DNA of 64,000 bases, taken from NCBI GenBank assembly GCA_052327205.1, contig CM126207.1:40114001-40178000 (forward strand). The letters run 5' to 3'. The notes under the pieces were generated by a model. It searched no databases, was not told where the DNA came from, and worked only from the letters and a program-made list of their open reading frames with translations. This stretch comes from Somniosus microcephalus (Eukaryota). The position numbers and the translations under genes are program-made. This document shows, piece after piece, positions 1 through 64,000 of this stretch (the stretch's first letter is position 1; every line of letters begins with the position of its first letter).

Positions 1-376
1 ATGAGCTGAACTCAAACAATTTGATTACAGTTGGTTGGCTTGAATAATAATTATACAATTGTGCAAATTGGAACTGAAGTGAATGAGTTGCTTCTATTTT
101 CCCACTGAAGGAGCCTTCATGATATTTGATGCAAGCTATCACATTAATTAAACTTTGAGCTTCTTATCAGAGTTATCTCTTTTCAGATGAATTATATGCA
201 TGATTAGAAAGTAAAAGAATGTGGCAGGATTAGTGAGTTTTTAAAATATACTCGGCATAAAAGCTGGAGTCAACAAGTGACTGTAAATGATGTGACAAGA
301 AGCACAGTCACATCTGTGGATTTTGACTTAGAAACCATTCTGTGAGTGAGGAAAATGCGATTGGAACTTTTGATAC

Positions 377-442
377 ATGTCGAAGGAATCAAAGATGTTG
401 ATGGTTCTGTTGATGTGCTTAACAGTGATGGCTCAACTGGTG
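377..442 (-). other. Exon-like segment C (66 nt, phase 1-1); splice sites intact in some units, broken in others
   Basis: Minus strand: catttctgttgccaaAG|CA CCA GTT GAG CCA TCA CTG TTA AGC ACA TCA ACA GAA CCA TCA ACA TCT TTG ATT CCT TCG ACA T|GTatca = (A)PVEPSLLSTSTEPSTSLIPST. It shares the AGCACATCAACAGA core with exon A. The donor is weak. Confidence 0.55.
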
Positions 443-624
443 CTTTGGCAACAGAAATGTAACATTATTAATAGACATGGAACTGTGAAGGCACAAATGG
501 CATTTACTCTTTTGAAAAAATTGTTTACAATGGTCAAGGTAAGACTAGTGTCTGTTGCTTGATTCAAAAAGGAGTTATCAGCGGGAAGGTTGAACGTTGA
601 CATTTGGGATGGCATTGTGGATAC

Positions 625-729
625 CTGTTGTTTCACTTGTTGAGGCTATAGTGGTTGAAGAAGCAGATACAGTTGTAGATGGATCTGTTGATATGCTTTG
701 TTCTGATGTTGGAGATGTTGATGATGTAG
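625..729 (-). CDS. Exon A, representative copy (unit 1), 105 nt, phase 1-1
   Basis: Minus strand: ctttctttcaCTGACatctcttttaaaatcaacAG|CT ACA TCA TCA ACA TCT CCA ... GAA ACA ACA G|GTatcc. Translates to (A)TSSTSPTSEQSISTDPSTTVSASSTTIASTSETT. Confidence 0.85.
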
Positions 730-3700
730 CTGTTGATTTTAAAAGAGATGTCAGTGAAAGAAAGCAATGCTCCTGCTGATTGCAGCATAAAGCACGTCAA
801 ATGAGAATGGTAAATTTAATGAAACGAATTAAAAAATGATCGAAATGAAAATGGTGGTTTGCTTTGATATTTATTCTGAGAGTGTTCACAATCTTAATGT
901 TGAGCACTATGCATTAAATTGCAAGTATGCTGTTACTGGAGATTTTTCTTATCAAAGTTTGCCATTACAGAGATTATCAATTTGACTGGTTTAATGTCAT
1001 TATTCACTTTACGAGGCATCAGCTCTGGACAGCAGCAGTGGCATTTAGTTTTATAAAACACTGTATTATCAACATTAATAATTGTTCCCTTCTACGATCT
1101 TGGATGTCTAGGTTGCAATAGATTATACCTGTTGATGCTGGTGATGTTGCTGTGGATGAGATCAGAGTTGTAGTTGCTTCTGTTGAAGTGCTTCCTTCTG
1201 AGGTTACAGATGATGTCAAAACTGCTAATATGTATAGAAATGTCAGTAAAACAGGGCAAAGCTCTTCTAGATGCCATCATAAATAGAGCAAACTGACCAA
1301 TAAAGCTAATGAGCTGAACTCAAACAATTTGATTGCAGTTGGTTGGCATGAATAATAATTATACAATTGTGTAATGTGGACCTGAAGTGAATGAGTTGCT
1401 TCTATTTTCCCACTGAAGGAGCCTCCATGATATTTGATGCAAGCTATCACATTAATTAAACTTTGAGCTTCTTCTCAAAGTGATCTACTTTTATACTCGT
1501 CATATCAATGATTAGAGAGAATATGGATGTGGCTGGATTAGTAAGTTTTTAAATTGTACAAGGCATAAAATCTGGAGTCAACAAGTGACTGTAAATGATG
1601 TGGCAAGAAGAACAGTCTCATCTGTGGATTGTGAATTTGAAACCATTCTGTGAGTGAGGAAAATGCGATTGGAACTTTTGATACATGTCGAAGGAATCAA
1701 AGATATTAAGGAATCAAAGATATTGATAGTTCTGTTGATGTGCTTAACAGTGATGGCTCAACTGGTGCATTGGCAATAGAAATGTAACATTATTAACAGA
1801 CATGGAACTGTGAAGGCAGAAATGGCATTTACTCTTTTGAAAAAATTGTATACAATGGTCAAGGTAAGACTAGTGTCTGTTGCTTGATTCAAAAATGAGT
1901 TATCAGCGGGAAGGTTGAACGTTGACATTTGGGATGGCATTGTGGATACCTGTTGTTTCACTTGTTGAGGCTAAAGTGGTTGAAGAAGCAGGTACAGTTG
2001 TAGATGGATCTGTTGATGTGCTTTGTTCTGATGTTGGAGATGTTGATGATGTAGCTGTTGATGTTAAAAGAGATGTCAGTGAAAGAAAGCAATGCTCCTG
2101 CTGATTGCAGCATAAAGCAAGTCAAATGAGGAAGGTAAGTTTAATGAAACGAATTAAAAACATGATCGAAATGAAAATGGTGGGTTGCTTTGATATTTAT
2201 TGTGAGCGTGTTCACGATCTTAATGTTGAGCACTATGCATTAAATTGCAAGTATGCTGTTACTGGAGATTTTTCTTATACAAAATTTTGCCATTACAGAT
2301 TTTATCAATTTCACTGGTTTAATGTCATTATTCACTTTACGAGGCATCAGCTCTGGACAGGAGCAGTGGCATTTAGTTTTATAAAAGAAAGTATTATCAA
2401 CATTAATAATTGTTCCCTTCTATGTTCTTGGATTTCTAGGTTGCAATAGATCATACCTGTTGATGCTGGTGATGTTGCTGTGGATGAGATCAGAGTTGTA
2501 GTTGCTTCTGTTGAAGTGCTTCCTTCTGAGGTTCCAGCTGATGTTGAAGCTGCTAATATGTGTAGAAATGTCAGTAAAACAGGGCAAAGCTCTTCTAGAT
2601 ACCATCATAAATAGTGCAAACTGACCAACAAAGCTAATGAGCTGAACTCAAACAATTTGATTACAGTTGGTTGGCTTGAATAATAATTATACAATTGTGC
2701 AAATTGGAACTGAAGTGAATGAGTTGCTTCTATTTTCCCACTGAAGGAGCCTTCATGATATTTGATGCAAGCTATCACATTAATTAAACTTTGAGCTTCT
2801 TATCAGAGTTATCTCTTTTCAGATGAATTATATGCATGATTAGAAAGTAAAAGAATGTGGCAGGATTAGTGAGTTTTTAAAATATACTCGGCATAAAAGC
2901 TGGAGTCAACAAGTGACTGTAAATGATGTGACAAGAAGCACAGTCACATCTGTGGATTTTGACTTAGAAACCATTCTGTGAGTGAGGAAAATGCGATTGG
3001 AACTTTTGATACATGTCGAAGGAATCAAAGATGTTGATGGTTCTGTTGATGTGCTTAACAGTGATGGCTCAACTGGTGCTTTGGCAACAGAAATGTAACA
3101 TTATTAATAGACATGGAACTGTGAAGGCACAAATGGCATTTACTCTTTTGAAAAAATTGTTTACAATGGTCAAGGTAAGACTAGTGTCTGTTGCTTGATT
3201 CAAAAGGGAGTTATCAGCGGGAAGGTTGAACGTTGACATTTGGGATGGCATTGTGGATACCTGTTGTTTCACTTGTTGAGGCTATAGTGGTTGAAGAAGC
3301 AGATACAGTTGTAGATGGATCTGTTGATATGCTTTGTTCTGATGTTGGAGATGTTGATGATGTAGCTGTTGATTTTAAAAGAGATGTCAGTGAAAGAAAG
3401 CAATGCTCCTGCTGATTGCAGCATAAAGCACGTCAAATGAGAATGGTAAATTTAATGAAACGAATTAAAACATGATCGAAATGAAAATGGTGGTTTGCTT
3501 TGATATTTATTCTGAGAGTGTTCACAATCTTAATGTTGAGCACTATGCATTAAATTGCAAGTATGCTGTTACTGGAGATTTTTCTTATCAAAGTTTGCCA
3601 TTACAGAGATTATCAATTTCACTGGTTTAATGTCATTATTCACTTTACGAGGCATCAGCTCTGGACAGCAGCAGTGGCATTTAGTTTTATAAAAGAAAGT

Positions 3701-6700
3701 ATTATCAACATTAATAATTGTTCCCTTCTATGATCTTGGATGTCTAGGTTGCAATGGATTATACCTGTTGATGCTGGTGATGTTGCTGTGGATGAGATCA
3801 GAGTTGTAGTTGCTTCTGTTGAAGTGCTTCCTTCTGAGGTTCCAGATGATGTTGAAGCTGCTAATATGTATAGAAATGTCAGTAAAACAGGGCAAAGCTC
3901 TTCTAGATACCATCATAAATAGTGCAAACTGACCAACAAAGCTAATGAGCTGAACTCAAACAATTTGATTGCAGTTGGTTGGCTTGAATAATAATTATAC
4001 AATTGTGCAAATTGGAACTGAAGTGAATGAGTTGCTTCTATTTTCCCACTGAAGGAGCCTTCATGATATTTGATGCAAGCTATCACATTAATTAAACTTT
4101 GAACTTCTTATCAGAGTTATCTCTTTTCAGATGAATTATATGCATGATTAGAGAGTAAAAGAATGTGGCAGGATTAGTGAGTTTTTAAAATATACTCGGC
4201 ATAAAAGCTGGAGTCAACAAGTGACTGTACATGATGTGAGAAGAAGCACAATCATATCTGTGGATTTTGACTTTGAAACCATTCTGTGAGTGAGGGAAAT
4301 GTGATTGGAACTTTTGATTCATGTCGAAGGAATCAAAGATGTTGATGGTTCTGCTGATGTGCTTAACAGTGATGACTCAACTGGTGCTTTGGCAATAGAA
4401 ATGTAACATTATTAACAGACATGGAACTGTGAAGGCACAAATGGCATTTACTCTTTTGAAAAAATTGTTTACAATGGCCAAGGTAAGACTAGTGTCTGTT
4501 GCTTGATTGAGAAATGATTTATCAGCGGGAAGGTTAAACGGTGACAATTGGGATGACATTGTGGATACCTGTTGTTTCACTTGTTGAGGCTAAAGTGGTT
4601 GAAGAAGCGGTTGCAGTTGTAGATGGATCTGTTGATCTGCTTTGTTCTGATGTTGGAGATGTTGATGATGTAGCTGTTGATGTTAAAAGAGATGTCAGTG
4701 AAAGAAAGCAATGCTCCTGCTGATTGCAGCATAAAGCACGTCAAATGAGGAAGGTAAGTTTAATGAAACGAATTAAAAACATGATCGACATGAAAATGGT
4801 GGGTTGCTTTGATACTTATTCTGAGAGTGTTCACGATCTTAATATTGAGTACTATGCATTAAATTGCAAGTATGCTGTTACGAGAGATTTTCTTATACAA
4901 GGTTTACCATTACAGAGATTATCAATTTCACTGGTTTAATGTCATTATTCACTTTACGAGGCATCAGCTCTGGACAGCAGCAGTGGCATTTAGTTTTATA
5001 AAACACTGTATTATCAACATTAATAATTGTTCCCTTCTACGATCTTGGATGTCTAGGTTGCAATAGATTATACCTGTTGATGCTGGTGATGTTGCTGTGG
5101 ATGAGATCAGAGTTGTAGTTGCTTCTGTTGAAGTGCTTCCTTCTGAGGTTACAGATGATGTCAAAACTGCTAATATGTATAGAAATGTCAGTAAAACAGG
5201 GCAAAGCTCTTCTAGATGCCATCATAAATAGAGCAAACTGACCAATAAAGCTAATGAGCTGAACTCAAACAATTTGATTGCAGTTGGTTGGCATGAATAA
5301 TAATTATACAATTGTGTAATGTGGACCTGAAGTGAATGAGTTGCTTCTATTTTCCCACTGAAGGAGCCTCCATGATATTTGATGCAAGCTATCACATTAA
5401 TTAAACTTTGAGCTTCTTCTCAAAGTGATCTACTTTTATACTCGTCATATCAATGATTAGAGAGAATATGGATGTGGCTGGATTAGTAAGTTTTTAAATT
5501 GTACAAGGCATAAAATCTGGAGTCAACAAGTGACTGTAAATGATGTGGCAAGAAGAACAGTCTCATCTGTGGATTGTGAATTTGAAACCATTCTGTGAGT
5601 GAGGAAAATGCGATTGGAACTTTTGATACATGTCGAAGGAATCAAAGATATTAAGGAATCAAAGATATTGATAGTTCTGTTGATGTGCTTAACAGTGATG
5701 GCTCAACTGGTGCATTGGCAATAGAAATGTAACATTATTAACAGACATGGAACTGTGAAGGCAGAAATGGCATTTACTCTTTTGAAAAAATTGTATACAA
5801 TGGTCAAGGTAAGACTAGTGTCTGTTGCTTGATTCAAAAATGAGTTATCAGCGGGAAGGTTGAACGTTGACATTTGGGATGGCATTGTGGATACCTGTTG
5901 TTTCACTTGTTGAGGCTAAAGTGGTTGAAGAAGCAGGTACAGTTGTAGATGGATCTGTTGATGTGCTTTGTTCTGATGTTGGAGATGTTGATGATGTAGC
6001 TGTTGATGTTAAAAGAGATGTCAGTGAAAGAAAGCAATGCTCCTGCTGATTGCAGCATAAAGCAAGTCAAATGAGGAAGGTAAGTTTAATGAAACGAATT
6101 AAAAACATGATCGAAATGAAAATGGTGGGTTGCTTTGATATTTATTGTGAGCGTGTTCACGATCTTAATGTTGAGCACTATGCATTAAATTGCAAGTATG
6201 CTGTTACTGGAGATTTTTCTTATACAAAATTTTGCCATTACAGATTTTATCAATTTCACTGGTTTAATGTCATTATTCACTTTACGAGGCATCAGCTCTG
6301 GACAGGAGCAGTGGCATTTAGTTTTATAAAAGAAAGTATTATCAACATTAATAATTGTTCCCTTCTATGTTCTTGGATTTCTAGGTTGCAATAGATCATA
6401 CCTGTTGATGCTGGTGATGTTGCTGTGGATGAGATCAGAGTTGTAGTTGCTTCTGTTGAAGTGCTTCCTTCTGAGGTTCCAGCTGATGTTGAAGCTGCTA
6501 ATATGTGTAGAAATGTCAGTAAAACAGGGCAAAGCTCTTCTAGATACCATCATAAATAGTGCAAACTGACCAACAAAGCTAATGAGCTGAACTCAAACAA
6601 TTTGATTACAGTTGGTTGGCTTGAATAATAATTATACAATTGTGCAAATTGGAACTGAAGTGAATGAGTTGCTTCTATTTTCCCACTGAAGGAGCCTTCA

Positions 6701-9700
6701 TGATATTTGATGCAAGCTATCACATTAATTAAACTTTGAGCTTCTTATCAGAGTTATCTCTTTTCAGATGAATTATATGCATGATTAGAAAGTAAAAGAA
6801 TGTGGCAGGATTAGTGAGTTTTTAAAATATACTCGGCATAAAAGCTGGAGTCAACAAGTGACTGTAAATGATGTGACAAGAAGCACAGTCACATCTGTGG
6901 ATTTTGACTTAGAAACCATTCTGTGAGTGAGGAAAATGCGATTGGAACTTTTGATACATGTCGAAGGAATCAAAGATGTTGATGGTTCTGTTGATGTGCT
7001 TAACAGTGATGGCTCAACTGGTGCTTTGGCAACAGAAATGTAACATTATTAATAGACATGGAACTGTGAAGGCACAAATGGCATTTACTCTTTTGAAAAA
7101 ATTGTTTACAATGGTCAAGGTAAGACTAGTGTCTGTTGCTTGATTCAAAAAGGAGTTATCAGCGGGAAGGTTGAACGTTGACATTTGGGATGGCATTGTG
7201 GATACCTGTTGTTTCACTTGTTGAGGCTATAGTGGTTGAAGAAGCAGATACAGTTGTAGATGGATCTGTTGATATGCTTTGTTCTGATGTTGGAGATGTT
7301 GATGATGTAGCTGTTGATTTTAAAAGAGATGTCAGTGAAAGAAAGCAATGCTCCTGCTGATTGCAGCATAAAGCACGTCAAATGAGAATGGTAAATTTAA
7401 TGAAACGAATTAAAACATGATCGAAATGAAAATGGTGGTTTGCTTTGATATTTATTCTGAGAGTGTTCACAATCTTAATGTTGAGCACTATGCATTAAAT
7501 TGCAAGTATGCTGTTACTGGAGATTTTTCTTATCAAAGTTTGCCATTACAGAGATTATCAATTTCACTGGTTTAATGTCATTATTCACTTTACGAGGCAT
7601 CAGCTCTGGACAGCAGTAGTGGCATTTAGTTTTATAAAAGAAAGTATTATCAACATTAATAATTGTTCCCTTCTATGATCTTGGATGTCTAGGTTGCAAT
7701 AGATTATACCTGTTGATGCTGGTGATGTTGCTGTGGATGAGATCAGAGTTGTAGTTGCTTCTGTTGAAGTGCTTCCTTCTGAGGTTCCAGATGATGTTGA
7801 AGCTGCTAATATGTATAGAAATGTCAGTAAAACAGGGCAAAGCTCTTCTAGATACCATCATAAATAGTGCAAACTGACCAACAAAGCTAATGAGCTGAAC
7901 TCAAACAATTTGATTGCAGTTGGTTGGCTTGAATAATAATTATACAATTGTGCAAATTGGAACTGAAGTGAATGAGTTGCTTCTATTTTCCCACTGAAGG
8001 AGCCTTCATGATATTTGATGCAAGCTATCACATTAATTAAACTTTGAACTTCTTATCAGAGTTATCTCTTTTCAGATGAATTATATGCATGATTAGAGAG
8101 TAAAAGAATGTGGCTGGATTAGTGAGTTTTTAAAATATACTCGGCATAAAAGCTGGAGTCAACAAGTGACTGTACATGATGTGAGAAGAAGCACAATCAT
8201 ATCTGTGGATTTTGACTTTGAAACCATTCTGTGAGTGAGGGAAATGTGATTGGAACTTTTGATTCATGTCGAAGGAATCAAAGATGTTGATGGTTCTGCT
8301 GATGTGCTTAACAGTGATGGCTCAACAGGTGCTTTGGCAATAGAAATGTAACATTATTAACAGGCATGGAACTGTGAAGGCACAAATGGCATTTACTCTT
8401 TTGAAAAAATTGTTTACAATGGTCAAGGTAAGACTAGTGTCTGTTGCTTGATTCAAAAATGAGTTATCAGCGGGAAGGTTGAACGTTGACATTTGGGATG
8501 GCATTGTGGATACCTGTTGTTTCACTTGTTGAGGCTATAGTGGTTGAAGAAGCAGGTACAGTTGTAGATGGATCTGTTGATGTGCTTTGTTCTGATGTTG
8601 GAGATGTTGATGATGTAGCTGTTGATGTTAAAAGAGATGTCAGTGAAAGAAAGCAATGCTCCTGCTGATTGCAGCATAAAACAAGTCAAATGAGGAAGGT
8701 AAGTTTAATGAAACAAATTAAAAACATGACCGAAATGAAAGTGGTGGGTTGCTTTGATATTTATTCTGAGAGTGTTCACGATCTTAATGTTGAGCACTAT
8801 GCATTAAATTGCAAGTATGCTGTTACTGGAGATTTTTCTTATCAAAGTTTGCCATTACAGAGATTATCAATTTCACTGGTTTAATGTCATTATTCACTTT
8901 ACGAGGCATCAGCTCTGGACAGCAGCAGTGGCATTTAGTTTTATAAAAGAAAGTATTATCAACATTAATAATTGTTCCCTTCTACGATCTTGGATGTCTA
9001 GGTTGCAATAGATTATACCTGTTGATGCTGGTGATGTTGCTGTGGATGAGATCAGAGTTGTAGTTGCTTCTGTTGAAGTGCTTCCTTCTGAGGTTACAGA
9101 TGATGTCAAAACTGCTAATATGTATAGAAATGTCAGTAAAACAGGGCAAAGCTCTTCTAGATGCCATCATAAATAGAGCAAACTGACCAATAAAGCTAAT
9201 GAGCTGAACTCAAACAATTTGATTGCAGTTGGTTGGCATGAATAATAATTATACAATTGTGTAATGTGGACCTGAAGTGAATGAGTTGCTTCTATTTTCC
9301 CACTGAAGGAGCCTCCATGATATTTGATGCAAGCTATCACATTAATTAAACTTTGAGCTTCTTCTCAAAGTGATCTACTTTTATACTCGTCATATCAATG
9401 ATTAGAGAGAATATGGATGTGGCTGGATTAGTAAGTTTTTAAATTGTACAAGGCATAAAATCTGGAGTCAACAAGTGACTGTAAATGATGTGGCAAGAAG
9501 AACAGTCTCATCTGTGGATTGTGAATTTGAAACCATTCTGTGAGTGAGGAAAATGCGATTGGAACTTTTGATACATGTCGAAGGAATCAAAGATATTAAG
9601 GAATCAAAGATATTGATAGTTCTGTTGATGTGCTTAACAGTGATGGCTCAACTGGTGCATTGGCAATAGAAATGTAACATTATTAACAGACATGGAACTG

Positions 9701-12700
9701 TGAAGGCAGAAATGGCATTTACTCTTTTGAAAAAATTGTATACAATGGTCAAGGTAAGACTAGTGTCTGTTGCTTGATTCAAAAATGAGTTATCAGCGGG
9801 AAGGTTGAACGTTGACATTTGGGATGGCATTGTGGATACCTGTTGTTTCACTTGTTGAGGCTAAAGTGGTTGAAGAAGCAGGTACAGTTGTAGATGGATC
9901 TGTTGATGTGCTTTGTTCTGATGTTGGAGATGTTGATGATGTAGCTGTTGATGTTAAAAGAGATGTCAGTGAAAGAAAGCAATGCTCCTGCTGATTGCAG
10001 CATAAAGCAAGTCAAATGAGGAAGGTAAGTTTAATGAAACGAATTAAAAACATGATCGAAATGAAAATGGTGGGTTGCTTTGATATTTATTGTGAGCGTG
10101 TTCACGATCTTAATGTTGAGCACTATGCATTAAATTGCAAGTATGCTGTTACTGGAGATTTTTCTTATACAAAATTTTGCCATTACAGATTTTATGAATT
10201 TCACTGGTTTAATGTCATTATTCACTTTACGAGGCATCAGCTCTGGACAGGAGCAGTGGCATTTAGTTTTATAAAAGAAAGTATTATCAACATTAATAAT
10301 TGTTCCCTTCTATGTTCTTGGATTTCTAGGTTGCAATAGATCATACCTGTTGATGCTGGTGATGTTGCTGTGGATGAGATCAGAGTTGTAGTTGCTTCTG
10401 TTGAAGTGCTTCCTTCTGAGGTTCCAGCTGATGTTGAAGCTGCTAATATGTGTAGAAATGTCAGTAAAACAGGGCAAAGCTCTTCTAGATACCATCATAA
10501 ATAGTGCAAACTGACCAACAAAGCTAATGAGCTGAACTCAAACAATTTGATTACAGTTGGTTGGCTTGAATAATAATTATACAATTGTGCAAATTGGAAC
10601 TGAAGTGAATGAGTTGCTTCTATTTTCCCACTGAAGGAGCCTTCATGATATTTGATGCAAGCTATCACATTAATTAAACTTTGAGCTTCTTATCAGAGTT
10701 ATCTCTTTTCAGATGAATTATATGCATGATTAGAAAGTAAAAGAATGTGGCAGGATTAGTGAGTTTTTAAAATATACTCGGCATAAAAGCTGGAGTCAAC
10801 AAGTGACTGTAAATGATGTGACAAGAAGCACAGTCACATCTGTGGATTTTGACTTAGAAACCATTCTGTGAGTGAGGAAAATGCGATTGGAACTTTTGAT
10901 ACATGTCGAAGGAATCAAAGATGTTGATGGTTCTGTTGATGTGCTTAACAGTGATGGCTCAACTGGTGCTTTGGCAACAGAAATGTAACATTATTAATAG
11001 ACATGGAACTGTGAAGGCACAAATGGCATTTACTCTTTTGAAAAAATTGTTTACAATGGTCAAGGTAAGACTAGTGTCTGTTGCTTGATTCAAAAAGGAG
11101 TTATCAGCGGGAAGGTTGAACGTTGACATTTGGGATGGCATTGTGGATACCTGTTGTTTCACTTGTTGAGGTTATAGTGGTTGAAGAAGCAGATACAGTT
11201 GTAGATGGATCTGTTGATATGCTTTGTTCTGATGTTGGAGATGTTGATGATGTAGCTGTTGATTTTAAAAGAGATGTCAGTGAAAGAAAGCAATGCTCCT
11301 GCTGATTGCAGCATAAAGCACGTCAAATGAGAATGGTAAATTTAATGAAACGAATTAAAACATGATCGAAATGAAAATGGTGGTTTGCTTTGATATTTAT
11401 TCTGAGAGTGTTCACAATCTTAATGTTGAGCACTATGCATTAAATTGCAAGTATGCTGTTACTGGAGATTTTTCTTATCAAAGTTTGCCATTACAGAGAT
11501 TATCAATTTCACTGGTTTAATGTCATTATTCACTTTACGAGGCATCAGCTCTGGACAGCAGTAGTGGCATTTAGTTTTATAAAAGAAAGTATTATCAACA
11601 TTAATAATTGTTCCCTTCTATGATCTTGGATGTCTAGGTTGCAATAGATTATACCTGTTGATGCTGGTGATGTTGCTGTGGATGAGATCAGAGTTGTAGT
11701 TGCTTCTGTTGAAGTGCTTCCTTCTGAGGTTCCAGCTGCTGTTGAAGCTACTAATATGTATAGAAATGTCAGTAAAACAGGGCAAAGCTCTTCTAGATAC
11801 CATCATAAATAGTGCAAACTGACCAACAAAGCTAATGAGCTGAACTCAAACAATTTGATTACAGTTGGTTGGCTTGAATAATAATTATATAATTGTGCAA
11901 ATTGGAACTGAAGTGAATGACTTGCTTCTATTTTCCCACTGAAGAAGCCTTCATGATACTTGATGCAAGCTACCACATTAATTAAACTTTGAGCTTCTTC
12001 TCAGAGTGATCTCCTTTTATAGTCGTCATATCCATGATTAGAGAGAATATGGATGTGGCTGGATTAGCAAGTTTTTAAATGGTAGCAGGCATAAAATCTG
12101 GAGTCAACAAGTGACTGTAAATGATGTGGCAGGAAGCACAGTCTCATTTGTGAATTTGAAACCATTCTGTGAGTGAGGAAAATGTGATTGGAACTTTTGA
12201 TACATGTCGAAGGAATCAAAGATATTGATAGTTCTGTTGATGTGCTAAACAGTGATGGCTCAACTGGTGCATTGGCAATAGAAATGTAACATTATTAACA
12301 GACATGGAACTGTGAAGGCAGAAATGGCATTTACTCTTTTGAAAAAATTGTTTACAATGGTCAAGATAAGACTAGTGTCTGTTGCTTGATTCAAAAATGA
12401 TTTATCAGCGGGAAGGTTGAACGTTGACATTTGGGATGGCATTGTGGATACCTGTTGTTTCACTTGTTGAGGCTAAAGTGGTTGAAGAAGCAGGTACAGT
12501 TGTAGATGGACCTGTTGATGTGCTTTGTTCTGATGTTGGAGATGTTGATGATGTAGCTGTTGATGTTAAAAGAGATGTCAGTGAAAGAAAGCAATGCTCC
12601 TGCTGATTGCAGCATAAAGCACTTCAAATGAGGAAGGTAAGTTTAATGAAATGAATTAAAAACATGATCGAAATGAAAATGGTGGGTTGCTTTGATATTT

Positions 12701-15700
12701 ATTGTGAGCGTGTTCACGATCTTAATGTTGAGCACTATGCATTAAATTGCAAGTATGCTGTTACTGGAGATTTTTCTTACACAAAATTTTGCCATTGAAG
12801 ATTTGATCTATTTCACTGGTTTAATGTCATTATTCAGTTTACGAGGCATCAGCTCTGGACAGCAGCAGTGGCATTTAGTTTTATAAAAGAAAGTATTATC
12901 AACATTAATAATTGTTCCCTTCTTTGATCTTGGATGTCTAGGTTGCAATAGATTATACCTGTTGATGCTGGTGATGTTGCTGTGGATGAGATCAGAGTTG
13001 TCGTTGCTTCTGTTGAAGTGCTTCCTTCTGAGGTTCCAGCTGATGTTGAAGCTGCTAATATGTATAGAAATGTCAGTAAAACAGGGCAAAGCTCTTCTAG
13101 ATACCATCATAAATAGGGCAAACTGACCAACAAAGCTAATGAGCTGAACTCAAACAATTTGATTACAGTTGGTTGGCTTGAATAATAATTATACAATTGT
13201 GCAAATTGGAACTGAAGTGAATGAGTTGCTTCTATTTTCCCACTGAAGAAGCCTTCATGATATTTGATGCAAGCTGTCACATTAATTAAACATTGAGCTT
13301 CTTCTCAGAGTGATCTCCTTTTATAGTCGTCATATCCATGATTAAAGAGAATATGGATGTGGCTGGATTAGTAAGTTTTTAAATTGTACGAGGCATAAAA
13401 TCTGGAGTCAACAAGTGACTGTAAATGATGTGGCAAGAAGAACAGTCTCATCTGTGGATTGTGAATTTGAAAGCATTCTGTGAGTGAGGAAAATGCGATT
13501 GGAACTTTTGATACATGTCGAAGGAATCAAAGATATTGATGGTTCTGTTGATGTGCTTAACAGTGATGACTCAACTGGTGCACTGGCAATAGAAATGTAA
13601 CATTATTAACAGACATGGAACTGTGAAGGCACAAATGGCATTTACTCTTTTGAAAAAATTGTTTACAATGGCCAAGGTAAGACTAGTGTCTGTTGCTTGA
13701 TTGAGAAATGATTTATCAGCGGGAAGGTTAAACGGTGACAATTGGGATGACATTGTGGATACCTGTTGTTTCACTTGTTGAGGCTAAAGTGGTTGAAGAA
13801 GCGGTTGCAGTTGTAGATGGATCTGTTGATCTGCTTTGTTCTGATGTTGGAGATGTTGATGATGTAGCTGTTGATGTTAAAAGAGATGTCAGTGAAAGAA
13901 AGCAATGCTCCTGCTGATTGCAGCATAAAGCACGTCAAATGAGGAAGGTAAGTTTAATGAAACGAATTAAAAACATGATCGACATGAAAATGGTGGGTTG
14001 CTTTGATACTTATTCTGAGAGTGTTCACGATCTTAATATTGAGTACTATGCATTAAATTGCAAGTATGCTGTTACGAGAGATTTTCTTATACAAGGTTTA
14101 CCATTACAGAGATTATCAATTTCACTGGTTTAATGTCATTATTCACTTTACGAGGCATCAGCTCTGGACAGCAGCAGTGGCATTTAGTTTTATAAAACAC
14201 TGTATTATCAACATTAATAATTGTTCCCTTCTACGATCTTGGATGTCTAGGTTGCAATAGATTATACCTGTTGATGCTGGTGATGTTGCTGTGGATGAGA
14301 TCAGAGTTGTAGTTGCTTCTGTTGAAGTGCTTCCTTCTGAGGTTACAGATGATGTCAAAACTGCTAATATGTATAGAAATGTCAGTAAAACAGGGCAAAG
14401 CTCTTCTAGATGCCATCATAAATAGAGCAAACTGACCAATAAAGCTAATGAGCTGAACTCAAACAATTTGATTGCAGTTGGTTGGCATGAATAATAATTA
14501 TACAATTGTGTAATGTGGACCTGAAGTGAATGAGTTGCTTCTATTTTCCCACTGAAGGAGCCTCCATGATATTTGATGCAAGCTATCACATTAATTAAAC
14601 TTTGAGCTTCTTCTCAAAGTGATCTACTTTTATACTCGTCATATCAATGATTAGAGAGAATATGGATGTGGCTGGATTAGTAAGTTTTTAAATTGTACGA
14701 GGCATAAAATCTGGAGTCAACAAGTGACTGTAAATGATGTGGCAAGAAGAACAGTCTCATCTGTGGATTGTGAATTTGAAACCATTCTGTGAGTGAGGAA
14801 AATGCGATTGGAACTTTTGATACATGTCGAAGGAATCAAAGATATTAAGGAATCAAAGATATTGATAGTTCTGTTGATGTGCTTAACAGTGATGGCTCAA
14901 CTGGTGCATTGGCAATAGAAATGTAACATTATTAACAGACATGGAACTGTGAAGGCAGAAATGGCATTTACTCTTTTGAAAAAATTGTATACAATGGTCA
15001 AGGTAAGACTAGTGTCTGTTGCTTGATTCAAAAATGAGTTATCAGCGGGAAGGTTGAACGTTGACATTTGGGATGGCATTGTGGATACCTGTTGTTTCAC
15101 TTGTTGAGGCTAAAGTGGTTGAAGAAGCAGGTACAGTTGTAGATGGATCTGTTGATGTGCTTTGTTCTGATGTTGGAGATGTTGATGATGTAGCTGTTGA
15201 TTTTAAAAGAGATGTCAGTGAAAGAAAGCAATGCTCCTGCTGATTGCAGCATAAAGCACGTCAAATGAGAATGGTAAATTTAATGAAACGAATTAAAACA
15301 TGATCGAAATGAAAATGGTGGTTTGCTTTGATATTTATTATGAGACTGTTCACAATCTTAATGTTGAGCACTATGCATTAAATTGCAAGTATGCTGTTAC
15401 TGGCGATTTTTCTTATCAAAGTTTGCCATTACAGAGATTATCAATTTCACTGGTTTAATGTCATTATTCACTTTACGAGGCATCAGCTCTGGACAGCAGC
15501 AGTGGCATTTAGTTTTATAAAAGAAAGTATTATCAACATTAATAATTGTTCCCTTCTATGATCTTGGATGTCTAGGTTGCAATAGATTATACCTGTTGAT
15601 GCTGGTGATGTTGCTGTGGATGAGATCAGAGTTGTAGTTGCTTCTGTTGAAGTGCTTCCTTCTGAGGTTCCAGCTGATGTTGAAGCTGCTAATATGTATA

Positions 15701-18700
15701 GAAATGTCAGTAAAACAGGGCAAAGCTCTTCTAGATACCATCATAAATAGGGCAAACTGACCAACAAAGCTAATGAGCTGAACTCAAACAATTTGATTAC
15801 AGTTGGTTGGCTTGAATAATAATTATACAATTGTGCAAATTGGAACTGAAGTGAATGAGTTGCTTCTATTTTCCCACTGAAGAAGCCTTCATGATATTTG
15901 ATGCAAGCTATCACATTAATTAAACATTGAGCTTCGTCTCAGAGTGATCTCCTTTTATAGTCGTCATATCCATGATTAAAGAGAATATGGATGTGGCTGG
16001 ATTAGTAAGTTTTGAAATTGTACGAGGCATAAAATCTGGAGTCAACAAGTGACTGTAAATGATGTGGCAAGAAGAACAGTCTCATCTGTGGATTGTGAAT
16101 TTGAAACCATTCTGTGAGTGAGGAAAATGCGATTGGAACTTTTGATACATGTCGAAGGAATCAAAGATATTGATGGTTCTGTTGATGTGCTTAACAGTGA
16201 TGACTCAACTGGTGCATTGGCAATAGAAATGTAACATTATTAACAGACATGGAACTGTGAAGGCAGAAATGGCATTAACTCTTTTGAAAAAATTGTTTAC
16301 AATGGTCAAGGTAAGACTAGTGTCTGTTGCTTGATTCAAAAATGATTTATCAGCGGGAAGGTTGAACGTTGACATTTGGGATGGCATTGTGGATACCTGT
16401 TGTTTCACTTGTTGAGGCTAAAGTGGTTGAAGAAGCAGGTACAGTTGTAGATGGATCTGTTGATGTGCTTTGTTCTGATGTTGGAGATGTTGATGATGTA
16501 GCTGTTGATGTTAAAAGAGATGTCAGTGAAAGAAAGCAATGCTCCTGCTGATTGCAGCATAAAGCAAGTCAAATGAGGAAGGTAAGTTTAATGAAACGAA
16601 TTAAAAACATGATCGAAATGAAAATGGTGGGTTGCTTTGATATTTATTGTGAGCGTGTTCACGATCTTAATGTTGAGCACTATGCATTAAATTGCAAGTA
16701 TGCTGTTACTGGAGATTTTTCTTATACAAAATTTTGCCATTACAGATTTTATCAATTTCACTGGTTTAATGTCATTATTCACTTTACGAGGCATCAGCTC
16801 TGGACAGGAGCAGTGGCATTTAGTTTTATAAAAGAAAGTATTATCAACATTAATAATTGTTCCCTTCTATGTTCTTGGATTTCTAGGTTGCAATAGATCA
16901 TACCTGTTGATGCTGGTGATGTTGCTGTGGATGAGATCAGAGTTGTAGTTGCTTCTGTTGAAGTGCTTCCTTCTGAGGTTCCAGCTGATGTTGAAGCTGC
17001 TAATATGTGTAGAAATGTCAGTAAAACAGGGCAAAGCTCTTCTAGATACCATCATAAATAGTGCAAACTGACCAACAAAGCTAATGAGCTGAACTCAAAC
17101 AATTTGATTACAGTTGGTTGGCTTGAATAATAATTGTACAATTGTGCAAATTGGAACTGAAGTGAATGAGTTGCTTCTATTTTCCCACTGAAGGAGCCTT
17201 CATGATATTTGATGCAAGCTATCACATTAATTAAACTTTGAGCTTCTTATCAGAGTTATCTCTTTTCAGATGAATTATATGCATGATTAGAAAGTAAAAG
17301 AATGTGGCAGGATTAGTGAGTTTTTAAAATATACTCGGCATAAAAGCTGGAGTCAACAAGTGACTGTAAATGATGTGACAAGAAGCACAGTCACATCTGT
17401 GGATTTTGACTTAGAAACCATTCTGTGAGTGAGGAAAATGCGATTGGAACTTTTGATACATGTCGAAGGAATCAAAGATGTTGATGGTTCTGTTGATGTG
17501 CTTAACAGTGATGGCTCAACTGGTGCTTTGGCAACAGAAATGTAACATTATTAATAGACATGGAACTGTGAAGGCACAAATGGCATTTACTCTTTTGAAA
17601 AAATTGTTTACAATGGTCAAGGTAAGACTAGTGTCTGTTGCTTGATTCAAAAAGGAGTTATCAGCGGGAAGGTTGAACGTTGACATTTGGGATGGCATTG
17701 TGGATACCTGTTGTTTCACTTGTTGAGGCTATAGTGGTTGAAGAAGCAGATACAGTTGTAGATGGATCTGTTGATATGCTTTGTTCTGATGTTGGAGATG
17801 TTGATGATGTAGCTGTTGATTTTAAAAGAGATGTCAGTGAAAGAAAGCAATGCTCCTGCTGATTGCAGCATAAAGCACGTCAAATGAGAATGGTAAATTT
17901 AATGAAACGAATTAAAACATGATCGAAATGAAAATGGTGGTTTGCTTTGATATTTATTCTGAGAGTGTTCACAATCTTAATGTTGAGCACTATGCATTAA
18001 ATTGCAAGTATGCTGTTACTGGAGATTTTTCTTATCAAAGTTTGCCATTACAGAGATTATCAATTTCACTGGTTTAATGTCATTATTCACTTTACGAGGC
18101 ATCAGCTCTGGACAGCAGTAGTGGCATTTAGTTTTATAAAAGAAAGTATTATCAACATTAATAATTGTTCCCTTCTATGATCTTGGATGTCTAGGTTGCA
18201 ATAGATTATACCTGTTGATGCTGGTGATGTTGCTGTGGATGAGATCAGAGTTGTAGTTGCTTCTGTTGAAGTGCTTCCTTCTGAGGTTCCAGATGATGTT
18301 GAAGCTGCTAATATGTATAGAAATGTCAGTAAAACAGGGCAAAGCTCTTCTAGATACCATCATAAATAGTGCAAACTGACCAACAAAGCTAATGAGCTGA
18401 ACTCAAACAATTTGATTGCAGTTGGTTGGCTTGAATAATAGTTATACAATTGTGCAAATTGGAACTGTAGTGAATGAGTTGCTTCTATTTTCCCACTGAA
18501 GGAGCCTTCATGATATTTGATGCAAGCTATCACATTAATTAAACTTTGAACTTCTTATCAGAGTTATCTCTTTTCAGATGAATTATATGCATGATTAGAG
18601 AGTAAAAGAATGTGGCAGGATTAGTGAGTTTTTAAAATATACTCGGCATAAAAGCTGGAGTCAACAAGTGACTGTACATGATGTGAGAAGAAGCACAATC

Positions 18701-21700
18701 ATATCTGTGGATTTTGACTTTGAAACCATTCTGTGAGTGAGGGAAATGTGATTGGAACTTTTGATTCATGTCGAAGGAATCAAAGATGTTGATGGTTCTG
18801 CTGATGTGCTTAACAGTGATGGCTCAACAGGTGCTTTGGCAATAGAAATGTAACATTATTAACAGGCATGGAACTGTGAAGGCACAAATGGCATTTACTC
18901 TTTTGAAAAAATTGTTTACAATGGTCAAGGTAAGACTAGTGTCTGTTGCTTGATTCAAAAATGAGTTATCAGCGGGAAGGTTGAACGTTGACATTTGGGA
19001 TGGCATTGTGGATACCTGTTGTTTCACTTGTTGAGGCTATAGTGGTTGAAGAAGCAGGTACAGTTGTAGATGGATCTGTTGATGTGCTTTGTTCTGATGT
19101 TGGAGATGTTGATGATGTAGCTGTTGATGTTAAAAGAGATGTCAGTGAAAGAAAGCAATGCTCCTGCTGATTGCAGCATAAAACAAGTCAAATGAGGAAG
19201 GTAAGTTTAATGAAACAAATTAAAAACATGATCGAAATGAAAGTGGTGGGTTGCTTTGATATTTATTCTGAGAGTGTTCACGATCTTAATGTTGAGCACT
19301 ATGCATTAAATTGCAAGTATGCTGTTACTGGAGATTTTTCTTATCAAAGTTTGCCATTACAGAGATTATCAATTTCACTGGTTTAATGTCATTATTCACT
19401 TTACGAGGCATCAGCTCTGGACAGCAGCAGTGGCATTTAGTTTTATAAAAGAAAGTATTATCAACATTAATAATTGTTCCCTTCTTTGATCTTGGATTTC
19501 TAGGTTGCAATAGATTATACCTGTTGATGCTGGTGATGTTGCTGTGGATGAGATCAGAGTTGTAGTTGCTTCTGTTGAAGTGCTTCCTTCTGAGGTTCCA
19601 GCTGATGTTGAAGCTGCTAATATGTGTAGAAATGTCAGTAAAACAGGGCAAAGCTCTTCTAGATACCATCATAAATAGTGCAAACTGACCAACAAAGCTA
19701 ATGAGCTGAACTCAAACAATTTGATTGCAGTTGGTTGGCTTGAATAATAATTATACAATTGTGCAAATTGGAACTGAAGTGAATGAGTTGCTTCTATTTT
19801 CCCACTGAAGAAGCCTTCATGATATTTGATGCAAGCTATCACATTAATTAAACTTTGAGCTTCTTCTCAGAGTGATCTCCTTGTATAGTCGTCATATCCA
19901 TGATTAGAGAGAATATGGATGTGGCTGGATTAGTAAGTTTTAAAATTGTACGAGGCATAAAATCTGGAGTCAACAAGTGACTGTAGATGATGTGGCAAGA
20001 AGAACAGTCTCATCTGTGGATTGTGAATTTGAAACCATTCTGTGAGTGAGGAAAATGCGATTGGAAGTTTTGATACATGTCGAAGGAATCAAAGATATTG
20101 ATGGTTCTGTTGATGTGCTTAACAGTGATTGCTCAACTGGTGCATTGGCAATAGAAATGTAACAGTATTAACAGACATGGAACTGTGAAGGCAGAAATGG
20201 AATTTACTCATTTGAAAAAACTGTTTACAATGGTCAAGGTAAGACTAGTGTCTGTTGCTTGATTCAAAAATGATTTATCAGCGGGAAGGTTGAACGTTGA
20301 CATTTGGGATGGCATTGTGGATACCTGTTGTTTCACTTGTTGAGGCTAAAGTGGTTGAAGAAGCAGGTGCAGTTGTAGATGGATCTGTTGATGTGCTTTG
20401 TTCTGATGTTGGAGATGTTGATGATGTAGCTGTTGATGTTAAAAGAGATGTCAGTGAAAGAAAGCAATGCTCCTGCTGATTGCAGCATAAAGCACATCAA
20501 ATGAGGAAGGTAAGTTTAATGAAACGAATTAAAAACATGATCGAAATGAAAATGGTGGGTTGCTTTGATATTTATTGTGAGCGTGTTCACGATCTTAATG
20601 TTGAGCACTATGCATTAAATTGCAAGTATGCTGTTACTGGAGATTTTTCTTATCAAAGTTTGCCATTACAGAGTTTATCAATTTCACTCGTTTAATGTCA
20701 TTATTCACTTTACGAGGCATCAGCTCTGGACAGCAGCAGTGGCATTTAGTTTTATAAAAGAAAGTATTATCAACATTAATAATTGTTCCCTTCTATGATC
20801 TTGGATGTCTAGGTTGCAATAGATTATACCTGTTGATGCTGGTGATGTTGCTGCGGATGAGATCAGAGTTGTAGTTGCTTCTGTTGAAGTGCTTCCTTCT
20901 GAGGTTCCAGCTGATGTTGAAGCTGCTAATATGTGTAGAAATGTCAGTAAAACAGGGCAAAGCTCTTCCAGATACCATCATAAATAGTGCAAACTGACCA
21001 ACAAAGCTAATGAGCTGAACTCAAACAATTTGATTACAGTTGGTTGGCTTGAATAATAATTATACAATTGTGCAAATTGGAACTGAAGTGAATGAGTTGC
21101 TTCTATTTTCCCACTGAAGGAGCCTTCATGATATTTGATGCAAGCTATCACATTAATTAAACTTTGAGCTTCTTATCACAGTTATCTCTTTTCAGATGAA
21201 TTATATGCATGATTAGAAAGTAAAAGAATGTGGCAGGATTAGTGAGTTTTTAAAATATACTTGGCATAAAAGCTGGAGTCAACAAGTGACTGTAAATGAT
21301 GTGACAAGAAGCACAGTCACATCTGTGGATTTTGACTTAGAAACCATTCTGTGAGTGAGGAAAATGCGATTGGAACTTTTGATACATGTCGAAGGAATCA
21401 AAGATGTTGATGGTTCTGTTGATGTGCTTAACAGTGATGGCTCAACTGGTGCTTTGGCAACAGAAATGTAACATTATTAATAGACATGGAACTGTGAAGG
21501 CACAAATGGCATTTACTCTTTTGAAAAAATTGTTTACAATGGTCAAGGTAAGACTAGTGTCTGTTGCTTGATTCAAAAAGGAGTTATCAGCGGGAAGGTT
21601 GAACGTTGACATTTGGGATGGCATTGTGGATACCTGTTGTTTCACTTGTTGAGGCTATAGTGGTTGAAGAAGCAGATACAGTTGTAGATGGATCTGTTGA

Positions 21701-24700
21701 TATGCTTTGTTCTGATGTTGGAGATGTTGATGATGTAGCTGTTGATTTTAAAAGAGATGTCAGTGAAAGAAAGCAATGCTCCTGCTGATTGCAGCATAAA
21801 GCACGTCAAATGAGAATGGTAAATTTAATGAAACGAATTAAAACATGATCGAAATGAAAATGGTGGTTTGCTTTGATATTTATTCTGAGAGTGTTCACAA
21901 TCTTAATGTTGAGCACTATGCATTAAATTGCAAGTATGCTGTTACTGGAGATTTTTCTTATCAAAGTTTGCCATTACAGAGATTATCAATTTCACTGGTT
22001 TAATGTCATTATTCACTTTACGAGGCATCAGCTCTGGACAGCAGTAGTGGCATTTAGTTTTATAAAAGAAAGTATTATCAACATTAATAATTGTTCCCTT
22101 CTATGATCTTGGATGTCTAGGTTGCAATAGATTATACCTGTTGATGCTGGTGATGTTGCTGTGGATGAGATCAGAGTTGTAGTTGCTTCTGTTGAAGTGC
22201 TTCCTTCTGAGGTTTCAGCTGCTGTTGAAGCTACTAATATGTATAGAAATGTCAGTAAAACAGGGCAAAGCTCTTCTAGATACCATCATAAATAGTGCAA
22301 ACTGACCAACAAAGCTAACGAGCTGAACTCAAACAATTTGATTACAGTTGGTTGGCTTGAATAATAATTATATAATTGTGCAAATTGGAACTGAAGTGAA
22401 TGACTTGCTTCTATTTTCCCACTGAAGAAGCCTTCATGATACTTGATGCAAGCTACCACATTAATTAAACTTTGAGCTTCTTCTCAGAGTGATCTCCTTT
22501 TATAGTCGTCATATCCATGATTAGAGAGAATATGGATGTGGCTGGATTAGCAAGTTTTTAAATGGTAGCAGGCATAAAATCTGGAGTCAACAAGTGACTG
22601 TAAATGATGTGGCAGGAAGCACAGTCTCATTTGTGAATTTGAAACCATTCTGTGAGTGAGGAAAATGTGATTGGAACTTTTGATACATGTCGAAGGAATC
22701 AAAGATATTGATAGTTCTGTTGATGTGCTAAACAGTGATGGCTCAACTGGTGCATTGGCAATAGAAATGTAACATTATTAACAGACATGGAACTGTGAAG
22801 GCAGAAATGGCATTTACTCTTTTGAAAAAATTGTTTACAATGGTCAAGATAAGACTAGTGTCTGTTGCTTGATTCAAAAATGATTTATCAGCGGGAAGGT
22901 TGAACGTTGACATTTGGGATGGCATTGTGGATACCTGTTGTTTCACTTGTTGAGGCTATAGTGGTTGAAGAAGCAGGTACAGTTGTAGATGGACCTGTTG
23001 ATGTGCTTTGTTCTGATGTTGGAGATGTTGATGATGTAGCTGTTGATGTTAAAAGAGATGTCAGTGAAAGAAAGCAATGCTCCTGCTGATTGCAGCATAA
23101 AGCACTTCAAATGAGGAAGGTAAGTTTAATGAAATGAATTAAAAACATGATCGAAATGAAAATGGTGGGTTGCTTTGATATTTATTGTGAGCGTGTTCAC
23201 GATCTTAATGTTGAGCACTATGCATTAAATTGCAAGTATGCTGTTACTGGAGATTTTTCTTACACAAAATTTTGCCATTGAAGATTTGATCTATTTCACT
23301 GGTTTAATGTCATTATTCAGTTTACGAGGCATCGGCTCTGGACAGCAGCAGTGGCATTTAGTTTTATAAAAGAAAGTATTATCAACATTAATAATTGTTC
23401 CCTTCTTTGATCTTGGATGTCTAGGTTGCAATAGATTATACCTGTTGATGCTGGTGATGTTGCTGTGGATGAGATCAGAGTTGTAGTTGCTTCTGTTGAA
23501 GTGCTTCCTTCTGAGGTTCCAGCTGATGTTGAAGCTGCTAATATGTATAGAAATGTCAGTAAAACAGGGCAAAGCTCTTCTAGATACCATCATAAATAGG
23601 GCAAACTGACCAACAAAGCTAATGAGCTGAACTCAAACAATTTGATTACAGTTGGTTGGCTTGAATAATAATTATACAATTGTGCAAATTGGAACTGAAG
23701 TGAATGAGTTGCTTCTATTTTCCCACTGAAGAAGCCTTCATGATATTTGATGCAAGCTATCACATTAATTAAACATTGAGCTTCGTCTCAGAGTGATCTC
23801 CTTTTATAGTCGTCATATCCATGATTAAAGAGAATATGGATGTGGCTGGATTTGAAAGTTTTGAAATTGTACGAGGCATAAAATCTGGAGTCAACAAGTG
23901 ACTGTAAATGATGTGGCAAGAAGAACAGTCTCATCTGTGGATTGTGAATTTGAAACCATTCTGTGAGTGAGGAAAATGCGATTGGAACTTTTGATACATG
24001 TCGAAGGAATCAAAGATATTGATGGTTCTGTTGATGTGCTTAACAGTGATGACTCAACTGGTGCATTGGCAATAGAAATGTAACATTATTAACAGACATG
24101 GAACTGTGAAGGCAGAAATGGCATTAACTCTTTTGAAAAAATTGTTTACAATGGTCAAGGTAGGACTAGTGTCTGTTGCTTGATTCAAAAATGATTTATC
24201 AGCGGGAAGGTTGAACGTTGACATTTGGGATGGCATTGTGGATACCTGTTGTTTCACTTGTTGAGGCTAAAGTGGTTGAAGAAGCAGGTACAGTTGTAGA
24301 TGGATCTGTTGATGTGCTTTGTTCTGATGTTGGAGATGTTGATGATGTAGCTGTTGATGTTAAAAGAGATGTCAGTGAAAGAAAGCAATGCTCCTGCTGA
24401 TTGCAGCATAAAGCAAGTCAAATGAGGAAGGTAAGTTTAATGAAACGAATTAAAAACATGATCGAAATGAAAAAGGTGGGTTGCTTTGATATTTATTGTG
24501 AGCGTGTTCACGATCTTAATGTTGAGCACTATGCATTAAATTGCAAGTATGCTGTTACTGGAGATTTTTCTTATACAAAATTTTGCCATTACAGATTTTA
24601 TCAATTTCACTGGTTTAATGTCATTATTCACTTTACGAGGCATCAGCTCTGGACAGGAGCAGTGGCATTTAGTTTTATAAAGGAAAGTATTATCAACATT

Positions 24701-27700
24701 AATAATTGTTCCCTTCTATGTTCTTGGATTTCTAGGTTGCAATAGATTATACCTGTTGATGCTGGTGATGTTGCTGTGGATGAGATCAGAGTTGTAGTTG
24801 CTTCTGTTGAAGTGCTTCCTTCTGAGGTTCCAGATGATGTTGAAGCTGCTAATACGTATAGAAATGTCAGTAAAACAGGGCAAAGCTCTTCTAGATACCA
24901 TCATAAATAGTGCAAACTGACCAACAAAACTAATGAGCTGAACTCAAACAATTTGATTGCAGTTGGTTGGCTTGAATAATAATTATACAATTGTGCAAAT
25001 TGGAACTGAAGTGAATGAGTTGCTTCTATTTTCCCACTGAAGGAGCCTTCATGATATTTGATGCAAGCTATCACATTAATTAAACTTTGAGCTTCTTATC
25101 AGAGTTATCTCTTTTCAGATGAATTATATGCATGATTAGAGAGTAAAAGAATGTGGCAGGATTAGTGAGTTTTTAAAATATACTCGGCATAAAAGCTGGA
25201 GTCAAAAAGTGACTGTACATGATGTGAGAAGAAGCACAGTCACATCTGTGGATTTTGACTTTGAAACCATTCTGTGAGTGAGGGAAATGTGATTGGAACT
25301 TTTGATTCATGTCGAAGGAATCAAAGATATTGATGGTTCTGTTGATGTGCTAAACAGTGATGACTCAACTGGTGCATTGGCAATAGAAATGTAACATTAT
25401 TAACAGACATGGAACTGTGAAGGCAGAAATGGCATTAACTCTTTTGAAAAAATTGTTTACAATGGTCAAGGTAAGACTAGTGTCTGTTGCTTGATTCAAA
25501 AATGATTTATCAGCGGGAAGGTTGAACGTTGACATTTGGGATGGCATTGTGGATACCTGTTGTTTCACTTGTTGAGGCTAAAGTGGTTGAAGAAGCAGGT
25601 ACAGTTGTAGATGGATCTGTTGATGTGCTTTGTTCTGATGTTGGAGATGTTGATGATGTAGCTGTTGATGTTAAAAGAGATGTCAGTGAAAGAAAGCAAT
25701 GCTCCTGCTGATTGCAGCATAAAGCAAGTCAAATGAGGAAGGTAAGTTTAATGAAACGAATTAAAAACATGATCGAAATGAAAATGGTGGGTTGCTTTGA
25801 TATTTATTGTGAGCGTGTTCACGATCTTAATGTTGAGCACTATGCATTAAATTGCAAGTATGCTGTTACTGGAGATTTTTCTTATCAAAGTTTGCCATTA
25901 CAGAGATTATCAATTTCACTGGTTTAATGTCATTATTCACTTTACGAGGCATCAGCTCTGGACAGGAGCAGTGGCATTTAGTTTTATAAAAGAAAGTATT
26001 ATCAACATTAATAATTGTTCCCTTCTATGTTCTTGGATTTCTAGGTTGCAATAGATTATACCTGTTGATGCTGGTGATGTTGCTGTGGATGAGATCAGAG
26101 TTGTAGTTGCTTCTGTTGAAGTGCTTCCTTCTGAGGTTCCAGCTGATGTTGAAGCTGCTAATATGTGTAGAAATGTCAGTAAAACAGGGCAAAGCTCTTC
26201 TAGATACCATCATAAATAGTGCAAACTGACCAACAAAGCTAATGAGCTGAACTCAAACAATTTGATTACAGTTGGTTGGCTTGAATAATAATTATACAAT
26301 TGTGCAAATTGGAACTGAAGTGAATGAGTTGCTTCTATTTTCCCACTGAAGGAGCCTTCATGATATTTGATGCAAGCTATCACATTAATTAAACTTTGAG
26401 CTTCTTATCAGAGTTATCTCTTTTCAGATGAATTACATGCATGATTAGAAAGTAAAAGAATGTGGCAGGATTAGTGAGTTTTTAAAATATACTCGGCATA
26501 AAAGCTGGAGTCAACAAGTGACTGTAAATGATGTGACAAGAAGCACAGTCACATCTGTGGATTTTGACTTAGAAACCATTCTGTGAGTGAGGAAAATGCG
26601 ATTGGAACTTTTGATACATGTCGAAGGAATCAAAGATGTTGATGGCTCTGTTGATGTGCTTAACAGTGATGGCTCAACTGGTGCTTTGGCAACAGAAATG
26701 TAACATTATTAATAGACATGGAACTGTGAAGGCACAAATGGCATTTACTCTTTTGAAAAAATTGTTTACAATGGTCAAGGTAAGACTAGTGTCTGTTGCT
26801 TGATTCAAAAAGGAGTTATCAGCAGGAAGGTTGAACGTTGACATTTGGGATGGCATTGTGGATACCTGTTGTTTCACTTGTTGAGGCTATAGTGGTTGAA
26901 GAAGCAGATACAGTTGTAGATGGATCTGTTGATATGCTTTGTTCTGATGTTGGAGATGTTGATGATGTAGCTGTTGATTTTAAAAGAGATGTCAGTGAAA
27001 GAAAGCAATGCTCCTGCTGATTGCAGCATAAAGCACGTCAAATGAGAATGGTAAATTTCATGAAACGAATTAAAACATGATCGAAATGAAAATGGTGGTT
27101 TGCTTTGATATTTATTCTGAGAGTGTTCACAATCTTAATGTTGAGCACTATGCATTAAATTGCAAGTATGCTGCTACTGGAGATTTTTCTTATCAAAGTT
27201 TGCCATTACAGAGATTATCAATTTCACTGGTTTAATGTCATTATTCACTTTACGAGGCATCAGCTCTGGACAGCAGTAGTGGCATTTAGTTTTATAAAAG
27301 AAAGTACTATCAACATTAATAATTGTTCCCTTCTATGATCTTGGATGTCTAGGTTGCAATAGATTATACCTGTTGATGCTGGTGATGTTGCTGTGGATGA
27401 GATCAGAGTTGTAGTTGCTTCTGTTGAAGTGCTTCCTTCTGAGGTTCCAGATGATGTTGAAGCTGCTAATATGTATAGAAATGTCAGTAAAACAGGGCAA
27501 AGCTCTTCTAGATACCATCATAAATAGTGCAAACTGACCAACAAAGCTAATGAGCTGAACTCAAACAATTTGATTGCAGTTGGTTGGCTTGAATAATAAT
27601 TATACAATTGTGCAAATTGGAACTGAAGTGAATGAGTTGCTTCTATTTTCCCACTGAAGGAGCCTTCATGATATTTGATGCAAGCTATCACATTAATTAA

Positions 27701-30700
27701 ACTTTGAACTTCTTATCAGAGTTATCTCTTTTCAGATGAATTATATGCATGATTAGAGAGTAAAAGAATGTGGCAGGATTAGTGAGTTTTTAAAATATAC
27801 TCGGCATAAAAGCTGGAGTCAACAAGTGACTGTACATGATGTGAGAAGAAGCACAATCATATCTGTGGATTTTGACTTTGAAACCATTCTGTGAGTGAGG
27901 GAAATGTGATTGGAACTTTTGATTCATGTCGAAGGAATCAAAGATGTTGATGGTTCTGCTGATGTGCTTAACAGTGATGGCTCAACAGGTGCTTTGGCAA
28001 TAGAAATGTAACATTATTAACAGGCATGGAACTGTGAAGGCACAAATGGCATTTACTCTTTTGAAAAAATTGTTTACAATGGTCAAGGTAAGACTAGTGT
28101 CTGTTGCTTGATTCAAAAATGAGTTATCAGCGGGAAGGTTGAACGTTGACATTTGGGATGGCATTGTGGATACCTGTTGTTTCACTTGTTGAGGCTATAG
28201 TGGTTGAAGAAGCAGGTACAGTTGTAGATGGATCTGTTGATGTGCTTTGTTCTGATGTTGGAGATGTTGATGATGTAGCTGTTGATGTTAAAAGAGATGT
28301 CAGTGAAAGAAAGCAATGCTCCTGCTGATTGCAGCATAAAACAAGTCAAATGAGGAAGGTAAGTTTAATGAAACGAATTAAAAACATGATCGAAATGAAA
28401 GTGGTGGGTTGCTTTGATATTTATTCTGAGAGTGTTCACGATCTTAATGTTGAGCACTATGCATTAAATTGCAAGTATGCTGTTACTGGAGATTTTTCTT
28501 ATCAAAGTTTGCCATTACAGAGATTATCAATTTCACTGGTTTAATGTCATTATTCACTTTACGAGGCATCAGCTCTGGACAGCAGCAGTGGCATTTAGTT
28601 TTATAAAAGAAAGTATTATCAACATTAATAATTGTTCCCTTCTATGATCTTGGATGTCTAGGTTGCAATAGATTATACCTGTTGATGCTGGTGATGTTGC
28701 TGTGGATGAGATCAGAGTTGTAGTTGCTTCTGTTGAAGTGCTTCCTTCTGAGGTTCCAGCTGATGTTGAAGCTGCTAATATGTATAGAAATGTCAGTAAA
28801 ACAGGGCAAAGCTCTTCTAGATACCATCATAAATAGGGCAAACTGACCAACAAAGCTAATGAGCTGAACTCAAACAATTTGATTACAGTTGGTTGGCTTG
28901 AATAATAATTATACAATTGTGCAAATTGGAACTGAAGTGAATGAGTTGCTTCTATTTTCCCACTGAAGAAGCCTTCATGATATTTGATGCAAGCTATCAC
29001 ATTAATTAAACATTGAGCTTCGTCTCAGAGTGATCTCCTTTTACAGTCGTCATATCCATGATTAAAGAGAATATGGATGTGGCTGGATTAGTAAGTTTTG
29101 AAATTGTACGAGGCATAAAATCTGGAGTCAACAAGTGACTGTAAATGATGTGGCAAGAAGAACAGTCTCATCTGTGGATTGTGAATTTGAAACCATTCTG
29201 TGAGTGAGGAAAATGCGATTGGAACTTTTGATACATGTCGAAGGAATCAAAGATATTGATGGTTCTGTTGATGTGCTTAACAGTGATGACTCAACTGGTG
29301 CATTGGCAATAGAAATGTAACATTATTAACAGACATGGAACTGTGAAGGCAGAAATGGCATTAACTCTTTTGAAAAAATTGTTTACAATGGTCAAGGTAA
29401 GACTAGTGTCTGTTGCTTGATTCAAAAATGATTTATCAGCGGGAAGGTTGAACGTTGACATTTGGGATGGCATTGTGGATACCTGTTGTTTCACTTGTTG
29501 AGGCTAAAGTGGTTGAAGAAGCAGGTACAGTTGTAGATGGATCTGTTGATGTGCTTTGTTCTGATGTTGGAGATGTTGATGATGTAGCTGTTGATGTTAA
29601 AAGAGATGTCAGTGAAAGAAAGCAATGCTCCTGCTGATTGCAGCATAAAGCAAGTCAAATGAGGAAGGTAAGTTTAATGAAACGAATTAAAAACATGATC
29701 GAAATGAAAATGGTGGGTTGCTTTGATATTTATTGTGAGCGTGTTCACGATCTTAATGTTGAGCACTATGCATTAAATTGCAAGTATGCTGTTACTGGAG
29801 ATTTTTCTTATACAAAATTTTGCCATTACAGATTTTATCAATTTCACTGGTTTAATGTCATTATTCACTTTACGAGGCATCAGCTCTGGACAGGAGCAGT
29901 GGCATTTAGTTTTATAAAAGAAAGTATTATCAACATTAATAATTGTTCCCTTCTATGTTCTTGGATTTCTAGGTTGCAATAGATCATACCTGTTGATGCT
30001 GGTGATGTTGCTGTGGATGAGATCAGATTTGTAGTTGCTTCTGTTGAAGTGCTTCCTTCTGAGGTTCCAGCTGATGTTGAAGCTGCTAATATGTGTAGAA
30101 ATGTCAGTAAAACAGGGCAAAGCTCTTCTAGATACCATCATAAATAGTGCAAACTGACCAACAAAGCTAATGAGCTGAACTCAAACAATTTGATTACAGT
30201 TGGTTGGCTTGAATAATAATTATACAATTGTGCAAATTGGAACTGAAGTGAATGAGTTGCTTCTATTTTCCCACTGAAGGAGCCTTCATGATATTTGATG
30301 CAAGCTATCACATTAATTAAACGTTGAGCTTCTTATCAGAGTTATCTCTTTTCAGATGAATTATATGCATGATTAGAAAGTAAAAGAATGTGGCAGGATT
30401 AGTGAGTTTTTAAAATATACTTGGCATAAAAGCTGGAGTCAACAAGTGACTGTAAATGATGTGACAAGAAGCACAGTCACATCTGTGGATTTTGACTTAG
30501 AAACCATTCTGTGAGTGAGGAAAATGCGATTGGAACTTTTGATACATGTCGAAGGAATCAAAGATGTTGATGGTTCTGTTGATGTGCTTAACAGTGATGG
30601 CTCAACTGGTGCTTTGGCAACAGAAATGTAACATTATTAATAGACATGGAACTGTGAAGGCACAAATGGCATTTACTCTTTTGAAAAAATTGTTTACAAT

Positions 30701-33700
30701 GGTCAAGGTAAGACGAGTGTCTGTTGCTTGATTCAAAAAGGAGTTATCAGCGGGAAGGTTGAACGTTGACATTTGGGATGGCATTGTGGATACCTGTTGT
30801 TTCACTTGTTGAGGCTATAGTGGTTGAAGAAGCAGATACAGTTGTAGATGGATCTGTTGATATGCTTTGTTCTGATGTTGGAGATGTTGATGATGTAGCT
30901 GTTGATTTTAAAAGAGATGTCAGTGAAAGAAAGCAATGCTCCTGCTGATTGCAGCATAAAGCACGTCAAATGAGAATGGTAAATTTAATGAAACGAATTA
31001 AAACATGATCGAAATGAAAATGGTGGTTTGCTTTGATATTTATTCTGAGAGTGTTCACAATCTTAATGTTGAGCACTATGCATTAAATTGCAAGTATGCT
31101 GTTACTGGAGATTTTTCTTATCAAAGTTTGCCATTACAGAGATTATCAATTTCACTGGTTTAATGTCATTATTCACTTTACGAGGCATCAGCTCTGGACA
31201 GCAGCAGTGGCATTTAGTTTTATAAAAGAAAGTATTATCAACATTAATAATTGTTCCCTTCTATGATCTTGGATGTCTAGGTTGCAATAGATTATACCTG
31301 TTGATGCTGGTGATGTTGCTGTGGATGAGATCAGAGTTGTAGTTGCTTCTGTTGAAGTGCTTCCTTCTGAGGTTCCAGCTGATGTTGAAGCTGCTAATAT
31401 GTATAGAAATGTCAGTAAAACAGGGCAAAGCTCTTCTAGATACCATCATAAATAGGGCAAACTGACCAACAAAGCTAATGAGCTGAACTCAAACAATTTG
31501 ATTACAGTTGGTTGGCTTGAATAATAATTATACAATTGTGCAAATTGGAACTGAAGTGAATGAGTTGCTTCTATTTTCCCACTGAAGAAGCCTTCATGAT
31601 ATTTGATGCAAGCTATCACATTAATTAAACATTGAGCTTCGTCTCAGAGTGATCTCCTTTTATAGTCGTCATATCCATGATTAAAGAGAATATGGATGTG
31701 GCTGGATTAGTAAGTTTTGAAATTGTACGAGGCATAAAATCTGGAGTCAACAAGTGACTGTAAATGATGTGGCAAGAAGAACAGTCTCATCTGTGGATTG
31801 TGAATTTGAAACCATTCTGTGAGTGAGGAAAATGCGATTGGAACTTTTGATACATGTCGAAGGAATCAAAGATATTGATGGTTCTGTTGATGTGCTTAAC
31901 AGTGATGACTCAACTGGTGCATTGGCAATAGAAATGTAACATTATTAACAGACATGGAACTGTGAAGGCAGAAATGGCATTAACTCTTTTGAAAAAATTG
32001 TTTACAATGGTCAAGGTAAGACTAGTGTCTGTTGCTTGATTCAAAAATGATTTATCAGCGGGAAGGTTGAACGTTGACATTTGGGATGGCATTGTGGATA
32101 CCTGTTGTTTCACTTGTTGAGGCTAAAGTGGTTGAAGAAGCAGGTACAGTTGTAGATGGATCTGTTGATGTGCTTTGTTCTGATGTTGGAGATGTTGATG
32201 ATGTAGCTGTTGATGTTAAAAGAGATGTCAGTGAAAGAAAGCAATGCTCCTGCTGATTGCAGCATAAAGCAAGTCAAATGAGGAAGGTAAGTTTAATGAA
32301 ACGAATTAAAAACATGATCGAAATGAAAATGGTGGGTTGCTTTGATATTTATTGTGAGCGTGTTCACGATCTTAATGTTGAGCACTATGCATTAAATTGC
32401 AAGTATGCTGTTACTGGAGATTTTTCTTATACAAAATTTTGCCATTACAGATTTTATCAATTTCACTGGTTTAATGTCATTATTCACTTTACGAGGCATC
32501 AGCTCTGGACAGGAGCAGTGGCATTTAGTTTTATAAAAGAAAGTATTATCAACATTAATAATTGTTCCCTTCTATGTTCTTGGATTTCTAGGTTGCAATA
32601 GATCATACCTGTTGATGCTGGTGATGTTGCTGTGGATGAGATCAGAGTTGTAGTTGCTTCTGTTGAAGTGCTTCCTTCTGAGGTTCCAGCTGATGTTGAA
32701 GCTGCTAATATGTGTAGAAATGTCAGTAAAACAGGGCAAAGCTCTTCTAGATACCATCATAAATAGTGCAAACTGACCAACAAAGCTAATGAGCTGAACT
32801 CAAACAATTTGATTACAGTTGGTTGGCTTGAATAATAATTATACAATTGTGCAAATTGGAACTGAAGTGAATGAGTTGCTTCTATTTTCCCACTGAAGGA
32901 GCCTTCATGATATTTGATGCAAGCTATCACATTAATTAAACTTTGAGCTTCTTATCAGAGTTATCTCTTTTCAGATGAATTATATGCATGATTAGAAAGT
33001 AAAAGAATGTGGCAGGATTAGTGAGTTTTTAAAATATACTCGGCATAAAAGCTGGAGTCAACAAGTGACTGTAAATGATGTGACAAGAAGCACAGTCACA
33101 TCTGTGGATTTTGACTTAGAAACCATTCTGTGAGTGAGGAAAATGCGATTGGAACTTTTGATACATGTCGAAGGAATCAAAGATGTTGATGGTTCTGTTG
33201 ATGTGCTTAACAGTGATGGCTCAACAGGTGCTTTGGCAATAGAAATGTAACATTATTAACTGGCATGGAACTGTGAAGGCACAAATGGCATTTACTCTTT
33301 TGAAAAAATTGTTTAAAATGGTCAAGGTAAGACTAGTGTCTGTTGCTTGATTCAAAAATGAGTTATCAGCGGGAAGGTTGAACGTTGACATTTGGGATGG
33401 CATTGTGGATACCTGTTGTTTCACTTGTTGAGGCTATAGTGGTTGAAGAAGCAGGTACAGTTGTAGATGGATCTGTTGATGTGCTTTGTTCTGATGTTGG
33501 AGATGTTGATGATGTAGCTGTTGATGTTAAAAGAGATGTCAGTGAAAGAAAGCAATGCTCCTGCTGCTTGCAGCATAAAGCACGTCAAATGAGAATGGTA
33601 AATTAAATGAAACGAATTAAAACATGATCGAAATGAAAATGGTGGGTTGCTTTGATATTTATTCTGAGAGTGTTCACAATCTGAATGTTGAGCACTATGC

Positions 33701-36700
33701 ATTAAATTGCAAGTATGCTGTTACTGGAGATTTTTCTTATCAAAGTTTGCCATTACAGAGATTATCAATTTCACTGGTTTAATGTCATTATTCACTTTAC
33801 GAGGCATCAGCTCTGGACAGCAGCAGTGGCATTTAGTTTTATAAAAGAAAGTATTATCAACATTAATAATTGTTCCCTTCTATGATCTTGGATGTCTAGG
33901 TTGCAATAGATTATACCTGTTGATGCTGGTGATGTTGCTGTGGATGAGATCAGAGTTGTAGTTGCTTCTGTTGAAGTGCTTCCTTCTGAGGTTCCAGCTG
34001 ATGTTGAAGCTGCTAATATGTGTAGAAATGTCAGTAAAACAGGGCAAAGCTCTTCTAGATACCATCCTAAATAGTGCAAACTGACCAACAAAGCTAATGA
34101 GCTGAACTCAAACAATTTGATTACAGTTGGTTGGCTTGAATAATAATTATACAATTGTGCAAATTGGAACTGAAGTGAATGAGTTGCTTCTATTTTCCCA
34201 CTGAAGAAGCCTTCATGATATTTGATGCAAGCTATCACATTAATTAAACTTTGACCTTCTTCTCAGAGTGATCTCCTTTTATAGTCGTCATATCCATGAT
34301 TAGAGAGAATATGGATGTGGCTGGATTAGTAAGTTTTTAAATTGTACGAGGCATAAAATCTGGAGTCAACAAGTGACTGTAAATGATGTGGCAAGAAGAA
34401 CAGTCTCATCTGTGGATTGTGAATTTGAAACCATTCTATGAGTGAGGAAAATGCGATTGGAACTTTTGATACATGTCGAAGGAATCAAAGATATTGATGG
34501 TTCTGTTGATGTGCTAAACAGTGATGGCTCAACTGGTGCATTGGAAATAGAAATGTAACATTATTAACAGACATGGAACTGTGAAGGCAGAAATGGCATT
34601 TACTCTTTTGAAAAAATTGTTTACAATGGTCAAGGTAAGACTAGTGTCTGTTGCTTGATTCAAAAATGATTTATCAGCGGGAAGGTTGAACGTTGACATT
34701 TGGGATGGCATTGTGGATACCTGTTGTTTCACTTGTTGAGGCTAAAGTGGTTGAAGAAGCAGGTACAGTTGTAGATGGATCTGTTGATGTGCTTTGTTCT
34801 AATGTTGGAGATGTTGATGATGTAGCTGTTGATGTTAAAAGAGATGTCAGTGAAAGAAAGCAATGCTCCTGCTGATTGCAGCATAAAGCAAGTCAAATGA
34901 GGAAGGTAAGTTTAATGAAACGAATTAAAAACATGATCGAAATGAAAATGGTGGGTTGCTTTGATATTTATTGTGAGCGTGTTCACGATCTTAATGTTGA
35001 GCACTATGCATTAAATTGCAAGTATGCTGTTACTGGAGATTTTTCTTATACAAAATTTTGCCATTACAGATTTTATCAATTTCACTGGTTTAATGTCATT
35101 ATTCACTTTACGAGGCATCAGCTCTGGACAGCAGCAGTGGCATTTAGTTTTATAAAAGAAAGTATTAACAACATTAATAATTGTTCCCTTCTATGATCTT
35201 GGATTTCTAGATTGCAATAGATTATACCTGTTGATGCTGGTGATGTTGCTGTGGATGAGATCAGAGTTGTAGTTGCTTCTGTTGAAGTGCTTCCTTCTGA
35301 GGTTCCAGATGATGTTGAAGCTGCTAATATGTATAGAAATGTCAGTAAAACAGGGCAAAGCTCTTCTAGATACCATCATAAATAGTGCAAACTGACCAAC
35401 AAAACTAATGAGCTGAACTCAAACAATTTGATTACAGCTGGCTGGCATGAATAATAATTATACAATTGTGCAAATTGGAACTGAAGTGAATGAGTTGCTT
35501 CTATTTTCCCACTGAAGGAGCCTCCGTGATATTTGATGCAAGCTATCACATTAATGAAACTTTCAGCTTCTTATCAGAGTTATCTCTTTTCAGATGAATT
35601 ATATGCATGATTAGAGAGTAAAAGAATGTGGCAGGATTAGTGAGTTTTTTAAATATACTAGGCATAAAAGCTGGAGTCAACAAGTGACTGTACATGATGT
35701 GACAAGAAGAACAGTCTCATCTGTAGATTGTGAATTTGAAACCATTCTGTGAGTGAGGAAAATGTGATTGGAACTTTTGATACATGTCGAAGGAATCAAA
35801 GATATTGATGGTTCTGTTGATGTGCTAAACAGTGATGGCTCCACTGGTGCATTGGCAATAGAAATGTAACATTATTAACAGACATGGAACTGTGAAGGCA
35901 GAAATGGCATTTACTCTTTTGAAAAAATTGTTTACAATGGTCAAGGTAAGACTAGTGTCTGTTGCTTGATTCAAAAATGATTTATCAGCGGGAAGGTTGA
36001 ACGTTGACATTTGGGATGGCATTGTGGATACCTGTTGTTTCACTTGTTGAGGCTAAAGTGGTTGAAGAAGCAGGTACAGTTGTAGATGGATCTGTTGATG
36101 TGCTTTGTTCTGATGTTGGAGATGTTGATGATGTAGCTGTTGATGTTAAAAGAGATGTCAGTAAAAGAAAGCAATATTCCTGCTGCTTGCAGCATAAAGC
36201 ACGTCAAATGAGAATGGTAAATTAAATGAAACAAATTAAAATATGATCGAAATGAAAATGGTGGGTTGCTTTGATAGTTATTCTGAGAGTGTTCACGATC
36301 TTAATGTTGAGCACTATGCATTAAATTGCAAGTATGCTGTTACTGGAGATTTTTCTTATCAAAATTTGCCATTACAGAGATTATCAATTTCACTGGTTTA
36401 ATGCCATTATTCACTTTACGAGGCATCAGCTCTGGACAGCAGCAGTGGCATTTAGTTTTATAAAAGAAAGTATCATCAACATTAATAATTGTTCCCTTCT
36501 ATGATCTTGGATGTCTAGGTTGCAATAGATTATACCTGTTGATGCTGGTGATGTTGCTGTGGATGAGATCAGAGTTGTAGTTGCTTCTGGTGAAGTGCTT
36601 CCTTCTGAGGTTCCAGCTGATGTTGAAGCTGCTAATATGTGTAGAAATGTCAGTAAAACAGGGCAAAGCTCTTCTAGATACCATCCTAAATAGTGCAAAC

Positions 36701-39700
36701 TGACCAACAAAGCTAATGAGCTGAACTCAAACAATTTGATTGCAGTTGGTTGGCTTGAATAATAATTATACAATTGTGCAAATTGGAACTGAAGTGAATG
36801 AGTTGCTTCTATTTTCCCACTGAAGAAGCCTTCATGATATTTGATGCAAGCTATCACATTAATTAAACTTTGACCTTCTTCTCAGAGTGATCTCCTTTTA
36901 TAGTCGTCATATCCATGATTAGAGAGAATATGGATGTGGCTGGATTAGTAAGTTTTTAAATTGTACGAGGCATAAAATCTGGAGTCAACAAGTGACTGTA
37001 AATGATGTGGCAAGAAGAACAGTCTCATCTGTGGATTGTGAATTTGAAACCATTCTGTGAGTGAGGAAAATGCGATTGGAACTTTTGATACATGTCGAAG
37101 GAATCAAAGATATTGATGGTTCTGTTGATGTGCTAAACAGTGATGGCTCAACTGGGGCATTGGCAATAGAAATGTAACATTATTAACAGACATGGAACTG
37201 TGAAGGCAAAAATGGCATTTACTCTTTTGAAAAAATTGTTTACAATGGTCAAGGTAAGACTAGTGTCTGTTGCTTGATTCAAAAATGATTTATCAGCGGG
37301 AAGGTTGAACGTTGACATTTGGGATGGCATTGTGGATACCTGTTGTTTCACTTGTTGAGGCTAAAGTGGTTGAAGAAGTAGGTACAGTTGTAGATGGATC
37401 TGTTGATATGCTTTGTTCTGATGTTGGAGATGTTGATGATGTAGCTGTTGATTTTAAAAGAGATGTCAGTGAAAGAAAGAAATGCTCCTGCTGCTTGCAG
37501 CATAAAGCACGTCAAATGAGAATGGTAAATTTAATGAAACGCATTAAAACATGATCGAAATGAAAATGGTGGGTTGCTTTGATATTTATTCTGAGAGTGT
37601 TCACAATCTGAATGTTGAGCACTATGCATTAAATTGCAAGTATGCTGTTACTGGAGATTTTTCTTATCAAAGTTTGCCATTACAGAGATTATCAATTTCA
37701 CTGGTTTAATGTCATTATTCACTTTACGAGGCATCAGCTCTGGACAGCAGCAGTGGCATTTAGTTTTATAAAAGAAAGTATTATCAACATTAATAATTGT
37801 TCCCTTCTATGATCTTGGATGTCTAGGTTGCAATAGATTATACCTGTTGATGCTGGTGATGTTGCTGTGGATGAGATCAGAGTTGTAGTTGCTTCTGTTG
37901 AAGTGCTTCCTTCTGAGGTTCCAGCTGATGTTGAAGCTGCTAATATGTGTAGAAATGTCAGTAAAACAGGGCAAAGCTCTTCTAGATACCATCCTAAATA
38001 GTGCAAACTGACCAACAAAGCTAATGAGCTGAACTCAAACAATTTGATTACAGTTGGTTGGCTTGAATAATAATTATACAATTGTGCAAATTGGAACTGA
38101 AGTGAATGAGTTGCTTCTATTTTCCCACTGAAGAAGCCTTCATGATATTTGATGCAAGCTATTACATTAATTAAACTTTGACCTTCTTCTCAGAGTGATC
38201 TCCTTTTATAGTCGTCATATCCATGATTAGAGAGAATATGGATGTGGCTGGATTAGTAAGTTTTTAAATTGTACGAGGCATAAAATCTGGAGTCAACAAG
38301 TGACTGTAAATGATGTGGCAAGAAGAACAGTCTCATCTGTGGATTGTGAATTTGAAACCATTCTATGAGTGAGGAAAATGCGATTGGAACTTTTGATACA
38401 TGTCGAAGGAATCAAAGATATTGATGGTTCTGTTGATGTGCTAAACAGTGATGGCTCAACTGGTGCATTGGCAATAGAAATGTAACATTATTAACAGACA
38501 TGGAACTGTGAAGGCAAAAATGGCATTTACTCTTTTGAAAAAATTGTTTACAATGGTCAAGGTAAGACTAGTGTCTGTTGCTTGATTCAAAAATGATTTA
38601 TCAGCGGGAAGGTTGAACGTTGACATTTGGGATGGCATTGTGGATACCTGTTGTTTCACTTGTTGAGGCTAAAGTGGTTGAAGAAGCAGGTACAGTTGTA
38701 GATGGATCTGTTGATGTGCTTTGTTCTGATGTTGGAGATGTTGATGATGTAGCTGTTGATGTTAAAAGAGATGTCAGTGAAAGAAAGCAATGCTCCTGCT
38801 GATTGCAGCATAAAGCACGACAAATGAAGAAGGTAAGTTTAATGGAACGAATTAAAAAGATGATCGAAATGAAAATGGTGGGTTGCTTTGATATTTATTG
38901 TGAGCGTGTTCACGATCTTAATGTTGAGCACTATGCATTAAATTGCAAGTATGCTGTTACTGGAGATTTTTCTTATACAAAATTTTGCCATTACAGATTT
39001 TATCAATTTCACTGGTTTAATGTCATTATTCACTTTACGAGGCATCGGCTCTGGACAGCAGCAGTGGCATTTAGTTTTATAAAAGAAAGTATTAACAACA
39101 TTAATAATTGTTCCCTTCTATGATCTTGGATTTCTAGATTGCAATAGATTATACCTGTTGATGCTGGTGATGTTGCTGTGGATGAGATCAGAGTTGTAGT
39201 TGCTTCTGTTGAAGTGCTTCCTTCTGAGGTTCCAGATGATGTTGAAGCTGCTAATATGTATAGAAATGTCAGTAAAACAGGGCAAAGCTCTTCTAGATAC
39301 CATCCTAAATAGTGCAAACTGACCAACAAAACTAATGAGCTGAACTCAAACAATTTGATTACAGCTGGCTGGCATGAATAATAATTATACAATTGTGCAA
39401 ATTGGAACTGAAGTGAATGAGTTGCTTCTATTTTCCCACTGAAGGAGTCTCCGTGATATTTGATGCAAGCTATCACATTAATGAAACTTTGAGCTTCTTA
39501 TCAGATTTATCTCTTTTCAGATGAATTATATGCATGATTAGAGAGTAAAAGAATGTGGCAGGATTAGTGAGTTTTTTAAATATACTAGGCATAAAAGCTG
39601 GAGTCAACAAGTGACTGTACATGATGTGACAAGAAGAACAGTCTCATCTGTAGATTGTGAATTTGAAACCATTCTGTGAGTGAGGAAAATGTGATTGGAA

Positions 39701-42700
39701 CTTTTGATACATGTCGAAGGAATCAAAGATATTGATGGTTCTGTTGATGTGCTTAACAGTGATGGCTCCACTGGTGCATTGGCAATAGAAATGTAACATT
39801 ATTAACAGACATGGAACTGTGAAGGCAGAAATGGCATTTACTCTTTTGAAAAAATTGTTTACAATGGTCAAGGTAAGACTAGTGTCTGTTGCTTGATTCA
39901 AAAATGATTTATCAGCGGGAAGGTTGAACGTTGACATTTGGGATGGCATTGTGGATACCTGTTGTTTCACTTGTTGAGGCTAAAGTGGTTGAAGAAGCAG
40001 GTACAGTTGTAGATGGATCTGTTGATGTGCTTTGTTCTGATGTTGGAGATGTTGATGATGTAGCTGTTGATGTTAAAAGAGATGTCAGTAAAAGAAAGCA
40101 ATATTCCTGCTGCTTGCAGCATAAAGCACGTCAAATGAGAATGGTAAATTAAATGAAACAAATTAAAACATGATCGAAATGAAAATGGTGGGTTGCTTTG
40201 ATAGTTATTCTGAGAGTGTTCACGATCTTAATGTTGAGCACTATGCATTAAATTGCAAGTATGCTGTTACTGGAGATTTTTCTTATCAAAATTTGCCATT
40301 ACAGAGATTATCAATTTCACTGGTTTAATGTCATTATTCACTTTACGAGGCATCAGCTCTGGACAGCAGCAGTGGCATTTAGTTTTATAAAAGAAAGTAT
40401 TATCAACATTAATAATTGTTCCCTTCTATGATCTTGGATGTCTAGGTTGCAATAGATTATACCTGTTGATGCTGGTGATGTTGCTGTGGATGAGATCAGA
40501 GTTGTAGTTGCTTCTGTTGAACTGCTTCCTTCTGAGGTTCCAGCTGATGTTGAAGCTGCTAATATGTATAGAAATGTCAGTAAAACAGGGCAAAGCTCTT
40601 CTAGATACCATCATAAATAGTGCAAACTGACCAACAAAGCTAATGAGCTGAACTCAAACAATTTGATTACAGTTGGTTGGCTTGAATAATAATTATACAA
40701 TTGTGCAAATTGGAACTGAAGTGAATGAGTTGCTTCTATTTTCCCACTGAAGAAGCCTTCATGATATTTGATGCAAGCTGTCACATTAATTAAACATTGA
40801 GCTTCTTCTCAGAGTGATCTCCTTTTATAGTCGTCATATCCATGATTAGAGAGAATATGGATGTGGCTGGATTAGTAAGTTTTGAAATTGTACGAGGCAT
40901 AAAATCTGGAGTCAACAAGTGACTGTAAATGATGTGGCAAGAAGAACAGTCTCATCTGTGGATTGTGAATTTGAAACCATTCTGTGAGTGAGGAAAATGC
41001 GATTGGAACTTTTGATACATGTCGAAGGAATCAAAGATATTGATGGTTCTGTTGATGTGCTTAACAGTGATGACTCAACTGGTGCACTGGCAATAGAAAT
41101 GTAACATTATTAACAGACATGGAACTGTGAAGACAGAAATGGCATTTACTCTTTTGAAAAAATTGTTTACAATGGTCAAGGTAAGACTAGTGTCTGTTGC
41201 TTGATTCAAAAATGATTTATCAGCGGGAAGGTTGAACGTTGACATTTGGGATGGCATTGTGGATACCTGTTGTTTCACTTGTTGAGGCTAAAGTGGTTGA
41301 AGAAGCAGGTACAGTTGTAGATGGATCTGTTGATGTGCTTTGTTCTGATATTGGAGATGTTGATGATGTAGCTGTTGATTTTAAAAGAGATGTCAGTGAA
41401 AGAAAGCAATGCTCCTGCTGATTGCAGCATAAAGCACGTCAAATGAGAATGGTAAATTTAATGAAACGAATTAAAACATGATCGAAATGAAAATGGTGGG
41501 TTGCTTTGATATTTATTCTGAGAGTGTTCACAATCTTAATGTTGAGCACTATGCATTAAATTGCAAGTATGCTGTTACTGGAGATTTTTCTTATCAAAGT
41601 TTGCCATTACAGAGATTATCAATTTCACTGGTTTAAAGTCATTATTAATTTTTCGAATCACCAGCTCTGGACAGCAGCAATGGCATTTAGATTTATGAAA
41701 GAAAGTATTATCGACATTACTAATTGTTCCCTTCTATGATCTTGAATTTCTAGATTGCAATAGATTATACCTGTTGATGCTGGTGATGTTGCTGTGGATG
41801 AGATCAGAGTTGTAGTTGCTTCTGTTGAAGTGCTTCCTTCTGAGGTTCCAGATGATGTTGAAGCTGCTAATATGTGTAGAAATGTCAGTAAAACAGGGCA
41901 AAGCTCTTCTAGATACCATCATAAATAGTGCAAACTGACCAACAAAGCTAATGAGCTGAACTCAAACAATTTGATTGCAGTTGGTTGGCTTGAATAATAA
42001 TTATACAATTGTGCAAATTGGAACTGAAGTGAATGAGTTGCTTCTATTTTCCCACTGAAGAAGCCTTCATGATATTTGATGCAAGCTATCACATTAATTA
42101 AACTTTGACCTTCTTCTCAGAGTGATCTCCTTTTATAGTCGTCATATCCATGATTAGAGAGAATATGGATGTGGCTGGATTAGTAAGTTTTTAAATTGTA
42201 CGAGGCATAAAATCTGGAGTCAACAAGTGACTGTAAATGATGTGGCAAGAAGAACAGTCTCATCTGTGGATTGTGAATTTGAAACCATTCTGTGAGTGAG
42301 GAAAATGCGATTGGAACTTTTGATACATGTCGAAGGAATCAAAGATATTGATGGTTCTGTTGATGTGCTAAACAGTGATGGCTCAACTGGTGCATTGGCA
42401 ATAGAAATGTAACATTATTAACAGACATGGAACTGTGAAGGCAAAAATGGCATTTACTCTTTTGAAAAAATTGTTTACAATGGTCAAGGTAAGACTAGTG
42501 TCTGTTGCTTGATTCAAAAATGATTTATCAGCGGGAAGGTTGAACGTTGACATTTGGGATGGCATTGTGGATACCTGTTGTTTCACTTGTTGAGGCTAAA
42601 GTGGTTGAAGAAGCAGGTACAGTTGTAGATGGATCTGTTGATGTGCTTTGTTCTGATGTTGGAGATGTTGATGATGTAGCTGTTGATGTTAAAAGAGATG

Positions 42701-45700
42701 TCAGTGAAAGAAAGCAATGCTCCTGCTGATTGCAGCATAAAGCATGACAAATGAGGAAGGTAAGTTTAATGGAACAAATTAAAAACATGATCGAAATGAA
42801 AATGGTGTGTTGCTTTGATATTTATTGTGAGCGTGTTCACGATCTTAATGTTGAGCACTATGCATTAAATTGCAAGTATGCTGTTACTGGAGATTTTTCT
42901 TATACAAAATTTTGCCATTACAGATTTTATCAATTTCACTGGTTTAATGTCATTATTCACTTTACGAGGCATCAGCTCTGGACAGCAGCAGTGGCATTTA
43001 GTTTTATAAAAGAAAGTATTAACAACATTAATAATTGTTCCCTTCTATGATCTTGGATTTCTAGATTGCAATAGATTATACCTGTTGATGCTGGTGATGT
43101 TGCTGTGGATGAGATCAGAGTTGTAGTTGCTTCTGTTGAAGTGCTTCCTTCTGAGGTTCCAGATGATGTTGAAGCTGCTAATATGTATAGAAATGTCAGT
43201 AAAACAGGGCAAAGCTCTTCTAGATACCATCATAAATAGTGCAAACTGACCAACAAAACTAATGAGCTGAACTCAAACAATTTGATTACAGCTGGCTGGC
43301 ATGAATAATAATTATACAATTGTGCAAATTGGAACTGAAGTGAATGAGTTGCTTCTATTTTCCCACTGAAGGAGCCTCCGTGATATTTGATGCAAGCTAT
43401 CACATTAATGAAACTTTGAGCTTCTTATCAGAGTTATCTCTTTTCAGATGAATTATATGCATGATTAGAGAGTAAAAGAATGTGGCAGGATTAGTGAGTT
43501 TTTTAAATATACTAGGCATAAAAGCTGGAGTCAACAAGTGACTGTACATGATGTGACAAGAAGAACAGTCTCATCTGTAGATTGTGAATTTGAAACCATT
43601 CTGTGAGTGAGGAAAATGTGATTGGAACTTTTGATACATGTCGAAGGAATCAAAGATATTGATGGTTCTGTTGATGTGCTTAACAGTGATGGCTGCACTG
43701 GTGCATTGGCGATAGAAATGTAACATTATTAACAGACATGGAACTGTGAAGGCAGAAATGGCATTTACTCTTTTGAAAAAATTGTTTACAATGGTCAAGG
43801 TAAGACTAGTGTCTGTTGCTTGATTCAAAAATGATTTATCAGCGGGAAGGTTGAACGTTGACATTTGGGATGGCATTGTGGATACCTGTTGTTTCACTTG
43901 TTGAGGCTAAAGTGGTTGAAGAAGCAGGTACAGTTGTAGATGGATCTGTTGATGTGCTTTGTTCTGATGTTGGAGATGTTGATGATGTAGCTGTTGATGT
44001 TAAAAGAGATGTCAGTAAAAGAAAGCAATATTCCTGCTGCTTGCAGCATAAAGCACGTCAAATGAGAATGGTAAATTAAATGAAACAAATTAAAACATGA
44101 TCGAAATGAAAATGGTGGGTTGCTTTGATAGTTATTCTGAGAGTGTTCACGATCTTAATGTTGAGCACTATGCATTAAATTGCAAGTATGCTGTTACTGG
44201 AGATTTTTCTTATCAAAATTTGCCATTACAGAGATTATCAATTTCACTGGTTTAATGTCATTATTCACTTTACGAGGCATCAGCTCTGGACAGCAGCAGT
44301 GGCATTTAGTTTTATAAAAGAAAGTATTATCAACATTAATAATTGTTCCCTTCTATGATCTTGGATGTCTAGGTTGCAATAGATTATACCTGTTGATGCT
44401 GGTGATGTTGCTGTGGATGAGATCAGAGTTGTAGTTGCTTCTGTTGAACTGCTTCCTTCTGAGGTTCCAGCTGATGTTGAAGCTGCTAATATGTATAGAA
44501 ATGTCAGTAAAACAGGGCAAAGCTCTTCTAGATACCATCATAAATAGTGCAAACTGACCAACAAAGCTAATGAGCTGAACTCAAACAATTTGATTACAGT
44601 TGGTTGGCTTGAATAATAATTATACAATTGTGCAAATTGGAACTGAAGTGAATGAGTTGCTTCTATTTTCCCACTGAAGAAGCCTTCATGATATTTGATG
44701 CAAGCTGTCACATTAATTAAACATTGAGCTTCTTCTCAGAGTGATCTCCTTTTATAGTCGTCATATCCATGATTAGAGAGAATATGGATGTGGCTGGATT
44801 AGTAAGTTTTGAAATTGTACGAGGCATAAAATCTGGAGTCAACAAGTGACTGTAAATGATGTGGCAAGAAGAACAGTCTCATCTGTGGATTGTGAATTTG
44901 AAACCATTCTGTGAGTGAGGAAAATGCGATTGGAACTTTTGATACATGTCGAAGGAATCAAAGATATTGATGGTTCTGTTGATGTGCTTAACAGTGATGA
45001 CTCAACTGGTGCACTGGCAATAGAAATGTAACATTATTAACAGACATGGAACTGTGAAGACAGAAATGGCATTTACTCTTTTGAAAAAATTGTTTACAAT
45101 GGTCAAGGTAAGACTAGTGTCTGTTGCTTGATTCAAAAATGATTTATCAGCGGGAAGGTTGAACGTTGACATTTGGGATGGCATTGTGGATACCTGTTGT
45201 TTCACTTGTTGAGGCTAAAGTGGTTGAAGAAGCAGGTACAGTTGTAGATGGATCTGTTGATGTGCTTTGTTCTGATATTGGAGATGTTGATGATGTAGCT
45301 GTTGATTTTAAAAGAGATGTCAGTGAAAGAAAGCAATGCTCCTGCTGATTGCAGCATAAAGCACGTCAAATGAGAATGGTAAATTTAATGAAACGAATTA
45401 AAACATGATCGAAATGAAAATGGTGGGTTGCTTTGATATTTATTCTGAGAGTGTTCACAATCTTAATGTTGAGCACTATGCATTAAATTGCAAGTATGCT
45501 GTTACTGGAGATTTTTCTTATCAAAGTTTGCCATTACAGAGATTATCAATTTCACTGGTTTAAAGTCATTATTAATTTTTCGAATCACCAGCTCTGGACA
45601 GCAGCAATGGCATTTAGATTTATGAAAGAAAGTATTATCGACATTACTAATTGTTCCCTTCTATGATCTTGAATTTCTAGATTGCAATAGATTATACCTG

Positions 45701-48700
45701 TTGATGCTGGTGATGTTGCTGTGGATGAGATCAGAGTTGTAGTTGCTTCTGTTGAAGTGCTTCCTTCTGAGGTTCCAGATGATGTTGAAGCTGCTAATAT
45801 GTGTAGAAATGTCAGTAAAACAGGGCAAAGCTCTTCTAGATACCATCATAAATAGTGCAAACTGACCAACAAAGCTAATGAGCTGAACTCAAACAATTTG
45901 ATTGCAGTTGGTTGGCTTGAATAATAATTATACAATTGTGCAAATTGGAACTGAAGTGAATGAGTTGCTTCTATTTTCCCACTGAAGAAGCCTTCATGAT
46001 ATTTGATGCAAGCTATCACATTAATTAAACTTTGACCTTCTTCTCAGAGTGATCTCCTTTTATAGTCGTCATATCCATGATTAGAGAGAATATGGATGTG
46101 GCTGGATTAGTAAGTTTTTAAATTGTACGAGGCATAAAATCTGGAGTCAACAAGTGACTGTAAATGATGTGGCAAGAAGAACAGTCTCATCTGTGGATTG
46201 TGAATTTGAAACCATTCTGTGAGTGAGGAAAATGCGATTGGAACTTTTGATACATGTCGAAGGAATCAAAGATATTGATGGTTCTGTTGATGTGCTAAAC
46301 AGTGATGGCTCAACTGGTGCATTGGCAATAGAAATGTAACATTATTAACAGACATGGAACTGTGAAGGCAAAAATGGCATTTACTCTTTTGAAAAAATAG
46401 TTTACAATGGTCAAGGTAAGACTAGTGTCTGTTGCTTGATTCAAAAATGATTTATCAGCGGGAAGGTTGAACGTTGACATTTGGGATGGCATTGTGGATA
46501 CCTGTTGTTTCACTTGTTGAGGCTAAAGTGGTTGAAGAAGCAGGTACAGTTGTAGATGGATCTGTTGATGTGCTTTGTTCTGATGTTGGAGATGTTGATG
46601 ATGTAGCTGTTGATGTTAAAAGAGATGTCAGTGAAAGAAAGCAATGCTCCTGCTGATTGCAGCATAAAGCACGACAAATGAGGAAGGTAAGTTTAATGGA
46701 ACAAATTAAAAACATGATCGAAATGAAAATGGTGGGTTGCTTTGATATTTATTGTGAGCGTGTTCACGATCTTAATGTTGAGCACTATGCATTAAATTGC
46801 AAGTATGCTGTTACTGGAGATTTTTCTTCTACAAAATTTTGCCATTACAGATTTTATCAATTTCACTGGTTTAATGTCATTATTCACTTTACGAGGCATC
46901 AGCTCTGGACAGCAGCAGTGGCATTTAGTTTTATAAAAGAAAGTATTAACAACATTAATAATTGTTCCCTTCTATGATCTTGGATTTCTAGATTGCAATA
47001 GATTATACCTGTTGATGCTGGTGATGTTGCTGTGGATGAGATCAGAGTTGTAGTTGCTTCTGTTGAAGTGCTTCCTTCTGAGGTTCCAGATGATGTTGAA
47101 GCTGCTAATATGTATAGAAATGTCAGTAAAACAGGGCAAAGCTCTTCTAGATACCATCATAAATAGTGCAAACTGACCAACAAAACTAATGAGCTGAACT
47201 CAAACAATTTGATTACAGCTGGCTGGCATGAATAATAATTATACAATTGTGCAAATTGGAACTGAAGTGAATGAGTTGCTTCTATTTTCCCACTGAAGGA
47301 GCCTCCGTGATATTTGATGCAAGCTATCACATTAATGAAACTTTGAGCTTCTTATCAGAGTTATCTCTTTTCCGATGAATTATATGCATGATTAGAGAGT
47401 AAAAGAATGTGGCAGGATTAGTGAGTTTTTTAAATATACTAGGCATAAAAGCTGGAGTCAACAAGTGACTGTACATGATGTGACAAGAAGAACAGTCTCA
47501 TCTGTAGATTGTGAATTTGAAACCATTCTGTGAGTGAGGAAAATGTGATTGGAACTTTTGATACATGTCGAAGGAATCAAAGATATTGATGGTTCTGTTG
47601 ATGTGCATAACAGTGATGGCTCCACTGGTGCATTGGCAATAGAAATGTAACATTATTAACAGACATGGAACTGTGAAGGCAGAAATGGCATTAACTCTTT
47701 TGAAAAAATTGTTTACAATGGTCAAGGTAAGACTAGTGTCTGTTGCTTGATTCAAAAATGATTTATCAGCGGGAAGGTTGAACGTTGACATTTGGGATGG
47801 CATTGTGGATACCTGTTGTTTCACTTGTTGAGGCTAAAGTGGTTGAAGAAGCAGGTACAGTTGTAGATGGATCTGTTGATGTGCTTTGTTCTGATGTTGG
47901 AGATGTTGATGATGTAGCTGTTGATGTTAAAAGAGATGTCAGTAAAAGAAAGCAATATTCCTGCTGCTTGCAGCATAAAGCACGTCAAATGAGAATGGTA
48001 AATTAAATGAAACAAATTAAAACATGATCGAAATGAAAATGGTGGGTTGCTTTGATAGTTATTCTGAGAGTGTTCACGATCTTAATGTTGAGCACTATGC
48101 ATTAAATTGCAAGTATGCTGTTACTGGAGATTTTTCTTATCAAAATTTGCCATTACAGAGATTATCAATTTCACTGGTTTAATGTCATTATTCACTTTAC
48201 GAGGCATCAGCTCTGGACAGCAGCAGTGGCATTTAGTTTTATAAAAGAAAGTATTATCAACATTAATAATTGTTCCCTTCTATGATCTTGGATGTCTAGG
48301 TTGCAATAGATTATACCTGTTGATGCTGGTGATGTTGCTGTGGATGAGATCAGAGTTGTAGTTGCTTCTGTTGAAGTGCTTCCTTCTGAGGTTCCAGCTG
48401 ATGTTGAAGCTGCTAATATGTATAGAAATGTCAGTAAAACAGGGCAAAGCTCTTCTAGATACCATCATAAATAGTGCAAACTGACCAACAAAGCTAATGA
48501 GCTGAACTCAAACAATTTGATTACAGTTGGTTGGCTTGAATAATAATTATACAATTGTGCAAATTGGAACTGAAGTGAATGAGTTGCTTCTATTTTCCCA
48601 CTGAAGAAGCCTTCATGATATTTGATGCAAGCTGTCACATTAATTAAACATTGAGCTTCTTCTCAGAGTGATCTCCTTTTATAGTCGTCATATCCATGAT

Positions 48701-51700
48701 TAAAGAGAATATGGATGTGGCTGGATTAGTAAGTTTTTAAATTGTACGAGGCATAAAATCTGGAGTCAACAAGTGACTGTAAATGGTGTGGCAAGAAGAA
48801 CAGTCTCATCTGTGGATTGTGAATTTGAAACCATTCTGTGAGTGAGGAAAATGCGATTGGAACTTTTGATACATGTCGAAGGAATCAAAGATATTCATGG
48901 TTCTTTTGATGTGCTTAACAGTGATGACTCAACTGGTGCATTGGCAATAGAAATGTAACATTATTAACAGACATGGAACTGTGAAGACAGAAATGGCATT
49001 TACTCTTTTGAAAAAATTGTTTACAATGGTCAAGGTAAGACTAGTGTCTGTTGCTTGATTCAAAAATGATTTATCAGCGGGAAGGTTGAACGTTGACATT
49101 TGGGATGGCATTGTGGATACCTGTTGTTTCACTTGTTGAGGCTAAAGTGGTTGAAGAAGCAGGTACAGTTGTAGATGGATCTGTTGATGTGCTTTGTTCT
49201 GATGTTGGAGATGTTGATGATGTAGCTGTTGATGTTAAAAGAGATGTCAGTGAAAGAAAGCAATGCTCCTGCTGATTGCAGCATAAAGCACGTCAAATGA
49301 GAATGGTAAATTTAATGAAACGAATTAAAACATGATCGAAATGAAAATGGTGGGTTGCTTTGATATTTATTCTGAGAGTGTTCACAATCTTAATGTTGAG
49401 CACTATGCATTAAATTGCAAGTATGCTGTTACTGGAGATTTTTCTTATCAAAGTTTGCCATTACAGAGATTATCAATTTCACTGGTTTAAAGTCATTATT
49501 AATTTTTCGAATCACCAGCTCTGGACAGCAGCAATGGCATTTAGATTTATGAAAGAATGTATTATTGTAGTGTATGTGCTTCAAGTCAGAACTACTTTTT
49601 ACAGCTCCTGTATACTGTAGTACCGGCAGTGACCACACCGGTATATAAGCTGTGCGCATGCCTCTGTACCCCAGTCTAGAGATTACCCTCATCCAGTAAA
49701 GACCTGTTATTTGTTTATGTACAGCATCCGTGTAATTATTTATCCACTGAACCACGGATCTAACAGTGGCGACGAGTGTTGAGGCGAATCTACCTGCAAC
49801 ATAAAAAAATATATAGTCGAGTCCAGGAACACGGGCGTCGACCGTGAGCAACCGCCCAGCAGTCAGGCAGAGATCCATCTTCGCTGGGGAGGCTGTGGAG
49901 AGCCGGGCTTGGTTCCCCAGCCACAACGAGCAGTAAGAGACTGACGACAGGTCCAGAGCAGACCCTTCCCGAGCAGCGGCGGCTGGAGCCGACTGACGGC
50001 AGAGAGAGAGAGCCGGCCAGCGTCGACGGGGTAAGAAAGAGGGTGAAGAGAGCAGGGCGCAGCCGGGGGTTGATCACCGAGCGGCGTCGAGGAAAAATAC
50101 TGCAAACCGGAGAGAGAGAGGGTAAGAAAGAGCCGGGTTCTAGACTGAGCGGCGTTGAAAAATATCAAGAGAAGAACGCGCAGAGCACAGCCAGGGATCA
50201 CGGGCTGATCAGGGTCCGTGGGCGAAGCAAGGGGAGACGCCATTGAGCCGCGGAGAAGCAGGGAGAGCGCGGGAGACGCCATTGAGCCGCGGAGAAGCAG
50301 GGAGAGTGCGGGAGGCGCCAGTGAGCCGCGGAGAAGAAGGAAGAGCGTGGGAGACGCCATTTTGCAAAGCCGCAGCAGAGAAGACGGGCGAGCACGGGAA
50401 GGAAGGAAAGCGCGGGAGACGCCATTTTGTGCCCGCGGAGAAGAAGGGGAAGCGCGGGAGGCGCCAGTGGTGATAGTTAACGCACAACCAAGGATGCCGA
50501 AGAGTGGCAGTATCTCTACGTTCGACAATGAAGTCGAAGATTGGGCGACATATGTGGAACGTATTGAGGTGTACTGCAGGGCGAATGAAGTGCCAGATGC
50601 TAATAAAGCACTGGTTCTGTTAAATTCCATGGGTGCAAAAACTTATGGGTTACTGTGAAATCTAATAACCCCAGAGAAGCCAGTAAACATGAATTTTGAA
50701 AGCATAGTAGAAATCCTACAGGACCACTTAAACCCCACACCGCTGCTGATAGCAGAACGATTTAAGTTCCATAAAAGGAACCAACACAAAGATGAAAGCA
50801 ATGCTGAGTACCTAACGGAATTGCGCAAGCTATCGAAATACTGCCAGTTTGGAGCGGGACTAGCAGACACGTTAAGGGACAAGTTTGTGTGTGGGCTTCA
50901 AAGTGAAGGAACCCAGAAACGGCTTCTATCAGAAAAGGACATTACGCTGGACAAAGCTTTCAGTATGGCAGTATCACACGAAGCAGCCGCAAGGGGCGCT
51001 GCAGAGATACAATGGAGACCGCAAGAATATGGCACCAACGAAATGACCTATGGAACAGGGAAGTGCTATCGCTGCGGCAGAACAACACATGACCAGAAAG
51101 ATTGTTGGTTCAAGGACCAAGTGTGCAGACAGTGTGGGAAAGCAGGACACATAGCAAGAATCTGCAGGTCTGGGAAGAAAACCAACAGTAAGAAATCTCC
51201 ACAGGAGAAGTACAAAAAGGTACACCAGGTGATGGACAGTGGTTCAGACGAACAGAAAAGTGACACAGACTCCGGAAGCAAGGAGCTGGGTTGTCTGAAA
51301 CTACATAATGTAACCGAAATGGAGGATCACCAGACTATCTGGGTTACACTCAAGATAGATGGAGTCCAAGTGGAAATGGAATTGGACACAGGGTCAGCTC
51401 TAACAGTCATAAATCAAAGAGACTACAAGCAGCTATTTTCACACATACCCTTGAAAGCTACAGAGATTGTCTTGAAGACGTATACGGGGCAAAAAGTCTA
51501 CCCCAAAGGAAAAATAAGGGTGAAAGTGACATATAAAGGTCAGGAAATACCTAAAATGGATATATATGTATTGACAAATGGAGGACCACCACTGCTAGGA
51601 TGTGAATGGATCCGGAAGATACTTTTAGATTGGCATTCCATACAGGCACTGAAGGTGGAGGCCAAAAAGGATGACGACGTCACACCTGGACGACTGTCAA

Positions 51701-54700
51701 AAATGCTAACTGACGCAAAAGAAGTGTTCCAGGAGGGACTAGGAACACTAAAAGGAATAACAGCAACAATTAAAATAGTGGATAATGCAAGCCCAAAGTT
51801 TCTGAAGGCCAGACCAGTGCCTTATGCGATCAGACCAGCAGTTGAAGCAGAGCTGGAAGGGTTGGAACGTTCAGGAGTACTGTCCAAAGTGGACTGGAGT
51901 GAGTGGGCTACACCCATCGTTCCTGTAATGAAGAGGTCGTTGAGTAATACGCCTGGGGAACCAAGGAAGGTCCGCCTCTGTGGGGATTTTAAGGTGACAG
52001 TGAACCCGGTCCTTCACACGGTGCAATATCCGCTTCCACAAATTGAGGATATTTCGCCTCGCTATCTGGTGGTAAACGCTTCACAAAAATTGATCTAGCC
52101 CAGGCGTACTTGCAAATGGAGGTAGAAGAAGCTTCGAAACATTACCTTACGATCAACACCCATAAAGGTCTGTATCAATACAACCGGCTGGTGTTTGGAG
52201 TAGCCTCAGCTCCGGCTATCTGGCAAAGGGCGATGGATCAGGTCCTGCAAGGGATTCCAGGGACCCAGTGTTATTTGGACGACATCTTGGTCACGGGCGA
52301 AAATGACGGTGATCACCTCGCTAACTTGGAGAAGGTGCTCGCCAGATTAAAGGAATATGGGCTACGAGCTAATCGCCACAAGTGCAAGTTTTTCCAGAAA
52401 CAGATCTCATATTGCGGCCACGTCATCGATGAAGAGGGGTTATATAAGTCCCCTGACAAGATAGAGGCAGTTGTCAAGGCTCCAGCACCGGAAAATGTGT
52501 CACAACTGAGGTTGTTCCTCGGGCTGGTAAACTATTACCACAAGTTCTTACCAAATTTGTCTACGGTATTACACCCGCTGAACACCCTACTGCTAACAGG
52601 GGTACCATGGAAGTGGGATGACGAATGTAGACGAGCTGTCCAGAAGTGTAAAGAATTGATCACATCAAAAGAGGTGCTGGCCCATTTCAACCCAGCACTA
52701 CCAATTCGTTTGGCATGTGATGCATCACCCTACGGCATTGGAGCGGTGCTGTCGCACAAATTCCCAGACGGGTTGGAGAGGCCAGTAGCCTTTGCGTCTC
52801 GGTCATTAACCTCAGCCGAGCGCAACTACGCCCAGATTGACAGGGAGGCCCTCAGCCTAGTATGGGGAGTAAAAAAATTCAACCACTATCTGCATGGACA
52901 GAAGTTCACCTTGCTGACTGACCACCAACCACTTGTCTCCATCTTTAATCCTAAGAAGGGCGTGCCAGTAATGACTGCACAGCGGTTACAAAGATGGTCC
53001 CTGTTTCTAGGGGCGAATCAATATGAAATAGAATATAAAGGCACGAGACAGCATGGAAACGCTGATGGGCTATCGCGCCTGCCACTGCCTACTGTGGAGG
53101 AAGCACCAGCAGTGGACCCTATCGAGATATTTTATTCGTCGATAATTGAACGATTGCCAGTAACAAATGCGGATATAGAGGAGACCCGCAATGATCCGAC
53201 GCTGTCACGGGTATATGAATTGACGGTGAGGGGATGGCCAGCACATGGCGACTCACTGTTGCCAGCATTCTCATCCAGAAGAGAACAGCTGTCAGTATGC
53301 CAGGGGACAGTGATGTGTGGATCCAGAGTGGTGATTCCACCCAAGTTAAGGGAGAGAGTGCTAAATGAGCTACATGAAGGTTATCTGGGGGGAGTGAAAA
53401 TGAAAAGCCTAGCTAGGGCTTATGTGTGGTGGCCGGGAATCGATCAACAAATCGAAGACCTAACTAAGAGCTGCTTAGGATGCCAGAAAGTCCAAAATGC
53501 ACCACCACATGCCCCTCTACACCCATGGGAGGGGCCCTCCTCTCCATGGCAACGGGTGCACATTGATTTCGCTGGTCCATTCATGGACTCACTGTTCTTA
53601 ATAGCAGTGGATGCTCATTCAAAGTGGCCTGAGGTGATAAAGATGTCTTCAACCACTACAGAGAAAACGATTGCAGTCCTACGGACCATATTTGCCAGAA
53701 ACGCGTTGCCAGAGCAGATCTGCTCTGATAATGGACCACAGTTTGTGTCCGACGAGTTCCTAAAATTCATGAAAAGGAATGGGGTAAGGCATTGCACATC
53801 CGCCCCGTATCATCCAGCCACCAATGGATTGGCTGAGAGGTTCGTACAAACCTTTAAGAAGGCGATAAAGGCCATGTGCGACGAGGAAATTCCACTACAG
53901 CATAAGATGGACAATTTCTTATTAGCCTACCGAAACGCGACACATGCAGTTACCAACCAGACCCCGGCCATGATGTTCTTTAACCGAAGGTTGAGATCTC
54001 GTCTGGACTTGCTCAGACCAAATGTGCGAAGAAATGTTGAGGACAAACAATTCCAGCACATCAACAAGAAGCCGACAAGGAGCTTCAATGTAGGGCAACC
54101 AGTCTTGGCCCGGGACTATCGAACAGAGAAGTGGCAACCCGGAACGATATGTACAAGGCAGGGGCCATTAATGTACACAGTGGATGTCGGGGAGAACATT
54201 GTGAGACGCCACGTCGATCAGATCTTAGCATCACAGGAATGCATCAACCCCATGTCTCGAGTACCTGGGGATGAACCCGACATACCGGTAGTATCTTCTT
54301 CAGACCCAGTAGCAGTGGAACCCGATGAACTACCCGATGAAAGGGGGTCAGAATCGCCTCTGCAACAAGAACAAGAACCTCCGGAAAGGCGCTATCCCGA
54401 AAGGGTCAGGAAGCCGCCCCAAAGACTGAATCTATAAATGGACTTTTGTTATTGAATGTACATGTAAAAATGTAATTGTTATTTGAATATTAAGGGGGTA
54501 TTATTAATCTAAAAAGGGAGGAATTGTAGTGTATGTGCTTTAAGTCAGAACTACTTTTTACAGCTCCTGTATACTGTAGTACCGGCAGTGACCACACCGG
54601 TATATAAGCTGTGCGCATGCCTCTGTACCCCAGTCTAGAGATTACCCTCCTCCAGTAAAGACCTGTTACTTGTTTATGTACAGCATCCGTGTAATTATTT

Positions 54701-57700
54701 ATCCACTGAACCACGGCTCTAACAATTATCAACATTAATAATTGTTCCCTTCTATGATCTTGGATTTCTAGGTTGCAATAGATTATACCTGTTGATGCTG
54801 GTGATGTTGCTGTGGATGAGATCAGAGTTGTAGTTGCTTCTGTTGAAGTGCTTCCTTCTGAGGTTCCAGCTGATGTCGAAGCTGCTAATATGTACAGAAA
54901 TGTCAGTAAAACAGGGCAAAGCTCTTCTAGATAACATCATAAATAGTGCAAACTGACCAATAAAGCTAATGAGCTGAACTCAAACAATTTGATTACAGCT
55001 GGCTGGCTTGAATAATAATTATACAATTGTGTAATTTGGAACTGAAGTGAATGAGTTGCTTCTATTTTCCCACTGAAGGAGCCTCCATGATATTTGATGC
55101 AAGCTATCACATTAATTAAACTTTGAGCTTCTTATCAGAGTTATCTCTTTTCAGATGAATTGTATCCATGATTAGAGAGTAAAAGAATGTGGTAGGATTA
55201 GTGAGTTTTTAAAATATACTAGGCATAAAAGCTGGAGTCAACAAGTGACTGTAAATGATGTGACAAGAAGAACAGTCACATCTGTGGTTTGTAACTTTGA
55301 AACCATTCTGTGAGTGAGGGAAATGCGATTGGAACATTTGATACATGTCGAAGGAATCAAAGATGTTGATGGTTCTGCTGATGTGCTTAACAGTGATGGC
55401 TCAACTGGTGCTTTGGCAATAGAAATGTAACATTATTAACAGACATGGAACTGTGAAGGCACAAATGGCATTTACTCTTTTGAAAAAATTGTTTACAATG
55501 GTCAAGGTAAGACTAGTGTCTGTTGCTTGATTCAAAAATGAATTATCAGCGGGAAGGTTGAACGTTGACATTTGGGATGGCATTGTGGATACCTGTTGTT
55601 TCACTTGTTGAGGCTAAAGTGGTTGAAGAAGCAGTTACAGTTGTAGATGGATCTGTTGATATGGTTTGTTCTAATGTTGGAGATGTTGATGATGTAGCTG
55701 TTGATGTTAAAAGAGATGTCAGTGAAAGAAAGCAATGCTCCTGCTGATTGCAGCATAAAACACGTCAAATGAGAATGGTAAATTTAATTAAACGAATTAA
55801 AAACATGATCGAAATGAAAATGGTGGGTTGCTTTGATATTTATTCTGAGAGTGTTCACGATCTTAATGTTGAGCACTATGCATTAAATTGCAAGTATGCT
55901 GTTACTGGAGATTTTTCTTATACAACATTTGCCATTACAGAGATTATCAATTTCACTGGTTTAATGTCAATATTCACTTTACGAGGCATCAGCTCTGGAC
56001 AGCAGCAGTGGCATTTAGTTTTATGAAAGAAGGTATTATCAACGTTAATAAATGTTCCCTTCTATGATCTTGGATTTCTAGGTTGGAATAGATTATACCT
56101 GTTGATGCTGGTGATGTTGCTGTGGATGAGATCAGAGTTGTAGTTGCTTCTGTTGAAGTGCTTCCTTCTGAGGTTCCAGCTGATGTCGAAGCTGCTAATA
56201 TGTATAGAAATGTCAGTAAAACAGGGCAAAGCTCTTCTAGATACCATCATAAATAGTGCAAACTGACCAACAAAGCTAATGAGCTGAACTCAAACAATTT
56301 GATTACAGTTGGTTGGCATGAATAATAATTATACAATTGTGCAAATTGGAACTGAAGTGAATGAGTTGCTTCTATTTTCCCACTGAAGGAGCCTCCATGA
56401 TATTTGATGCAAGCTATCACATTAATTAAACTTTGAGCTTCTTATCAGAGTTATCTCTTTTCAGATGAATTGTATCCATTATTAGAGAGTAAAAGAATGT
56501 GGCAGGATTAGTACGTTTTAAAAATATACTAGGCATAAAAGCTGGAGTCAACAAGTGACTGTACATGAACTGACAAGAAGAACAGTCACATCTGTGGTTT
56601 GTGCATTTGAAACCATTCTGTGAGTGAGGGAAATGTGATTGGAACTTTTGATACATGTCGAAGGAATCAAAGATGTTGATGGTTCTGCTGATGTGCTTAA
56701 CAGTGATGGCTCAACTGGTGCTTTGGCAATAGAAATGTAACATTATTAACAGACATGGAACTGTGAAGGCACAAATGGCATTTACTCTTTTGAAAAAATT
56801 GTTTACAATGGTCAAGGTAAGACTAGTGTCTGTTGCTTGATTCAAAAATGATTTATCAGCGGGAAGGTTGAACGTTGACATTTGGGATGGAATTTGGATA
56901 CCTGTTTCACTTGTTGAGGATAAATTGGTTGAAGAAGCAGTTACAGTTGTAGGTGGATCTGTTGATGTGCTTTGTTCTGATGTTGGAGATGTTGATGATG
57001 TAGCTGTTGATGTTAAAAGAGATGTCAGTGAAAGAAAGCAATGCTCCTGCTGATTGCAGCATAAAGCACGTCAAATGAGGAAAGTAAGTTTAATGAAACG
57101 AATTAAAAACATGATCGAAATGAAAATGGTGGGTTGCTTTGATATTTATTCTGAGAGTGTTCACGGTCTTAATGTTGAGCACTATGCATTAAATTGCAAG
57201 TATGCTGTTACTGGAGATTTTCCTTATACAAAGTTTGCCATTACAGAGACTATCAGTTTCACTGGTTTAATGTCATTATTCACTTTACGAGGCATCAGCT
57301 CTGGACAGCAGCAGTGGCATTTAGTTTTATAAAAGAAAGTATAATCAACATTAATAATTGTTCCCTTCTATGATCTTGGATTTCTAGGTTGCAATAGATT
57401 ATACCTGTTGATGCTGGTGATGTTGCTGTGGATGAGATCAGAGTTGTAGTTGCTTCTGTTGAAGTGCTTCCTTCTGAGGTTCCAGCTGATGTCGAAGCTG
57501 CTAATATGTAGAGAAATGTCAGTAAAACAGGGCAAAGCTCTTCTAGATACCATCATAAATAGTGCAAACTGACCAACAAAGCTAATGAGCTGAACTCAAA
57601 CAATTTGATTACAGCTGGTTGGCATGAATAATAATTATACAATTGTGTAATTTGGAACTGAAGTGAATGAGTTGCTTCTATTTTTCCACTGAGTTTGCCT

Positions 57701-59335
57701 CCACGATATTTGATGCAAGCTATCACATTAATTAAACTTTGAGCTTCTTATCAGAGTTATCTCTTTTCAGATTAATTATATCCATGATTAGAGAGTAAAA
57801 GAATGTGGCTGGATTAGTGAGTTTTTAAATGGTAGTAGGCATAAAATCTGGAGTCAACAAGTGACCGTAAATGATGTGGGAAGAAGCACAGTCACATCTG
57901 TGGATTGTGAATTTGAAACCATTCTGTGAGTGAGGAAAATGCGATTGGAACTTTTGATACATGTCGAAGGAATCAAAGATGTTGATGGTTCTGCTGATGT
58001 GCTTAACAGTGATGGCTCAACTGGTGCTTTGGCAATAGAAATGTAACATTATTAACAGACATGGAACTGTGAAGGCACAAATGGCATTTACTCTTTTGAA
58101 AAAATTGTTTACAATGGTCAAGGTAAGACTAGTGTCTGTTGCTTGATTGAGAAATTATTTATCAGCGGGAAGGTTGAACATTGACATTTGGGATGGCATT
58201 GTGGATACCTGTTGTTTCACTTGTTGAGGCTAAAGTGGTTGAAGAAGCAGGTACAGTTGTAGATTGATCTGTTGATGTGCTTTGTTCTGATGTTGGAGAT
58301 ATTGATGATGTAGCTGTTGATGTTAAAAGAGATGTCAGTGAAAGAAAGCTAAATTTAATGAAATGAATTAAAAACATAATCGACATGAAAATGGTGGGTT
58401 GCTTTGATATTTATTATCAGAGTGCTCATGATGTCAATATGGAGCACTATGCATTAAATTGCAAGTATACTGCTGCAGGAGATTTTTCTTATACAAAGTT
58501 TACCATTACAGAGATTATCAATTTCACTAGTTTAAAGTCATTATTAATTTTTCGAATCACCAGCTCTGGACAGCAGCAATGGCATTTAGATTTATGAAAG
58601 AAAGTATTATCAACATTAATAATTGGTCCCTTCTATGATCTTGGATTTCTAGGTTGCAATAGATTATACCTGTTGATGCTGGTGATGTTGCCGTGGATGA
58701 GATCAGAGTTGTAGTTGCTTCTGTTGACGTGCTTCCTTCTGAGGTTTGAGATGATGTCGAAGCTGCTAATATGTATAGAAATGTCAGTAAAACAGGGCAA
58801 AGCTCTTCTAGATACCATCATAAATAGTGCAAACTGACCAACAAAGCTAATGAGCTGAACTCAAACAATTTGATTACAGTTGTGTTGGTACGAATAATAA
58901 TTATACAATTGTGTAATTTGGGACTGAAGTGAATGAGTTGCTTCTATTTTCCCACTGAAAGTGCCCCCATGATATTTGATGCAAGCTCTCACATTAATTA
59001 AACTTTGAGCTTCTTATCAGAGTTATCTCTTTTCAGATGAATTATATCCATGATTAGAGAGTAAAAGAATGTGGCAGGATTAGTGAGTTTTTAAAATATA
59101 CTAGGCATAAAAGCTGAAGTCAACAAGTGACTGTACATGAAAAAGTTGTTTACAATGGTCAAGGTAAGACTAATGTCTGTTGCTTGATTGAAAATTATGA
59201 ATCAGCGGGATATTTCAACGTTGACAATTAGGATCGCAGTGTGCATACCTGTTTCATTGGTCGAAGAAGCAGTTACAGTTGTAGATGGATCTGTTGATAT
59301 GCTTTGTTCTGATATTGGAGATGTTGATGATGTAG
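625..59335 (-). CDS. Partial spliced gene: mucin-like Ser/Thr/Pro-rich (PTS) domain built from a repeated exon pair B+A; 5' and 3' parts lie outside the window
   Basis: Exon A (105 nt) low coordinates: 625,1950,3261,4569,5895,7206,8514,9840,11151,12452,13763,15089,16397,17708,19016,20325,21634,22935,24246,25557,26866,28174,29483,30794,32102,33413,34721,36032,37340,38648,39959,41267,42575,43886,45194,46502,47813,49121,55593,56902(102 nt),58209,59249(87 nt). Exon B (93 nt) low coordinates: 1129,2457,3765,5074,6402,7710,9019,10347,11655,12959,14268,15593,16904,18212,19521,20830,22138,23442,24753,26062,27370,28679,29990,31298,32609,33917,35228,36536,37844,39155,40463,41771,43082,44390,45698,47009,48317,54789,56099,57405,58670. 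All are phase 1-1 and AG/GT flanked, with no in-frame stop seen. Spliced unit: ASTSAGTSEGSTSTEATTTLISSTATSPAST-ATSSTSPTSEQSTSTDPSTTVPASSTTLASTSETT. Confidence 0.8.
1129..1221 (-). CDS. Exon B, representative copy (unit 1), 93 nt (96 nt if the upstream TAG of TAGCAG is used), phase 1-1
   Basis: Minus strand: tttaCTGACatttctatacatatTAGCAG|TT TTG ACA TCA TCT GTA ACC TCA GAA GGA ... GCA TCA ACA G|GTataa. Translates to (V)LTSSVTSEGSTSTEATTTLISSTATSPAST. Confidence 0.85.
49566..49765 (+). repeat. 5' LTR (200 bp)
   Basis: TGTAGT...TAACA with a TATATAA box and an AGTAAA polyA-like signal. Four mismatches to the 3' LTR by manual alignment. Confidence 0.97.
49767..49776 (+). promoter_or_regulatory. 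Primer binding site, probably tRNA-Ser(GCU)
   Basis: TGGCGACGAG lies 1 nt after the 5' LTR and is complementary to ...CUCGUCGCCA, the 3' end of vertebrate tRNA-Ser(GCU) as recalled. Confidence 0.8.
50232..50467 (+). repeat. 39-bp tandem repeat in the Gypsy 5' leader
   Basis: GGGAGACGCCATTGAGCCGCGGAGAAGCAGGGAGAGCGC-type units start at 50232, 50271, 50310 and 50349, with degenerate copies near 50414 and 50456. Confidence 0.85.
50494..54437 (+). pseudogene. gag-pol polyprotein of the Gypsy element, with a premature stop and a frameshift
   Basis: Gag begins MPKSGSISTFDNEVEDW, with an in-frame TGA at 50656-50658. It has two CCHC knuckles (CYRCGRTTHDQKDC, CRQCGKAGHIARIC) and protease LDTGS. A 1-bp deletion at ~52052-52054 breaks RT; restoring it gives IEDIFASLSGGKRFTKIDLAQAY. 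Downstream are RT YLDD, RNase H CDAS, and integrase HIDFAG/SDNG/AERFV, with the HHCC second His replaced by Tyr. Confidence 0.93.
54511..54523 (+). promoter_or_regulatory. Polypurine tract
   Basis: AAAAAGGGAGGAA immediately upstream of the 3' LTR. Confidence 0.9.
54525..54724 (+). repeat. 3' LTR (200 bp)
   Basis: Direct repeat of 49566-49765. Confidence 0.97.
59249..59335 (-). CDS. Exon A, most upstream copy, 87 nt (in-frame, 18 nt shorter)
   Basis: AG|CT ACA TCA ... TCT TCG ACC AAT GAA ACA G|GTatgc. Frame and both splice sites are kept despite divergence. Confidence 0.75.
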
Positions 59336-59655
59336 CTGTTGATGTTAAAAGAGATGTCAGTGAAAGAAAGCAATGCTCCTGCTGATTGCAGCATAAAGCA
59401 CATCAAATGAGGAAGGTAAATTTAATGAAACGAATTAAAAACATGATCGACGTGAAAATGTTGTGTTATTTTGATACTTATTCTGAGAGTGTTCTTGATC
59501 TTAATTGTATTAAATTGCATGTACGCTGTTACTGGAGATTTTTCTTATACAAAGTTTACCATTATGGAGATTATCAATTTCTCTGATTTAATGTCATTAT
59601 TTACTTTTTGAGGCATCAGCTCTGGACAGCAGTGGTGGCATTTATTTTTATGAAA

Positions 59656-60117
59656 TAGGATGGCGGGACTGTCGTATGAGAAGAGATTGAGTAAAATAGG
59701 CCTGTATTGTATTAAAATCAGAAGAATGAAAGGGGATCTCATTGAAGCATGCAAAATTATTACAGGGCTTGATAGGGTGGGTGCTGGGAGAATGTTTCCC
59801 TTGGCTGGGGAATCTAGAGCCACGGGCCACAGCCTCAGGATAAAGGGTAGTCCATTCAGGACTGAGATGAGAAGAAATTTCTTCACACAGAGGGTGGTGA
59901 ATCTTTGGAATTCTCTACCCCAGAGGGCTATGGAGGCTCAGTCATTGGGTATATTCAAAACAGAAGTCAATAAATTTCTGACTAGTAAGAGCATCAAGGG
60001 ATATGGCGATAGGGTCAGTGAATGGAGTTGAGGCAGAAGATCAGCCAAGATCTTATTGAATGGCGGAACAGGCTCGAAGGGCCGAATGGCCTACTCTTGC
60101 TCCTATTTCTTATGTTC
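59656..60117 (+). mobile_element. 5'-truncated CR1-type LINE (ORF2 C-terminus, 3' UTR and tail)
   Basis: ORF 59660-60031 (GLSYEKRLSKIGLY...RRMKGDLIE...FFTQRVVNLWNSLP) is typical of the CR1 ORF2 end. The tail is TTCTTATGTTCTTATG. A flanking duplication TTATGAAA (59648-59655 and 60118-60125) overlaps the tail. Confidence 0.92.
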
Positions 60118-60195
60118 TTATGAAAGAAAGTATTATCAACATTAGTAATTTTTCCTTTCTATGATCTTGGGTTTCTAGATTGCAATAAATTATTC

Positions 60196-60288
60196 CTGTC
60201 GATGCTGGTGATGTTGCTGTGGATGAGATCAGAGTTGTATTTGCTGCTGTTCAAGTGCTTCCTTCGGAGGTTCCAGATGAAGTTGAAG
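60196..60288 (-). pseudogene. Dead terminal copy of exon B (pseudo-exon)
   Basis: In-frame TGA at 60251-60253 (TCA>TGA), and the donor is mutated from GT to GA (position 60194). Confidence 0.8.
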
Positions 60289-60391
60289 CTGCTAGTATGT
60301 ATAGAAATGTCAGTAAAATAGGGCAAGGCTCTTCTAAATATCATCATAAATAGTACAAACTGACCAACAAAGCTAATGAGCTGGACTCAAA

Positions 60392-61155
60392 GGGGGAAAA
60401 AATTCAGTTGGTTGCGCCTCCCGTTAGTGCCTTAAGAGGGCACTAACGGGACGCAAAGCAACCAGAGCCCGGGCGTGGCACTGCCCGCGCCTCCCGCAAA
60501 ATTCAGCGGGAGGTTAGTGGTTGCGCTAACCAGTAGCGCCCTGCGGCGCTGCGCCACTGGCAATGATGTCATTGGCGTGCGCAGCGCCCCGCTCACGCCC
60601 TGGCCACGATCTTCGGGAGCGCCCCCTGACTTACCACCGGACGCTATGTCCGATGGGGTCAGGGGGGCGTATCTGCAGCCGGGGAGGCGCAATTTAAAGG
60701 TGAGGTGCGGGGCGGCCATTTCTGTTGCTGGCCGCCTGCCAGCACCTGCCTGCACTCCCGTCCCAGACCTCCTGAAACGCCCCCCCCCCGCGGAGTGCTG
60801 GCTGCGCTCCAAGAGCCCGGCACTTCTCTTGAGTGCCGGGCTCTTTTGCCTGCACTCCCGATCCCCGGGGGCCCAGCTGGGCCCCAGGTTGCGCTGCAGA
60901 AGGCCCCTCCCCTTTAAGAAGGGGAGGAAGGCTTGCAATACCGCAGCGCGATGTGCCGCAGCGTGTGGCGCTGCGGCACATAACGCCGCAATATTGACTC
61001 ACAGTGCCTCAAGAGGGATGCGGGGCGCTTCCAGTAGCGCCCCACTTCCCTCTTGGGGCGCAACCACTCAATTTCCGGTGCAGGGATGCTAATTTTTCCG
61101 GGGCGCTACTTTTAACGCCCCGGCAAAGGTAGGGGCGCTACTCAATTTTTAGCCC
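60392..61155. mobile_element. Non-autonomous PIF/Harbinger-like DNA transposon (764 bp)
   Basis: GC-rich insert splitting the unit sequence ctc-aaa-ca. It has a 3-bp TSD AAA (60389-60391 and 61156-61158), imperfect TIRs GGGGGAAAAAATT / AATTTTTAGCCC, and many TAGCGCC/GGCGCTA motifs shared with the next element. Confidence 0.8.
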
Positions 61156-61730
61156 AAACAGTTTGATTACATCTGTGTTCGTGAGAATAATGATTATGCA
61201 ATTGTGTAATTTGGAACTAGAGTCATAGGGGGAGAAATTCGGTTGTTAGCGCCACCGATTATTGCCTAAAGAGGCTGAGAAGTGGGGCGTTAGCCAATTT
61301 CCAGGCGGGCGCAGGGCCCCTAGCACCTCGCCCCATATTCAGCATGCATTTTGTGCCGGCAGCGCCCGCTCATGGGCGCAGGCTGATTATGACGTCATTT
61401 GAGTGTGCAAACGCCTTTTGGGCGCCCCGGACCGGAAATTCAGTGGCGCCCCCCTCCGTAGCACCTGGCGCTAATAGTGACAGCTTACCTGGAACCTTAC
61501 CAAGTCGCTCTCAGGCTGGAGGAGCGTTATTTAAAGGGGACTGGTGTGGTTTAAAAGCGGCAGCCATTTTTGGAGCACAACTTCCTCGAGAGCTACAAAG
61601 AGTTGCTGAGCTGCACACTGAGAGCCATTTGACCACTGAGCCAGCGCAGGCAGATGATCTTCAGCCTTCTGACCATCACCTTGCTGTTGGTGAGCCTTGA
61701 CAACGGGGAACCTTCCTGTGGGCACTTATT

Positions 61731-62105
61731 ATGGGGGCTGCATTGGAGGGGAACGTCCTGCTGCTGAATCATCTGGAAAGGGCACTGAGACGCTGGGAGA
61801 GGGGGGCGGGCATGGCCAGACGGAGGAGGGCCAACAGACGTCGCCACAGCAGACCTTACGCTGGCAGGGTTTTCCAACAGCAGTTTTCCTACATGAACAT
61901 GCCGGAGGAGCAGTGTGTCAGAAGGCTGCGATTTAGAAAGGAGGTGGTGACTGAGCTGTGCCAGCTGCTTCAGCCAGATCTGCAGCCTCAGATAAGGTGC
62001 AGGACATCTCTGTCGGTGGCTGAGAAGATGCCCGCTGGCCTGAACTTCTACGCGAGCGGCTCTTCTCAGGCGGCGCGTCAGAGGCTGATCAGAAGTAGCT
62101 TCTAG
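61731..62105 (+). pseudogene. Harbinger transposase (HARBI1-like) N-terminal fragment
   Basis: RVFQQQFSYMNMPEEQCVRRLRFRKEVVTELCQLLQPDLQP...LSVAEKMPAGLNFYASGSSQ resembles the Harbinger transposase N-terminal helical region. The DDE core is missing. Confidence 0.8.
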
Positions 62106-62347
62106 GCCCCTCTCACGGAATGCTTGCTGCCATTCCAAGAACAGGAATGGAACTGGTCTGGTACCCCCAAGCCTGTGAAGGGCAAGATGCATGTAAATAG
62201 CAGGCATGACCATTGTAAATGAAGAAAGTGTTTCATTACACAAAATGTGGTTCCTTCAAACATGAGAAAGCTATGGCAACAGAAAGCAAAACTAATACAC
62301 TGACACATAACTGACTCTCACACCCGGGAGACTGTCCAAAGCATAAA

Positions 62348-62449
62348 TCACATTCCGACCATCTTCCTTGGCCTTGATTCCACTGCGCCAACCAAAGCAT
62401 CCAATGCCCCATCAGTGAGGCGTTCCGCCCTCTGCCTCACCCTTTCCAT
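62348..62449 (-). pseudogene. Remnant of the Harbinger Myb/SANT-like accessory gene
   Basis: Manual translation MERVRQRAERLTDGALDALVGAVESRPRKMVGM* resembles the R-x-R-A-P-R-F-S-D-x-x-L-E-x-L-V start of Harbinger Myb/SANT-like proteins. Confidence 0.6.
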
Positions 62450-63611
62450 GTCTTGCTAGGCTGCTGCGCCACAGGTAAGCTCCCACCGCTTTGAAGGCCT
62501 ACAAGGCAGTGAGTGTGTCTGGTGATGCCAATTGACCTGCCCCTTTAAGAGCTGGCCAGTGCCAGTGTATCTCAGGGAAAGTGATTATTGACAGCACCGT
62601 CGCTGCGCCCTGCCGCCGCAAAATTGGGTTGCGCCACCGGGTTAGCGCCTTAAGAGTAGCGTGCAACGCCTGATTTAGCGCCGCAATCACCTTTACGGGT
62701 GCTGCAACCCAATATCGCGCTAGGTGGCGCTAAATTGCGCCTGGCGCTAAACTTTGCGCATCGCCAGGACTAGCGCCCCAAACGCGGCTATACCGAATTT
62801 CTAGGCCTTAGAGTTATACAGCACAGAAAGAGGCACTTCGGCCCATCGTATCTGTGCCAGCCATCAAGCCCTGTCTATTCTAATCCCATTTTCCAGCACT
62901 TGGTCCGTAGCCTTGTATGCTATGGCATTTCAAGTGCTCATCTAAATGCTTCTTGAATGTTGTGAGGGTTCCTGCCTCTACCACCCTTTCAGGCAGTGAG
63001 TTCCAGATTCCAACCACCCTCTGGGTGAAAAAGTTTTACCTCAAATCCCCTCTAAATCTCCTGCCCCTTACCTTGAAACTCTGCCCCCTGGTTATTGACC
63101 CCTCTACTAAGGGGAAAAGTTCCTTTCTATCTACCCTATCTATGCCCCTCATAATTTTGTACACCTCAATCAGGTCCCCCCTCAGCCTTCTCTGCTCCAA
63201 GGAAAACAACCCCAGCCTGTCCAGTCTCTCTTCATAGCTGAAGTGCTGCAGCCCAGGTAACATCCTGGTGAATCTCCTCTGCACCCTCTCCAATGCAATC
63301 ACATCCTTCCTATAGTGTGGAGACCAGAACTGCACACAGTATTCCAGCTGTGGCCTAACTAGCGTTTTGTACAGCTCCTTCATAACCTCCCTGCTCTTAT
63401 ATTCTATGCCTCGGCTAATGAAGGCAAGTATCCCATATGCCTTTTTAACCACCTTATCTACCGGTCCTGCTGCCTTCAGGGATCTATGTACATGCACACC
63501 AAGGTCCGTCTGATCCTCTGTCCTTCCTCGGGTCTTACCATTCATTGTGTATTCCCTGGCTTTGTTAGTCCTCTGAAGTGAATGAGATGCTTTTCTTTTC
63601 CCATGAAATTG

Positions 63612-63840
63612 ATCGGGGTTCGTGGGGGATGGTCGGGGATCGCGGTAGGTTCGGGGTTCGTGGGGTGTTCGGGGTTTGCTTGTGATTCATGGGGGGTTCG
63701 GGGTTCGCAGGGGGTTCGGGTTCCCGAGGGGTTCGGGGTTCGCGGGGCGTTCGGGGTTCACGGGGGGTTCGGGGTTCGCGGGGGGTTCGGGGATCGCTGG
63801 GGGTTCGGGGTTCACGGGGGGGCCAGTGATCGGGCGGGGG
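63612..63840. repeat. G-rich minisatellite built from GGGGTTCG (~18-bp period)
   Basis: Repeated GGGGTTCGGGGTTC(A/G)CGG units. Confidence 0.85.
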
Positions 63841-64000
63841 CGTAGGATCGGCAGGAGGTGGAAAGGATCGGAGCTGGCCTCATCATTGTTCTAGGGGTTG
63901 CCTGGTGGAGGCTGGGGGGGAGGCCTGGGAAGGTGATCGGAGGCCCCGTGGGGTCTCCGATCGCGGAGTTGGGTTAGGTAGAGACCCTGGATCCAGGAGG

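Follow-up and report, generated by a model that had tools for sequence, protein, structure and literature searches.

The tandem repeat on the minus strand of the window (a stretch of 64,000 nt from Somniosus microcephalus) is in our judgement, with a probability of about 80%, an array of open phase-1 exon cassettes lying within a membrane mucin gene of the MUC4 type, and it is likely to encode an N-terminal Pro/Thr/Ser (PTS) stalk of ~3,500 residues, for which the amino acid composition predicts O-glycosylation. In the window the array occupies positions 625..60288 in units of ~1.31 kb, each with an exon A, an exon B and a pseudo-exon C. A search of the minus strand for branch points gave 84 matches, 42 at A and 42 at B exons in strict alternation and all in phase 1-1, in agreement with the two phase 1-1 minus-strand exons per unit proposed in the initial annotation (for example, exon A at 47009..47101, 93 nt when counted from the distal AG, and exon B at 47813..47917, 105 nt). 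Its counts of 42 A and 41 intact B exons were interchanged: as the 5′-most A copy (60196..60288) is dead, with an in-frame TGA and a GA donor, intact A exons in the window number 41, and there are 42 B exons, of which 40 are 105 nt long, one is 102 nt (56902..57003, a 3-nt in-frame deletion) and one, the first intact B copy, is 87 nt (59249..59335, 18 nt shorter); neither deletion shifts the frame. The total of 83 exons and ~2,700 residues given there was correct, and the 83 exons joined together read through 2,733 residues without a stop (32.7% Thr, 31.0% Ser and 5.7% Pro) and contain no cysteine. Mucin PTS domains are recognized by a Ser+Thr content of at least 40%, with Pro often above 5% (PMC4948705), and the corresponding values over these 2,733 residues are 63.7 and 5.7%. 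The best AG..GT open segment of a unit reaches 68% Ser+Thr, whereas none of 500 dinucleotide shuffles reached 50% (maximum 45%).

The initial annotation also held that the array runs past the left edge of the window, and there we found a continuation to window position -13,847 with 11 more A and 11 more B exons, and one further A/B pair at about -37.5 kb, the main array and the last units being parted by a 23-kb pile of mobile elements. The whole array therefore comprises 107 open A/B exons, about 3,530 residues, with 107/108 A/B copies open and bordered by AG/GT, and the gene reaches beyond both window edges. We give very little credence to the idea that a shorter array was mis-assembled into this copy number: some units three apart are identical (0 differences), but units differ on average by 37–66 substitutions in a patterned manner, the A exons fall into 13 different sequences, as do the full-length B exons, and the region, without any N, carries a single unique LTR insertion within the array. 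This LTR retrotransposon (49564..54724, plus strand, 5.16 kb) sits in one A-B intron and has 202-bp terminal repeats that are 98% alike and ORFs of 479 and 796 aa, gag- and pol-like as read by eye. The element was absent from the initial annotation, as were the tandem acceptor of exon A and the decayed exon C described below.

Comparison of the units, which are about 94–100% alike and form a 3-unit higher-order repeat within the array, bore out the proposal that whole exon-plus-intron cassettes are the unit of expansion. Unequal crossing-over or gene conversion probably amplified and homogenized the cassette, with its introns, its two live exons and its dead one, and would have left the 3-unit repeat behind. 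All exons are in phase 1-1 and have lengths divisible by 3 nt, and hence gain, loss or skipping of a cassette preserves the frame. The third exon of each unit, C (for example 16149..16208, minus strand, 60 nt, with a weak donor), is a dead passenger: it is broken in 18/54 copies, by lesions of at least four different kinds, and open in 36/54, compared with a single broken copy among 108 for A and B. Among 50 units, seven indels fall outside A and B (2, 1, 1, 45, 1, 17 and 7 nt) and one, of 3 nt, falls inside them. Diversity is 0.022–0.024 in A/B as against 0.049 in introns, and variable sites number 31/201 and 265/1110 respectively (Fisher P=0.008; 42 of 1,311 circular shifts gave a value as low). 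That nearly all A and B copies are open while C decays requires either selection on most copies or a very recent homogenization. The variants among copies comprise 29 non-synonymous, five synonymous and no stop changes out of a possible 374, 179 and 35, a comparison that lends no support to constraint at the amino acid level; selection would rather act on the open frame and splice sites.

A non-coding satellite, derived from a fragment of an old mucin gene and amplified neutrally in an intron, with frames open simply through the youth of the copies, could account for the close likeness of the units, the lack of a synonymous excess and the damage that insertions have done to the 5′ end of the array, where the first A is dead; taken alone, moreover, zero stops is not significant, about two being expected. 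We nevertheless regard such a satellite as highly improbable, for exon C belongs to the same units and is of the same age and yet is broken in a third of its copies, the exonic indels are all in frame, A-like repeats are kept in a bamboo-shark gene model, and sequencing depth and junction ends from a related species track the predicted exon borders.

These last data come from X1, which is a probable RNA run (its RNA nature is guessed), and were set beside a comparison run, X4. Summed contig depth in X1 was 13,752–53,396 over exon A and 3,330–17,513 over exon B, as against 40–535 in 23 non-exon bins, whereas in X4 the depth was flat over the unit (205–919) and no contig ends matched a junction. 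Exon C lay at intron-level depth in X1 and was not included there. Loose ends of X1 contigs match the A-B junction (three and four contigs), which holds 9 nt of microhomology, and the B-A junction (eight contigs), so that both junction k-mers put forward for checking in the initial annotation were recovered, the B-A one with an extra CAG. This CAG reflects a tandem acceptor on exon A, TAG-CAG in 52/54 copies and TAG-TAG in 2/54: the length of 93 nt first given for the exon holds from the distal AG, but the B-A contigs of X1 use the upstream AG, which makes the exon 96 nt (to 47104 in the example above). We conclude that A and B exons are probably spliced together in this relative. Two raw RNA runs added little, with 36 reads on the array from few start points and no junction in X7 and 0 reads in X8.

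It is conceivable, if unlikely, that the exons are spliced but that a typical mRNA uses few of the 107, or that the array goes into a secreted product of smaller size or into a transcript ending before the EGF/NIDO exons, the giant stalk being rarely made. One X1 contig links the end of A to the start of A, the splice sites of the array exons score as weak in a simple scoring scheme, and the 23-kb mobile-element pile stands before the last units. The EGF1 exon (window -48,933) and C′ are also uncovered in X1 despite its deep A/B signal; their depth is zero in four runs, where mobile-element reads swamp the stretch and the blanks prove nothing, and the contrast within X1 is unexplained. On the other side, a depth in the tens of thousands on A/B fits many copies per transcript better, with the reservation that contig depths added together measure this poorly; nearly all A/B copies are open while C decays; and in the gene models of other sharks the repeats are joined to the EGF chain.

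The flanks support a place within a membrane mucin gene, although a junction of the array with the signal exon or with EGF1 was not seen. The initial annotation had pointed to the neighbouring sequence as the place to look for minus-strand domain exons, and signal-peptide, EGF, NIDO, AMOP, VWD, C8 and TM exons were all found there. A signal-peptide-like exon (77941-77866, minus strand) lies 17.6 kb upstream of the array and is the sole match in 300 kb; it was located via the signal exon of a neighbouring paralog, having been missed by searches with the N-terminal parts of homologues and by scans for S/T-rich exons. Between this exon and the array we found neither a convincing S/T-rich exon nor a VWD exon. 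Downstream of the array, on the same strand and in compatible phase, are EGF exons, two NIDO-AMOP-VWD-C8 modules and a hydrophobic TM exon (window -249.6 kb, minus strand). Pfam searches of single exons placed NIDO and VWD above cut-off in both modules and matched C8-3_MUC4 in an exon of module 1, the only module scanned for C8; AMOP fell below cut-off in module 2 (E 7e-4) and, with no Pfam match in module 1, was assigned there from alignment. A second PTS domain, before module 2, is a single exon of ~1 kb, and a candidate signal exon for it at -178,337 was rejected, having no cleavage-like end and lying inside a duplicated block. Gel-forming mucins (MUC2/5/6/19, MucXS) have three VWD-C8-TIL units at the N-terminus and a cystine knot at the C-terminus but no TM; with no VWD exon found before the array and a TM exon present, the gene is not of that type. 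FN3 exons such as those of P0003 and P0006 were sought in the gene and not found, and SEA gave no Pfam match in the one membrane-proximal exon scanned nor in P0003 and P0021, although the SEA family PF01390 is listed for some distant relatives. A solitary EGF exon at -24,048 was rejected as part of the mucin gene: it shares 96% identity with one exon of a distant array of EGF exons, from which it probably arrived. At a distance of 1.7 Mb there is a third array, larger and made of EGF exons.

The mature product is predicted to be a membrane glycoprotein of type I and, at about 0.25 nm per residue, its stalk would measure roughly 0.9 μm and form part of the epithelial glycocalyx. The GDPH motif, which we take to be a cleavage site at the start of VWD, is present in both modules, and the stalk could be shed there, as is known for MUC4.

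Homologous exons, mostly with 60–90% tblastn identity, occur in gene models from sharks, rays, amphibians and lamprey (P0003, P0005, P0006, P0008, P0021 and P0122-P0127), which are unstudied and often partial predictions named ‘mucin-4-like’, ‘fibrillin-1-like’ or uncharacterized. Most of them carry N-terminal PTS repeats, and the double-module layout is common to P0021, P0122, P0124, P0125 and P0126; the order PTS-EGF-module-PTS-module recurs in stingray and salamander models, and a lamprey model has two modules with a PTS in between. The bamboo-shark model P0006 has eight full A-like repeats (17–21/30 identical) alternating with B-like ones, which are barely above a composition shuffle (93 compared with 89), and joined to the same EGF chain. 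The expectation that gene prediction would probably miss such a domain was thus only partly right, as the shark models P0006 and P0005 carry such repeats. Among these predicted models, the N-terminal PTS of sharks and rays is about 600 aa at most, compared with ~3,500 aa here. A separate array, of 38 exons and with a different cassette, is present in the neighbouring paralog; no homology of the paralog's exon with the Stegostoma repeat is claimed, the peptide likeness being at shuffle level (61 compared with 60).

In a midpoint-rooted tree of 38 module rows (33 of 121 proteins plus three genomic modules, with no mammal), module 2 clusters with the MUC4 of frog, crocodile and bird (support 100/100), and module 1, the one downstream of the array, belongs to a different clade that has no amniote members. 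An ACK/TNK2 CRIB exon, from the one neighbour gene examined, lies at C6:39,528,441, 45 kb beyond the TM exon of the paralog; the amniote MUC4 locus contains MUC20 and TNK2 (PMC10153415), and TNK2 thus neighbours the shark locus as it does human MUC4. On the evidence of this locus, MUC4 may have arisen from one half of a bigger ancestral gene. More tentatively, and with real doubt, the array might serve as a splicing-tunable ruler, frame-neutral cassettes being skipped within a single animal to set the length of a micrometre-scale glycocalyx stalk, an idea raised for chicken Muc13 in 2006. Amniote MUC4 might also be the C-terminal remnant of an ancient mucin with two modules, whose N-terminal half, since lost, regrows giant stalks by cassette amplification independently in each paralog.

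Mammalian mucins vary in stalk length through repeats within one large exon. The present locus offers an alternative route, in which whole exon-plus-intron cassettes were amplified until the exons were about nine times as many as described for chicken Muc13. This happened twice, independently, in adjacent paralogs, and the gene has a PTS of the conventional one-exon kind as well. The locus also carries the caution that some kilobase-period ‘satellites’ of shark genomes are coding.

Our literature search found no description of the array of this shark gene. The initial annotation was right that multi-exon PTS regions have precedent, in chicken Muc13 and frog MucXS, but of the examples that it named, integumentary mucins and MUC19 were unconfirmed in the literature searched, and a search for a MUC19 with 182 exons found no support. 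As described by Lang, Hansson and Samuelsson in 2006, chicken Muc13 is a membrane mucin whose PTS is split into near-identical exons of one repeat unit each, with at least 12 repeats of 20 aa and an assembly gap; splicing was proposed to set its length, and the layout, similar in zebrafish Muc13, was called possibly ancestral (PMC1552070). That proposal of a splicing-set PTS length becomes directly testable at a locus with 107 exons. Together with frog MucXS, chicken Muc13 is the closest documented precedent for the shark array, sharing near-identical exons that are each a repeat unit; however, it is of the SEA type with one exon per repeat, whereas the shark gene is a NIDO-AMOP-VWD mucin with 107 exons and ~3,500 aa whose cassette, with two live exons and one dead, forms a higher-order repeat. 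Xenopus tropicalis Otogl/MucXS has a multi-exonic central mucin domain of 34 PTS and 39 Cys-rich repeats (PMC5789918), in a secreted gel-forming VWD/CK mucin with Cys-rich spacers, whereas the shark array is cysteine-free and part of a membrane mucin. The domain order of amniote MUC4 is PTS, AMOP, VWD, EGF and TM (PMC1552070). The shark gene shares with MUC4 the series NIDO-AMOP-VWD(GDPH)-C8-EGF-TM and a conventional single-exon PTS before module 2, but has in addition a whole N-terminal half, made up of the exon-cassette PTS, the EGF chain and module 1, that is absent from the bird proteins sampled; the one-exon PTS of MUC4 is thus matched by the second PTS (~1 kb) and not by the N-terminal one (107 exons). 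Outside the mucins, the kringle IV type 2 repeat of LPA is likewise a tandemly amplified cassette of two exons and intron, variable in number, although it encodes folded kringle domains of a plasma protein and not a PTS stalk. Multi-exon PTS domains are already known, and the shark array is a large variant of that design and not a new kind.

The array occupies the minus strand of the window (G000:C6:40114001-40178000) in a 6.4 Gb genome, and the closest protein relatives of the locus come from sharks and rays. A motif scan of the window returned 84 minus-strand branch-point matches, among which two exons, A (93 or 96 nt) and B (105 nt), alternate. An open frame bounded by AG and GT was found in 41/42 A copies, the exception being the 5′-most, which carries a stop codon and ends in a GA donor, and all 42 B copies were open, with lengths of 105 nt (40 copies), 102 nt (one) and 87 nt (one). 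The initial annotation had proposed ~83 symmetric, Ser/Thr-rich exons encoding ~2,700 amino acids, divided into 42 A and 41 B; the total held, but the division was 41 intact A and 42 B. Joined, the 83 exons gave 2,733 amino acids with no stop, 63.7% Ser+Thr and 5.7% Pro, a composition that falls within the published definition of a Pro/Thr/Ser-rich (PTS) mucin domain (PMC4948705). The best open AG..GT segment of one unit had 68% Ser+Thr, and none of 500 dinucleotide shuffles reached 50%. Over the whole assembly, flanks included, the count rises to 53 intact A exons and 54 of B, which together encode 3,526 amino acids (3,579 if A takes its longer form).

The flanks, to which the initial annotation had pointed for signal-peptide, VWD, EGF and TM exons, contained minus-strand exons of each; positions outside the window are given as contig position minus 40,114,000, downstream values being negative. 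The first coding exon, with a predicted signal peptide (77,941..77,866; G000:C6:40191866-40191941), was recognized by likeness to the signal exon of a tandem paralog and was the sole signal-peptide-like phase-1 candidate within 300 kb upstream. Downstream, the array continues with 11 A and 11 B exons (-62..-13,847), followed by the last A/B pair, a copy of C (a third segment of the unit) with a CAG/GT donor, and the diverged terminal exons B′, with a weak donor, and C′, of 78 nt (-37,446..-44,339). Further along the minus strand lie EGF exons (-48,933..-91,802), module 1 (NIDO, AMOP-like, VWD and C8) with further EGFs (-98,880..-169,532), a second PTS in a single exon (-194,060..-195,079; 339 amino acids, 57% Ser+Thr, acceptor uncertain), module 2 (-197,155..-228,186), and EGF, membrane-proximal and TM exons (-229,227..-249,728). 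The Cys-rich exon nearest the array downstream (-48,933) matched shark proteins in 4/4 candidates at 64-69%, two of them labelled ‘mucin-4-like’, and tblastn of these proteins against 664 kb gave collinear minus-strand matches in the order EGF chain, NIDO-AMOP-VWD-C8, additional EGFs, another module of this composition that has diverged, and finally EGF and TM exons, the last of them near -249,700. Single exons had domain matches to NIDO, VWD, C8-3_MUC4 and EGF, and weakly to AMOP, and an internal stop was present in 1/56 exon-like matches, within sequence continuing into an intron. FN3 exons, which stand between the PTS and the first EGF exon in bamboo-shark and catshark models, were sought in the mucin gene (L005:1067-5661, in numbered pieces of this contig region) and none was found.

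Several other features were seen in and around the gene. Some EGF exons of the stretch -154.8..-165.9 kb recur in part between the modules (L028-L030, -191,299..-178,325), at 97% and 91% identity, as extra exons or pseudo-exons. Two tracts of simple repeat with strong skew, 4.6 and 6 kb long, occur inside the gene (L005:6398-10000 and L004:1-986) and upstream (G000:C6:40,199,940-40,206,066), and upstream there is also a ~51-kb tandem segmental duplication (G000:C6:40,254,006-40,347,887; 98-99.5% identical) in which no exon of the mucin gene was found. An isolated EGF exon, intact and with good splice signals, lies in a 23-kb gap of the mucin array (L003:5827-5952, -24,173..-24,048) and could be spliced in-frame. 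Over 619 bp it matches, at 96% identity, one member of a distant, very large minus-strand tandem array built of a calcium-binding EGF exon of 126 nt (G000:C6:41,808,497-42,555,556, sampled in L081-L100), from which it is probably a transposed copy. Where most uniform, this distant array has a spacing of ~1.9 kb; it had at least 40 matching places among the matches listed (953 candidates), 45/47 copies from the 200 kb sampled were open with a GT donor, and the array may form a gene in which EGF repeats number in the hundreds.

We compared one unit (15400-16710) with four sequencing runs. X1 consists of contigs from another species (listed intron pieces ~86-97% identical), and its RNA status is only a guess. 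Its summed depth was 13,752-53,396 in three A bins and 3,330-17,513 in three B bins, with 1,482 at the B edge and 40-535 across the remaining 23 bins. Loose contig ends matched the B start at the A 3′ border (three contigs) and the A end at the B 5′ border (four); at the B 3′ border eight contigs carried CAG plus the A start, so A has a tandem acceptor whose upstream AG is used in X1, making the exon 96 nt there. In one contig the end of A was joined to the start of another A. X4, an intron-covering run of unspecified kind, had flat depth (205-919) without junction-like ends. Several points count against a junction reading: the A-B junction has a 9-nt microhomology, no spliced joint was listed for this unit, X7 yielded 36 reads with few start points, some of them intronic, and X8 yielded no reads. 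When the terminal exons and the first EGF exon were examined, X1 depth near B′ was 165, and depth on C′ and that EGF exon was zero in 4/4 runs, so these runs give no RNA support for joining the array to the remainder of the gene. In the bamboo-shark gene model P0006, A-like and B-like repeats are joined to the same EGF chain, with likeness scores of 90 for A (shuffle maximum 75) and 93 for B (89, barely above shuffles).

Among 50 aligned units, diversity was lowest in A (0.022) and B (0.024), intermediate in C (0.036) and highest in introns (0.049) (exon versus intron, Fisher p 0.008; equally low in 42/1,311 circular shifts). Seven indels, mostly of frame-breaking length, lay outside A and B and one, of 3 nt, inside. 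The Ser/Thr-rich 60-nt segment C, present in each unit with intron-level depth in X1, was broken in 18/54 copies (a 17-nt duplication, lost GT, lost AG or stop), compared with 1/108 for A/B. As array copies are non-independent, distinct lesions are the fairer measure: at least four in the 60 nt of C and two in the 198 nt of A/B, both in the terminal copy. Exon variants were 29 non-synonymous, five synonymous and no stop, indicating that frame and composition are kept but sequence is not. Units three apart differed less (mean 36.8) than neighbours (65.6), and at the 3′ end the values were 19 and 78, a pattern expected under unequal crossing-over or conversion. One array intron holds a young 5.16-kb LTR retrotransposon (window 49,564-54,724; ends 98% identical) with long ORFs and relatives nearby in the region examined.

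The tandem paralog starts at -363,553 and lacks the second-PTS and module 2 half. Its PTS array comprises 38 exons, each 102 nt long and in phase 1, encoding an acidic repeat (-427,717..-369,792, L067-L073), 29 of them in 1,212-1,213-bp units differing by 0.6%. A 113-nt segment of the paralog unit examined is 69% identical to the B region with its donor GT lost; from this dead B-like exon, both arrays are likely to descend from one multi-exon PTS region, different cassettes having been amplified, each with a dead exon. At 45 kb beyond the paralog there is a CRIB exon of the TNK2 type, and human 3q29 is common to MUC4, MUC20 and TNK2 (PMC10153415). In a midpoint-rooted tree of 38 rows (33/121 proteins picked for taxonomic spread, plus three genomic modules; no mammal), module 2 grouped with Callorhinchus module 2 and frog, crocodile and bird MUC4 (100/100), and module 1 with shark, lungfish, coelacanth, amphibian and jawless-fish modules. 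Module 1 was nearer to the paralog than to P0006, for which conversion may be responsible, so the case for orthology to P0006 is based on the EGF chain and repeats. Gene models from stingray, frogs, salamanders and lamprey share the two-module layout; from these models and the single TM exon set, both modules would belong to one transcript. The single-exon PTS followed by module 2 (L030-L033, -228,186..-194,060), which groups with tetrapod MUC4, suggests that amniote MUC4 represents the C-terminal half of a gene with two modules.

The array is real and its coding nature has good support, and we put at roughly 80% the probability that it encodes the N-terminal stalk of this membrane mucin; amplification of frame-neutral cassettes would have lengthened this stalk, with glycosylation, rod length and shedding predicted from what is generally known of mucins. 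Heavy exon skipping or a transcript detached from the downstream exons is unlikely in our estimate, we give very little weight to a neutral satellite, and an assembly artefact seems more improbable still. A gene labelled muc4, paralog unspecified, marks mucosal cells in dogfish skin (PMC13558645), and the main text of a shark skin proteome does not name mucin-4 (PMC10707392). The literature searched, with few subscription papers, contained no account of the shark array. Multi-exonic PTS regions have precedents in frog MucXS (PMC5789918) and in chicken Muc13, whose PTS domain is built of near-identical exons, one for each repeat, with length control via splicing suggested (PMC1552070). Whereas Muc13 has one exon per repeat, the shark array repeats a two-exon cassette with a passenger; this cassette, the mucin family, the scale, the parallel expansion in the paralog and the presence of both PTS designs within one gene are new.
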